This document shows, piece after piece, positions 1-64,000 of a stretch of 64,000 nucleotides of DNA. The stretch is from assembly GCA_038087875.1 (NCBI GenBank), contig CM075989.1, positions 4,650,001 through 4,714,000 on the forward strand, written 5' to 3'. The position numbers were made by a program, and so were the translations under genes. The stretch is from Malacoraja senta (lineage: Eukaryota). The notes under the pieces are model-generated. The model was not told where the DNA came from and ran no database searches. It was given only the letters and a program-made list of their open reading frames with translations. Positions within the stretch are counted from its first letter, which is position 1, and each line of letters starts with the position of its first letter.

Positions 1-165
1 TGTATTGCAGCAACTCTACCACTGCACCACCGTGCTGGTGTGTCATCGTGTGTTTAGTCCCGGGTACATTGTGGTCCAAATACTCCACGGTCTCCAGATA
101 CCCTGCAGTCCATATACCCCACCCCCAGCTACCCCAGCCCCCGCGATCCACGTCCCCACCCCTAC

Positions 166-332
166 CATGTTGATCTTCCCTTTCTTCTCCAAGAGGCTGG
201 AGATGGCGATGGTGGTGAGGACGCTGGCGGCCAGCGAGGCATAGGTGTTGATGGCGCCCCGGTGTTGTCCGTCCCCGTGATGGGAGATGGCGGAATTGAA
301 GCTGGGCCAGAACATCCAGAGGAAAAGGGTGC
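166..332 (-). CDS. RHCG: RHCG coding exon 5 (gene continues left of window)
   Basis: ccgcAG acceptor, GTAGGG donor. [56 protein letters not shown]. 167 bp. Exons 1-5 total 837 nt, in frame. Confidence 0.95.
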
Positions 333-1117
333 CTGCGGAGGAGAACAAAGAGCCCTGTTCTTTCTTTTTTCATTCTTTTTTGTACAATTGCTTCCAAGAA
401 AATTATAATTAAAAAAATAAAAAATAAAATAACAAAGAGCCCTGACGCAACTGGATCCTCACCGCCGCAGTCACAGGAAACAGCAGATGCTGGAATCTGG
501 AGCAAAAAAACCAAACTGCTGGAGGAGCTCAGTGGAAACCCACGCGGTCACAGGGAGAACGTGCTAACTCCGCACAGACAGCATCTGAGATCTGGATCGA
601 ATCCGGGTCTCGGGCGATGTGAGGCAGTGGCTCTACCAGCTGCACCACTGTGCCGCCCTTTCTCTGAATCTCGTCCATTCATGAGAGACTGTGATACAGT
701 GAAAAACAAAGAGTGAATTGGCCAGCAGTGGGTACAATCCACATGCCATCCCAATTCAGATCAGGGAGGCAGACCTTTCCTGGTCATAAGATAGACACAA
801 AATGCTGGAGTAACTCAGCGGGTCAGGCAGCAAAGGAATAGGTGACGTTTCGGGTCGAGACCCTTCTTCAGATGTTTAGAGGGATGTGGGCCAAACGCAG
901 GAGATGGGATCGGTATAAATGGGGCATCTTGGTCAGCATGGGCAAGTCGGGCCGAAGGGCCTGTTTCCATGCTGTATGACTACGGCTCTGTGAGCTATCC
1001 CAGCATCTGCAGCCTCCTGCGTCTCCACTCCATTCACCGCATTGGTTGGTGGGGACGGATGGGAAGGGGCAGTTCTTTCCCCTGAAATTCTCAGCGACTA
1101 AACGAAGAAACCCTCAC

Positions 1118-1259
1118 CAATCATGGAGAAGATGTCTGAATGGTAGACTGATTCATTCTTCCGTTGATCCAACTGAGGCCTGTACAGAACACGAGTGACT
1201 GCCAGTCCAAAATAGCCACCAAACATGTGGATAACCATCGAGCCCCCCGCGTCCCGGGC
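1118..1259 (-). CDS. RHCG: RHCG coding exon 4
   Basis: ttccaAG acceptor, GTGAG donor. [48 protein letters not shown] contains DAGGS and the first pore His. 142 bp. Not in the ORF track; read manually. Confidence 0.93.
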
Positions 1260-1574
1260 CTTGGAAACAGAAAACGCTCATTAAATAACATATATTCACA
1301 CGTGAAGAACCCATTCCATCCATCATTCGGTCATAACCACCCCCTCCTCACCACCTCCTCTCCTCCCCTCGCCCTCATTCTCCACACTCCTTTTCTTCCC
1401 CTCCCCCTCCTCCCCTCCCCTGCCTCCTCCCTCCCCACTCACCTCCCCTCCCCCTTACCTCAATTTCCCCTCTCCTCCTCTCCTCCCTTCCCTCTCTCCA
1501 GCCTACCTGAGAGTTGGGACAAATGGCCTGTTTCCTGTTTTATGATTCTATCTACTGTATCCACCACCACCTGT

Positions 1575-2035
1575 GACAATAGACAATAGACAATAGGTGC
1601 AGGAGTAGGCCATTCGGCCCTTTGAGCCAGCACCGCCATTCAATGTGATCATGGCTGATCATCCCCAATCAGTACCCCGTTCCTGCCTTCTCCCCATATC
1701 CCCTGATTCCGCTATCTTTAAGAGCCCTATCTAGCTCTCTCTTGAAAGTATCCAGAGAACCTGCCTTCACCGCCCTCTGAGGCAGAGAATTCCACAGACT
1801 CACAACTCTCTGTGAGAAAAAGTGTTTCCTTGTCTCAGTTCTAAATGGCTTACTCCTTATTCTTAAACTGTGGCCCCTGGTTCTGGACTCCCCCAACATC
1901 GGGAACATGTTTCCTGCCTCTAGCGTGTCCAAACCCTTAACAATCTTATACGTTTCAATAAGATCCCCTCTCATCCTTCTAAACTCCAGAGTATGCATGC
2001 CCAGTCGCTCCATTCTCTCAGCATATGACAGTGCC
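1575..2035 (-). mobile_element. CR1-clade LINE 3' fragment
   Basis: LSYAERMERLG...RRMRGDLIETYKI...RTRGHSL...FFSQRVVSLWNSLP is the CR1 ORF2 C-terminus. (TATTGTC)n tail. Confidence 0.9.
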
Positions 2036-2344
2036 TGCAAAGCACTGTGACAGGCACACACTGCACTATTTTTGTGTTAGATTTTCCTCTACTCACCCTA
2101 CGCCTATGGTCTTTAGCATTGATAATTCCACCTTGGGGGAAAAAGACTAATTGACCACCCTTTCCAAGCCTCTCTGAATTTTGTGTTGGGTCAATAAACT
2201 TAGATGGGCTTGTGTCGAGCAGATGAACTAAGTCCATCAGAATGGTTTAGGATTGTCGGTTGTCATCAATGTTAGCGGTTCCTACTACTCATGTCACATG
2301 ATCAGGATCTCTCTAAGTTATGTAGGTGCACTGTAAGATTAGGT

Positions 2345-2650
2345 TTAGTTTAGTTTAGAGATACAGCGCAGAAATAGGTCCCTCGGCCCACCGAGTCCGC
2401 GCCAACCAGCGAGCCCCGAACACTAACACCATCTTACACACTCTATGGACAAATTTTATAATTTTAACCAAAGCCAATTAGCCTCCAAAGCTGTACATCT
2501 TTGGAGTGTGGGAGAAAACCGAGCCTCCCGGAGAAAACCCACACGGTCACGGGGAGAACGTACAAACTCCGTACGGACAGCACCCGTAGTCAGGATCGAA
2601 CCGGGCTCTCTGGCGCTGTGAAGCAGCAACTCTACTGCTGCGCCACCGTT
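2345..2650 (-). mobile_element. tRNA-derived SINE (HE1/V-SINE-like); related copies at about 1-40, 535-657, 4500-4800, 5090-5265 and 37490-37785
   Basis: Minus strand shows A box TGGCGCAGCAGTAG, B box GGTTCGATCC, a V-domain-like GGAGTTTGTACGTTCTCCCCGTG core and a (CTAAA)n tail. Confidence 0.8.
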
Positions 2651-2723
2651 GGTGCCGCCCTAAAGAAGAGAGGCTGGCGAGACAAACAGAAGAGGGGGGG
2701 GGGGGGGGATGTTGGTAACTCAC

Positions 2724-2874
2724 CCCGAGAAGGTTCAGTATGATGTACTCGTTCACTGCGTATAAGGTCACCTCAAACAACGACATGACCATCAGCTGCA
2801 TGGGGCTGACCTTCCCAAGGACGGCTCCAAAGGCGATGAGCACCGAAGCAGCACAGAAGTCAGCATTAATCAGA
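2724..2874 (-). CDS. RHCG: RHCG coding exon 3
   Basis: tcccAG acceptor, GTGAGT donor. [50 protein letters not shown]. 151 bp. Confidence 0.95.
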
Positions 2875-3055
2875 CTGGGAAAGAGGGATCAGAACAACGC
2901 GTTAATGGGAGTCAAACATCAACCGCCAGAAGAACAAGATGGTGCCCAACCCAGGCGACTATTGGCGTGCTAGCCACAGAAGCAGATCTACCATCAACTA
3001 TTACAATCACTCTTTAATATCTACTCCTACTGCAACATTTCTTAATTTAACTATG

Positions 3056-4084
3056 TAAGTATGTTACAATACTTGCCTTCAGCGGCGCTGTAATTCTGTC
3101 ACTGGCCGTGTGCGCGATTTTGGCGCCTTTAATGGGGGGGCGGGGTTAAAACGCGGGTTTCTCCTCCCTTGTCCTGCATTATATTTTGTTGGAGTACAAG
3201 CTTTTGCGGAAGAATCGTTCCGAGGGGCGTTTTGAGTATTTTGTTTAAAAAATCTCCCGACAAGTTCAGCATTGGAATCATTTTAAAATCATCTTCTGAA
3301 CCCGTCAACGCCAACAACGGGGACGGATTTCACACACGGGAAAGGTAAACGAAAGTGCTTTATTTTTATGTATAAACGTTCTCCTTAAGAGGCCTTTAAT
3401 TCACATTTTTACATGCGACACGGTGATTTTCCCCCCCGAACTAACGGCAATAATTTTCATGCCAATACGGGGTTAAATTCACCGCAAATGAACGTTGCAA
3501 ATGATCGCGTTCCAGAAATCCTCACTCGCAAGATGATATAAATTCCCATTAATTTACAGGTATTAAACATTCAATTTCTTCCATTTGGCCTGTAAATCCA
3601 TGACAATGAGATAAAAAAATTATGTTATATTGTGAATTCTTGTGTGAATGTTATTTGGACACTTAGGTTATTTAAAAATGTTAATCTATTCTTAAGAAAT
3701 TTATAGATGTTTAGATCTAGTAATTGAATTTTGTAATTAGCTACAATTAGGTAACTAACTAATTATATGCTTTAATTTCATGTCATCTAAGTAAGATTGT
3801 TTCATATTTGTTTCAAGATGCTTCAATCTATAATAACTGAAAATTTCTTTCAGTTCTCTTAATTTTTAAGAAAGTTATGGGCTTTTGACTGTCCTCGATC
3901 ACAGCTTTTGTGTTAAGTCAATGGAAAAGCAATAGGGAACAAGATGCTAATTTATGAGTATGAAAATGGCCATAACTGTTTTAATACTGAATTAGGTGTC
4001 AAATTAAACTTCTTTTTATGCTTTATCTGATGGGATAAATTACAGACTTGATTTTTTAAATCTCAAAATTTTGTAACATTGCTA
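3056..4084. mobile_element. Non-autonomous TIR DNA transposon
   Basis: Imperfect TIRs TAAGTATGTTACAA...TTGTAACATTGCTA, flanked by AACTATG direct repeats (3049-3055 and 4085-4091). A second partial copy is inverted at 55367-56010. Confidence 0.7.
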
Positions 4085-4092
4085 AACTATGA

Positions 4093-4342
4093 TACCAGAA
4101 CCAGGGGCCACAGTTTAAGAATAAGGAGTAAGCCATTTAGAATGGAGACGAGGAAACACTTTTTCTCACAGAGAGTGGTGAGTCTGTGGAATTCTCTGCC
4201 TCAGAGGGCGGTGGAGGCAGGTTCTCTGGATGCTTTCAAGAGAGAGTTAGATAGGGCTGTTAAAAATAGTGGTATGGGGATATGGGGAGAAGGCAGGAAC
4301 GGGGTACTGATTGGGGATGATCAGCCATGATCACATTGAATC
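4093..4342 (+). mobile_element. CR1 LINE 3' fragment
   Basis: RTRGHSLRIRSKPFR...FFSQRVVSLWNSLP and the CR1 3' UTR. Confidence 0.85.
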
Positions 4343-5465
4343 ACTGTACTTCGGTAAACTAAACTGAACTGAACTGAATCTTGGAACGATACTGACAGAG
4401 GAATCTATTGATCAATGTGACTATTGATCCTGTACGACATCCTTGGTTTGCAGATTACAGAACTGATTGTGAACATTTTTTAATATGAGACTTGATACTT
4501 TAGAGATACAGCGCGGAAACAGGCCCTTCGACCCATCGAGTCCGTGCCAACCAGCGATCACCCCATACACTTGCACTATCCTACACAATAGGGACAATTT
4601 ACAATTTTACTAAAACCAATTAACCTGCAAACCGATACATCTTTGGAGTGTAGGAGGAAACAAGAGCACCCAGAGAAAACCCACGCAGGTCACAGGGAGA
4701 ACGTGCAACTCCAAAGAGACAGCACCGGTAGTCTGGATGGAACCTGGGTCACTGGCGCTGTCAGGCAGCAACTCTACCGCTGCACTACTGTGCTGCCACT
4801 AAGGTTCATTATTGCGTTATTTCAAGAACAATAACTAACTTTCATTTTCATACTTCTCTTTCACACTCAATCTCCCTTGAAACACCAACTCTTTCCCAGA
4901 TCTTGCCTAGCTTCTGAATATTTCTATAACTATCCATTTTTGTTTGAGATTTCCAACACCTGCCAAATGTTTTTGGTTTTAATCCAGGTTGGTTCGCGAC
5001 TGAGATCAGCTGCTTGAACGCCCAGGTATGAAGTAGATTGTGCAACTGCAGATGCTGGTTTACACAGAAGATAGACACAAAATGCCAGAGTAACCCACAC
5101 TCCAAAGACGTACAGGTATGTAGGTAAATTGGCTTGGTAAATGTGAAAATGGTACGTTGTGTGTGTAGGATAGTGTTAATGTGAGGAATTGCTGGTTGGC
5201 GCAGACCCGGTGGGCTGAAGGGCCTGTTTCCACGCAGTATCTCAAACTAAACTAAACTAAACTAAACTCAGCGGGTCAGGCAGCAACTCTGGAGAAAATG
5301 AGTAGGTGACGTTTTGGGTGGTAACCCTTCTTCAGATATTTTTTACCAAATATAATTTAAATCAATTATTTACAAAAATGCTATTTACAATACAAAACAA
5401 TACAAACAAACCCATCCCCACAATACAAGCAAAACAAATATTCTCAAATTACTATTTCCCCATTC

Positions 5466-5695
5466 AGATTATCTTTGGAGATTGTGGCAGCCATTGTCCG
5501 GTCCATCACAGGTACAGACCTCCCCACCATCGAAGGGGTGAATGGGAACAACTGCCTCCAAAAGGTAGACAATATCATCAAAGACCTACACCACACTGGC
5601 CACACTCTAATTTTGCTGCTACCATCGGGAAGAAGGTACAGCAGCCTTGAAAGCCATGACCACCATGTTCAAAAACAGCTTCTTCCCAACAACCT
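5466..5695 (+). mobile_element. Rex1/Babar LINE 3' fragment
   Basis: SITGTDLPTIEG...[20 protein letters not shown], the same family as 58071-60749. Confidence 0.75.
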
Positions 5696-5963
5696 TGATT
5701 AGATTCTTGATTAGTACGGGTGTCAGTGGTTATGGGGAGAAGGCAGGAGAATGGGGTTAGGAGGGAGAGATAGATCAGCCATGATTGAATGGTGGAGTAG
5801 ACTTGATGAGCTGAATGGCCTAATTCTGCTCCTATCGCTTATGACCTTATGACCTTATGATGTCTTTTAACTCCAGAAGGGACCCGAGGGGCAACATTTT
5901 CCACACAGAGGGTGATGGGTACATGGAACAAACTGCCAGAGGAAGTGGTTGAGTTGGGTACTA

Positions 5964-6311
5964 GTAGTATGCCCCCTTCGGTCATGACTGACCATGGGTG
6001 ATGCATCCTGGTCGGATGCAAGCCTGGGCGATGTCATATGGAGGACAGGCTGTTGCCCATGCAGCACGTCCCCCCTCTCCACGTAGCTGATCGATCCAAA
6101 GGAACAGCAGGGCCGTTACAGTTTGGCACCAGCGCCGTTGCAGGAGCTGCCAGAGCAAGGTTGTAGACAACGGCGAACTGCCTTAGGGGCTCCGACTCCG
6201 GATTTTCTTGAGGTTTACTCCTGGTGCCTTTTCCATGACTGGATATGACCACAAGGCAGAGGTTTTTCCCTCTCCTGGGTGGACTGCCTTCCCAGACTGA
6301 TGAGCCCCATC
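5964..6311 (-). mobile_element. Short non-autonomous RTE-type retroelement inserted in a CR1 fragment
   Basis: 9-bp TSD TGGGTACTA (5955-5963 and 6312-6320). RTE-like 5' head (GGGAAGGCAGTCCACCCAGGAGAGGGAAAAA), 3' stem GGTCAGTCATGACC and (TAC)n tail. Confidence 0.65.
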
Positions 6312-6599
6312 TGGGTACTATAACAACGTTTAAAAGACCTTTAGACAGGTGCATGGATAGAAAGGGTTTAGAGGGATATGGGCCAAATGGGACTAGCTCA
6401 GATGAACATCTTGGTTGTAATGGATGTGTTGGATTAAAGGGCCTGTTCCTGTGCCACATAACTCTATGATACAGCTCACTGCCAGACACCTCGTGTTTCG
6501 GTAGACAGAACGTATGTGGCACGACTCTGCTCCTATCACTTGTGAACGTGTGAACTTTTGTTTCAGATATCCGGCATCCGCAGGTTGTTTGTGGCTTAC

Positions 6600-6792
6600 C
6601 TTTCCACACCGATTTTGATTTTGCCATCGCTGAAATCTAGGGATTGAAACCACCCTTGCATCAACAGAGCCCACTGGATACTGAAGGATGCAATGAGGAA
6701 GTTGAAGCCGACACTTCCAAATCCGTATCTCTTCAGGAAAGTCATCAGGAAGCCAAATCCCACAAAGATCATCACGTGGACATCCTGGAAGC
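6600..6792 (-). CDS. RHCG: RHCG coding exon 2
   Basis: ttcccAG acceptor, GTAAGC donor. Translates [64 protein letters not shown], the Rh signature. 193 bp, phase-compatible with exons 1 and 3. Confidence 0.95.
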
Positions 6793-7271
6793 CTGGGAAA
6801 GGAAATCACCTGGATTTCAATTTGTGAATCAGTGAAGATGCTACTCAAAGAGCAGCCTTGTTATCCACGCCTGCCCATAGCTTTACATCAGGGAAGAAAA
6901 ACTCGAGATATTCACAAATCTCTGTGATCGACGAGGAACTTTAGAAGTGACGCAAAAGAAGACACAAAGCGCTAGAATACCTCAGCAGGTCAGGCAACAT
7001 CTTTAGCTGGAGGGTGGTGAATCTGAGGCCTTCTGTCAGAGGGTGGTGAATCTGTGGAATTCAATGCCACACACGGCTGTGGTGGGCGTCATTGGGTTCT
7101 TTTGTGGAGATTGACAGATTCTTGTGGAGGAAGGAACTGCAGATGCAGATTTACACTGAAGATGGACACAAAATGCTGGAGTAACTCAGCGGGTCAGGAT
7201 CATCTCTGGGGAAAAGTAATAGGTGATGTTTCGGATCGAGACACTTCTGCAGACAGATTCTTGATTAGTAA

Positions 7272-7549
7272 TGGGCCTGTCCCACTTACGCGACTTTTAC
7301 GGCGACTGTCGCCACCCGTCGTAGGTCGTTGCAGGTCGCCGAACATTTTCAACATTTTGAAAATCCAGCGGTGACCAGAAAGATGCTATGATTCTTTGGG
7401 CGACTGAGGTGACTACTCACAACCATACAGAGTCGTACCTTGTTCTGGTCGCCACTGGATTGTCAACGTTGAACATTTTCAGCGACCTGCAACGACCTAT
7501 GACGGGTGCCGGCAGTCGCCGAAAAAGTCGCGTAAGTGGGACAGGCCCA
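7272..7549. mobile_element. PIF/Harbinger-type MITE
   Basis: Long TIRs starting TGGGCCTGTCCCACTTACGCGACTTTT with about 75 bp of inverted similarity. TAA TSD (7269-7271 and 7550-7552). Interrupts a CR1 tail. Confidence 0.88.
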
Positions 7550-8369
7550 TAAGGGTATCAAGGATTATGGGGAGAAGGCTGGAGAATAGGGTAGAGAGGG
7601 AAAGATAGATCAGCCATGATTGAATGGCGGTGTAGACTTGAAGGGGCAAATGGCCTAATTCTTCCCCTATCACATATGACCTTATGACTTCTTTAACACT
7701 CTAGAAGGGACCCGAAGGGCAACGTTTTCTACACAGAGGGTACTACACAGAACTGCTAGAGGAAATGGCTTAATTCTGCACCTGTGACTGATGAACTTAT
7801 GAACATAAATTTATAAGCATCTCCAAATAATATGACATTTTGGATCGGGACCTTTCAGAGTCTGAAGTATATATTTATAATCAGCATCTGTAGTCCCTTG
7901 TCTCTATACTTTAGAAGTGGCCAATTTACACATGGTAAATTGCAAATACAACAATGTATTGATCATTTTGGAACCGAGATAAAAATCGACCTGAACACCC
8001 ATTATTATCTAATTAGCACTGTTAGATTCTGCACGTGATCACATTGAATGGTGGTGCTGGCTCAAAGGGCCGAATGGCCTACTCCTGCACCTATTGTCTA
8101 TTGTCTATTGCTTGAAAGAAAATAATTTCACTGTGCGTTTAAACTTCGCACGTGTGACAATAAAAGCAACATTGAACCATATCTACTTGTGCTGCCACTT
8201 TCAAGGAGCTATAAACTTGAACATCTGAGAATAACCTGGAGTCTCATAGCTTCATCTTTGAGAGTCGAGCGCTATTTACACGTGATTTTCTCCCCGATGA
8301 TTAAATGTGATAAAATGTACGATGAGATTGTGTGTGCAAGGCCACATTGTACAGAAAGGACAGGGTCTT

Positions 8370-8572
8370 TCTGTGTAGGAAGGAACTGCAGATGTTGGTT
8401 TAGAACAAAGATAGACACCAAATGCTGGTGTAACTCAGTGGATCAGGCAGCGTCTCTGGAGAGAAGGAATGGGTGACGAGTCTGAAGAAGGGTCTCAACC
8501 CGAAACGTCACCCATTCCTTCTCTCCGGAGATGCTGCCTGTCCCGCTGAGTTACTCCAGCATTTTGTGTTTT
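8370..8572. repeat. Penelope-derived inverted dimer with hammerhead motif
   Basis: Inverted arms around CTGAAGAAGGGTCTCAACCCGAAACGTC (8482-8509). Confidence 0.75.
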
Positions 8573-9519
8573 CAGACAGGGACTGGCACAGCGTAGATGG
8601 CACAGTTGTATGATGGGAGGTCACACCTCCTGGTGAGCAGCGTGCTGGGAGTGTTCCCACCAAGGGGGCCAGGCCTTGCAGTAGGCCCGTTAGGCCCTGT
8701 AGACCTGTCTCGCCCACCGCAGACGTCAACAGGACCCGCGCTGTGAAAGTGTGGAGGAATCAGCCGAGCAGCTGCCGAGAGCGATGGTGGGCCATCGGAA
8801 AGCCCTCCAAGTGGGACCCTCGGAAAGCAAGGGGAGCCCATCAGAGAGTGAGGAGGTCCTTCGGAAAGCAAGGAAACCATCAGAGAGCAATGGGGGCCTT
8901 CGGAGAACGAGGTGGGATACAGCAGGGGCGGGCGGCTGCCACGTGCGGTGGCACGCAGTAGGTCGGACTGTTCGGTAAACAGTTGTATCTTTGTCGGCAC
9001 CAAAACGTGGCTACACTTGAGTGCTACCTCGGTGAGGCCTGCTACATGAGTTTACCGAGTTGTGTCCAAAACACAGCATTTCACTGTACCTACTGTACAG
9101 TGTTAGGTACATGCGGCAATAAAGTATCTTTGAATCATTGCTCCTCCACTGATCCGCCTGACCTGATATGTACTTCCATCACTTTGTTTTCAATTCACTA
9201 CCACAAACGCAGCCTGAAGACAGAAAGAATATTGGTTGTCAGATTTCTTTGCTGCTGTGCATGGCCTGGGGTTGTTTCTCGATACTGTTGGTTCACTTCC
9301 TCTTCTCCTTGTCAAGTTTGTGTAATGTTTCACGGTTTCTTTCATATCTCCTCTACTGTAATTATCTGTTTATGTTTCTTGCTCTCTCTCTCTGTGTCCT
9401 CGATCATTCCACTGGATCTGTCCATCATATTTCCTCCCTCACTCCCTATTGTGTGTTCCCTGTCAGCAATTGTTTTCCTTTATTACATTCTTTATACCTC
9501 TCCTTTCTGTCTATCACAC

Positions 9520-10962
9520 GCTACATTCCTCCGTCCGCCAACCCGCTGCGCGCGTGTGATGTCATCCACACAGCCACTGCGAGACTCCAGGCACAACACC
9601 CGAGTGCTTTCATCGCTATCTCAGGGCATTTCAACCCCGTGAATTTGGATGCTACCCTTCCCACTTTCACTCAGTTAGTTGACTGTCCCGTCAGGGATAT
9701 GAAAACAATGGGCCTGCTGTATGCCAATGTTAAAGAGACGAACAGCTCCATCGCCCTTCCGCCACTGGGAAGATCCATCCACAACCTGGTTCACCTCCTA
9801 CCCAGGTATAAGCCAATGGTCCAGAGCCAATAAGCCAATGGAGCATCACAGCGGTCCTGTGACCACAAGGTCAGTGCGGAGATGGTCACAGGACCGCTGT
9901 GATGCTCTTCGGGACTGTTTTGAGGCCACAGACTGGGACACACTCTGCAGTCCCCATGGAGAGGAGATTGATGGACTCACTTTGTACAGGGTTACCAGCT
10001 ACGTAAAGTTCTGTGTGGATAAAGTTCTGTGTTGTCCCTCAGGAGATTGTACACTGTTTCCCCAACAACACGCCCCTGGGCCACCAGTGACATAAAGGCC
10101 CTTCTCAACCAGAAGAAGAGGCCCTTCAGGCATAGCGATGGAGGAGGTGAAACCGGTGCAGGAAGAGCTGAAGGCGAGACTGAGACAGGGCAAGGTCGAC
10201 TGCAGGAGGAAGCTGGAGCTGAAACTTCAGCAGAACAACATGAGGGATGTGTGGAGCGGGATGCAGAGCATTACAGGCTACAAGAAGACCAGTGGCCTGG
10301 GGAGGGAAAGCAATCAGGACTGGGCCAATGAGCTAATCTGTTGTTTTTTAAATAGATTTGATGGTGAGGAATCTGCCCATCCTCCTCCCTGCTCCCCGAC
10401 ACTCTCCCCCTCAGTCCACTTCCTCTGGCCTTTCTTTATCGAGCCTGACCATCAAAGCTGAGCAGGTGAGGAGGGAGCTGAGCAGACTCTGCCCAGGTGA
10501 AGCCACGGATCCCGATGCTGTCAGCCCAAGATTACTCAAGGCGTGTGGCAGCCAGATCCTCCAATGCCTACAGACCGTTGGCGCTGACTTCAAACATCAC
10601 GAAGTCCCTGGAGAGGCTGGTGCTCACTCACCTGCGACCCCTTGGTTAGACCCCATCAGTCTGAAGAAGGGTTTCGGCACAAAGCGTCGCCTATTTCCTT
10701 CGCTCCATATATGCTGCCGCACCCGTTGAGTTTCTCCAGCACTTTTGTCTACCCCTGGTTAAACGCTACCTGGACCCCCTGCAGTTTGCTTCCCAAACTA
10801 AGATGGGGGTTGAGGACACCATCATCCACCTGCTCCATCGTTCCTCTGCTCACCTGGATAAGCCGGGAAACACTGTGAGAGTCATGTTTTTTTACTTCTC
10901 CTGTGCTTTTAACACCATCTGGCCTGCACAGCTAGGGAGAAAACTGACAAAGATGCGGGTGG
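9520..10962 (+). mobile_element. Degenerate Rex1/Babar LINE ORF fragment (APE to RT)
   Basis: Frameshifted YIPPSAN, ISGHFN, LGRSIHNLVHLLP, DCFEATDW and VRVMFFYFSCAFNTI. Carries a Penelope-HHR insert at about 10655-10752. Confidence 0.8.
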
Positions 10963-12375
10963 CCTCTGTGACAGGTCCTGATTGTAAAGAAGAGTCAATT
11001 AAATTGCTGCATCACATGGCAGAAAGTATCCCTGGGAAAATTACAGTTCTGCCAGCCTAGAGTACAGTGTCTGGGATTCCAGCTGCAGGAAGGCAGAAGG
11101 AGACTTGGAAAAGATAGAATAGAGGCAGTTGAGAATGTCCCGGTCCCGAAGACAAAGAAGGACATTCTCTCCAACTTAGGCATGGTGGGTTACTGCAGAC
11201 AATGGATCCATGACTACAGGGAACTAGATGCAGCATTGCGTTCAGCCACCCTGCAGACGGAGCCCTCCAGAGTAGAATGGGCTGCAGAAAGGGACCAGGC
11301 ATTTAGAAATCGAAAGAACGCTAGGATCACTGCTCCAGCGCTGGGATTGCCAAACTATAAAAATCCCTTTCAACTTTATGTAAATGAATTAAAGGGGTTT
11401 GCGACTGGGGTCCTGGTTCAAGAACATGGAGGGGGGAAAATGACCAGTAGCCTATTATTCTGTGTCTTTACCAGCTGTAATAAATGGCATGCCCGCCTGC
11501 TTGCCAGCTGTATCGGCAACGACTACCATGATAGGAAAATCAATCCCCATTGTTCTTGATCGCCCGTGTGTAGAGACTGTTCCTCATGCCGTGATGTTAT
11601 TATTGAACTCAGCAGCTACACAACATTTCACAGCCGCTAGAAGAACAAGATATGAAGTTAAGGTCCCACATACCAGAGCAGTTGATAAAGTCCATCATAG
11701 GAGATTAGTGGGCAAAATTAGGGCACATGGTATTGGGGGTAGAGTGCTGACATGGATAGAAAATTGGTTGGCAGACAGGAAACAAAGAGTAGGGATTAAC
11801 GGGTCCCTTTCAGAATGGCAGGCAGTGACTAGTGGGGTACCGCAAGGCTGGGTGCAATATACATCAATGATTTAGATGAATGGATTCAAAGTAGCATTAG
11901 CAAATTTGCAGATGACACAAAGCTGGGTGGCAGTGTGAACTGTGAGGAGGATGCTATGAGAATGCAGGGTGACTTGGGCAGGTTGGGTGAGTGGGCAGAT
12001 GCATGGCGGGTGCAGTTTAATGTGGATAAATGTGAGGTTATCCACTTTGGTAGCAAAAACAGGAAGGCAGATTACTATCTAAATGGTGTCAAGTTGGGAA
12101 AAGGAGGAGCACAACGGGATCTGGGGGTCCTTGTACACCAGTCTATGAAAGTAAGCATGCAGGTACAGCAGGCAGTGAAGAAAGCGAATGGCGTGTTGGC
12201 CTTCATAACCAGGGGAGTTGAGTATAGTCCGCAAAGAGGTCCTTCTGCAGTTGTACAGGAACCTAGTGAGACCACACATGGAGTACTGTGTGCAGTTTTG
12301 GTCTCCAAATTTGAGAAAGGACATTCTTGCTATTGAGGGAGTGAGGTTTACAAGGTTAATTCCCGGGATGGCGGG

Positions 12376-12898
12376 TGTGAGGAAGGGGTTAATAGGTATA
12401 GTTGATTTAGACAAGAACCCATTGTCTAGTACGCAGTATAGTAGGGAGTATAGAAGGGAGGATAGGGGGAGTGAAGAACAAGTACAGATGGTGACTTTTC
12501 AAGGATGAGAACAGAGAAGATAAGGAAACCGTCCATTCTGGAATTAGGGCAAGGGTCATGAAAAACTCTCTATGCGCTTGCGTAATGAGATAAATGAATA
12601 TTGCAAACACGCCCATCATGACAAGATCTCATTTAAATGTACATGCGATGTATGATCTGGGAGGCACCAGGGGCGGTACCTGTAGAGTGTGCACCTCAGT
12701 GCTCTGATTTGACAAGAGCCCGAAGGGGAGGAGTAAATGTAACAAATGTAAATGATGTGAATAAGAGAGAGATGAATTCCATCCCTCGGGGTGTCTTGAC
12801 AGGGGAGACACCCAACTCTGCAGACTTGCTAATAAATAAACTTGTTTCTCTACATTCTCTACGCATCGTGAGTGTTCTTTCACAATTTGCGCCTGACA
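12376..12898 (+). repeat. ERV-B 5' LTR (523 bp)
   Basis: TGTGAGG...CTGACA. AATAAA at 12831-12840. Near-identical to the 3' LTR apart from indels. Confidence 0.95.
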
Positions 12899-12901
12899 GC
12901 C

Positions 12902-12919
12902 TGGGGGCTCGTCCGGGAT
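12902..12919 (+). promoter_or_regulatory. Primer binding site, tRNA-Pro
   Basis: TGGGGGCTCGTCCGGGAT is the canonical 18-nt tRNA-Pro PBS (as in MLV), 3 nt after the LTR. Confidence 0.95.
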
Positions 12920-15900
12920 AGGAGGAGTGAATGTAAGGTATGGACACCGGGAGGCAGTAGAGGACTTAATCTTAGTACCTCAGGCTGGTATAAATTTAAT
13001 GGGCAGAGATTTACAAATACAATTGGGGATAGGCACAGCACCGGTAGAGGGAAGGATAGTGGTCCAGTTGTATACTCTAAGAGAGGCGGATGAGCAAAGA
13101 ATTAATGACCAAGTATGGGCCAAGGAAGGAAACAGAGGAGGTTTGCAAATACCCCCTCTACAGATAGTATTAAAGGACGGTGCCGACATAGTACGAGTAA
13201 GACAATACCCCATTTCGACCGAGGGACAAAAAGGCTTACAACCAATCATTGAGAATTTATTGAAGGACGGGGTATTGGAACCATGTATGTCCCCCTACAA
13301 TACTCCGATCCTACCAGTCAGATAGACCGACGGGACGTCTAGACTCGTACAGGACTTAAGGGAATTGAACAAGGTAGTCCGAGCCCGACACCCGGTAGTC
13401 CCTAACCCTTACACCATCATGGGACGGATACCCCCAAGCCACAAATGGTTTAGTGTGGTAGATTTAAAGGACGCTTTCTGGAGTTGCCCGCTGGCAACAG
13501 AAAGTAGAGACTTATTTGCCTTTGAGTGGGAAAACCCTAACACCGGGTGAAAGCAACAATTCCGGTGGGCGGTGCTCCCTCAAGGTTTTATAGTCTCTAC
13601 TTTCTGTTGCCAGTGGACAACTCCAGAAAGCGTCCTTTAAATCTACCACACTAAACCATTTGTGGCTTGGGGGTATCCGTCCCATGATGGTGTAAGGGTT
13701 AGGTACTACTGGGTGTCGGGCTCGGACTACCTTGTTCAATTCCCTTAAGTCCTGTACGAGTCTAAACGTCCCGTCGGTCTTTCTGACTGGTAGGATCGGA
13801 GTATTGTAGGGGGACATACATGGTTCCAATACCCCGTCCTTCAATAAATTCTCAATGATTGGTTGTAAGCCTTTTTGTCCCTCGGTCGAAATGGGGTATT
13901 GTCTTACTCGTACTATGTCGGCACCGTCCTTTAATACTATCTGTAGAGGGGGTATTTGCAAACCTCCTCTGTTTCCTTCCTTGGCCCATACTTGGTCATT
14001 AATTCTTTGCTCATCCGCCTCTCTTAGAGTATACAACTGGACCACTATCCGTCCCTCTACCGGTGCTGTGCCTATCCCCAATTTTATTTGTAAATCTCTG
14101 CCCATTAAATTTATACCAGCCTGAGGTACTAAGATTAAGTCCTCTACTGCCTCCCGGTGTCCATACCTTACATTTACTCCTCCTATCTCGGGAGCTACCA
14201 TTACAGTCCCCCCTTTTACAGAATCACCCAATTTATTCGGCCAAATTTTAGAGCAGGTACTGGAGGATTTCCCAGGTCACGGGGAAACGCAACTATTACA
14301 GTACGTGGACCTTCTCTTGTCAGGAGAGAGGGAAGAAGAAGTAAGGGACGCCACGATAGTCCTGTTAAACGTCTTGGGGAAGAAGGGGTTAAGGGTGTCC
14401 CGTAACAAGCTTCAATTTGTGGAACAGGAGGTAAAATATCTAGGACACCTGATAAGCGGAGGAAAGAGACGAATAAACCCCGAAAGGATAGCTGGAATCA
14501 CGGGAGTTCCACTCCCGAGGAATAAGAAAGAAATCCGGAAATTCCTGGGGTTGATAGGATACTGTCGATTGTGGATAGATGATTATGCCCGACGGGTGAA
14601 ATTCCTGTATGATAAATTGGGAGAAGAAAAAGACAAGGTTAAGTGGACCCCTGGAGGTGGAATTTGGGAAATTAAAGCACAGTCTGATCACTGCTCCCGT
14701 GTTGGCCCTACCCTCGTTAGAACAACCTTTCCATCTCTTCGTAAATTCAGACAAGGGGGTGGCACTAGGGGTACTTACCCAGAAGAGAGGGGGGAACCGA
14801 CAGCCGGTGGCCTTCCTCTCAAAAATATTAGATCCAGTCTCCAGGGGATGGCCGGGATGCATACAAGCGGTAGCAGCCACTGCAATATTGGTGGAGGAGA
14901 GTAGAAAATTAACCTTTGGAGGAGCTCTGGTTGTTTCTACGCCACACACGGTGAGAACCATACTCACTCAGAAATCCAACAGATGGTTAACGGACTCTAG
15001 AATTTTAAAGTACGAGGCCATCCTGATGGAAAAAGACGATTTGAGTATAATTACGGATAAGAACCTTAACCCGTCCCAATTCCTGTATCCAGCAGAAAAA
15101 CCGGGCGACGAGGGAGAGGACCCAGTACACTGCTGTAGTGAAATAATAGATTTACAGACAAAAAGTAGAGAAGACTTGGAAGAACAACCTCTGGCTGAGG
15201 GCAGCCGGTGGTTTATAGATGGGTCCTCCAGGTGTATAGATGGAAAAAGACATAGTGGGTACGGTATAGTGAACGGGGAAACTATGGAGGAAATTGAAAG
15301 CGGTAGGCTGCCTGGTAGTTGGTCAGCCCAATCTTGTGAAATATATGCATTAATGAGAGCTTTGGAACTATTGGAGGGGAAGGAAGGAACAGTGTATACC
15401 GATTCAAAATACGCCTTTGGGGTAGTACACACCTTTGGGAAAATCTGGAAAGAGCGAGGAATGATAACAGCTCGAGGGAAAGAATTAGCGCATGAGCAAT
15501 TGATAGGACAGACACTGGAGGCCTTGCAGAAACCAGAAAGAATAGCCATAGCACATGTGGCAGGGCATCAAAAGGGTAACACCCTAGAGGCCAGAGGAAA
15601 TAGGGCAGCGGATGAGGTTGCAAAAAGAGCAGCCACAGAACAGACAGTAGAAATGATGTCACTAATACCTTTAAGGGAACAAGAGGAAAAGATACCAATC
15701 TTTAGTGAGAAAGAGCAGGAACACATGAGGGAAATGGGAGCCCGGCTTACCCCAAATGGGAAATGGTGGACACCGGATGGAAAGCAGCTATTGAACAAAG
15801 AAATTATAAGGGAGTTATTAGGGAGGCTGCACGGGCAAAGCCATTGGGGAACCCAAGCCCTCTGTGACACCCTCCTCAGAACCTACGCTTGCCGTGGGAT

Positions 15901-16856
15901 GTATACCATGGCCAAACAAGTCATAGGGGGCTGTGTAATATGTCAGCGAATTAACAAGAAAATCATGAGAGCAGTCCCGGGAGGAGGACAACCATTGGCA
16001 ATTAGGCCCTTCCAAAGAATACAGATAGATTTCACCGAGTTGCCCCGGGTACAAAGATGGAAGTACCTGTTAGTGGTAGTGGACCATTTCACTAGATGGG
16101 TAGAGGCATTCCCCACAGCAACTGCCACCTCACAGGCGGTAGCCAAGGTATTATTGGAGCAAATTATACCCAGATATGGGATTGTGGAAACAATAGACTC
16201 GGATAGAGGGACCCATTTTGCCTCCAAGACACATAAAATGATATGCGAAGCACTAGGAATTGAATGGAAATTGCATACACCGTGGCATCCCCAGAGCTCC
16301 GGAAAGGTGGAGAGAATGAATGGCACCTTGAAGACCCAAATCACCAAGGAAACGACTCCCCTGGACTAAGTGCCTTCCGATAGCCTTGTTGAGAATCCGC
16401 ACGGCACCTCGGAAAGACATAGAGGTATCACCATATGAAATGTTATTCGGGCTCCCATACTTAGGGGAGATAGAAGGGGTCCCAACAATACAAGGGAATG
16501 ATGTATTCCTAAGGAACTATTTACTGGCAGTGTCCCAATCTCTTGCAGAACTAAAAATTAAAGCATTGCTGGCCCAGAGCCCACCACTGGACTTCCCGAT
16601 ACACTCAGTCAAGGCTGGGGACTGGGTACTAATAAAAACGTGGAAAGAAGAAAAGCTGCAACCTAAGTGGACTGGACCCTACCTGGTGTTACTAATCACC
16701 GAGACAGCAGTACGAACAAAAGAGAAAGGGTGGACACACGCAAGCCGATTTAAGGGTCCTGTGGAGGCCCCACCAGACAATATCAGCCCGTGGACTGTGC
16801 GAAAAGGGAAGGAACCATTGACTTTGGTATTCACCAAGACCCCGCACGGAAAATGA
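12920..16856 (+). pseudogene. pol: ERV-B pro-pol (partial protease, RT, RNase H, integrase), disrupted
   Basis: NLMGRDL, PYNTPILPV, VDLKDAFW, LPQGF|TESP, FIDGS, YTDSKYAFG, IQIDF, DSDRGTHF and ERMNGTLK. Stops at 13323 and 13548, an inverted insert at 13591-14213, and frameshifts near 14655 and 16350. Confidence 0.93.
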
Positions 16857-18863
16857 AGACTTCATGCTGGTGGATCATGTGTTGGGTGGTTACCCAACTC
16901 GTGAGTAACATAACATGTATAAAAATCACAATACCACAAAATAGAAAGTCCACCACCATCCCATTTAATGTATGTAAAGGAAAATGGTGGTGCGGCTATA
17001 GAATGTATGTATGCACCCATCCCTGTAAAGATTGGCATGCGGTGTTTACTTCATCAAAATATGGGTGGCATCGAACCACCTATCAAACTGATAGGTGGAA
17101 AGTATATAAAAACCCAAATGAGGGATTGCCAGGACGCGTATATGTAAGCATACAGAGTGTGCAAATGCAGGAAAGTGGTAGGTATTGGATATGTGCAGAA
17201 AGAAGAGGGAAGGACGCATGCCTGAGGTTTGAGATAGAAGTGAAGCGGGGCGGGAATATGGTAAAATATGAGGATGGGAGGGAAAGATTCCAGATAGATG
17301 ACAGTCAGAGTAGGAATCCCTGGGCAACACCAGCACCACCGGTAGTAAGAAATGTCACCACGGAAAATGAGCCTAAGGATTTGAAGATAATGATAGTAGC
17401 AGGAGAAACAGAATTAAGGCAGTTATATGAGGAGGGAATACCTACAGGAGGAAAGGGAGCCAACGCCTGGCTTGCCTGGATGATGTACACGGCCAGGAGT
17501 ATGCAACACACCAATTGCTAGGTACACAAAAATGCTGGAGAAACTCAGCGGGTGCAGCAGCATCTATGGAGCGAAGGAAACAGGTAACGTTTCGGGCCGA
17601 AACCCTTCTTCAGACACCAATTGCTACGCCTGCGCCGGAGCTAAGCCTCAGCTGGTTCCAGTACCATTTCCCTTGAATTGGGATAGAACACCTGGGGCTA
17701 TGCCATGTATACTACAGCTATTCACGAATCCCATCCTACCAAAGGATGCGACCTGCCAGAGTTATCATTACCTATTTCCGGCTAGCAACAACAATACAAA
17801 GGGCCGAAGGACAGACCCACGACCTCCTCCATTTAGAACTCCCCTTGGGGAGGAGGGATTTGAGTGCTATACCAGATATAACCCAGATGGACAGAAAATG
17901 GGGGAGGTGCTGAACTGCAATCAGACGTATAACATAACGGCTGAGGAACAGGGGCCGCTGTTCAAAAGCTCCTGGCTGAGAAAGCAGATAGTCAGTAGAG
18001 CCGATGTCTGGTGGTGGTGCGGGGAGAATACCCTGTGGCCCCGGTTACCAGGGTCATGGACGGGAACCTGTACCCTCACACAACTGATGATGCCCTTCAC
18101 CATAGCAGTAGAACATGCTGTAGAACTCAATGAAGGAAGCTGACGACAGAAGAGAGGGGTGAGAGGATCATTCGACACACACATATATATAGATGCGATA
18201 GGGGTGCCAAGAGGGGTACCCGATGAATTCAAAGCCAGAAACCAGATAGCTGCGGGTTTTGAGTCCATGCTCTTCTGGTGGTCCACAATTAATAAAAATG
18301 TGGACTGGATCAACTACCTATACTACAATCAACAACGCTTTATAAATTACACTCGAGATGCGGTTGAAGGATTAGCGGAACAACTGACAGATACCAGCCT
18401 AATGGCCTGGCAAAATCGTATGGCCTTAGACAGGCTACTGGCTGAGAAGGGAGGGGTGTGTGTAATGTTTGGGGAACAATGTTGCACCTCCATCCCCAAC
18501 AACACTGCTCCTGATGGGTCAGTATCGAGAGCCCTAGCAGGTCTCACCTCCCTGTCTATCGAATTGGCCGAGAACTCCGGATTAGACACCTCCTGGACCG
18601 GGTTTCTAGACTCCTGGTTTGGGAAATGGAAGCACATCTTTACCGCAGCCCTAACATCAGTGGTAGTTATGATGGGGTTGCTGTGCCTATTTGGATGTTG
18701 TATCATTCCCTGCGTACGGGGGTTGTCTCAGCGATTGATAGAGACAGCCCTGACCAAGAATGACGCCGCCATGATGGCCTTTAAAACACAGTATGACCAG
18801 CGAGAGGAAGATAAAGAGGTGAAGATTCTGCTACTAGCATTAGAGAAGGGGCAGATAGTCTAA
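16853..18863 (+). pseudogene. env: ERV-B gamma-type envelope (SU-TM), two lesions
   Basis: Signal peptide MKTSCWWIMC, CYAC (CxxC), furin site RQKR, ISD WQNRMALDRLLAEKGGVC, CX6CC and a TM helix. Broken by a 93-bp insert at 17521-17613 and a TGA at 18141-18143. Confidence 0.93.
17521..17613 (-). mobile_element. Penelope-derived short element with hammerhead motif, inserted in env
   Basis: 13-bp TSD ACACCAATTGCTA (17508-17520 and 17614-17626). Minus strand CTGAAGAAGGGTTTCGGCCCGAAACGTT at 17613-17586. Confidence 0.88.
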
Positions 18864-18899
18864 ATCAAAGATTACAGTAGCAAAAGTAAAAGTGTGGAT

Positions 18900-19312
18900 T
18901 GTGAGGAAGGGGTTAATAGGTATAGTTGATTTAGACAAGAACCCATTGTCTAGTAGGGAGTATAGAAGGGAGGATAGGGGGAGTGAAGAACAAGTACAGA
19001 TGGTGACTTTTAAAGGATGAGAACAGAGAAGATAAGGAGACCGTCCATTCTGGAATTAGGGTAAGGGTCATGAAAAACTCTCTATGCGCTTGCGTAATGA
19101 GATAAATGAATATTGCAAACACGCCCATCATGACAAGATGTCTCATTTAAATGTACATGCGATGTATGATCTGGGAGGCACCAGGGGCGGTACCTGTAGA
19201 GTGTGCACCTCAGTGCTCTGATTTGACAAGAGCCCGAAGGGGAGGAGTAAATGTAACAAATGTAAAATGATGTGAATAAGAGAGAGTGTTCTTTCACAAT
19301 TTGCGCCTGACA
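18900..19312 (+). repeat. ERV-B 3' LTR (413 bp, internally deleted)
   Basis: Matches the 5' LTR but lacks a 12-bp segment and a 101-bp segment. Confidence 0.95.
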
Positions 19313-21081
19313 GCGGGACTATCATATGCTGAGAGAATGGAATGACTGGGCTTGTATACTCTGGAATTTAGAAGGATGAGAAGGAATCTTATTGAAACAT
19401 ATGATTATTAAGGGTTTGGACACACTAGCGGCAGGAAACATGTTCCCGATGTTGGGGGCGTCCAGAACCAGGGGCCATGGTTTAAGAATAAGGGGTAAGC
19501 CATTTAGAACGGAGATGAGGAAACTTTTTCACACAGAGAGTTGGGAGTCTGTGGAATTCTCTGCCTCAGAGGGCGGTGGAGGCCGGTTCTCTGGATACTT
19601 TCAAGAGAGAGCTAGGTAGGGCTCTTAAAGGTAGTGGAGTCACGGGATATGGGGAGAAGGCAGGACCGGGGTACTGATTGTGGATGATCAGCCATGATCG
19701 CATTGAATGGCGGTGCTGGCTCGAAGGGCTGAATGACCTACTCCTGCACCTATTGTCTATTATCCTTTTTATCACATCCGAACTGAACTTACTGTATCAA
19801 CGATCGCCTGATATAAACCCAGCTACTTTTGTACCACTGCCAGAAGAAGGATGTGACCGTGATTGTCTATTGCTTGTAGAATCCCCAGCTGGACTTAGAG
19901 TCATTCGATTGAAAATCCTGACCTGGTACTATTTACTGATGGCTCTACACACCGACCGAGCGATGACAGATTATTAGCAGGATATGTGGTGGTCATGCCA
20001 CACCAAGTGCTGGAGGTATACGCTTTACCCTGTTGAACGTCTGCTCAGACAGCTGAGCTGCATGCCCCGACTCGTGCCTGCACATTGGCAAAGGATAAAA
20101 GTGTTAATATCTACACGGATTCTCGCCATGCATTTGGGGTTGTACTTGACTTTGGGCAGTTATGGGAAAAATAGAGGATTTGTCACATCAACAGGAAAGA
20201 CTATTAAACATGAGAAGCTGGTCTTAAAGTTTCAGGATGCTATCCAATTGCCACGGCAAATGAGTTATTAAATGTTTTCAAAGGGAAACTGGTCAGCTGC
20301 TTATGTAGCCAAACAGATTGCCCTCAGGCAAACCCCGCAATTGCAAGCAGCTAAAATTAAGTCTGCAGCACATAGAAAGCTCCCGGTTAGCATTGAAGTA
20401 GCCCAGTTACAGGATGCCCAGAGCCTAGCATCATTCCAGCAAAAGAACTCCTGGAGCAGAGCAGGGTGTTATCAAGACCCTATTGTCTGGGTCCACCCTG
20501 ATGGTCGGGTAGTTTGCCCCAGGAGCCTATTTTTGCCCCAGTGCCGCCTAGCCCATGGACAGGCTCACATGGGAAAAGGGTGGGGGTGGGGGGGAGTGGC
20601 ACACGCATTGTCCCAGCAATGATATGCATCAGGTATATCAGTCATAATTGATAAAGTTGCAAGAACATGTCTGGTGCATCAACAAAATAATAGAGGGAAG
20701 ACGCCTGCAAATTGTGATCACTTACCACAACCTGAAATGCCTTTTGAGAATTTGCAAATTGATTTTGTACAAATGCCCGCAGCAAAGGGTTTTCAGTACA
20801 TCCTGGTCATAATTGATATGTTCTCCAGATAGGTGGAAGTACATCCCACAAGGAGAGATGATGCAAGGACGGTAGTCAATATTTTAATGAAAGAAATAAT
20901 ACCTAGATTGGGGATACCCATGGGAATAAACAGTGAGAGAGGAACTCATTTCATCAGTAAATTTGTTCAGAACTTGTCGAAGGCTATAGGGTTCAGTGGA
21001 AATTACACATACCAGATCAACCGCAGTCCTCAAGGATGGTGGAAAGAGTAAATGGGGAACTAAATGCTACTTTGGCTAAAG

Positions 21082-22089
21082 TATGCCAGCAAAATATATA
21101 TATATATTCGAAAAACCGGCAATAAGAACTAATGCAAAACTCCATTGTGTTACAGCAAAGGGTGTTAGTCTCTGGAATAACTGCCATGATGAGCTGAAAA
21201 AATGTAAGACTCTATTCAAACTAAAAACACTTTTCAGAAACAAAAGATTGAATGGTTATGAGCTGGACCAGTGATTTTCTTTTCTGTTTGGTTATTTCTT
21301 GTTTGTGGACTGTTCAACAGATTTTGGGTCCATTTGTTCCCATTATTTTGTTTTTCCATGAAAATGTATAGAAAATAAGAGGGGGTAGGACCAGAAACGT
21401 TTTCGAACTTCTTCTTACCCCTTTTGAACATGAACGATATTCGGGGCCGACTTCGGGGCTGTGGTGGCGTTGCGACCCGACTTCCGACCCGACTTCGGAG
21501 CCTCGGAGGCTCGGCGAGGGCCAGTGGACGACATCGTCGGGAGCTCGCAGGTCACAGGTTGGTGACCTGTTTTTCCGTAGCTCCCGCAATAACAGCTGCG
21601 TCCGCTGGACTGGAGGGCGGCAGCTTCGGCAGCTTCGACCGCCCTGGGCCGCGGAGTTTGAACCGGCCCGTTCGGATTCAGCCGCGGGACTTACTTACCA
21701 TCACCCGGCGGGGTCACAACATCGGAGCCCTGGATCGCCTCAGCGCAGAGGGAGAGCAAGGAGGGAAGAGACATGGACTTTGGGACTTTTTGCCTTCCAT
21801 CACAGTGAGGAGGTGCCTGGTGGACTCACTGTGGTGGATGTTAAACTGTGTTGAGTGTGTATTTTTGTTATTTATTCTATGTTATGACTGCAGGCTAAAC
21901 CATTTCGTAGCACTGAAAAGTGCAATGACAATAAATTGAATCAAAATCAAAAAAATTGTATTATTTTAGTTACTTATTTGTTTGTTTTCCTTTGTGTTTT
22001 CTTTTCTTTTTATTGCTTAAAAGTTTATTTGTGTTTTTTTTTTTTAACATGTTCAATAAATAAGAACAAATAAAAAAAATTAAAAAAAA
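21082..22089 (+). mobile_element. LINE 3' end with poly(A), carrying a nested GC-rich non-autonomous element (about 21428-21950)
   Basis: RTNAKLHCVTAKGVSLWNNC resembles a CR1/L2-group C-terminus. AATAAA and A-tail. The nested element ends in a Rex1-like tail, GCAATGACAATAAATTGAATC. Confidence 0.55.
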
Positions 22090-22995
22090 GGTTGTTGTGG
22101 CCAGACAACATGCCCATAGTGATGTATGCCCAGAGAAATCAGAAAAACAGAAACACGGACCTCATGAGACATTGATGGCAGCAGGAACCCGATCCTCGAT
22201 GACTCCTGAGAAGGTAGCCCTGGCACAGGTCCTTCCGGCAGAAGGAAATATGCGCCCGTTTAAACCAGGAGATCACGTTTATGTGCCATCAACAAACAAA
22301 GATTCTTTCTCCTCTAGGGTGGAAAGGATTATATTTGGTGCTGCCAACAACATGTTCACAGTAAAAGGAAAAGGAAAACCCGATTGGGTACATGCCACCA
22401 GATGTAAGCTGCATCACTCAGACGGAACCCTCGAGGAGAAGGAAACGCAAGAACCGTAACATTTTGTAGTGATAAAAAAAAGAGTACAAATGTAGACATA
22501 TTCTTTATTAACTATCTTTGTATATATGGAATCATAGAGGATATGAGGGTGAAGAGAGACATCTAGATTTACAAGAAACAGGATGAAGGTAGAAATTATA
22601 ATATGAAATTGAACTAACAACTTTCACACAGTGACCTCGCAGCTGAAAGAAAAACAGGTTTCCTTATCCGATTATCTGTTGGGTTTGTGCCCATATCCCT
22701 ACTTCGCGAGCTCAAGGACTGGTTCCAACCAAATTATCAAGGAGGGAACCGTGGAAGAAAATATTAATATCCTTTCTTACTTAATTTTGATTGGAATTGA
22801 ACAAGGTAACAAAAGGGTGTTTGGATGTGACAATTGGCATCTCTCGTTGACCTGGTGTAGAAGAGGTTCGTGGGTATCGGCAAAGTAAGATTAGACATAT
22901 GACCTCTTGTCTAGGAATGTGTTGAAGGGTGGATGGTAAATGTAAACATGAAATAGTAGACGGAGATAAGGAAGCTTGTTTCTCTCAGCAGTGTG

Positions 22996-23286
22996 CTACA
23001 GTAGACCACCCGATCCCCCTACCCCTACAGTAGACCACCCGATCCCCCTACCCCTACAGTAGACCACCCGATCCCCCTACCCCTACAGTAGACCATCCGA
23101 TCCCCCCTACCCCTACAGTAGACCACCCAATCCCCCTACCCCTACAGTAGACCACCCAATCCCCCTACCCCTACAGTAGACCATCCGATCCCCCTACCCC
23201 TACAGTAGACCACCCGATCCCCCTACCCCTACAGTAGACCATCCGATCCCCCTACCCCTACAGTAGATCACCCGCTCCCACTACCG
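22996..23286. repeat. 29-bp minisatellite, about 10 copies
   Basis: Unit CTACAGTAGACCACCCGATCCCCCTACCC, head-to-tail with no spacers. Confidence 0.95.
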
Positions 23287-23424
23287 CTAATAGCATAGAT
23301 GCGTTACAGTAAATGGGGGGCTTACGATTGGCTCGGAGAGGGGATGGTGGTGCAGTCCGCCTAAAAGGTGAGATAGAATAATGTCAAGATGCTCGTATTG
23401 TGTTTGACTTGTATTAACCATCCA

Positions 23425-23635
23425 TTCTCTGACTTCACAGCAGAATTAGCCGACAGTTATACTGTGGAGTGAACAACTTTTGTTTCTTGTTATGCTATCT
23501 ACAACATGGGTACCAATTATTTCATTAGTCATACATGTAGTAGATAGTATATTTTCGTATAGTTGTACCTAACAAAACACAATAGTTGTTTACTCCACAG
23601 TATAACTGTCGGCTAATTCTGCTGTGGTCAGAGAA
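23425..23635. repeat. Fold-back inverted repeat
   Basis: Arm TTCTCTGAC..CACAGCAGAATTAGCCGACAGTTATACTGTGGAGTRAACAACT occurs on both strands. An inner pair reads CTATCTACAACATG / CATGTAGTAGATAG. Confidence 0.85.
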
Positions 23636-24064
23636 CTGGTGGGCAGTTAACTGCCGCCATCTCTCCATGATCTCATGCAATAAAGTCTCTGGAAGCAAAC
23701 CTGCAAAGTCTCCGCTTTTCATTTTCTTTTAATTTCCATCTAAATTAATTTCTTTCACAGGGAGAAATATAGGTGGGGGCAGGTATCCGGATAGGTGTCA
23801 ATAGTGGAAGGAATGGGTGGGAAAGGGTGGACTGGAAAGTGTGAGAGACACACATACACTGGAGGAACAGCAACATATTGCACTTGGGTATCTTACAATG
23901 TAACTGTGTGAACATTTAATTCTCCAATCTTAGTTAACACCCCCCCCCTTTTCCTCCTCTCTTTCCCCCTCTCCTCCCCATCCCTCACACTCATGTACAT
24001 CCATTACTCACACCGTCTCACCCTCTTTCCCTCCCTTCCACCCTCTGACTTCACACTTCATTTA

Positions 24065-24260
24065 TGTTCAAGAAGGAACTGCAGATGCTGGAAAATCAAA
24101 GGTAGACAAAAATGCTGGAGAAACTCAGTGGGTGAGGCAGCATCTATGGAGCGACGGAAATAGGCAACGTTTCGGGTCGAGACCCGAAACGTTGCCTATT
24201 TCCTTCGTTCCATAGATGCTGCCTCACCCGCTGAGTTTCTCCAGCATTTTTGTCTACCTT
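24065..24260. repeat. Penelope-derived insert with a 162-bp palindrome (24099-24260)
   Basis: Arms meet at GGGTC-GA-GACCC. Flanked by CACAYTTCATTTA direct repeats. Confidence 0.88.
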
Positions 24261-26422
24261 CACATTTCATTTAGATTAATTTAGTTTATTGTCCAGTGAA
24301 AAACATTTTAGTTGCATACCATCCAGAGGGCGGAAAGACTACACATGATTGAAATCAAGCTGCCCACAGTGTATAGACACAAGATCAACGAGAATAATGT
24401 TTAGTGCAAGATAAAGTCCTGTAAAGTCCGATTAAAGATAGACTGAGGGTCTCCAATGAGGTATATGGTGGTTACAGTTGGCATCATCATCATTGAAAAC
24501 ATCAGCCTTACTATGCTGTGTACGACCGTGATCGCAACTTCTACTGAAGTGCGGACGGCCGTTGGCTCGCTAGATGCTCACCCGCCCTTTGACAGGTCTT
24601 GTTCTTGGTCCTGCTGGGGGTCCACAGCCCCCTCCTCACCTGGCAAACCAGCTGGGGGAGACGGTTTAGTCGCCGACTATCCGACCATGGAGCAGGTAGC
24701 ACGGGATTACATGGTACCCGAGGTGGGGGGGAACTCCCCCCGACCTGACCTGAAACCTACAGTTAGAGTTCAGTTTATTGTCACGTTTACCAAGGTTCAG
24801 TGAAAAGATTGACACAAAATGCTGGAGTAACTCAGCGGGACAGGCAGCATCTCTGGAGAGAAGGAATGGGTGATGTTTCCGGCTGAGACCCTTCTTCAGC
24901 TGAAAAGCTTTTGTTGCGTGTTATCCAGTCAGCAGAAAGACAATACATGATTACAATCGAGCCATTCTTATGGTAGATCAGGACCCATCTCTAGTTGGTG
25001 ATGGTTCTACTCTTCACTCCATATCTGACATCCCTTTGTCTCCTTTTCAGCTCTAGCCTTTGTCATTTCACCAATCCAACAATCAAACCGTTCCTCATCT
25101 GTATCCACCTATCACTTGCCAGGCTTTGTACCGCCCCATCCTTTCATCCAGCTTTGCCCCCCCTCCACTATAATCAGTCTGAAGAAGGGTGATGACCTGA
25201 AACGTTCCCTATCCATGTCCTCCAGAGAAGCTGCCTGACCCGTTGAGTTACTCCAACACTTTGTGTTTTATTCAGGCAATTATTCACTCTCGAAACAGAC
25301 TTATTTAGCAAACATTGTGGGAAGATGACGTTGAGATCATTCAGAACTAGTTTAATTCAGGACTGGGACAGCAGTTTAGATTAAATCAATAAATGCCATC
25401 TGTTTGAAACGCTTCACTGCAGTTCAAATACACAATGTGAAGATGAAAGTTAATTTTGACAGTAAAATTCACCATGTAAAGAATTTTACCCTTTAATAAG
25501 CCTGTCAAAATAATCAGGATTTGAATAAATAAAGACTGCAAACAATGGGCGGCTAAAAAGGTTACTTGTTATCACACACAAAAATCTCACAAAGTGCTGA
25601 AACCAGCATCGGCAGTTCCTCGTGTCTACCTTGTTATCCAAACCCGCATCTCTGCTGCACTTACCCAATAACGTTAAGATAAATCGGCAACATTAAACAA
25701 CCCTACAGTTGCATAAAAAAGCAAAAATAAAAAGGTGCAAATTCTAGAAATGTGCGATAAAGTTTGAAAATACTGGAAGTCTGTGCAAAGACGTGGTTAA
25801 AAATTAATGATTCAAACCTGAGATCGTTTGTTTTCATGGGTTTAAGTAATCTGGCCGGGCTATGTCATGATTAAATATACATTTTTATTATCCAACTCTC
25901 ATCGAGTTTGATCCGGAATAAACAGTTGCCCTGCCCACTTCCCTGACGTCTGAAGGAATTCCAGACGCTGGTTTAAACCGAAGACAGACACAAAATGTTG
26001 CAGTAACTCAGCGGGACAGGCAGCATCTCCGGGGTGAAGGGATGGGTGACGTTTCGGGTCGAGACCCTTCGTCATACTCGAGTCATCGCGACCAGAAACG
26101 TCACCCATCCCTTCACCCCGGAGATGCTGCCTGTCCCGTTGAGTATTTTGTGTCACATTTTGTAAACCAGGATCTGCAGTTTCTTCTTTCTCAACGTGAC
26201 TTATGATGAATCTGAAACTTGGGAGAAGGTGATAGGATGTTTTTACTCCAACGGAAGCAAAGTTTGTCGATATCTCTCAACAAGTGTGGTAAAGGGCTGG
26301 CAGGGATACAGTTTGATGAATGGTAGGCGAGCTGAAATAGTGACCGTGGGTATCGCTCGGTAGAATTACTAGTGTCCTGTAACGTTTTATGTTTCCAGCT
26401 TTTTCTGCTATTTTCAGTTTGG

Positions 26423-26425
<3 letters not shown>

Positions 26426-26459
<34 letters not shown>

Positions 26460-26482
26460 TGTGTGTGTGTGTCTGTGTGTGT

Positions 26483-26519
<37 letters not shown>

Positions 26520-26587
26520 TGTGTGTGTGTGTGTGTGTCTGTGTGTGTGTGTCTGTGTGTGTGTGTGTGTGTCTGTGTGTGTGTGTC

Positions 26588-26619
<32 letters not shown>

Positions 26620-26626
26620 TGTGTGC
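26426..26626. repeat. (TG)n microsatellite with TC interruptions
   Basis: Read directly. Lies about 600 bp into RHCG intron 1. Confidence 0.98.
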
Positions 26627-26789
26627 ATGTATGTTGAGAGACGATTAAAATATTTAATCAAGAGTAAAATAGGGCAGTTACTGGGGATTACTAGCGAAAA
26701 CAGAAAATAGCGGACTTCTGCAGAAAAACGTGGTTCGGGCCAATGAGTCTTCAAGGTAAGGGCAATGGGAGGAAAGACCCAAATGTGGA

Positions 26790-27090
26790 AGCAAAGAACT
26801 GCAGGTGCCGATTTACACCAACGATAGACGCAAAGTGCTGGAGCATCTAGGTGGGACAGGCAGCATCTCTGGAGAGAAGGAGCGGGTGACGTTTCGGATC
26901 GAGACCCTTCTTCAGAAAGACGTTCTTCAGAAGGGTCTTGACTCGACACATCACCCATTCCTTCTTTCCAGAGATGCTGCCTTGTCCCACTGAGTCACTC
27001 CAGCATTGTGTGTCGATCTTTTCGGTGATGCTAGATAGATGCTGCCCGACCTGCTGAGTAACTACCCCAGCTTTTTTGCGTCTATCTTCT
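26790..27090. repeat. Cluster of three Penelope-derived terminal repeats
   Basis: Repeated CAAAGTGCTGGAG...GGCAGCATCTCTGGAG and its inverse. Hammerhead-like motif at 26915-26888. Confidence 0.75.
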
Positions 27091-27209
27091 GTCGTTCTCT
27101 CGTTGACCACGGAGCGTTGCAGCGGTTTCTGCAGAGAATTAGACCTTTGGGTGAAAAGGGTAGAGATGGGATAGGATGGGGGCGGGGGGGGGGTGGTCAC
27201 TGTACTTAC

Positions 27210-27393
27210 TGGGGTACCTGAAGTAGAAGTCGTTCTCTATATCGCTGGTGATATTTCGGGTTCTCTTGGTTTCTATCCAGTGCGCGTCTGATTCTTCGTC
27301 GTATCTGATGAAAACGCCGAAAAGTATAATCATGGCCAGTTGCCACAGGAGGCAGACCAGCGGCAGTTTCCATCTCATCCCGGTGTTCTTCAT
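27210..27393 (-). CDS. RHCG: Rh family C glycoprotein (ammonium transporter), coding exon 1
   Basis: [39 protein letters not shown]...[15 protein letters not shown] matches the RhCG N-terminus (RWRLP...FGVFVRY...NEFYYRYPS). N-glycosylation sequon NIT. 184 bp, ending at a GTAAGT donor in phase 1. Confidence 0.93.
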
Positions 27394-27569
27394 CCTGCTC
27401 TCACCCTACCACGGTTTTATTCAATTCAATCAACAAGAAATAAAACCAGGGTTAATTAGTTAGCAGCGGTTGAAGTTTACACCGTAATTCTTCTCGAGAG
27501 GAACGAGAAACCACTTGGACTTTCGGAGTCCGTTGCTGAGCCGCGAGTGCATCTTCGCTTCTGTGGTCG

Positions 27570-27672
27570 CAGTTATTTAAAGCACCGAGGTAGGCTGGAT
27601 CCATCGGGAAGGCGGGACCCGAGGTGGCATCAAAGTGAGATCTAACCGCCTGTCTCTGGGGAAGGATTGGTT
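27570..27672 (-). promoter_or_regulatory. Putative RHCG proximal promoter (CCAAT box, GC box, TATA-like)
   Basis: Minus strand reads CCAAT (27670-27666), a GC box (GGCGGG on + at 27611-27616) and TTTAAATAA (about 27581-27573), in canonical order about 180-280 bp upstream of the ATG. No transcript data. Confidence 0.5.
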
Positions 27673-27744
27673 ACAATAGACTTTCCACACCTCTACCCTC
27701 CCCACCCAAAAAATAAATTGCCATTTCCTCTCTCGTTGTTTCCT

Positions 27745-28240
27745 CCTCCATGTCTACAATGCCCTCAATGGGCTTGCCCCCCACCTACATAAAAAGTCTT
27801 CTCACCCACCACTCCACCTCCAGGCCCCTCAGATCGGCCGACTTGGGGTTGCTGAATGTCCCGCGGTCTAGGCATAAGCTCAGGGGCGACCGCGCCTTTG
27901 CGGCATCCCCCTTCCCATCAGAACTGCCCCCTCCATCGACTCTTTTAAGTCAAGACTAAAAACTTATCTATACTCCCAAGCCTTTCCTGACGTCCTCTGA
28001 GTGAGGGCTACATGTAGTTTGAATCAGTCTGAAGAAGGGTTTCGGCCTGAAATGTTGCCTATTTCCTTCGCTCCATAGATGCTGCTGCACCCACTGAGTT
28101 TCTCCAGCATTTTTGTGTACCTTATGTATGTAGTTTGTTTTGTTTGTGCTATTCTTATAACAAGTGTAAAGCACTTTGGCCAACCAGAGTTGTTTTTTAA
28201 ATGTGCTATATAAATAAATGTGACTTGACTTGACTTGACG
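27745..28240 (+). mobile_element. L2-clade LINE 3' fragment (with Penelope-HHR insert at 28021-28122)
   Basis: SRPLRSADLGLLNVPRSRHKLRGDRAFA. TGTAAAGCACTTTG...AAATGTGCTATATAAATAAA stem-loop tail followed by (GACTT)n. Confidence 0.85.
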
Positions 28241-29359
28241 TTGCCCTGTAAGCTTCCCTGCAATACAGACCCATCAGATGTAGAAGCATGTAGGAAGCAA
28301 TTGCAGATGGACACAAAATGTTGGGGTAACTCAGCGGGACAGGCAGCATCTCTGGAGGGAAGGAATAGGTGGCGTTTCGGGTCGAGACCCTGCTTCGGAC
28401 AGGAACTGCAGATGCTGCTTTACACCAAAGTGTAAAGTGTACAGGGAGGGTCATCATTATGCAAACCCTTGCATTCGTCTAGCGCCTTTCCCGTCCCCGC
28501 CACACCTCGAAACGCCTTTAGAACTCTTTAACGATTTGTTTAACCAGGGAGGTACAATAGAGCTAGAACTAATCAGCAGATCCTCAACCCAAAACATTAA
28601 CTCTTTCAACACGCAGAGTGCTGGAGGAACTCAGCGGTTCAGGCAACATCTGTATGTTAATATAGCGTGATTAAGACTGCTTTTGTAATTGAAGTCTGAG
28701 TCGAGCCGAGTCCAATCAAGGGGGCATATCCTGTGGTTCCAGGGACGAGTAACTTGTTAGTGGGAAAGTAACTTGGGTGAGAAATAAGTACCCGTTAGTG
28801 GAAAAAGTACCTTGAAGGGAATAGTACCGTCAAGTGAAAAAGTACTTTGAAGGGCAAGTCTCCTGTACCCGTGGGAGGGGTTCCGTTGATTGACAACAGC
28901 ACGATTTGTGTAATTTAGAATATTGTGATTTATTTAGAACTGTACAGTTAGTGAATGCTTATTATTCGAATGCATGTATTTTACATTGCAGTGTGTTTTT
29001 GTATGATAGTTATTAGTAGTATTATTTCTTGTTTAAGTACGATTTTGCTTGCGTGTTATGAGCTCATTTGTCTGCGTTTAGATTGAAGTGTTTTGAGTGT
29101 AGGAGATTTGCCGCTGAAGTGTGTTTGATTGTTCCGTTGCACCTTAGACTGAGATTGTTTACCGACTTGAGATTCTTTACAGGTTTGAAAACTTGTGTGA
29201 ATTCTGTGTGTGAGATTGGTGTGGAAGAATTTTGGAGTACTCGGAGAGATTGATTGTGTAAGACTTTAACTGGCACGTTGAGGAACTTTTGGCCATTTTT
29301 TGTAACAAACTTGTTAAGTCTTGTGAGTGAAGTGTGAATCATTTGGATTCTTAGTAACA

Positions 29360-31610
29360 ATGGGAAACCAGATTGAGAGAGATACAATGGAGGATCCCGA
29401 AAGCCCATTACAATGCAAAGCAAGAATTTCATTGTCCTATCAGGGACACATGACAATAAACTCACTTGAACTTAAACTTGAACAATTAGTGCGTAGTGAA
29501 TTCCCACAAAAATCGGAAAGATTGAAATATTTTTCGGAAGCATTGAATAAGAAATTAGGAGTTGATTTGTGACCCAAAGGAGGGGTTGGAACACTGGAGA
29601 GAGTGACATACATTGAGAAGATTGTTTGGCAATGTAGCAACAGTGGTGTAGCAAAGGAACCAATTTGGCTCTGGTTTACGAAAGAGTAGAAGAACGTCGA
29701 GAGGCTGCGATAATGGTGAACTGGCAGGAGGCAGCTTTGAAGCTTGGAATAGAGTTAAAAGGCGATGAAGGAAACAAACCTCTAGATACCTTAAAGAAGG
29801 AGTGTGGATGTGCTTATAGAGAACATAGAGGGAACAGGAGAAAAAGAGAACTCCTGAATGGAAACTGGCGTTTGTGGACTTAGAATTAAGGGACCCGCAG
29901 GTTAGCTTTGGCTTGGAAGGGGGAGATGAAGAATATTTAGAATATTGTGAGTGTTCGAATTAAAAGAAGTTTGCAGCCTCCACCTTATTCCCCTTGTGCT
30001 CCCTATACTCCACCTTCACATCCAGCACCTTGTACACCCTGTGTGCATCACAGACCTCCTCCCGTGCCTGCAGCACCACCCACACCCCCTGCTGATCCTT
30101 TAGTATCACCTGCTCACCAGAAAGCAGCACCAGCACAAAGTTCTTTGACCCCCAACAGCTCCACCACTGGCAAAGACAACCTCCTAGAGAGACCAGATAT
30201 GTCTTTAAGAAATATCGCCTTCCCCCTAGTGATGAGGATGAGGGTGAAAGAGTATCAGGGGACACTGAGAGTGAGTCAGACATAGCAAAAATTATGAAAG
30301 AAGAACAAATATCCCGTCGTCAGTTCCCAGTTAGGGAGATGCCTAACCCAGCCTTTGTTCCGGCTGATGCAGTTGGTGCAAACAATCCCGGAACCTTTGA
30401 TGTATATTCCCCCTGGAAACCTAATGAAATGATGGCAGTACTGAGTAAAATACCTGACCGAAAGAAATCACCTACTTCCTTTGTGGACTATCTCCGGACC
30501 ACTATGTGTGTGTGTCACACTGACTCAAAATGGGCTGTAATACAACAGATCATAACTCCTACAGAGCATACCAGGTTCTTAGCCACTTTAGGACACCCAA
30601 CTCATGAAGCACTGGTGAATGTAATCATTGACAATAATGCAAGAGAAGATGCAGTTTTAACTGCCCTTGCTAATACCCTTCAAAAGCCAATAGATATTAC
30701 TAGGATTCTGGATATTTGGCCAAAGAAAGGAGAGGGAGCAGATGAGTTTTTAGAAAGGTTCTCGGAACTATATATGGACCAATCAGGAGATCTAAATTTC
30801 CGGAATGGGGCAAATTCTTCTCAATACTGCGCAATATTGTTAAACTGTCTACCAACTAATGTGGCCGAAGCAATTAAAACAAACAACATGGACTGGTCGG
30901 AAAACATGTTAAAGAAGGAACTGCAGATGCTGGAAAATCGAAGGTACACAAAAATGCTGGAGAAACTCAGCAGGTGCTGAGTTCTGAAGAAGGGTGCGGG
31001 TTCTGAAGAAGGGTTTCGGCCCGAAACGTTGACTATTTCCTTCGCTCCATAGATGCTGCTGCACCCGCTGAGTTTCTCCAGCATTTTTGTGTACCTCCAA
31101 TGCTACGCTTGCGGTGGATTGGGTCCCTGGAGTAGGGAGTGCCCAACATGAGGACAAAATGAAGGAGGGGGTCATAAAAGAGATCAAAGGGATCTAAGAG
31201 AGCGAAAGGAGCACAGACAAACACCCTTCTCTCGGACTAATCCATTCTCGCAATCTTGATTAGCAAGTCTGTCCAGAGTTAAGGGACGTTTGCCAGAACC
31301 CTATTCCTGAGCCAATCTAAATAGTGTACCAAGACAAAACAGTAAAACATGCAATCAGAATTATTATTGAAAATATTGGTGAAAAGAGTTGCTGGAAAAG
31401 ATCCCAGAACTATGGAGAAATAACAGCCAGTCCCATGTTTCCCTGAAAGCGCGTTTTAAAGTCAACAAAATGGTAAAATCAAATGCTTGCTTTAACTGTG
31501 GTCAGCTCGGCTATTGGATCAGGGAATGTCTGCAGCGAAGACAAAAGTAAAGGGACTATAACAAGAGCAAAGGGGAGGTTACAAAGAACCTGAAGGGAGA
31601 GACAAAATAA
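29360..31610 (+). pseudogene. gag: ERV-C gag, fragmented
   Basis: Myristoylation-type MG start, PPPY late-domain-like motif, capsid-like YSPWKPNEM...PKKGEGADEFLERF, and a Cys knuckle near 31488-31530. Inserts at 29415-29482 (LINE tail) and about 30908-31096 (Penelope-HHR dimer). Confidence 0.8.
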
Positions 31611-31621
31611 CCGCTCCCAAG

Positions 31622-34600
31622 ATGATTTATGAAGGAAAGTATTGGAATGTGAAAATTTTGGCACTGGTAACTGGAGAAGCAGGAACTGCAGAGTATGTTA
31701 AATTACCCTTAGACTTATGGAAACGAGTTTTAGAAGTTGCTCCACACATTACAAGGAAGGTGAATTTTCCAGCAAGTGCGAAAGACTTGGGAGCAATGGT
31801 ACAGAAAGAAATTGATCTGGCAGATCCGAATGTATATGAAGAACAAAACTTGTCTAATCAATGTACTGTTGAGTTTTATCAGACCCCGAGGACAGTTGTT
31901 GCCCAGCTACGCCAGCATCTGGGGAGTGAGGAATGTGAGTATGTGGACCAGCAAGTATGGGCAGAAAACACAACTCACGTTGGATGTGTTCGCATTGATC
32001 CCATCCAGGTAGCTCTCCAGAAAGGGGTGACACTGCCTTTGATACAACAGGACCCATTAAAGCAACAGGCAATTCCAAGTACAGACAAGCTGATTCGGGG
32101 ATTACAAGACATCTTAGTGAAGTGCTAGTCTATTTCCAACACACCAATCCTTGCAGTGCCCAAGGCAGGGGAAAGAGGGCCAGTACAGGTTAGTCCAGGA
32201 TTTAAGATCAGTCAATACAGTAGTAGAACTGCTCCATGCCTTGGTGCCAAATCCGGCTCATATTCTAGCTTTGACTCCAGCGGAAGCTAAGATCTTTTCC
32301 ATTGTAGACCTGCAACATGCCTTATTCTCATTACCTCTGCACAAGAACAGCCAGTATCTATTTGCCTTTACTTACAGGGGACAACAATATACATGGACAA
32401 GGCTACCGCAGAAATTTATTAAATCGCCCACCTTGTTTTCTCGATGTCTTCAAGAACAGTTAAGCACTTTAAGTTTTAAACGGAAATCCACTTTCGTACG
32501 GTATGTGTAGATGAGCAGAGCAATCGTGAGAACACTGCTTAATTATTGAATCATCTGGCAAATTTAGGATATGTGGTCTCTCAGTATAAAGTATTGATGG
32601 CTCAACAAAAATTAAAGTTTCTAGGAGTAGTAATTTAGGCTACAGAGAGGTTTAGAAAAGAGCAGACTGGAACCAATTTGCGAATATCCTATTCCAAAAG
32701 AGGCGAATCAAATGAGACAGTGGCTCGGTATGGTGAACTACTGCCGACCCTGGACCCCTAATATTGCACTAGACACCAAGGAATGTATTCCTTATGCTAG
32801 CTTAAAGGGCAAATTTCATTTGTCCAAAGAAGTTAAGGAAGCGTTTGAGAATTTGAAGAGATCTTTAATGCAGGCTCCAGCACTAGGAAGGCCACTCTAC
32901 GATAGACCCTTCCAACTTTACTGTACCATCCTGTCTGAGTGCTCGACTGCAGTCCTCACCCAAAAACACGAGGATAAGCACAGACCAGTGGCTTATTATT
33001 CATCAAAGCTCGACCCAGTAGCAAGGGGACACCCACTATGCACCCAGATCCTAACAGCAATCTATAATACTCTGCAGTCTGATGCAAACCGGACCTTACA
33101 GCAAGAAATAGTAGTGTACAGTTCCCATTCGGTGGCAGCCTTGTTGGGACAGCTTCAAACTCAGCATCTGACAATGGCTCGTCAAAATAAATACAAAATT
33201 TATCCATTGAACAATCTAAAACTCCAATTTAGACACTGTACTACTTTTAATCTGGCATCTTTCCTCATTTCACCTCCAGAGGAACAGTCAGAAGCAGGAC
33301 GACAGTTATTCATAATTGAAGAAGAAACATCTGTAAGGGAGGATCTAAAAGATGCTCCTATAGAAGACCCTGACATGGCACTATACGTAGATGGGAGTGC
33401 ATCCATTGGGCCCCAGGGAGAGAGATTTTCTGTGAAAGCTATTTTAGACCAGGATGGGACAGCATAGAGGCAGCTGCTTTTGAATCTCCCTATTCAGCAC
33501 AATAGGCTGAACTGTTTGCTTTGATCAGACCATGCATTGTTGGGAAAGATTTAAGGGTGAACATATATACAGATTCTAGATATGCATTCGGAGTGGTACA
33601 TGACTTTGGACAACTATGGAGGAGTAGAGGATTCCTAACCTCAGCAGGAACTCAAATATCTCATAAGCAATTGGTGACTGATTTATTAAAGGCTCTGATG
33701 CTACCGAGACATCAGTGATGAAGTGTAGCGCTCACACAAAGGGACAGACCCCGATAGACATAAGTAATCGTTCTGCTGATCAAGCAGCAAAGGAAGTATC
33801 CCAGGAACGCAAAGTGGTGGAGCCAAGAATGATGAGGCAGATAAAAAGTTCAGGTAACAAGTCTCCCTCGGAAAAGCCAATGCCAACCATCCAGGAAATT
33901 ATTAAGTTGCAGGAGGAAGCTTCTGAAGGAGATATACGATTATGGAAACAGCTTGGATGTACAATAGATTGCATGTCGGGATTGTGGGTTACTTTGGCAG
34001 GGCAGACTTGTATGACAGATCCTCTTGCAGTTTGGGTTGTGGAGTGTATACATTTTGTGACTCACTGTGGTGCAAGAGCAATTGTTGATGCTCTTTCAGC
34101 TACTTGGTGGCAACCAAGATTACAAACTTTGGCCCAGAAAGTGAGTAGCGGCTGTATCATTTGTCAGAAGTTTAGTCCTGGAAAAGGAATAGGTTGTGAA
34201 GAAGGGAAGACACCTTTGCCCATGGGTCCTTTTGAAACTCTACAGATGGATTATATTGAATAGAGAAATGCCAGGGATACAGATATGTACTTGTAATTGT
34301 CGATGTATTCAGCAGATGGATTGAGGCCTATCCAACACTTGATAACAAAGCGGCTACTGTGCTTATGAGAGAAATATTCCTAGATTCGGTATCCCAATTC
34401 GGCTTAGTTTTGACAATGGTCCTTATTTTATTGGCCAAATTAATAAAGAGTTCTGTGAACAGCTGGGCATCCAGCAGCAACTACACTGTGCTTATCGACC
34501 ACAGGCTGCTGGACGTAGAAAGGAATATCAGACCACGATAACCATATTAGCTAAATTGAAGGCGGAGACAGGAATTGTTTCAGATGCGTGTCATGCCTGC

Positions 34601-36207
34601 AGGGAAATCGAGATTGAGCCCAGCTGAAATTGACCACTTGGACAACAAAAACTCATATGTCAGGCTGTTATTCATTGATTACAGCTCGGCATTTAATACA
34701 ATCATCCCCTCCAAGCTGGTTACCAAACTCACAGTACTGGGTTTCTGCGCATCCCTCTGCAATTGGATCCTCGACTTCCTCATTCACAGGCCACAGTCTG
34801 TTCGTATTGGTAGAAATGTGTCAGACTCGATAACAATCAGCATGGGAGCACCTCAAGGCTGCGTGCTCAGCCCCCTGCTGTACTCACTCTATACTCATGA
34901 CTGCGTAGCCGGTCATAGTGCAAACTCCATCATCAAGTTCGCTGACGACACCACTGTTGTGGGACGTATCACTGATGGGGATGAGTCAGAGTATAGAAGA
35001 GAGATCGAGCGACTGTCCATATGGTGCCAGCACAATAACCTGGCCCTCAACACCAGCAAAACCAAGGACCTGACTCTGGACTTTCGAAGGAGTAGGATGG
35101 GGACCCACAGTCCCATTTATATGGTTGAAAGGGTCAAGAGCTTCAAATTCCTGGGCGTGCACATCTCTGAAGATCTTTCCTGGTCCGAGAACACTGATGC
35201 AATTATTAAGAAAGCGCATCAGCGCCTCTACCTCCTGAGAAGATTACGGAGAGTCGGTTTGTCAAGGAGGACTTTCTCTAACTTCTACAGGTGCACAGTA
35301 GAGAGCATCGTGGCTTGGTTCGGCAACTTGAGCGCCCTGGAGAGGAAAAGACTACAAAAAGTAGTAAACACTGCCCAGCCCATCATCGGCTCTGACCTCC
35401 CTTCCATCGAGGGGATCTATCGCAGTCGCTGCCTCAAAAAGGCTGGCAGCATCATCAAGGACCCACACCATCCTGGCCACACAATCATCTCCCTACTACC
35501 TTCAGGTAGAAGGTACAGGAGCCTGAAGACTGCAAGGACCAGGTTCAGGAATAGCTACTTCCCCACAGCCATCAGGCTATTAAACTTGGCTCGGACAAAA
35601 CTCTGAACATTAATAGCCCATTATCTGTTATTTGCACTTTATCAGTTTATTTATTCATGTGTGTATATACGTATATAATGGTATATGGACACACTGATCT
35701 GTTTTGTAGTCAATGCCTACTATGTTCTGTTGTGCTGAAGCAAAGCAAGAATTTCATTGTCCTATCAGGGACACATGACAATAAACTCTCTTGAATCTCT
35801 TGAATCTTGAATCTTGAATTGTTTATGGACGTCCTTTGAAAACCCCTTGGAACCAAAATGCCATAAAAGGTGTAAGCTTCCATCACATGACTACGGAGAT
35901 GACTGATTATGTTCTGGCCTTGAATCGAGCACTAAGGGATTTGCATTCTATGGTGCAAGCAGCATATAGTGAATTACCTCTTTTGGTTTCTTCCATTAAA
36001 GTCAAGCCTGGTGATTATGTACTAGTGAAGAATTGGGTAAGGAAAGGTTTGGAGGATCGGTGGGAGGGACCTTACCAGGTTTTCCTGACAACTCCAGCAG
36101 TGGTTAAAGTAGAAGGAAAGAATGTGTGGATTCTTCTTCACCATTGTAAGATTATTAGTGGGAGAATAAGCTGCTCACTTGTTTTCGGCAAGGAATTTCT
36201 TTGGTAA
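31622..36207 (+). pseudogene. pol: ERV-C pol, fragmented
   Basis: RT, RNase H and integrase motifs across several frames. SPAEI|VYGRPLKTPW rejoins across the Rex1 insert. Confidence 0.88.
34633..35816 (+). mobile_element. 5'-truncated Rex1/Babar LINE inserted in ERV-C integrase
   Basis: [27 protein letters not shown] and KFADD. (CTTGAAT)n tail. Apparent AATTG TSD. Confidence 0.9.
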
Positions 36208-36450
36208 TATCGTATCCATCGAGAGTCAAGAGTACGTTCAGCTAGCAAGATGGACAAAGAGGATTCGTGCCCGTGCAAACTCAGGAGATGGAGACTCGTC
36301 AGTCAGAAATCATGAAACTATGCCCATCCAAACTCGGGAAGTTACTTAGAGTTCTGATAAATTACATCGCCATTGTGTTAAGTTATATAACATGAACCGT
36401 GTCATCTTATTATTATTATTATTTGTTATCATGTATGATAAAAGGGGGAA

Positions 36451-37235
36451 TGATAATATTGGCCATTTTACGTGCCTGACATAATGGAGGATGTCTGCTT
36501 TTGCAAAGCCTGCTTGACATCATTTACAAAAGCTGCAAAGACCATGAGGATCATGGCTCCAGAGTGTCTGGGGCCTTGGAAGAGGTTGAATACAGGTTGA
36601 TGTCCAGATGTCCTTTAATTGATAATATGTATGAGGGTTTTGCAGAGGGAGCTAGGTCCTGCTGCAAATGCATGCTCAGGATTGGTAGGGAGATGATGGG
36701 GTTATAATAATGTTGATAACTATGTTGCATCGTCTTCGCGCCGTTACTCGTGATTGTTCAAGGAGAGGGGCCTTGCCCAAATTGTTTACTTTACCTGGTA
36801 GAATGTTTCTTTGCTTAATGGAACTGTTTCCCACTAAATGCTTTCTATCGAAACAATGTTATGTGATATTTTGTGATTGGGTTAGGGAACAGTCAATTAA
36901 TGTATTTTGTAATCCTTATTGATGATTGTTGCCCCCCCCCCCCCCCCCCCATGTATTTTGCGCCAAGGGTCTGTGAGTGTATAAAAGAGGGGAGAGCACA
37001 TGAGAGTGCGCCGATCTTCTGGGATAGCACTTAGGATCGCGCTGACCATCTGGAGGTGTTCTATTCGCACAAGGCTGAAAGGCTTGAACGAGTAGAGACA
37101 AGGATCTGACCCGCGGTGTTGGATTAAGTATCGTATAGGGTAGTGTGTTTGTGTTGGTAAATAAAGTTAGTTGATTCCAGTGCTTGTATTCAGTGTTTTA
37201 CTGAACCAGACGAAGGGGGTAAGATTAGAATTACA
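36451..37235 (+). repeat. ERV-C 3' LTR
   Basis: Starts with TG right after the PPT. TATAAAA near 36980, AATAAA near 37160, ends ATTACA. No second copy is available to confirm the boundaries. Confidence 0.7.
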
Positions 37236-38009
37236 CTGCTGTCCCGCTGAGTTACTCCAGTATTTTGTGTCTATCTTTGGTTTAAACCAGTATCTGCAGT
37301 TCCTTCCTGCACATTCAAATTTAAAGAGGTTGGACTATTAATATAATAACATCCAATAGCCCAGAGAATCTGTTGGTTTTAGTACCACCAAAGTCCCAAG
37401 ATTGCCACATTAATGTTGATTTATTTTTAATGAATAACAGCAACTGTAAATCCATTCTTTTTCATAGAGTCTTTCCTTTTAGACTTTTGAGATACAGTGT
37501 AGAAACAGGCACTTAGGTCCACCAAATCTGCGCTGGCCAACAATTACCCCGTACACTAGCTCTATCCTACACACTAAGGACAATTTTATAATTTTACCAA
37601 AGCCAATTAATCTTTAAACCTGTACGTCTTCGGAGTGCGGGAGGAAACCGGAGCACCCGGAGAAAACCCACACCAGTCACAGGGAGAAGGTACAAACTCC
37701 ATATAGACAGCAACCATAGTTAGGATTGAACCCGGGTCTTGAGCGCTGTCAGGCAGTATCTCTACTGCACCGCCACTATGCCACACCTAATCGTATAGTC
37801 ATGCAGTGTGGAAACGGGCCTCCCTGCCCAACTTTCAAAATGGTGCAGAGTCAAATGTTGCCTCTGAAAGGTGACACCAATTTTCTGTGGTTCATTCATT
37901 ACACAGGACTAGAGCTTCGAATATATCTATCCATTTATCCATCCATCCATCCATCCATCCATCCATCCATCCATCCATCCCTCCATCCCTCCATCTCTCC
38001 ATCTCTCCA

Positions 38010-38270
38010 AGGTACACACAAATGTTGGAGAAACTCAGCGGATGCAGCAGCATCTATGGAGCGAAGGAGATAGGCAACGTTTTGGGCCAAAACCCTTCTT
38101 CAGACTGATGGGAGGTGGGGGGAGGCGGCGAGAAGAAAGGAAAAAGGAGGAGGGGGAGCCCAGGGGCTGAGGGAGAGGTAGGAAGGGGAGGAGACAGCAA
38201 GGGTTAATTGAATTGTGAGAATTCAATGTTCATGCCAAGAGGATGCAGACTACCCAAGCGGAATAAGATG
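38010..38270 (-). mobile_element. Penelope-like element 3' end (GIY-YIG C-terminus plus terminal repeat)
   Basis: Minus strand LGSLHPLGMNIEFSQF, a pyrimidine-rich 3' region, then a degenerate hammerhead motif at 38103-38076. Confidence 0.8.
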
Positions 38271-38999
38271 AATATCCATCCATCCATCCATCCATCCATC
38301 CATCCTATTACTAAACTCATCACTTCCAGTTTGCGTGTATTTTTAATTTGTGCAAAAACGGTAACCTATATCACTAGGATTTTTTTAGCCACATTACTCA
38401 CAGTTCTCCTCTGCTCCAAGCGCACCAAGTTTTGTTACGATTGGTGAAATATTAGAAAAGTTATGGAGGTTTTAAAAATCGTGAGATCAGCAGATTGGTC
38501 TTCTCGCCTGTCATTCACCTTGAAGGTAACGCCCCTTCTGGCACCCGCGGCGGTAAGCAGCGTGGGGGCAAGGAGCCTCTAAATGAAGTTGGAGTGGGAC
38601 CGGGAGCTGCTGCGTGAGTCCAAAAGCTGAAGTGCGGGGTGAGCAGAGTGCGAGCTGTGTCTGCTGCGACCACCTCCCTTCCCATGCCCCCCTTCCCCCT
38701 CCCCCCCCCACACCCCACTTTTACCCCACCCCCCTTCCCCAACCCCCCTTCCCTCAACCCCCCCTTCCCCCACACCCCCCTTCTCCCACACCCCCCTTCT
38801 CCCACACCCCCCTTCTCCCACCCACCTTCCCCCACCCCCACTTCCCACACCCCCCCCCTTCCCCACACATCCCCTTCCCCACACCCCGCCTTCCCCACAC
38901 CTCCCCTCCCACACATGAAGAGGAAGGGGGGGGAGTGCTGGGAATGAGGGAAAATGAGCCGCGCCTGTGCAGTTAGGAGCTATGGATGAGTTGTGGAAT

Positions 39000-39730
39000 A
39001 TTACAAGATACATTTATTTGTCACATGTACCAATTGGTACAGTGAAATGTGGGGTCGCCATACAGCCATACGAATAATAAAGAGCACAGAACACGATAGT
39101 TTTTAACACAGACATCAAAGTTTCCCACTGTGAGGGAAGGCTCCAAAATTCAGTCGTCCTCCTCTGTTGTCCTCCCGTGGTCGGGGGGCTCCCGAGCCCC
39201 CGCTGTCGCCACTAGGGGCGGCCCGATGTTCAAGCCCGCTCGCCGGGGTGATGGAAGTCCGACATCGGGACTGGAGGGCATCCTCCGCAGCTTGGACATC
39301 CGAAACGGCCACCTCCTACCAGAGTCCGCGGCTCCCGAAGTCCACAGGCCGCGCCGGGCGGAGATTCAACGCTGGCGGCCCTCGGCAAATGGCCCCAGGT
39401 CTCCGCAATTTTGAAGACAGCGCCGGCCGCGCTGGAAGCTCTCCCAAACCACAGCTCCGTGGTGTTGGAACAGCGGCCTAACACTCTGGAACTCCAAACG
39501 GCAATCCAGGTGAGGCATCGCCCGCTCCGCGGTGACTCCAGCGCTGCGCCGCTGCTGTTGAAGCTCTAGTCCAGTTCCCGGCAGGAAAGGCCGCTCCAAT
39601 CCAGGTGGTAGGCCGCGAGGAGGGGGGCGAGGACGCAACACGGAGAAATAGTTGCGTCCTCGCCAGGAAATGACTGGGAAACAGTTTCCCCCTTACCCTA
39701 CCCCCCTCCCCCACATAGAAAAGTTAAAGA
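39000..39730 (-). mobile_element. GC-rich non-autonomous LINE-tail element
   Basis: Minus strand ends CATTTCACTGTACC...GTACATGTGACAAATAAATGTATCTTG, a tail similar to elements at about 8590-9135 and 21428-21950. Confidence 0.55.
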
Positions 39731-39914
39731 ATATTGCATTGGGGAATGGGTTGCGTTGGGGGGACCAGGCCTCCCATGTGACTGGGACCCAACGGGTCCA
39801 ACTTAGTCTAGTTTGAGATTATAGCTGTCCAATTCAAAGACAAGAGTGCTAAAAGCTGAGCTGCAATTGGCATAAATTTGGAAATAGTGGGGAAATATTG
39901 ACATCAAGATAGTT

Positions 39915-41091
39915 TCAACAATTACAAATAAAATATAAACTCGGAAATAATCAATATTTTAAATATTTTCAAATATGTGACTATTTGAAAAAATATACAA
40001 AAGATCATCATAATAACCCAGCAGATGTACTGGATGAGGCAATGCAGATAAAAGCGGAATCAGCAAACTTAATATCATATTTGTATAATATTATCTTAAA
40101 TGTACAAATACCATCTACGGAGGGTATCAGAAGAGACTGGGAACAAGAGTTAGCTATTAAAATTTCAAAGGAAAGTTGGAATGAATACTTATTAAAAGTG
40201 CATAAATGCTCGATTAATGTAAGACACACTTTAATACAATTTAAAATTTTACATAGATTATATTATTCGAAAACTAAAATTCATAAAATTTTCCCAAATG
40301 TATCATCTATTTGTGATAAATGTCAATCCCAAGAAGCTACTATAGCGCACTCATTCGTTTCTTGTACAAAAATTCAAAAATCTTGGAATGAAATTTTTGA
40401 AATCTTTACAAAGTTATTTAAAACAAGACTGATACCCAAAGCAGAATGGATTATCTTCGGTATAACGGAAGATGGTCCAGAACTAAATGTGTTTCAAAAG
40501 AAACTAATGGACTATGGGTTAATAACTGGAAAAAAGCTAATTCTAAAATTTTGGAAGAAGGCTCCAATACCAACTATAAATATGTGGATTTCAAATATGT
40601 TTGAAACATTACACCTAGAAGAGATAAGACTCCTCCTAGCAGGTAAACCAGATCACTTCCACCTAACGTGGTCTGCATTTATAGAATTATTACAAACATA
40701 GGGTGCAAAAGTACTTTAAAAAAAATTGAGGTCAGGTAAGGGGGGATGATAGTTGAAGAGTTGGTATGTCCCATTTACGTAATGCTCATAAAAATATTTG
40801 TTTCTCTCTTTTTCCTCTTTCTCTCTCTCTTTCTTTCCTAGGGTCTATTTCTTAACTCTTTTTCTTTTGTTTTTAATTTTGCTCTTATAGGGTCTTCGTC
40901 CTTTTTTGTTGTCACATTTCCTACACTTTCACTTTTTCCTTCACTTTCTTCTTTCTTTCAATCTTTTCCTTTTCTAGTGTAAAAAATAAATGGAGTACAT
41001 TAATTGTAAGAAGATATAAATGACAAGTACTAATGTATGTGGTTGTAATGTAATGTACTTCTAATAAAATAAAAATTAAAAAAAAAAAAAA
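39915..41091 (+). mobile_element. 5'-truncated L1-clade LINE
   Basis: ORF2 C-terminus (QFKILHRLYY, CDKC...HSFVSC), 3' UTR, AATAAA and poly(A). TSD AAGATAGTT (39906-39914 and 41092-41100). Confidence 0.93.
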
Positions 41092-41334
41092 AAGATAGTT
41101 AACCGGAGGTCCAAGGAGGCAGCTTAATGAATTAAAGAGGACTAGTGAGACCAGGAAATGGAAGGCGAAAGTCCCCATTGAGATTAAGTGCTGGAGCAAT
41201 TCAGCGGGCCAGGCAGCATCTGTGGGGGGATTGGATAGATGATTCTTCGAGTCAGGACTCCCCTTCAGATTGACTGGAATAGAGGGGAGATGAGGGTGGG
41301 CGTGATAGGTGGACATAGGTTTGGGTGAAAAGGC

Positions 41335-42023
41335 AAACCTTTGCCTAAACCGCCCCTCCCCAGCTACTGTCCCCTGCAACTGCTGGAGACGTTACATCTG
41401 TCCCCACTCATCTTCCCTCGCATCCATGCAGGGACCCCAGTACTTCTTCCAGGTGAGACAGAGGTTGCCATGTACTTCTCTAAACATTGTCTCCTGCATT
41501 TGGTGCTCCTGATGTGACCTCCTTGACACTGATGAACTAAGGCGACCATTTCAGTGAACACCTGCCAAGGACAGCCGGATCTGCCAGTTACCAACCATTT
41601 TATCCCATTCCCATTGTCACACCGACCTTTCTGTCCTGGGCCTCCTCCATTGCCAGAGTGAGGCCCTATGCAAACTGAAGGAACAGCACCTCATATTCCA
41701 CTTGGGTAGAACATTGAATTCTCCAATTTTAAATCATATCGCCCTACACACTCTCTCTTTCCTATGTACCTCCACCCCAGTGCACACGTAATTCTCTCAT
41801 AATCGCTCTCCTTGTTCTCACTGCCCACCTGTCCCCTATATCCCCCCATATCAGTCTTCACTCCTCTTCTCTCCTTACCTGACAACCTTTTATTTTATCT
41901 CTAGCCTTTGTAACTTACTCAACCCATTTACCAATTAAACCTTCATCACCGATATCACAGTCTAAAGATGAGTTTCGACCCGAAACGTCACATAATCCTT
42001 TTCTCCAGAGATGCTGCCTGACC
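41335..42023 (+). mobile_element. Penelope-like element relic (GIY-YIG endonuclease region plus terminal repeat)
   Basis: Degenerate ICPHSSSLASMQGPQYFFQVRQRLPCTSLNIVSCIWCS, DLPVTNHF, LSVLGLLHCQSEA, EQHLIFHLG and NIEFSNF. Hammerhead-like motif at 41962-41989. The repeat continues after ERV-D at 44253. Confidence 0.82.
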
Positions 42024-44252
42024 TGTGGAAGTCACCCCACACATTAGTACTAAACTAACACCTGTTGAGATTATAAATGGGTGACCATTGCATACTCCTT
42101 GGGGCTCATCTATAGAATGGAAGTTAGTCTTGATTTACATGCCCTCAGTGATGAATTAATTGCGTACGCACACAAATTAACCCGAACTTTGTCAGTTTTA
42201 CAATCACAGGTATTGGAGACGCAGGAACCGCTACCGGCTGACCATAACGATGAATACATACAACCAGGAGAATACGTGCTGATAAGAAATTGGGATCGAA
42301 GGAAACTTGGACCACGGTGGAAGGGGCCTTTCCAAGTATTACTGACTACACCTACAGCAGTAAAGGTTGAGGATCATCCTCGTTGGATACATCTAACCGA
42401 TTGCAAAAGAATTGGTAAAGGAAAGAAGAACAATGACTCTCCTCAGCATCCTGGGAATGGCCTGGACTAATACCTTTGTGGCCATGAGCTTTGAGTTTGC
42501 TCGAAGGTGGAATGGTAGTAACTGTTGGGTGTCCACCTACATTCCCCACAACAGTGGGGGAGGCATACCATTGGTACCGATATCCCTAAACCGGGCTGAA
42601 GTTATGGCAGTATACTGCTTTCACAATGGAACTTCTGCTAGCAGGTGGAGAGAGAACACAAGAAGGACAAATGGTGGGGAAATTGTGTCGAACGACTTTA
42701 AAGGATGGTACACTCCCCCATTTGAATCAGGTTGGAAGAAAGATGAGACCAAAAGTTGGAAAATTCCCCGAATGAAACTAGCAAGCAATCCCCGCATCTC
42801 TGTAAATGGCACATGTCATTGTAACGACAAAGGAAAAGGAGTGTATTTGGGAAACAGTTCTTGCATTTCATACCTCTTATTCTCTATTATGAGACCACCA
42901 CGACCAGTAAATGGAACAGACTTTGTATGTGGATCATGGGCATACCCTTGGCTGCCAGGGATGCCACCAGGAGACGACTCCACTTTTGACATGAGGTTGG
43001 GTAAGAACAACAACTGGAGAGGATGCTGCTATCTGGCTTATGTCATTCCCCACATGCGTATGGTGCAACAACTAACTGAGTTATCCCTTCCCTTAAGAAC
43101 AAGATGAGGCATATCAGAATCAGAACGATTACCTTCCCATTCTGGGGGACTGCTCGTGCCTCTCTAGAATTGATCAATATGGCCTCCGCCATGGAGACGT
43201 TGGCAAATGCAACCGCTAGTGCCTTAACAGATGTAAATAAGGCCATGACGTCTATTACAGCAGAGATGGTTGCCATCCGCACTATGGCCTTACAAAATCG
43301 CATAGCATTGGACTTTATCTTGGCAGAAAAAGGAGGCACCTGTGCTATCATAAACTGTGAGTGTTGCACTTATATCCCCGATAAGAGTACCAATATCACC
43401 GACCTTGCTGCCCACATCTCCCAAGAAATTGAGAAAATCCATAAGGTTGGAAGTGAACTGCATGGGTACAACAAAGGGAGTGGAAACTGGTGGCCATTCA
43501 ATTGGTTAGGTGGACTTTGGGGTACTATATCACACTATGGCTCTATCATTTTATTAATCATTGCTCTAATTTTGATTGTTAATTGCTTGCGACCATTATG
43601 TACCTACCAGGGATTGTGAATGTTATCATAAACTGACAAAGAGGAAGGAATGTGGGTTAAAAAGATTTAAACTTTCAAAATGGATTCCGCTGAAACTGAC
43701 AGGCTTTCACCTTTTTCTATTAAATTGCAAAGCCAGCAAAAAAAACACTAAACCTTGTTTTCAGTACATTAACAAGGCCAGCAGACTGTTGATGTTCCCC
43801 TTTCCAATAACATAAGAGAGATAGCAAGCACAGCTTCACGAATGTCTCCTCTATAATATAAACATTAGAGAGAATTCAGACTCCCTTGTTCGATAAGATT
43901 ATGATGTGCGTCATAACTAGAAAAAAACAAAATGCTTGTTCTGCAGAAATATAACATATAACCATATATGGCTAACTCTTCCTCTGTCAGAAGAACCTGT
44001 CAATCTTGTCAATCTTAAGAAGCAAGAGGCTGTACTATGCCTTGTAGATAAGGTATTGCTGAATCATCGATTATTAGGGTATATATACATGTACTGAGAT
44101 AATTGTCCCTTTGTGTGGGACTTCTCTGTTTAGTCTGTGATCAGCATACTGTAAAGAGTTTTTACCACACCCGCCTGGCGAAATAAAGATTTTACTGCTT
44201 ATACTGATTTTATTTGCGTTTCTGTCTGTTTAAGAATATTTGGACCACAACA
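42024..44252 (+). mobile_element. ERV-D: collapsed provirus (integrase C-terminus, env, 3' LTR 43651-44252)
   Basis: WKGPFQVLLTTPTAVKV. env from ATG 42433. PPT AAAGAGGAAGGAA before TGTGGG. AATAAA near 44182. Apparent GACC TSD. Confidence 0.82.
42433..43619 (+). pseudogene. env: ERV-D gamma-type env, frameshifted near 43105
   Basis: NCWVS (degenerate CWxC), ISD LQNRIALDFILAEKGGTC, CAIINCECC and a hydrophobic TM segment. Confidence 0.88.
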
Positions 44253-44449
44253 GACCCACTAAGTTACTCCAGCATTTTGTGTCTCTCCTCAGTGTAAACC
44301 TACACATTCCACCTATCACTTGCCTGACTTTGTCCTGCCCTAATCTGTCTCCTCCCAGTTTTCAGTCTATGAAAGGTCACAACACAATACGTCATCTGTC
44401 CATTCCCTCCACAACGCTGCCTGATCCATTCAGTTCCTCCAGCACTTTA

Positions 44450-44825
44450 CATAGAAATATAGAATATCGTTGCAGGAGTAAGCCATTTAGCCCTACGAGC
44501 CAGCACCACCATTCAATATGATTATGGCTGATCATCAAAAATCAGTACCCCATTCCTGCTTTCTCCCCATATCCCTTAATTCCATTAGCCCTAAGCGCTA
44601 TATATAACTCTCTCCTGAAAACATCCAGTGAATTGGCATCCACTGCCTTCTGTGGCAGAGAATTCCACAGATTGACAACTCTCTGGGTGAAAAGGTTATT
44701 CCTTATCTCAGTCCTAACCCTTATTCTTTAACTGTGAACCCTGGTTCTGGACTCCCCCAACACCGGGAACATTTTTTCTTGCATCCAGCGTGTCCACACA
44801 CTTAAGAATTTTACATGTTTCTGTA
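44450..44825 (-). mobile_element. CR1 LINE 3' fragment
   Basis: Same 3' region and tail as the other CR1 copies. Confidence 0.85.
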
Positions 44826-45710
44826 TCACACAAGATTTATCGGACAAGATTTCAGTTCCCAGAAGCTTTTGGTTGTCCAAGGAAAGGCCATCTCTGACTG
44901 GTGGCCAATGTATGCATTCCTATTTTAACATCAGCCCTAATGCATCCATTCTTTATTATCATGGAACTTTCGTGACCTGGTGTCTGCTATCGTGTTCATT
45001 CTACCTGGTAGATAGATAGCTGAAATCCAAATGTTCTGTTCAATACACCAAGCCCAAAGTTGATTTAACTATTTTCTCACATGACACCGACTTAATTCCA
45101 CCCATATCATTAATATAGGCAACTGCTCTTGTGTTTATTAATTTTAACTTGAACCTTCCTTTTAGTTGTGTTAGAACCACAAGCTTGGAGTCCATAGAAA
45201 CTTCCTAAAAGCTCCAAATAGGTAATTCCCCATGTCTGCAGTAACAATAACTCTTCCTGATTCCATCTGCCTCCGCAGCTAGATGTTTTTTTTTTATTTT
45301 TTTATTTTTTTTATTTTTATTTATTAGAAGTACATTACATTACAACCACATACATTAATACTCGTCATTTATATCATCTTACAATTAATGTACTCCCTTT
45401 ATTTATTTTTTTACACTAGAGAAAGAAAAGATTGAAAGAGAGAAGAAAGTGAAGGAAAAAGTGCAAGTGTAGAAAAGTGTAGAAAATGTAACAACAAAAA
45501 AGGACGAAGACCCTATAAGAGCGAAATTAAAAACAAAAAGAAAAAGAGTTAAGAAATAGGCCCTAAGAAAAGAAAAGAGAAAGAGAAAAAAAAGAGAAAC
45601 AAATGTTTTTTTTTTTGAGCATCACGTAAATAGGACATACCAACTCTTCAACTATCATCCCCCCTTACCCGACCTCAATTTTTTATTTTTTTTTAAAGTA
45701 CTTTTGCACC

Positions 45711-48700
45711 CTATGTTTGTAATAATTCTATAAATGCAGACCACGTCAGGTGGAAGTGATCTGGTTTACCTGCTAGGAGGAGTCTTATCTCTTCAAGGTG
45801 TAATGTTTCAAACATATTTGAAATCCACATATTTATAGTTGGTATTGGAGCCTTCTTCCAAAATTTTAGAATTAGCTTTTTTCCAGTTATTAACCCATAA
45901 TCCATTAATTTCTTTTGAAACACATTTAATTCTGGATCATCTTCCGTTATTCCGAAGATAATCCATTCTGCTTTGGGTATCAGTCTTGTTTTAAATAACT
46001 TTGTAAAGATTTCAAAAATGTCATTCCAAAATTTTTGAATTTTTGTACAGAAGACAAATGAGTGCGCTATAGTTGCTTCTTGGGATTGACATTTATCACA
46101 AATAGATGATACGTTTGGGAAAATTTTATGAATTTTAGTTTTCGAATAATATAATCTATGTAAAATTTTAAATTGTATTAAAGTGTGTCTTACATTAATC
46201 GAGCATTTATGCACTTTTAATAAGTATTCATTCCAACTTTCCTTTGAAATTTTAATAGCTAACTCTTGTTCCCAGTCTCTTCTGATACCCTCCGTAGATG
46301 GTATTTGTGCATTTAAGATAATATTGTACAAATATGATATTAAGTTTGCTGATTCCGCTTTTATCTGCATTGCCTCGTCCAGTACATCTGCTGGGTTATT
46401 ATGATGATCTTTTATATATTTTTTCAAATAGTCGCATATTTGAAAGTATTTAAAATATTGATTATTTCCGAGTTTATATTTTATTTGTAATTGTTGAAAT
46501 GAAAGTAATTTTCCAGTTTCATACAAGTCACCAAGCGTTTTAATTCCTAGTCTATCCCATTGTGTATAAGCTTTATCTATAATAGAAGGACTAAACGAAG
46601 GGTTATTGACTATAGGTAATAAAAGTGATAAGTTTCTTAATTTTAAATTTTGTTTTATTTGTTTCCAAATACGGATTGTACTATGAATAATTGGGTTCTT
46701 ATTATAGTTTATGTTATTCAATTTCATTGGAGAGAGGAGGATCGCTCCAATGTTTCTAGAGGAGCAATCCTCTTTCTCCATTACAATCCAGTCTACTTGC
46801 TGGGCGGAGTTATCCATCAGTTGAATCATGTTTTTAATATTTACTGACCAATAATAATACATAAAATTAGGTAGTGCTAGACCCCCCAATACTTTAGATT
46901 TATTCAGATGGGTTTTTTGTATTCTATGTGATTTATAGTCCCATATAAAATTAGTGATATCTGAGTCGAGTTTTTAAAAAAACTTCTTAGGTAAGTATAT
47001 AGGAATTGATTGAAATAGGTATAAAATTTGTGGTAAAAAGATCATTTTTATTGCATTTATTCGGCCTATTAAAGACATCGGAAGCGTTTTCCAGAATTTA
47101 ATTAATGTATTCAGTTTATTAAGTAGGGGGTCAAAATTTGCCCTGAGCATACCTTGATATGCTCTGGTAATTTCGATTCCCAAATATTTAAATTTTTCTG
47201 TAGCTATTTTAAAAGGGAATTTTAAAAGATGTGTTGAATCTTTCGGTTTTATTGACATAATTTCACTTTTATTCCAATTTATTCTATATCCAGAAAAAGA
47301 TCCGAAGTCTTCAATTAAATTTAATATATTTGGTATAGTGATTTGAGGTTTTGTAATATACAATAATATATCATCCGCGTATAAAGATATTTTATTATAT
47401 GAGTCTTTAGTATTATATCCATGAATATCAGGGTGTATTCTAATTTTTTCTGCTAGCGGTTCAATAATGAGAGCAAACAGCTGTGGTGATAATGAGCATC
47501 CTTGTCTATTTCCCCTTGATAGTTGAAATTTCGAGGATAATATGTTATTAGTAAGTATTCTAGCTGTAGGTTTGTTATATAGTAACTTAATCCATAAAAT
47601 AAAATTCTCTCCCAGTTGAAATTTTTGTAATACTTTATCCATATAATTCCATTCTACTTGATCAAATGCTTTTTCAGCATCCAGCGAAATAATTGATAAT
47701 TCTTGATCTTCAGATTTGTGTGAGTGCATTATGTTGAGTAGACGTCTCATATTATTAGAAGAGTATCTCTTAGGGATAAACCCTGTCTGATCTGGGTTTA
47801 TTAATTTACTAATGTATTTACTTAATCTTCTGGCTAATGTTTTCGCTAATATTTTTTGATCTGTGTTTAACAATGCTATAGCTCTATATGAGCCAGGTTC
47901 TTCTAAATCCTTATTTTTCTTAGGTATTAATGTAATCGTTGATTCCGCTAATGTATCAGGTAGTATTCGTTTTTTAAAAGCGTATTGGTACATTTTTTGT
48001 AATCTTGGTATTATTTTATCATAAAAGCTTTTATAAAATTCATTAGTAAATCCATCAGGGCCTGGTGTTTTTCCATTTTTTAGTGAGTTTATTGTATCTT
48101 CTAATTCCTTAATTGAGATTTGTGCACCCAGTTCCTCTTGTTCCTTCAGCTCTAACTTTGGAAGATTACAGGTATCCAAGAACTTTGTGATATTATTGGA
48201 ATCAATTATCGTTTTAGATGTATACAAATTCTCGTAAAATTGCGCAAATCTTTTATTAATATCCTTCGGTGTTGTTAATAATTCCCCTTTATCTGATTTG
48301 ATCTTTGGTATAGTATGTTCCTTTTCTCGTTTTTTTAGCTGGCGAGCCAAACGTTTATGCGGTTTATCCCCAAATTCAAAGTGCTCTTGTTTTGTAATTT
48401 GAAAAAGTCTTATAAGTTTGGCAGATAATAATTTATTTAATTTAAATTTTAAAATTATTATTTTATTATGTTTATCTATTGATGGATCTTTAGCATTATC
48501 TATATCCATTTGTCTAATAAGTTCTTCTAACTGTCTTTGTTCATTCTTATTCTTTTTATTTTGAAAAGCTTGATATGAAATTATAATACCCCTAATGTAT
48601 GCTTTAAAAGATTCCCAAAGTAAAGTAGGCGATATATCTGAAGTATCATTTGTTTGAAAAAAGACCTCCATTTGTTCTTTTAAATATATACTCGCTTGTG

Positions 48701-49502
48701 GATCTTTTAAAATTTGAGAGTTAAATCTCCAGAATGAATTATTCTTAGACAATCCTTCCAGTTTTAAAAAGAAAGTTAGTGGAGAATGGTCTGAAATTGA
48801 ATTTGTATGGTATATTGCATTAGATGTTTGGGGGATTAATTTTGTATCCAGCAGAAAGTAGTCTATACGTGAGTATGTCTTATGTACCATTGAGTAAAAC
48901 GAATATTCCCTGCCTGTTGGATTCACAATTCTCCAAACATCTGCTATATTAGTGTTATTTATGTAGGTATTGAGGAGTTCCCCAGTTTTCGATTTCATAT
49001 TCCCTCTCTGTTTTTGACTTGATTTATCTAAGTACGGATCTAAAACACAGTTAAAGTCTCCGCCTATTATAACATTTTGATAGTTTGACTCTGCAATTAT
49101 ATTGAAGATTTTATTGAAAAAGTGGGGGTTATCAAAGTTAGGGGCATATATATTTACCAAAGTAAGTGGAGTGTCATGGATTTCTCCATTAACTATTAGG
49201 TATCTCCCTTCTATATCTGTTATAATATTCTTTGCTTTAAATGGTATACCTTTTCTTATGATAATTGACGTGCCTCTAGATTTTGAAGTGAATGAAGAGT
49301 GGTATGTTTGACCTATCCATTTCGCCCTCAGCCTAACTTGGTCCTGAGGTTTTAGGTGTGTTTCTTGTAGGAAGGTAATGTCAGAATTATACATTTTTAG
49401 CTGAGCTAATATCTTACCCCTTTTGATAGGTTCGTTAATACCTCTTATATTCCAACTACAAAATGAGATTCCTCCTAGGTTCTTTTGTGTGGTGTCATGC
49501 AT
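45711..49502 (-). pseudogene. L1 ORF2 (APE endonuclease, RT, Cys domain) with a single in-frame TAA at 46976-46974
   Basis: SWNIRG, LQETH, GGDFN, SRIDY, SDH, SLDAEKAFD, RQGCSLSP and LYADD. The two ORF-track pieces share one frame. Confidence 0.95.
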
Positions 49503-50309
49503 TTTGAATAATTATAGTACCTTTGAATCTTGTGGTGCGTCCATATCCCAGGTCTTTAGGTATTGGGGGAGTTTTTGAATTATTAACTTTTGTTGGTATG
49601 TCCATATTATTCTTATCACTAAACACAAAACACAAACAAGTGATTTTATGTGATAAAAAAAAAACTAAAAAAGTGAGGCTACAGTGTCTATAGTCGGCAC
49701 TGTAGCGAGTGACCCACCTGTAGGTGGGAAAAAACCTTATTTTGACTTCCATTGCGATGTTGCTCAACTCGCTCCGCTCTCTTAGTTAATCATAACATAT
49801 TAAAATATTAAAACGAGGCCTCACATTCAGATATATAATACAATTTTACCCTGATATTTCCTTATAACATATATATATATATCAGAGTTTAATTATTAAA
49901 CCAATATTTTTGATTTCAATAAGAATCAGCTGTTGGTTGAAGGGGTTAACGAGACGTGCTCCTGGACATAAGCCAGGAGCTCGTTTCTCATCCCCTCCTC
50001 CCGCTTATAGACAAGGTTACAATTTATTAAAAATTCATATTAGTATGTTAGTTCATTATTTTTTTGTTTTTTTTGTTAGTATTCTAATCTAACCTGCATA
50101 ACTTTTAAAGTTGTTAATAGGATAAGTTCTTACAATTGGTTATAACATTTTAATCAATAAGCAATTATTTTCTAATTCATATCCAGCTATAAAGTTGTTT
50201 ACACGTTTTGAACAGAAAATGTCCTTGCTTCAACATTCCAGAGATAACAATGTAACTATCCCCAGACAAAACATAGCTAAGAATTATTCGGATCTGCCAA
50301 AGCTCCCTT

Positions 50310-51134
50310 TTATTTCTGTTTTTCAACAATTGTTTGGGCATATTTGAAAGCGTCTTCAGGCTTAACAAATGACTTTTCAAGACCATTAAAAGAAATACGC
50401 ATTTTCGCGGGATAAAAAACCCCAAATCTGACCCCTTCTCTCCCTCTTAAAAGATCTTTAACCTTATCAAATTTATTTCTTTTTTGCACAATTTCATGTG
50501 GGTAGTCCCTGAATATCTTAATAGTGTCTTTGTCCAGCCGTAATTGTACACCATATTTGATTTTAGTCATAACGTATTCCAGTTCTGCAGTATCTCGAAA
50601 TTTCACTATAATATGTCGTGGATAAGCTTTTCCCGCATCAAATCTTTTTCCAAATCTTGGGACACGATGAGCCACTTTGATTTTCGGTTCCTTGGGAAGA
50701 TTCAACAGTTGTTTCAACAAGCCCATGGCAAATTCACGTACCTGTTCCCCTTCTGCCCCCTCTGAAACACCAAGAATTCTCAAATTCTGGCGTCTAGAAC
50801 GAGCTTCCAGGTCCAGGCATTTGAATGAGACTTTCTCTAATTGAGTCCCCATTTGTAGTGATGCTTGTTCGTTTTCTCGCCTCATTTGCTCATGTTCTTG
50901 CCTCAATTTCGCCATGTCTTCAACCAGTCGAGCCGTATTTTTCTCCATTTCCGTAATTGTCTGCATACTTGCAGCTACTGTTTCAAGTACAGCCGTGAAC
51001 TTATCCGTAGTAATTACATCCATCTTATCCATTTTCTCTGATAGTCCATCTTTCACCTCATCAATTCGTTTATTCATAATGTCCAGTAAATCCGTCATAT
51101 TCTTCTGGTTACCAGCATTTAAATCCTTCATCAT
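50310..51134 (-). CDS. L1 ORF1 (5'-truncated)
   Basis: Coiled coil, then DLEARSRRQNLRILGVSEG, AHRV, PRHIIVKF and FYPAKMRI, typical L1 ORF1p motifs. Confidence 0.88.
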   Translation of the reverse strand: MMKDLNAGNQKNMTDLLDIMNKRIDEVKDGLSEKMDKMDVITTDKFTAVLETVAASMQTITEMEKNTARLVEDMAKLRQEHEQMRRENEQASLQMGTQLEKVSFKCLDLEARSRRQNLRILGVSEGAEGEQVREFAMGLLKQLLNLPKEPKIKVAHRVPRFGKRFDAGKAYPRHIIVKFRDTAELEYVMTKIKYGVQLRLDKDTIKIFRDYPHEIVQKRNKFDKVKDLLRGREGVRFGVFYPAKMRISFNGLEKSFVKPEDAFKYAQTIVEKQK

Positions 51135-53696
51135 CTTCTCCCGCAGCTAGATGTTAAGTCAGTTGCACCCCATCCTAGTGCACTGGCATCAGTTTGTAAT
51201 ATCATGGAAGGTTGTTCAATCAGCACTTTGCCTCAACTGCTTGAGACATGTAGAATCCACCACTGCAGATTAGAAACAGCAGTTGTTGTTACTTGCATGG
51301 TTCTATCAAAATGAGCAGCATTTATTCTCAGTGCCTGTTCTTCTCTGCAGCTGTTGATAATGTAATGGTCCATACTGAACTGCTGGGAATCTACTAATTT
51401 TCCCAGTACTCGAGCCACCTGTCTGATTAGAGGTTTTTGCTCGTTTAACAGATTACTGCAATCTTTAATCAACTCCACCCTTTTTTCACTGGGCAAAGTA
51501 ATTTGCATTTGGGCTGAATCAATTGTGAACCTCAAATATCAATTGAGGTACATGTTTTTAACCTTGATTTCTTTGGATTAATTTAGAAACCCCGCAAACT
51601 TTCAAAAGTTTGATTTCATAACTGCAACTGATGCTTCTGTTGACTGTTTTGTCCTTCCTATAATCAGGACATCATCCAGGTATGCCATTAGTACATGCAC
51701 CTGGCTCTCAGCAACCCCAGAATTGATTTTAACAATGTTATGAATATTCTGGGAGCGAACGTTAACCCATTAGGCAGAGCTTTGAACTGCCCTAATTGGT
51801 TCATCCATTTAAATTTTAAGATACTTCATATCTTGCAAGTGAACAGACAATGAACAAAAGGATTCAGACTTGTCAAGTCTATAATCATCCTACATCATCC
51901 TTTTTTGATCGAGGGAATATATTTGACCCAAATTGGTGAATTTGGTAGACTGATTCTTCAAAAACACCTTTTATATATAGGGTTTTGAAGCGCAGCTTGA
52001 ACCTCCATTCCTTCGCAAAGTGGAGAGTTCTGCTAGGAACATGCTGGACAGGCAAATCATAATTTGGATTGAATTCGAAATCCTTGTATATTATTCAGAA
52101 TTACCACATCTGAAGTAATCTTCTTCCAATCTTTATAGAAGAAACGTAATCTGCCTCCAACTTTTGAACTTAATCCAGTTAGTATGTTCCCATGAGAACC
52201 AGGTCCACCTACCTCTTGAGTCATTTGAGTACCCTGAGATTCCTGGGTTCTCCTGGAAGCACCACCACTCCCGCTGCAGGCCGCCAGCTACGTCCCTGCG
52301 TTGATGAGCGACTTGGTCCTGGTCTAGGATCCGTATGACGTCTGAAAGGATACTTCCTCTTTACAGACTTTGTAACCATTGATGTTTTTATCAATCCTGT
52401 TTTCGCTTCATCTTCCAACTCTTTAATACGTCTCCCAAGATCCTCTCCAAAGAGTAAGTTGGGTAATTGTATATTACTTGGTTTGCAGAGTGCTGCGAAT
52501 TTCGGATTCATAGTAGGCCGTATAGCACCTTCCTCAGATAATTGATCTCGAAGTGGGTGCTGCATAGCAACCCCAGTGCTTCCTGATGCAACTTCGTCAT
52601 CTCTTGGCTGTTATCTGCTATTCTGGTAAAAGCAGTTATTCCAGAACCCAGCAGCTTTAATATTCTCTGCAACTGATTCCAGATAATTTGGTTCACTGCT
52701 TCTGCTTTCAGCAACCCACAGTTACTTGGGGTCTCCTGCTTTCTTGCAGTCTCATCCATCTCCTGCTGTTCCAGCTGATGGTAAACCAAGTAATTTATTA
52801 AGGAGGCCAGTTCTTCTCCTAATGGCTCTCCTGACCCTGACGGGGCAGCGAATCCTACTGCCAGGGGTGGAACATCTGGCAGCTGCCGTTCATCGCCTTG
52901 TACAGCCTCACCGTCAGAGTCGGGGTCTGAAATCTCATGACCCGTAGCACGCTCCTCATCCCTGAGGGTGCATTCCATCAGCCCTGAGCCAGGTGCTGTT
53001 AAGCTGCTTCCAGCAGCTTGGATTTCAGTACACTCCTTCCTGAGTGAACTTTGCTCCAACAGCCTATGTAAAAGGCTTTCTATTTGGGCAATACGCTCGA
53101 AAGCAGTATCTAGCCCTGTAACAGGAGCTGTTTGAGCTGCTTCCAGCAGCTTGGCTTTCAGTACACTCCTCCCTGAGTGAACTTTGCTCCAACAGCCTAT
53201 GTAAAAGGCTTTCTATTTGGGCAATACGCTCGAAAGCAGTATCTAGCCCTGGAGCTACTTCCATTGCCTGGGACTCCCTCCGTGGGCCATTGGGATTTAA
53301 ACTTCGTCTTTTGCCCGACAGGCGCTGACTGTGTTTTCACCAGCCCCAGGTCCACAGTCGCTATGCTTACCGCTGGCGACTGTACCGGGGTTTAGAGGCG
53401 GTTGGTCTCTAACCGCGGACTCCCGACTTTCCCGACTTTCTGTTGGCTGTGTCGCTCGCCTCTTCCCCCTGTCCGTTTTTTCCCATGGCGTCTGTGGAAA
53501 AAATCCCCATAGACCCACAGTAAACGGACCTGGAAAACATGAAAAAAGTTTTTACTTACCTTGTAGTTGAAAACCTACAAACCACTGGAGGAGCTCTGCT
53601 CCTCACGTCCGTTTGCGTCAAGGTGTCTGACGTAATGACGCGCAGGCGCACTGGCGGGGTTCTTCACGTAGTCACTCACGTGACTCCGAAGTAAAA

Positions 53697-55352
53697 CATA
53701 ATCTTTAAGTTGTAAGTATCTAAAAAAATTATTTGAATGTAATCCATAATTCTGTTATAGTTCCTGAAACGAAAGAAAAATACCGTTTCTATAAAGATGT
53801 CCCATCTTTTTAATTCCATGATTTTTGCATTGTACAAAACCTTTATCCAACACTGAGGGATTAAATGAAGGATTATTTGCAATGGGGAGAGAAAATGATA
53901 AATTATCCAATTTTAATGTCTTTTTTAATTGTTTCCAAATTTGAATTCCACTATATATTATAGGGTTTTCATTATAGATTTTTTAATTCAGTTTTGTAGG
54001 AGCTAACAGGATCGGATCAATTTCAAAAGGTAAACAATCTTCCTTTTCCATCTTTAACCAGTCTGGTTGTTGATCCATATCTTCCAACCAAAAATTTATG
54101 TTTTTGACATTGACTGCCCAAAAATAAAATAAAATGTTTGGTAAAACTAATCCTCCTTTGGTCTTGGATTTAGATAGGTGTTTTTTGCTAATTCTGTGAT
54201 TCTTATAATCCCAAATAAAAATTGTCACAATAGAATCGACTTTTTAAAATAATTTTTTGGGGAGATATATCAGGATTGATTGAAAGAGGTATAGCAATTA
54301 CGGAAGGAAAATCATTTTTATAGCATTAATTCTACCGAGCATTGAAATGAGAAGTGTTTTCCAGTATTGAATATTCTTATGCAATTTATTAAGTAAAGGC
54401 ATGAAATTTGATTTAAATAGAAAGTTATATTTCTTTGTCACATAAATTCCAAGATATGTAAATTTTTCATTAACTATTCTAAAAGGTGAATGATGCAATA
54501 TATATGAATTTGATTCCGTTATTGGCATAATCTCACTTTTGTTCCAATTAATTCTATATCCTGAAAATAAACCAAATTGAGTTATAAGATTTAACAAGTT
54601 TGGAATGCTGATTTCTGGGTTTGTAATATATAATAATACATCGTCTGCGTATAGAGAGAATTTATTAACTATTTCTTGTATTATACCCATATATTTCAGG
54701 GTGTGCTCTAACTCTTTCTGCTAGTGGTTCGATAGCAAGGGCAAATAATAACGGTGATAACGGGCATCCTTGTCTGCAACCTTTAGATAAATCAAATTTT
54801 GTTGATAGCATTTGATTTGTCATTATTCTAGCTGTTGGGTTAGTGTATAAAAGCTTAACCCATGTGCAAAACTTCTCACCCAATTGAAATTTTTCCATCA
54901 CTGAAAATAAATAGGGCCATTCCACTTGATCGAATGCTTTCTCAGCATCTAACGAGATGACTGCTAGATCTACATTAGCTATTCTGTTTGAGTATATAAT
55001 ATTAAATAATCGTCTCAAATTATAATATGTAGCGTTTTGGAATAAAGCCAGTTTGGTCAGGGTGTATTAATTTATGAATCACTAAACTTAATCTATGGGC
55101 TAAAATGTTAGTTAATATTTTCTGATCGGTGTTTAAGAGAGCGATTGCTCTATATGAACCTGGATCTTCAAGGTCCTTATCCATTTTGGGTATAAGTATT
55201 ATTGTTGATTCGTTTAAAGTTTCTGGTAGTTTCTGTTGCATGAAGGCATGAGTATATAGTGTCTTTAAGTGTGTGGAGATCAGGTCAAGAATTTTTAAAT
55301 AAAATTCGCTATTTAAACCATCCGGGCCAGCGGCCATTCCATTTTTTAAAGA
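53697..55352 (-). mobile_element. Older L1-clade ORF2 fragment (second subfamily)
   Basis: GPDGLNSEFY, SLDAEKAFD, RQGCPLSP and LYADD, with several frameshifts. Confidence 0.88.
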
Positions 55353-55366
55353 TAAAAAAAAAAAAA

Positions 55367-56010
55367 AATTCTTAAGAAAAGATTAACATTTTTAAATAGC
55401 CTGTGTCCAAATAACATTCACACAAGAATTCACAATATAACATGATTTTTAAATCTCATTGTCATGAATTTATAGGCCAAATGGAAGGAATTTAGTGTTT
55501 AATTCCTGTAAATTAATGGCCATTTAAATCATCTTGCGAATGGGATTTTGTGAAACGCGATCGTTTGGAACGTTGCAGTTGTGGTGAATTTAAATCCCAT
55601 ATCGGCAGGAAAAATACTGCCGGTTCGTATATTTACATAATCACCTTTTCGCAACGTAAAATTTTGATTAAAGGCATCCTAAGAAGCAAGTTTATATGTA
55701 AAATAAACGGCTTACTTTTACCTGTCCCGTGCGTGAAATCCGTCCCCTTTGTCGGCGTTGACGGCTTTAGAAGATGCTTTTTAATTTACTCCAGCTATTA
55801 AATTATCCAGTGCAGTTTAAAATAAATTTAATAAAACCGATGTCGAAGCGATTTTTCTTCAGCATCTAAACAGCCTGTTCAAAATCGATTTGAATAGGCT
55901 GGAGAAATACCGCATTTTAAACCCGCCCCCCTCTCAAAGGCGCCAAAGTCGCGCACACGGGCAGTGACAGAACTGCAGCGCCGCTGAAGGTAAGTTTTGT
56001 AACATACCTA
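55367..56010. mobile_element. Partial second copy of the TIR element at 3056-4084
   Basis: Reverse-complement similarity to about 3056-3700. Ends TTTTGTAACATACCTA. Confidence 0.75.
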
Positions 56011-56039
56011 CTAGTATTTGATTTTTCCATTTGAAAAAA

Positions 56040-56423
56040 AAGGTCCTGACTGTCTACCCTATCTATGCCTCTCATAATTTTATATTGCTCGTTCTGATCT
56101 CCCCAGAAACAATCCATCTGTCCAACCGCTCCCTGTAGCTATTCCTCCCTAATCCAGGCCACAATCTGGTAAACCCCCTCACCACCCTTTCCAAAGCCTC
56201 CACATCCTTCCTGTAATGGGGCAACCAAAACTGCACGCAATACTCCAAATCAGGCCCAACCAAAGTCCTAAAAAGCTGCATCGTGACTTCCTGTCTCTTA
56301 TACGCAGCGCCCCAAACAATGAAGGCTTCCTTGACCACTCTAACTATGTGTTGTCTCTTTCAGAGAGTTATGGAGCAGGACCCCAATATCCTTCAGTACA
56401 TCAATGCTGCTAAGTGTCATCCC
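56040..56423 (-). mobile_element. CR1 LINE fragment (target of the Gypsy insertion)
   Basis: LVGPDLEYCVQFWLPHYRKDVEALERV. Confidence 0.85.
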
Positions 56424-57885
56424 TGTGATGTATATGTAATATAAATGCCAGCGCCCCTTGAGGCCAAAAGCAGAAGCTGGCAAATGTGCCTGTGCCTCGT
56501 GACTGAGGTCAGGTGACCTTCTAGAAGTTTCCATTGGCTGTTCAGATGAAATCGTTCTTACAAGATGGCGGACGTGTATTTATTATGTGCTAGTCACTAC
56601 AGGGTCTTACAGCAGACATTACATGGTGTCAGAATGGCTGTACTCAAGCCACCGGGACCACTCTCCATGCAAGGGAACTTGGCCAAGAATGATAAGGACT
56701 GGATTAGGGCATTCCAGCTCTATGAGTCAGCAACAGAACTGACGAGTAAGCTAGAAAAGATTTGGTGTACAACATTCCTCCACGTGGCGGGGCCGGCCGC
56801 TCAGCAGCTTTATGAGTTTCGGTTCACCCCGGAGGAATGTGACAAAATCCAACCGCTGAAGAAAAAGTTTCAAACAAACTGTGAACCAAAAAATAACTTA
56901 ACTGTCACAAGATACATCTTTAATACATGCAATCAGCGGCGAGGGGAGGCCTTCTCCAGCTACCTGACTGCAATGACGTCTTTAGCTAATGATTGCGAGT
57001 TTGGCATTATCCATGACTCGTTGCTGTGAGACAGAATCTTCTGCGACATCACCAGCCAGCCGCTCTGGGAGAAACTTCTACAATGCGATCATTTAACACT
57101 GGAAAAATGCAGTGACATGTGTATGATCGCAGAAACATCAGCCGAGTATGTGAAGCAGATTGCCCCAACCGCCATCGACACCGAAGAGACTGTTGATTAC
57201 GTGAAACGGGACAGCGCCAGTCGGCCGAGGCAGGGACTCGCAACCCAGACAACCACGTTTGCCGGTCATGAACCCGCAGGCATAAAGTCAACTACTGCCC
57301 CGCTCAGTACATGAGATATCACACCTGCGGAGAGATTGGACATCTTTACAGATCCCCCGACTGCCCGGCAAATAGAGCGCCCAACTGCCGCCCAAGTTCC
57401 CGACAACATGACCGGCTAATCAGACAAAAGGCCGGGGACTGGAGCCGTGATGCTTGCGATATCGAGTTCCAGATGAACACTTCACCGCTGCCTGAGCCAA
57501 TGGACGACGACGTTGATGTATTCTACATTGACGCCGTGATTGACACCATTATTGAGTCAACGCGTGAATGGGGACAGATGTGCAGCATCAACAATGTTGA
57601 CATTGAGTTCAAACTCCACTCTGGCGCTCAAGTCGACATCCTGCCAGAGCACTTGTTCAGAAAGACTGGTCTTGCCTTACTGAACACGAACGTGACACTG
57701 AGGTCATACTCTGGACATACAATGAAGCCTGTGGGGCAGGCAAAGGGGAACGTCAAAGTAGGTAAGAAAGAATATAGGGTTGTCTTTCAAATAGTGAGGG
57801 GGAATGTGAAACCCATATTTGGGAAACTAACGTGTGAATAGTTAGGGTTTCTTGTGCGAAAGGAGGCGGTTGATGGCGTGAGTGT

Positions 57886-60800
57886 CAAGTCAAGTCAAGT
57901 CAAGTGAGTTTATTGTCATGTGTCTCTGATAGGACAATGAAATTCTTGCTTTGCTTCAGCACAACAGAACATAGTAGGCATTGACTACAAGGCATTCTCT
58001 AAATATATACACACTTGAATCAATATACTGATAAAGTGCAAATAACAGTATTGGCTAATAAAGTTCAGTGTTATGTCCGAGCCAGGTTTAATAGCCTGAT
58101 GGCTGTGGGGAAGTAGCTATTCCTGAACCTGGTCGTTGCAGTCCTCAGGCTCCTGTACCTTCTACCTGAAGGTAGTAAGGAGATGAGTGTGTGGCCAGGA
58201 TGGTGTGGGTCCTTGATGATACTGCCAGCCTTTTTGAGGCAGCGACTGTGATAGATCCCCTCGATGGAAGGGAGGTCAGAGCCGATGATGGACTGGGCAG
58301 TGTTTACTACTTTTTGTAGTCTTTTCCTCTGCAGGGCGCTCAAGTTGCCGAACCAAGCCACGATGCAACCGGTCAGCATGCTCTCTACTGTGCACCTGTA
58401 GAAGTTAGAGAGAGTCCTCCTTGACAAACTGACTCTCCGTAATCCTCTCAGGAAGTAGAGGCGCTGATGTGCTTTCTTAATAATGGCATCAGTGTTCTCG
58501 GACCAGGAAAGATCTTCAGAGATGTGCACGCCCAGGAATTTGAAGCTCTTGACCCTTTCAACCATCGACCCGTTGATATAAACGGGACTGTGGGTCCCCA
58601 TCCTACTCCTTCCAAAGTCCACAATCAGTTCCTTGGTTTTGCTGGTGTTGAGGGCCAGGTTATTGTGCTGGCACCATATGGACAGTTGCTCGATCTCTCT
58701 TCTATACTCTGACTCATCCCCATCAGTGATACGTTCCACAACAGTGGTGTCATCAGCGAACTTGATGATGGAGTTCGCACTATGTCCGGCTACGCAGTCA
58801 TGAGTATAGAGTGAGTACAGCAGGGGACTGAGCACGCAGCCTTGAGGTGCTCCCGTGCTAATTGTTATCGAGTCTGATACATTTCCACCAATATGAACAG
58901 ACTGTGGTCTGAGAGTGAGGAAGTCGAGGATCCAATTGCAGAGGGATGCGCAGAGACCCAGTTCTGCGAGTTTGGTAACCAGCTTGGAGGGGATGATTGT
59001 ATTAAATGCCGAGTTGTAATCGATGAATAACAGCCTGACATATGAGTTTTTGTTGTCCAAGTGGTCCAGAGCGGAGTGGAGGGCCAGCGAGATCGCATCC
59101 ACCGTTGATCTGTTGTGGCGGTAAGCGAACTGCAGTGGGTCCAGGTTTTTGTCGAGGTAGGAGTTGATCTGCATCATGATCAACCTCTCAAAGCACTTCA
59201 TCACCACAGGCGTTAGTGCCACAGGTTGATAGTCATTGAGGCACGTAATCTTACTCTTCTTGGGCACTGGTATAATTGATGCCCTTTTGAAGCAGGTGGG
59301 AACCTCAGACCTCAGAAGTGAGAGGTTGAAAATGTCCGTAAAAACTCCAGCCAGTTGGTCCGCACAGGTTTTTAGAACACGACCAGGTATACCATCAGGT
59401 CCAGGCGCTTTTCGAGGGTTCACCCCTCTGAAGGATTTCCTGACGTCGGCCTCTGTGACTGAGACTGAAATACCATCACAGTGAATGGGGGCTCGGCAAG
59501 GCACATCGGTGTTCTCCCTATCAAAGCGTGCGTAAAACGCATTGAGCTCATCAGGGAGTGATGTTTCGCCGACATTCGAGCTGCCTCCTGATTTCGCCTT
59601 GTAAGAGGTGATTGCATTCAGGCCCTGCCACAGCCGCCAAACATCTGTCTCTTCCTCCAGTTTGGAGCAGAAGTCCCTTTTGGCCTTTTTGATGGCCTTA
59701 CCAAGGTCGTATCTGGACTTCTTGTAGGCCACTGTATCATCAGACATGAATGCCCGGTGTCTGGACTTCAGAAGAGTGCGGATCTCAAAGTTCTTCCAAG
59801 GTTTCTGATTGGGAAACGCTCGGAAGGTTTTGGTGGGGATGCAGTCCTCCACACACTTCTTAATGAAGTCTGTAACGACTGTGGCGTATTTGTTCAGGTC
59901 CGTTGCCGAGTCCTTGAACATTGCCCAGTCTACAGACTCCAAACACTCCTGGAGTTGTTCCTCTGCCCCCCCCGACCAGCTCTGTACTGTCCTCACCTCT
60001 GGGGGTGCGCTCTTTAATTGCTGCCTGTAGGCAGGAAGAAGCAGCACCGCGGTATGGTCGGATTTACCGAAGTGAGGGCGAGGGATAGAACGATAGGCAT
60101 TCTTGATGGTGGTGTAGCAGTGGTCGAGGGTGTTTGGTCCTCTGGTGCAGCAGGAGACATGTTGGTGGAAGTTAGGGAGTGATTTCTTTAGGTTTGCCTT
60201 ATTGAAGTCCCCGGCTATGGTGGTGAACGCCTCGGGGTAAGACGTCTGGTGTTTGTTGACCACGGCGTGCAGCTCCTCCAGTGCCAGACGGACGTCTGCC
60301 TGGGGTGGGATGTAGACCGCGGTCAGGATGATGGAGGTGAATTCCCTCGGAAGGTAGAAGGGACGACACTTCACCGCCAGATGTTCGAGGTGTGGAGAGC
60401 AGGAGTTGGACAGGACTGCCACGTCTGAGCACCACGCAGAGTTGACCATGAGGCAGACGCCCCCTCCTCTCCCTTTCCCAGATGCCAGTGTACGGTCCAT
60501 ACGGTGGATGGAGAAACCTTCAGGCTGGACCGCTGAGTCTGGGGAGCTGGGGGTGAGCCATGTCTCTGTGAAACAGAACACAGAGCATTCCCTCAGCTCC
60601 CGTTGATTAAGCAGTCTTGCCCTTAAGTCCTCCACTTTATTTGCAAGGGACTGTACATTGGCCAGTAGGGTAGTAGGGAGAGGAGGCCGAAGTCCCTGCG
60701 CTTCAGTCTGACCTGAAGTCCTGCCCGTCGGCCACGTTTCCGGACACAATGGAGGCTTCCCCTTTGTTTCCAGGTACTGTGCTTACTGTACCTGCTGTTT

Positions 60801-60963
60801 CTGCGGACCTGCGCTGGAACGGGGATTCCTTCACAGACGGCAGCTCCAGCTCCGTAACGAACGGGGGTACCTTCAAAGTCGGCAGCTCCAGCTTCATTGT
60901 TCCTGGGAGATCCGGCCCGTCGGCTCCGGAGGTCATCCCGGGGTTCCCAGGTACAGTACCTGA
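57886..60963 (-). mobile_element. Near full-length Rex1/Babar LINE inserted in Gypsy pol
   Basis: Open APE+RT frame at 58071-60749 (LANVQSL, FTETW, GDFN, SDH, FADD). (ACTTG)n tail. 7-bp TSD TGAGTGT (57879-57885 and 60964-60970). Confidence 0.94.
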
Positions 60964-62464
60964 TGAGTGTGAGCCCATCATACACTGCGAGGATCATTGA
61001 GGAAAACCGCGAGATTTTCCAAGGGCTGGGAAGGCTAAAATAACATGAGTACATAGCGCGGCAAGAGAACATGCAACCTAAGCAAAACCCCTATAAGATC
61101 AGGGATAAGGTCAAAGCCGAATTAGAGCGCATGGAAAGCTTGGGAGTCATAAAGCCCGTGAGCGAACCGACAGATTGGGTGAATTCAATGACTGTGGTTA
61201 GCAAGCCTAATGGCGAAGTCCGCATATGCCTTGACCCACGTGACCTCAATGCGGCCATTCGTAGGGAGCATTTCCCGATGCCGACGTTCGAGAACATTGC
61301 AGCCCGCATGCCGAAGGAAGAATGGTTCTCGAAATTTGACGCTACAAGTGGGTACTGGCAGTTCCTACTGAGCGATGACAGCTTGCATCTGACCATATTT
61401 AATACTCCCTTTGGTACCTCGTGCTTCCATTTGGAATCTCATCCGCAAGTGAGATTTGGCAGCGGGCGATGCAGGAAGAGTTTGGCGATTTAGAAGGGGT
61501 GGAGATAGTTGTTGACGACATTCTCGTTTGGGATGTGAATGCAGCACAACATGACGCAAGGGTGAAAGCCCTACTCGAACGGGTGAAAGAATCCGGCTTA
61601 AAGCTCAATCCCAGAAAGTCGCTAATGCGCTCAAACGAGATTGAATATGTGGGACACGTCATCTCGCAAGCAGCCGTGTCACCAAGCTGAAGTTATGTAA
61701 GAAATCTGCAATTATATTGTCGCTTACTATTATGTGTATACATGCTTCTAATAAAAATATTTAAATAAAGAAAGGGTTGGCCTAGTAACAGGCGTGATCT
61801 GCCCTCGGACTTGATTCCATTTCATACATACCATGATGAGCTGATTGAAGTCGATGGATTAGTCTTGAGGGAAAACCAAATCGTTGTCCCCCAAAGCATG
61901 CGGAGGCAGATGCTGAACGCGCTACATGAATCGCATCTGGGAGTAGTGAAACTTAAACAACGAGCCCGCAATGTATTTATGTGGCCTGGAATGAATGCAC
62001 AAATTGAGGACACAGTGGGAAATTGCTCGATATGCCAGGCGACTAGGAAAGCACAAGCAAGCGAGCTGCTACAACCACACTTCATCCCCAGCAGACCTTG
62101 GTCTAAGGTCGGCGCAGACATCTCCCATCTGGATGGAGTTGACCATTTGCTTGTAGTAGACTATTACTCCAAGTACCCAGAAATAGCGCGACTGACAGAC
62201 ATGACGTCACATTCGGTGATACGTGAGATGACGGGCATGTTTGCCCGGAATGGTATTCCTTGGTGATGACAGACAACGTGAGACAATTTGACTGTGCTGA
62301 GTTTCATAGAAACATAGAAACATAGAAAATAGGTGCAGGAGAAGGCCATTCGGCCCTTCGAGCCTGCACCGCCATTCAATATGATCATGGCTGATCATCC
62401 AACTCAGTATCCCGTACCTGCCTTCTCTCCATACCCCCTGATCCCTTTTGCCACAAAGGCCACA

Positions 62465-62662
62465 TGTGATGCACATGTAATATAAATGCCAGTGCCCCTT
62501 GAGGCCAAAAGCAGAAGCTGGCAAATGTGCCTGTGCCTTGCGACTGAGGTCAGGTGACCTTCTAGAAGTTTCCGATGGTTGTTCAGATTAAATCTTTCTT
62601 ACAAGATGGCGGACGTGTATTCATTGTGCTAGTCACTACAGGGTCTTACAGCGGACATTACA
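62465..62662 (+). repeat. Extra Gypsy LTR copy inside the integrase region
   Basis: Closely similar to 56424-56623. Followed by ATCCC. Confidence 0.92.
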
Positions 62663-64000
62663 ATCCCCTTATATTTCAGCGTAGGCAAGTTAGGCCAAAG
62701 GGCTAACCAATCGTACCACTGTACGATTACGACTCTATCTATGACTCTATGCATATGGGCCAATTACAGGCAGGTAGGACTAGTGCAGATGGGGCATACA
62801 TAGATACATAGAAAATAGGTGCAGGAGTAGGCCATTCGGCCCTTCGAGCCTGCACCGCCATTCAATATGATCATGGCTGATCATCCAACTCAGTATCCCG
62901 TACCTGCCTTCTCTCCATACCCCCTGATCCCTTTTGCCACAAAGGCCACATCTAACTCCCTCTTAAATATAGCCAATGAACTGGTCTCAACTACCTTCTG
63001 TGGCAGACAATTCCAGAGATTCACCACTCTCTGTGTGAAAAATGTTTTCCTCTAATGTTTTTCGCAAGTTCCAGCATGTCCGGGAATTTGCACATGTCAC
63101 CTCGTCCCATATATCCACAGAGCAACAGGCAGATAGAGCGCTGTGTGCAAACTATAAAAAGTATCATGAGGAAAGCCAAACGCAGCGGTCGTGACCCGAT
63201 GTACGCCATCCTCGAATACTGCAACCCCCCTTGATGGGACAGGCGGCTATGCCCCCTCACAGTTACTGAACAGTAGACTGTTAAGAAGCAAATTGCCATC
63301 GCCTCTATCACTCTTACTGCCTCATCATGTCCCTCCCATGACCACAACTGGCCATCCGACAAGAAAAACAGGCAGCATACTTCAATGAGAAGGCAAGCGC
63401 CGAGCCGCTGCCGCACCTGGAACAACAACAAAAGGTGTGGTTTCGTGCAAACCAACCGAGTGGCAACTTGGCCAGATTGCAAGAGAAAACCTGTTCACTC
63501 GGAGCTACGTCATCTCTACACCGAGCGGTACTGAGTTCCGCAGAAACAGGAAGGACATACGACCTGCGCACGAAGCAGCCGAGTCATGCCCTGGCAACAC
63601 GCAGCAGACAAGTGCGAACACTCTCCCACAAGGAGGAACCCCTCTCCCAGAAGGAGCTAGTCTCCCAGACTCAAGAGAACTGTCACAGGCCGCATCACCA
63701 GGTTCTGTGGTGGGGGAACCGGCTCGAAGTGTGCCAAGCCACACACAACAGAAATACGACACAGAACGAGGTGGAAATATGACTTGCACGAGAAGTGGGT
63801 GATGTTCAAAACCCCCAACTCGACTTGTCATGTAAAATAGTTGGACAATTATTTTATAGTTTTGTAGTATGAAGAGCACTGTGTTATTTGTGGTACTTTA
63901 TCCACATTAAATAGATTAAAGGTTCAAGTTATTAGTTTTGACCAACATTGAAGGGGGAGATGTGATGTAATTAAAGTGAAGGGGGAGATGTGATGCACAT

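Follow-up and report, generated by a model that had tools for sequence, protein, structure and literature searches.

The window analysed here, 64,000 nucleotides of Malacoraja senta contig CM075989.1 (assembly GCA_038087875.1, positions 4,650,001 to 4,714,000), holds a host gene of the Rh family of ammonium transporters (165..27393, minus strand), of which five coding exons were located and whose best solved match is RhCG, together with a dispersed family of short repeats that carry a hammerhead ribozyme motif. The repeats had been described in an earlier note on this DNA, and that observation is confirmed. The 28-nt motif, said to recur more than a dozen times, has 13 matches with three or fewer mismatches and none in any of 100 dinucleotide shuffles. 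Three of the four copies described as clean are exact (871-844, minus; 17613-17586, minus; 31003-31030, plus) but the fourth (8482-8509, plus) has one mismatch, and every one of the degenerate sites is present. Fifteen window copies were used to build a profile, for which the best E-value in 10 shuffles was 0.19; it gave 31 matches at E ≤ 1 in the 64-kb window, of which the 28 at E < 1e-3 correspond to about 20 loci. These include several that are new: 7252 (minus), 41268 (minus), 44367 (plus), a hairpin at 24066-24260, and several partial arms. The exact motif was absent from the metagenome, genome and viral contigs searched, and a metagenome search with a full-length protein of a Penelope-like element (PLE) returned zero related loci.

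Units are about 88–95 bp long, or about 128–135 bp when they carry an optional tail of some 35–40 nt. Single A-type units lie at 787..872 (minus; exact motif at 871-844, an 11-nt internal deletion, target-site duplication (TSD) not found), in sense orientation in RHCG intron 4; at 5262..5336 (minus; 3' end broken by another repeat), in sense in intron 2; at 7125..7252 (minus; long tail), where a 12-bp TSD (7113-7124 and 7252-7263) overlaps the unit start; at 24809..24900 (minus; short, with a 7-bp TSD); and at 25005..25268 (plus), with about 170 nt of pyrimidine-rich pLTR upstream. Short B-type units occur at 10652..10752 (plus; beginning at -9, with a 10-bp TSD containing one mismatch, inside a LINE RT remnant), 17521..17614 (minus; exact motif, 13-bp TSD at 17508-17520 and 17614-17626) and 28022..28123 (plus; beginning at -7, 10-bp TSD). 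Head-to-head pairs are found at 8372..8570 (a long-tail minus arm from +25 and a short-tail plus arm from -3, with a candidate 7-bp TSD), at 25951..26191 (tails on both arms) and, for B-type, at 24066..24260 (a long-tail and a short-tail arm joined via stem II, with a 16-bp TSD containing one mismatch and a near-perfect RNA hairpin) and 30908..31096 (a long-tail minus arm and a short-tail plus arm with the exact motif at 31003-31030). At 26783..27090 a long-tail minus unit is accompanied by two inverted short-tail plus fragments. Partial tandems occur at 28290..28430 (minus), where a tail fragment abuts the start of a unit, and, diverged, at 44250..44448 (plus). There are also 3' fragments, two lacking the hammerhead (6958..7014 and 28608..28652, both minus) and one with a long tail (37236..37313, plus).

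Two longer copies connect the repeats to a coding element, and the GIY-YIG remnants reported for them were recovered. A 5'-truncated B-type element at 38010..38272 (minus) comprises the C-terminus of a GIY-YIG ORF (38269-38207), a pyrimidine tract, the hammerhead (38103-38076) and a short end; it sits in a GGAT microsatellite. Another 5'-truncated element, at 41354..42047 (plus), has a Zn-knuckle and GIY-YIG remnant with two in-frame stops (41354-41710), followed by the pLTR and the hammerhead (41962-41989), and a diverged inverted pLTR copy (41186..41345, minus) lies at its 5' end. Both remnants resemble chondrichthyan Penelope/Poseidon endonucleases, in agreement with the Penelope identity proposed earlier. 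The endonuclease query (P0001) matched 67 proteins at E ≤ 1e-3, the best from Hypanus and Leucoraja and including three proteins of 816–891 aa that have RT and, at the C-terminus, GIY-YIG; the homologues P0015, P0036 and P0059 each carry RT and GIY-YIG, and the second remnant shares 75% identity over 20 aa with a GIY-YIG end from Leucoraja. On its own, the GIY-YIG remnant gave no Pfam match. The 64-kb window holds neither a PLE RT remnant nor a full-length element from which the clade and the ORF start could be fixed. PLE insertions have been described as showing a tail at one end, an inverted copy, partial tandems and TSDs of variable length, and the window shows a C-terminal GIY-YIG directly upstream of the pLTR, as in EN+ PLEs, as well as an optional 30–40-bp tail, inverted and partial-tandem copies, and TSDs that vary in length. 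The TSDs had been given as 12–13 bp; they are present, but span 7–16 bp. With ends called by eye and 6 nt of slack, 7 of 19 loci tested reached a TSD score of at least 7, compared with 3% of 500 random controls, and 12 had no convincing TSD (the copy at 5335 was omitted because its 3' end is interrupted). Read by eye, four of six inverted pairs have one tailed arm and one has tails on both. Complex PLE insertions described elsewhere (bioRxiv 10.1101/2021.04.23.441226) show the same 5' truncation, inverted copy, partial tandem and 30–40-bp tail, but most insertions in the window are cut down to about 90–130 bp and have a sharp 5' boundary.

The hammerhead itself fits the published PLE minimal motif, with a CUGANGAH core, a G-C pair closing helix II, GAAA, a palindromic helix III and UH. 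It resembles the metazoan PLE hammerheads of Cervera and de la Pena (2014, PMC4209133) in the extra base of the core, in G10.1-C11.1, in GAAA-C-G-U-H replacing helix III, and in its widespread solo copies, some of them close together on opposite strands. With a 2-bp helix I and a 4-bp helix II, the window motif lies at the short end; there is no chondrichthyan among the motifs consulted in the Fig. S3 text of that study, and its consulted sections describe no clustering of 5' ends at the motif. The extra A and the short stem I had been raised as caveats, but metazoan PLE hammerheads conserve the base between positions 9 and 10.1, and 2-bp helices I are present in published motifs of Culex, D. 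virilis and Oikopleura, so that neither counts against the identity. The stem II difference between the subfamilies (U-A versus U-G), put forward as kept pairing, is a one-sided change. Across 16 related copies, 89.6% of helix I/II cells are paired, and 10–110 of 500 shuffles reach the five covariation measures. Rfam gave no hammerhead match at E ≤ 5 over the window or at E ≤ 10 over 17500-17660. A Penelope origin and a minimal type I hammerhead are supported, the short repeats being leftover Penelope retrotransposon ends with a known, tiny ribozyme motif. As a family they are mostly ordinary, class and ribozyme both being known already.

The exact motifs at 871 and 17613 are intronic and in sense, and dimers could form where one pre-mRNA holds several motifs, so active ribozymes that cut the RHCG pre-mRNA and alter its expression may be envisaged. 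This is very unlikely. Predicted folding disfavours the active form: the 2-bp helix I has a probability of 0.04 or less in all folds, the dimer geometry lies about 8–11 kcal/mol above the cofold minimum, and an extended helix I was not found by eye or in the folds. In the literature, minimal motifs show no activity as monomers and little as dimers, and need protein for it; eight of nine Xenopus dimers did not cut (PLE hammerhead dimers are the subject of Lunse et al., as cited in PMC6765202). The gene does lie on the minus strand, as the claim of sense copies in its introns required, but both orientations occur inside it, with 10 sense and 7 antisense arms, so that sense copies are not depleted; the copies at 28398, 38103 and 41268 (all minus) lie upstream of the start codon. 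Nothing supports cleavage of the RHCG pre-mRNA, and beyond small numbers the orientation of the copies is biased neither for nor against it.

A less ordinary point, missing from the earlier note, concerns where the copies begin: mostly at the motif's front edge, and never at its cut site. Among copies bearing the core, 12 of 17 begin 1–9 nt upstream of it. Of 28 arm starts, 12 fall at -9 to -1, nine of these at -3 to -1, and none within +27 to +31 around the cut site (+29); under a naive uniform null, with offsets entered by hand, the clustering has P ~ 4e-7. Contigs from four runs (X1, X2, X18 and X20) show the same boundary, contig depth not being equivalent to copy number, and X18 and X20 coming from other organisms and only guessed to be RNA. 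From bin 38098-38106 to bin 38116-38124, summed depth falls about 10-fold in X1 and X2, 33-fold in X18 and 78-fold in X20, part of which reflects divergence of the subfamilies upstream of -6. Loose ends at 38105-38108 are heterogeneous, and among the rows listed the best-supported ones in X2 are at -2 and -5, not -3; the contig evidence draws on 24 of the 786 rows of loose ends, 15 of the 18 joints and 12 of the 49 inserts at joints. Six of the seven copies that retain the site have an initiator pattern, and six of the seven also have a pyrimidine tract with CAG, a splice-acceptor pattern, at the same place. Of the window copies, the two that begin with the A at -3 have a G in front of it, and so do the consensus of loose ends in X18 and X20 and three of the four listed joints leaving at 38106; capped full-length L1 and SVA insertions are marked by an untemplated G, and in the two window copies the inverted arm could also have been the template. 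Relative to the A at -3, positions +28 to +32 hold a DPE-like word that agrees with four of five consensus positions but is too short to count.

Taken together, the repeats are probably 3' (pLTR) ends that derive from an EN+ Penelope/Poseidon element with at least two subfamilies, the short units arising by internally primed TPRT. Where a GIY-YIG ORF ends, the unit follows, and it contains the PLE-type hammerhead. By analogy with the Anolis carolinensis Poseidon PAc (Frangieh et al. 2024, PMC11167929), for which two internal RT starts, extension on both strands, a protein-assisted ribozyme and an uncleaved template were shown, the element protein would nick target DNA and begin reverse transcription inside its own RNA, at one of two priming sites, near +90 and +128 relative to the hammerhead core, yielding 3' ends that are short or tailed. 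As a pattern seen in the copies, most cDNAs then stop 1–9 nt upstream of the core and join the target via 1–4 nt of microhomology, with TSDs of 7–16 bp left behind, and priming from both cut ends gives head-to-head pairs, usually with one arm tailed and one untailed. The template would be uncleaved RNA, making the hammerhead a passenger in short copies that probably cuts only when dimerised or in the presence of the element protein. PAc likewise has a C-terminal GIY-YIG, two 3' ends that bound a tail downstream of the hammerhead, and copies that show no sign of being delimited by the cut site. However, its ORF starts at stem II, where window copies have no ATG, and its activity was demonstrated, whereas that of the window element is deduced; a 5' boundary may already be visible in the genomic coverage of PAc copies in Figure S2 of that paper.

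The least certain step is the nature of the stop point, which could be the capped 5' end of an RNA begun at the initiator-like TCAGTCT; this is possible but falls somewhat short of probable, and the initiator pattern and the G before -3 speak for it. Short units would then be run-off products primed at the site nearest the RNA 5' end. Slightly more doubtful still is the fuller proposal that the skate Penelope transcript starts 1–3 nt before the core. Given that a PLE begins reverse transcription internally, some 90–130 nt downstream, the enzyme would then yield "strong-stop"-like run-off cDNAs in mass, which would integrate as complete units of about 100 bp with a cap-derived G. The same elements could instead owe their boundary to a splice acceptor, or to RT arrest at the purine-to-pyrimidine switch, an explanation that deserves serious weight without being probable. 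It suits the pyrimidine tract (61–89% in five long copies) and YAG immediately before the unit, the pairing that the tract can form with the hammerhead core (and does in the MFE fold of the 38103 copy), the scatter of copy ends over 9 nt (-1 to -9), and the case of D. virilis, where an intron ends at helix I and the start site lies 46 nt before the 75-nt intron. It sits poorly with short copies that share no upstream exon, TSDs that directly adjoin the unit and the G bias before -3; spliced copies that skip a GT..AG intron ending at 38104 are likewise absent among 15 of the 18 joints, a weak negative.

Non-LTR retrozymes (bioRxiv 10.64898/2026.07.22.740005) are similarly derived from pLTRs, non-coding and hammerhead-bearing, and are known in one chondrichthyan. 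A self-propagating, non-autonomous family of this or a SINE-like kind, its RNA excised by the hammerhead and perhaps circularised, would accord with the very many related contigs (23,184 in X1 and 35,860 in X2) and the single tail-to-head junction at 28398, but it is improbable. Retrozymes form tandem arrays whose units each bear a hammerhead, whereas window copies are dispersed and TSD-bounded, no two complete units stand in tandem among the 28 matches, and no arm begins at the cut site; their ends also differ between copies, and short copies share sequence with those extending into the endonuclease ORF. A far more remote prospect is that the repeats are MITEs or microRNA hairpins in which a hammerhead-like word arose by chance, a reading largely refuted already by the two copies tied to GIY-YIG ORF ends. 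The fold-back copies do yield a very stable hairpin and account for the Rfam matches to miRNA families, but all Rfam matches fall far below gathering scores, TSD length is variable and single arms predominate.

If the fuller capped-end proposal is true, each unit of about 100 bp would bring along a start site as well as priming sites, and PLE tandems would arise when reverse transcription jumps from the 5' end of the RNA to a further priming site (28398 being an example), with no need for circular RNA or for cleavage by the ribozyme. More generally, thousands of short, TSD-bounded copies with both ends mappable genome-wide amount to an extensive natural archive of PLE integration, in which copy ends could test any role of the hammerhead cut in making the template, as well as the origin of tails, inverted partners and tandems. 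The fold-back copies also put long dsRNA hairpins into host introns, and in RHCG intron 1 the unit at 17521..17614 breaks the env frame of an endogenous retrovirus.

The 28-nt motif described in the earlier note is real and recurs well above chance, with 13 matches at three or fewer mismatches against none in 100 shuffles, although only three of its four clean copies are exact, that at 8482 carrying one mismatch. A profile built from 15 window copies returned 31 matches at E ≤ 1, 28 of them at E < 1e-3 (best E in ten shuffled control windows, 0.19), and these 28 arms make up about 20 loci spread over 787–44448. The copies divide into subfamilies A and B, told apart by the stem II pair next to the loop, by whether the cut-site triplet is GUC or GUU, and by downstream sequence. 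Counting the first C of the hammerhead core as +1, units have an ATG at about +50, which might be an ORF start or an upstream ORF; between it and the tail the subfamilies differ by one codon, and the frame continues uninterrupted across the tail of the B-type arm at 30977, but a stop closes it in A-type copies.

The motif agrees with the metazoan hammerhead consensus of Penelope-like elements (PLEs), CUGANGAH-helix II-GAAAN-palindrome-NUH, and its C-G-U-C end is that of published fish motifs, as given in PMC4209133. That source counts the additional base separating positions 9 and 10.1 among the conserved features of the class, and shows a helix I of 2 bp in Culex, D. virilis and Oikopleura motifs, so the extra A and short stem I, raised earlier as caveats, are no argument against hammerhead identity, but they remain relevant to activity. 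Across 16 copies 89.6% of helix cells were paired, but 10–110 of 500 shuffles reached the measures used. An Rfam search gave no hammerhead match. A sub-threshold Rfam match at 23446–23616 is a separate fold-back element with long inverted arms, unrelated to the unit.

The proposed Penelope origin is upheld by GIY-YIG coding remnants upstream of the copies at 41962 and 38103, both matching PLE-type endonucleases. The first (41354–41710, plus strand) specifies a Zn-knuckle and GIY-YIG with two in-frame stops; it matches 67 representative proteins at E ≤ 1e-3, shares 43% identity with a Leucoraja protein across 123 columns, and also matches three proteins of 816–891 aa in which RT is followed by GIY-YIG, the PLE layout. 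The second (38269–38207, minus strand) is a C-terminal remnant that aligns over 20 residues with the very end of PLE-type endonucleases (75% identity to protein P0002, E 3.7e-4). No PLE RT remnant was found across the window.

The 5' ends of the units cluster at the hammerhead and not at its cut site. Similarity to the upstream terminal repeat does not pass −9 in 12 of 17 core-bearing copies (five reach further), and nine of the 17 end at −3 to −1; the naive uniform null gives P of about 4e-7, with offsets entered by hand and a profile derived from core-bearing copies. The 11 partial arms start from +5 to +59, none within +27 to +31, where the cut lies. Contigs of four sequencing runs, compared with 38008–38272 at 82% likeness, gave 23,184 (X1), 35,860 (X2) and, from other organisms, 3,127 (X18) and 2,392 (X20) matches. 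Compared with the bin that ends at −3, summed depth in the bin at −13 to −21 is 10-fold lower in X1 and X2, 33-fold in X18 and 78-fold in X20, depth here being distinct from copy number and the drop being affected by subfamily divergence upstream of −6. Mixed loose contig ends lie at −2 to −5 among the best-supported rows listed, and no comparable depth step occurs at the cut site in these contigs. In the open-access literature, no account was found of 5' ends clustering at a PLE hammerhead, or of this skate family.

What sets this boundary can be read in more than one way. The boundary site, TCAGTCT, fits an initiator-like pattern in six of the seven copies retaining it, and a pyrimidine tract followed by YAG also in six of seven. 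A capped RNA start at the initiator-like site is a serious candidate, held at somewhat below even odds. Both window copies that begin at the A at −3 have a G immediately before it, as do two loose-end consensuses and three of the four listed joints leaving at that base, and untemplated G in L1 and SVA has been attributed to cap copying (PMC3287187). Against a capped start, the top loose ends listed for X2 are −2 and −5, and the G of the window copies could derive from an inverted arm. Arrest of the RT, or a stop linked to a splice acceptor, is given a similar, rather less than even, chance. D. virilis Penelope has an internal promoter and an intron terminating at helix I (PMC2377424; PMC4209133), which favours the acceptor version by analogy, but no upstream exon is shared by the short copies, and none of the joints listed (15 of 18) skips an intron. 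Some other cause is unlikely.

Tails, inverted copies, partial tandems and variable target-site duplications (TSDs) are described for PLE insertions in bioRxiv 10.1101/2021.04.23.441226, and are therefore to be expected here. Work on the Anolis Poseidon element explains the tail by RT starts at two internal sites and found extension of both DNA strands (PMC11167929). By eye and local alignment, the units have two 3' end classes, at about +88 to +95 and about +128. Six loci are head-to-head, four with one tailed and one untailed arm, one with both tailed and one ambiguous. In the pair at 24066–24260 stem II forms the junction between the arms, the TSD is 16 bp long with a single mismatch, and the predicted folding energy is −149.6 kcal/mol (z −23). 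TSDs were recognised at seven of the 19 loci examined, compared with a rate of 3% in 500 controls, and span 7–16 bp rather than the 12–13 bp first noted; the other 12 lack a convincing one. Uncleaved RNA probably serves as template for target-primed reverse transcription primed internally, with priming from two ends giving head-to-head pairs and cDNA joining the target via microhomology; short units may be run-off products. In the 26075 pair, several private substitutions are common to the inner 55 nt of both arms while the tails differ, which suggests fold-back copying or conversion. At 26916–26930, immediately ahead of a full unit, a junction piece has the core fused to the cut-site triplet without stem II, possibly a hairpin skip by RT.

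A self-cleaving role for the units in RHCG finds no support. Predicted helix I probability was at most 0.04 in every fold, that of helix II varied between 0 and 0.78, and the predicted dimer geometry lay 8–11 kcal/mol above the cofold minimum. In published work, minimal PLE motifs are weak as dimers and inactive alone (PMC4209133), the Anolis Poseidon hammerhead cuts only with protein and its insertion does not need the cut (PMC11167929), and eight of nine Xenopus dimers showed no cutting (bioRxiv 10.64898/2026.07.22.740005).

The window is repeat-dense vertebrate DNA, including LINEs and endogenous retroviral pieces, with closest protein relatives in Leucoraja, Hypanus and Rhincodon, which suggests a skate-like host. 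An Rh-family ammonium transporter gene runs along the minus strand, with five coding exons located between 27393 and 165. The paralogue appears RhCG-like: of the solved structures, RhCG matches exon 2 best (E 6.9e-23, against 9.2e-19 for RhAG), and the matches did not include RhBG. The sense orientation claimed for copies in its introns holds for ten arms; seven others within the gene are antisense. At 24899 (minus strand), sense in intron 1, target DNA recreates a pyrimidine run and CAG ahead of the core, a possible cryptic acceptor. Intron 1 also contains retrovirus-like pol and env frames (12897–18863); a pol segment at 13512–14276 is duplicated and inverted, and the unit at 17521–17614 breaks the env frame. 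More decayed gag, pol and env-like frames lie at 30096–36207 and 42069–43619, one gag-like frame terminating at the 31003 pair. A near-intact L1/Tx1-like element (45711–51146, minus strand) has an ORF1 of 278 aa and an ORF2 in which a single stop separates parts of 845 and 420 aa, and a 3' fragment of its family lies at 39913–40701. A LINE endonuclease-RT frame, read as RTE/Rex-like, is open over 903 aa at 58071–60782 (minus strand), with a related fragment at 34560–35606.

Follow-up and report, generated by a model that had tools for sequence, protein, structure and literature searches.

We found that a provirus at positions 12376-19312 (plus strand) of the window, by which we mean the whole 64,000-nt stretch of Malacoraja senta DNA that was analyzed, has its PBS fused directly to the middle of protease, and that the same locus keeps both this product and its putative donor site, 1.3 kb apart. 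We judge it probable that this arrangement arose through a single faulty reverse transcription, in which the minus strand would have stopped in protease, plus-strand strong-stop DNA would have taken the nearest look-alike of the PBS, and a fold-back would have inverted the adjoining protease-RT sequence. The element contains three junctions, which we call J0 (PBS-protease), J1 (13590-13592) and J2 (14213/14214), and the mechanism that produced the PBS junction is only part of this three-junction event.

The provirus is inserted within a host LINE and is bounded by two plus-strand copies of GCGGG (12371-12375 on the left and 19313-19317 on the right). In uninterrupted LINE contigs of sequencing runs X4 and X8, GCGGG is single and the LINE continues past it, so the two copies represent a true 5-bp target duplication; together with the TG...CA termini, this duplication shows that integration was ordinary. 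The 5′ LTR (12376-12898, plus strand, 523 bp, TG...CA ends) carries an AATAAA at 12831. The 3′ LTR (18900-19312, plus strand) is without two segments, one of 101 bp, which is equivalent to ~12769-12869 of the 5′ LTR and includes the AATAAA, and one of 12 bp. The last 25 nt before 18900, at the position of the polypurine tract, are rich in purines but interrupted. Downstream of J2, the remaining pol (14218-16853, plus strand) encodes RT, RNase H and an integrase with an MLV-type C-terminal domain, with frameshifts near 14650 and 16350, and env (16856-18863, plus strand) is broken by a piece of host SINE (~17520-17615) and by a stop near 18141.

The gene order is pro-RT-RNase H-integrase, env includes a transmembrane domain, and both RT and integrase are MLV-like. 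Compared with solved structures, RT matched MLV best (E 1e-36), followed by foamy virus (2e-15) and HIV-1 (2e-10), the integrase matched the MLVIN_C domain, and env matched TLV_coat (E 3.7e-9). The nearest among 116 protein matches was one without a name (68% over 99% of the query), and the closest named protein was a model from the skate Rhinoraja longicauda (85% over 64% of the query), which suggests a skate or ray host; other near proteins were a model from Hemitrygon akajei (61%) and bird ERV proteins, mostly at 51-63%. These similarities place the element among class I endogenous retroviruses (gamma/epsilon-like), as a defective member. With respect to the published clade scheme, which includes Jin and Mu (PMC6001957), this placement is a ranking by similarity rather than a position in a tree.

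At J0, the PBS, TGGGGGCTCGTCCGGGAT (12902-12919, plus strand, 18 nt), begins 3 nt past the CA of the 5′ LTR, and AGGAGGAG, a mid-protease sequence, starts at 12920, in agreement with the direct joint that the sequence-only reading had described. The same reading named a tRNA-Pro PBS, and this is also the type that we take it to be. Within the 64-kb window it is the sole match at ≤4 mismatches on either strand. The 18-mer was also found in 24 of 88 viral-contig loci (loci chosen by matching its last 15 nt), and 23 of these 24 copies sit two bases past a CA, the position expected of a retroviral PBS, compared with the 3-nt spacer here. M-MLV primes with tRNA-Pro (PMC8599865). ARAGORN, run on 58 of the 88 viral-contig loci, and Rfam, run on 12300-13100, identified no primer tRNA.

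In 13 of 16 relatives examined (picked from the 116 matches), the junction is preceded, at a distance of 35-41 residues, by a D[TS]G motif; by this comparison, J0 falls mid-protease and the predicted catalytic D[TS]G is lost along with the leader and gag. Three gag-bearing relatives (P0016, P0096 and P0107) gave no gag match within the element, which agrees with the earlier claim that the leader and gag are gone. One relative has 567 residues upstream of the point equivalent to the junction, so the missing part would amount to at least ~1.7 kb of coding sequence plus the leader.

The crossover at J0 is limited to the last 3 nt of the PBS, GAT (12917-12919), and the last base that can only be PBS is 12916. 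These limits follow from two comparisons: AGGAGG at 12920 agrees with the donor context kept in the inverted copy, and one X1 contig (a single contig, slightly out of register) continues after the PBS with non-protease sequence starting with C. There are no extra tRNA-derived bases at J0, the base right after the PBS being already protease, as in the inverted copy. Since plus-strand strong-stop DNA ends after 18 nt of the tRNA (PMC8599865), J0 lies at the expected end of this intermediate.

The candidate donor site survives in its original protease context at 14185-14200 within the inverted copy. Read on the minus strand from 14200 to 14185, it consists of TGGTAGCTCCCGAGAT, ends at the same base as the PBS, and is then followed by AGGAGG, as is the PBS; the earlier description of this context and of a shared end base therefore holds, as does the claimed resemblance to the PBS. 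The look-alike and the PBS agree at 13 of 18 positions, with a 2-nt bulge, and the duplex of the look-alike with the PBS has an energy of -11.2 kcal/mol, compared with -27.4 kcal/mol for the true PBS. Among the 5,349 remaining internal sites, the look-alike ranks second by our main, 3′-anchored score and between 2 and 15 under five alternative scoring schemes; it is also second among the 97 sites ending in GAT. Under unanchored scoring, 23 sites pair equally well. The resemblance of the look-alike to the PBS exceeds chance.

One higher-scoring look-alike, ending at 14858, went unused, and we consequently rejected the idea that the acceptor was picked as the best match. The bypassing of this better site points to position as having chosen the acceptor, rather than best match alone. 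The sequence-only reading implied that relatives should carry the look-alike at the breakpoint, and we found it in unbroken protease in contigs of two other organisms (two contigs in X4 and one in X8); the X4 contigs differ at one of the displayed bases.

The inverted copy is delimited by J1 and J2. The forward arm (12920-13590, plus strand) comprises the C-terminal half of protease and the start of RT, with a premature stop at 13323-13325. At J1, forward RT halts after a first TTTTA (13586-13590, plus strand), where the forward strand departs from RT, and the sequence reverses onto itself 78 nt upstream. The reversed protease-RT stretch (13591-14213, minus strand, 623 nt) corresponds to the sequence that runs from 13512 backward to a point 29 nt upstream of J0. 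It ends at J2, where RT restarts at an identical second TTTTA (14214-14218, plus strand) with none lost. Residues 28-266 and then 263-407 of P0002 align across J2, showing that RT is continuous there, and the X4 and X8 contigs pass straight through the departure point, with loose ends behind 13590.

Homology at these two junctions is 0-1 nt at J2 and 1-2 nt at J1. We considered ‘TTTTAC’ as a 6-nt microhomology at J2 and rejected it because the X4 and X8 contigs assign the A run to the RT side; duplication of TTTTA by a LINE- or integrase-made insertion was likewise rejected, as the copy begins 78 nt from its own template. The palindrome axis (13512/13592) coincides with the axis of a natural stem (13519/13585), which closes a weak stem-loop in the 79-nt palindrome spacer (13513-13591, plus strand). 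This spacer stem is ordinary, with 51 of 640 windows pairing equally well, and its z of -0.25 against shuffles led us to discard the notion of an unusually stable hairpin.

The far end of the inverted copy links it to J0. The copy carries 29 nt of protease from upstream of J0, ending at a six-G run, and its template must thus still have had unbroken protease. Given this template, and an end that lies 29 nt from J0, the deletion and the inversion were probably a single event. The deleted strand by itself cannot have served for the fold-back, because it would have yielded a copy of the PBS rather than of the look-alike.

With respect to a single faulty reverse transcription, we propose that the minus strand halted within protease, at the G run ~29 nt beyond the end of the look-alike, in which case the true PBS complement would never have been made. 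Deprived of its true acceptor, strong-stop DNA would have landed on the look-alike beside the stop and not on the better site at 14858. Plus-strand synthesis would next have stalled in the T run (13586-13590), the strand would have folded back on the weak stem, and the reversed stretch would have been rejoined to the same T run; J1 and J2 themselves are plain in the sequence, and the order given here is the one we suppose. The reversed stretch may have been templated by the cut-short minus strand, by an internal plus-strand piece or by a second packaged RNA. Both LTR ends would then have integrated normally, with the mismatched middle probably completed by host repair, and the result would have become fixed in the germ line. 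Because it is without a leader, the product should not be packaged again, and it has no known function.

Pausing at G runs and T runs suits the pause preferences of RT; 11% and 5% of positions lie near G runs and T runs, respectively, and we accordingly place little weight on pausing. The course proposed here is further supported by departure from and return to identical TTTTA motifs, and by the 29 nt between the end of the inverted copy and J0, which is near the size of the 24 bp hybrid enclosed by RT (PMC12115494). Several findings count against it. Three irregular jumps are needed, yet integration was clean; homology is nearly absent at both J2 and J1, and non-homologous recombination is at least 1000-fold below homologous recombination, according to a source that also gives background on pausing and on rare non-homologous switches (PMC3187697). 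In addition, the J1 stem is no stronger than those of shuffles, J0 is without the extra tRNA bases that are diagnostic of the HIV cases, and the locus carries other microhomology deletions, such that later deletions may occur there.

To place these events in time, we compared the two LTRs and the two palindrome arms. The LTR pair differs at 3 of 410 aligned bases (0.7%, 95% range 0.15-2.1%), plus 4 indels, and the arms differ at 9 of 593 (1.5%, 95% range 0.7-2.9%), which makes the age comparison a weak one (Fisher p 0.38). Relative to contigs of organism A, the forward arm alone carries 4 differences and the inverted arm alone 5 (these five sites being derived from the difference counts of three contigs), and 2 are shared by both. 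This distribution suggests that a single template gave rise to both arms and that their ages are similar to each other and to that of the LTRs. The inversion thus appears to be no younger than the LTR pair, the difference between the two being non-significant.

The arms also bear on whether a hairpin RNA was ever packaged. None of the 9 arm differences is an A-to-G change in the RNA sense, with 314 A in the two arms, compared with nearly half of adenosines altered in an inverted repeat of an avian retrovirus (PMC12925331); on this contrast, the hairpin probably never went through packaged RNA. The further microhomology deletions at the locus, of 101 bp and 12 bp, are both in the 3′ LTR. Asymmetric LTRs were present in 26 of 88 HIV-1 proviruses and can arise in reverse transcription (PMC9278108); the deletions in the 3′ LTR are therefore not necessarily late.

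We also searched for relatives and sister copies of the locus. The 24 sequencing runs listed by shared words included no RNA runs, and the best two held 52% and 49% of the words. Contigs of four runs, whose organisms may differ from the source, were compared with 12345-13600; no piece among the 32 listed of 4,479 spans J0, and no joints were listed in the four runs. Pattern scans gave no match to the LTR-PBS end in metagenome contigs and none to the PBS-protease junction in viral contigs. A protein-based locus search returned 0 relatives among 153 metagenome candidates, and among 13 viral candidates it returned 1 distant relative (36%), which was left out of the analysis.

The sequence-only reading had proposed that plus-strand strong-stop DNA jumped to the look-alike. 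A plus-strand mis-jump is most likely the best explanation of J0, supported by a crossover confined to the final three PBS bases and by a look-alike above chance. As an account of the locus it is incomplete, since it ignores J1, J2 and the fact that the inverted copy ends 29 nt from J0, and it falls short of proof because a minus-strand switch yields the same junction. In such a switch, which we regard as quite improbable here, a nascent minus strand stalled in protease would have used the shared GAT, together with a wider likeness, to jump to the PBS RNA at its 3′ end. PBS RNA stays paired with the tRNA until minus-strand synthesis ends, which argues against this route, and so does the 29-nt reach of the inverted copy beyond the junction, which it leaves unexplained. 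In its favor, minus-strand switches made up 334 of 395 HIV-1 deletions in one study, whose authors could not separate them from some plus-strand switches (PMC12657518).

Host repair after integration seems to us rather unlikely. By this explanation, a break at 13590 in a full-length provirus was followed by fold-back of the broken end, which copied 623 nt from its own intact strand before being rejoined; a homology-guided deletion, either in that same burst or afterwards, linked the PBS with the look-alike close to the palindrome base. An intact plus strand, such as that of a provirus already integrated, is indeed the simplest template for the J1 fold-back, and this counts against a purely reverse-transcriptional origin; J1 also lies on the natural stem axis. 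The near-blunt joins and the duplication of 4-5 nt look like scars of end joining, long palindromes make their flanks unstable, and the two 3′ LTR microhomology deletions and the SINE insertion in env indicate that the locus has been altered since integration. The 3′ LTR deletions, however, may have been born in reverse transcription, given the asymmetric LTRs noted above for HIV-1 (26 of 88; PMC9278108), and arms at least as diverged as the LTRs mean that, on this account, the inversion would have had to follow integration closely. For a homology-guided host deletion starting within 30 positions of the inverted-arm end, 91 partners of equal quality were counted per 2.8 kb of pol, used as a substitute for the missing leader-gag, under one scoring scheme; a left breakpoint within the last 3 nt of the PBS would thus be met by chance about 1 time in 100, which supports a single faulty reverse transcription instead.

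A history spread over two generations is, in our estimation, very improbable: a gag-bearing parent would have gained the inverted duplication, RNA with a 620-bp hairpin would have been packaged, and failure at the hairpin base would have forced the mis-jump. Such a parent would account for J0 at the stem base, and the arm divergence (1.5%) is nominally above that of the LTRs (0.7%), but this gap is non-significant (p 0.38). The look-alike would, moreover, be trapped inside the hairpin, and the count of A-to-G changes (0 of 9 arm differences) departs from the avian case, where nearly half of adenosines were altered (PMC12925331). An assembly or library artefact, either a fold-back chimeric read or two merged family copies, is highly improbable. 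Artefactual palindromes of 600 bp are known from long reads and amplification, the four runs gave no listed strand-changing joint, and none of the 32 listed of 4,479 pieces spans J0; the runs share ≤52% of sampled words, however, and may therefore come from other species. The 9 arm differences, of which relatives assign 4 to one arm and 5 to the other, the 29 nt of genuine protease present in the inverted arm and not in the forward one, the continuation of RT without loss and the identical target duplication on both sides all argue against an artefact.

An extension of the faulty reverse transcription, in which the whole locus records one derailed round of replication and LTR-driven hairpin RNA, a hypothetical transcript, now silences the family, appears unlikely when taken as a whole. 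Here, a faulty first jump may have left the 3′ LTR without its R region, and the strong-stop DNA may have come from a second packaged genome, landing on the look-alike close to where the minus strand had stalled. Two halves, each self-primed, terminated by a hairpin and carrying a single good LTR end, may then have been co-integrated and joined by host repair. The intact 5′ LTR may drive a hypothetical RNA with a 593-bp, 98.5% paired protease-RT stem, and this hairpin could be a source of small RNAs against a family that is still abundant, a possible reason for the insertion having been kept.

The strand and timing of deletions at the second strand transfer are usually guessed, as the donor site is lost. 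Here, product and donor are both kept, and the point at which the minus strand stopped may be recorded in the end of the inverted copy. If confirmed, the locus would indicate that a multiply broken intermediate can integrate cleanly and enter the germ line of a vertebrate; it would also mean that certain endogenous copies without gag were defective from birth and did not become so by decay. Such copies matter when ERVs are dated or ordered by their internal deletions. This is a single dead locus with no function shown; unless the hairpin RNA turns out to be produced and processed, what it adds is modest and concerns mechanism.

With class I ERVs, the skate element has in common its RT, its MLVIN_C and TLV_coat matches, and the PBS of retrovirus-sized viral contigs. 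It departs from them in that gag is absent between the PBS and protease, and no named family was matched. Deletion by mis-transfer is already known as a mechanism, from HIV-1 and from retroviral vectors. In 1991, Pulsinelli and Temin reportedly obtained large deletions by strand-transfer errors in one replication round of a retroviral vector, including a class said to have its left end fixed at the PBS and its right end at a short homology. Theirs was a cell-culture vector, for which no coupled fold-back inversion is known to have been described, whereas the skate locus is a fixed endogenous copy. Fold-back inverted duplications made by host repair have a short spacer, an axis on an imperfect natural stem and a return to the departure point. 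The skate inversion shares the short spacer and the return to departure with them, and its axis coincides with that of a natural stem, although one of ordinary strength; it differs in that its far end lies 29 nt from a junction with the signature of reverse transcription.

The literature that we searched, with most subscription papers and supplements outside it, contained no endogenous provirus with both a PBS junction and a preserved donor. Among HIV-1 proviruses, Joseph et al. described one with inversions plus a deletion over 1 kb, and 4 of 88 with an intact 5′ LTR and a 3′ LTR without its poly(A) signal (Joseph et al., 2022; PMC9278108). Both the combination of inversion with deletion and the 3′ LTR without a poly(A) signal are shared with the skate locus; the available text of that study holds no junction-level account tying an inversion to a PBS junction. 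The closest parallel in mechanism is the deferred transfer of strong-stop DNA to a downstream minus-strand site in HIV-1 (Hardy et al., 2025, Fig. 4e; PMC12657518), for which 1 case of the authors' own and 43 from GenBank were presented, each with 7-54 extra tRNA bases at the junction. As in those deletions, strong-stop DNA would have reached a downstream site in the skate locus. Unlike those HIV-1 cases, the skate junction stops at PBS base 18 and lands on a look-alike agreeing at 13 of 18 positions, and having no extra tRNA bases at J0, it falls outside the read-through subtype of Hardy et al. The skate locus differs from them further in being germ-line, and in that its donor site survives in the inverted copy.

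Comparison of the two LTRs of the provirus showed that the 3′ LTR (18900–19312) lacks a 101-bp segment corresponding to positions 12769–12869 of the 5′ LTR. The AATAAA motif falls within this segment, which probably also contained all of R, and the resulting gap is flanked by GAG microhomologies. Since the segment is present in contigs of organism A, another organism whose contigs were compared with the provirus, we concluded that the loss was on the 3′ LTR side. Two origins are conceivable for the gap: the segment was deleted later, or the first jump was faulty and the 5′ LTR was copied from the second genome.

Downstream of the 5′ LTR, three bases (12899–12901) separate its CA from the primer-binding site (PBS), while this spacing is two bases in 23 of the 24 viral contigs with an identical PBS. 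A PBS look-alike with a better 3′-anchored match, identical at its seven terminal bases, was found at 14852–14858 in the RNase H-like region, and other copies of the family might have breaks at this site.

The insertions at the provirus locus are nested at three levels: an older, distant retroviral pol (about 11020–11660 and 19810–21110) is interrupted by a LINE, which is in turn interrupted by the provirus. The env of the provirus also holds a fragment of a SINE that is common in the host (17520–17615), with 95–97% identity to copies at 28027 and 31002.

Elsewhere in the window, we identified further decayed retroviral pol pieces (32160–34590, 35820–36160, 42165–42410, and 61050–62220), all displaying 24–47% identity to the relatives used. 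Also present were a long AT-rich inverted repeat (39913–41091 and 45297–46499; an 813-nt stretch at 97%, together with pieces of 161 and 130 nt), whose copies lie about 4–5 kb apart and are possibly DNA transposon ends, an inverted pair of about 1.1 kb (34632–35794 and 57900–59066; 95–98% identity) with 22 kb between its members, a 29-nt tandem array (22967–23310), and a simple-repeat array (26363–26664).

Most close relatives of the provirus protease-RT, among the 116 matched proteins (P0001–P0116), were bird ERV proteins, mostly at 51–63% identity. This hints at a class I lineage common to birds and rays or skates, as judged from relatives ranked by identity, a ranking that likely carries database bias.
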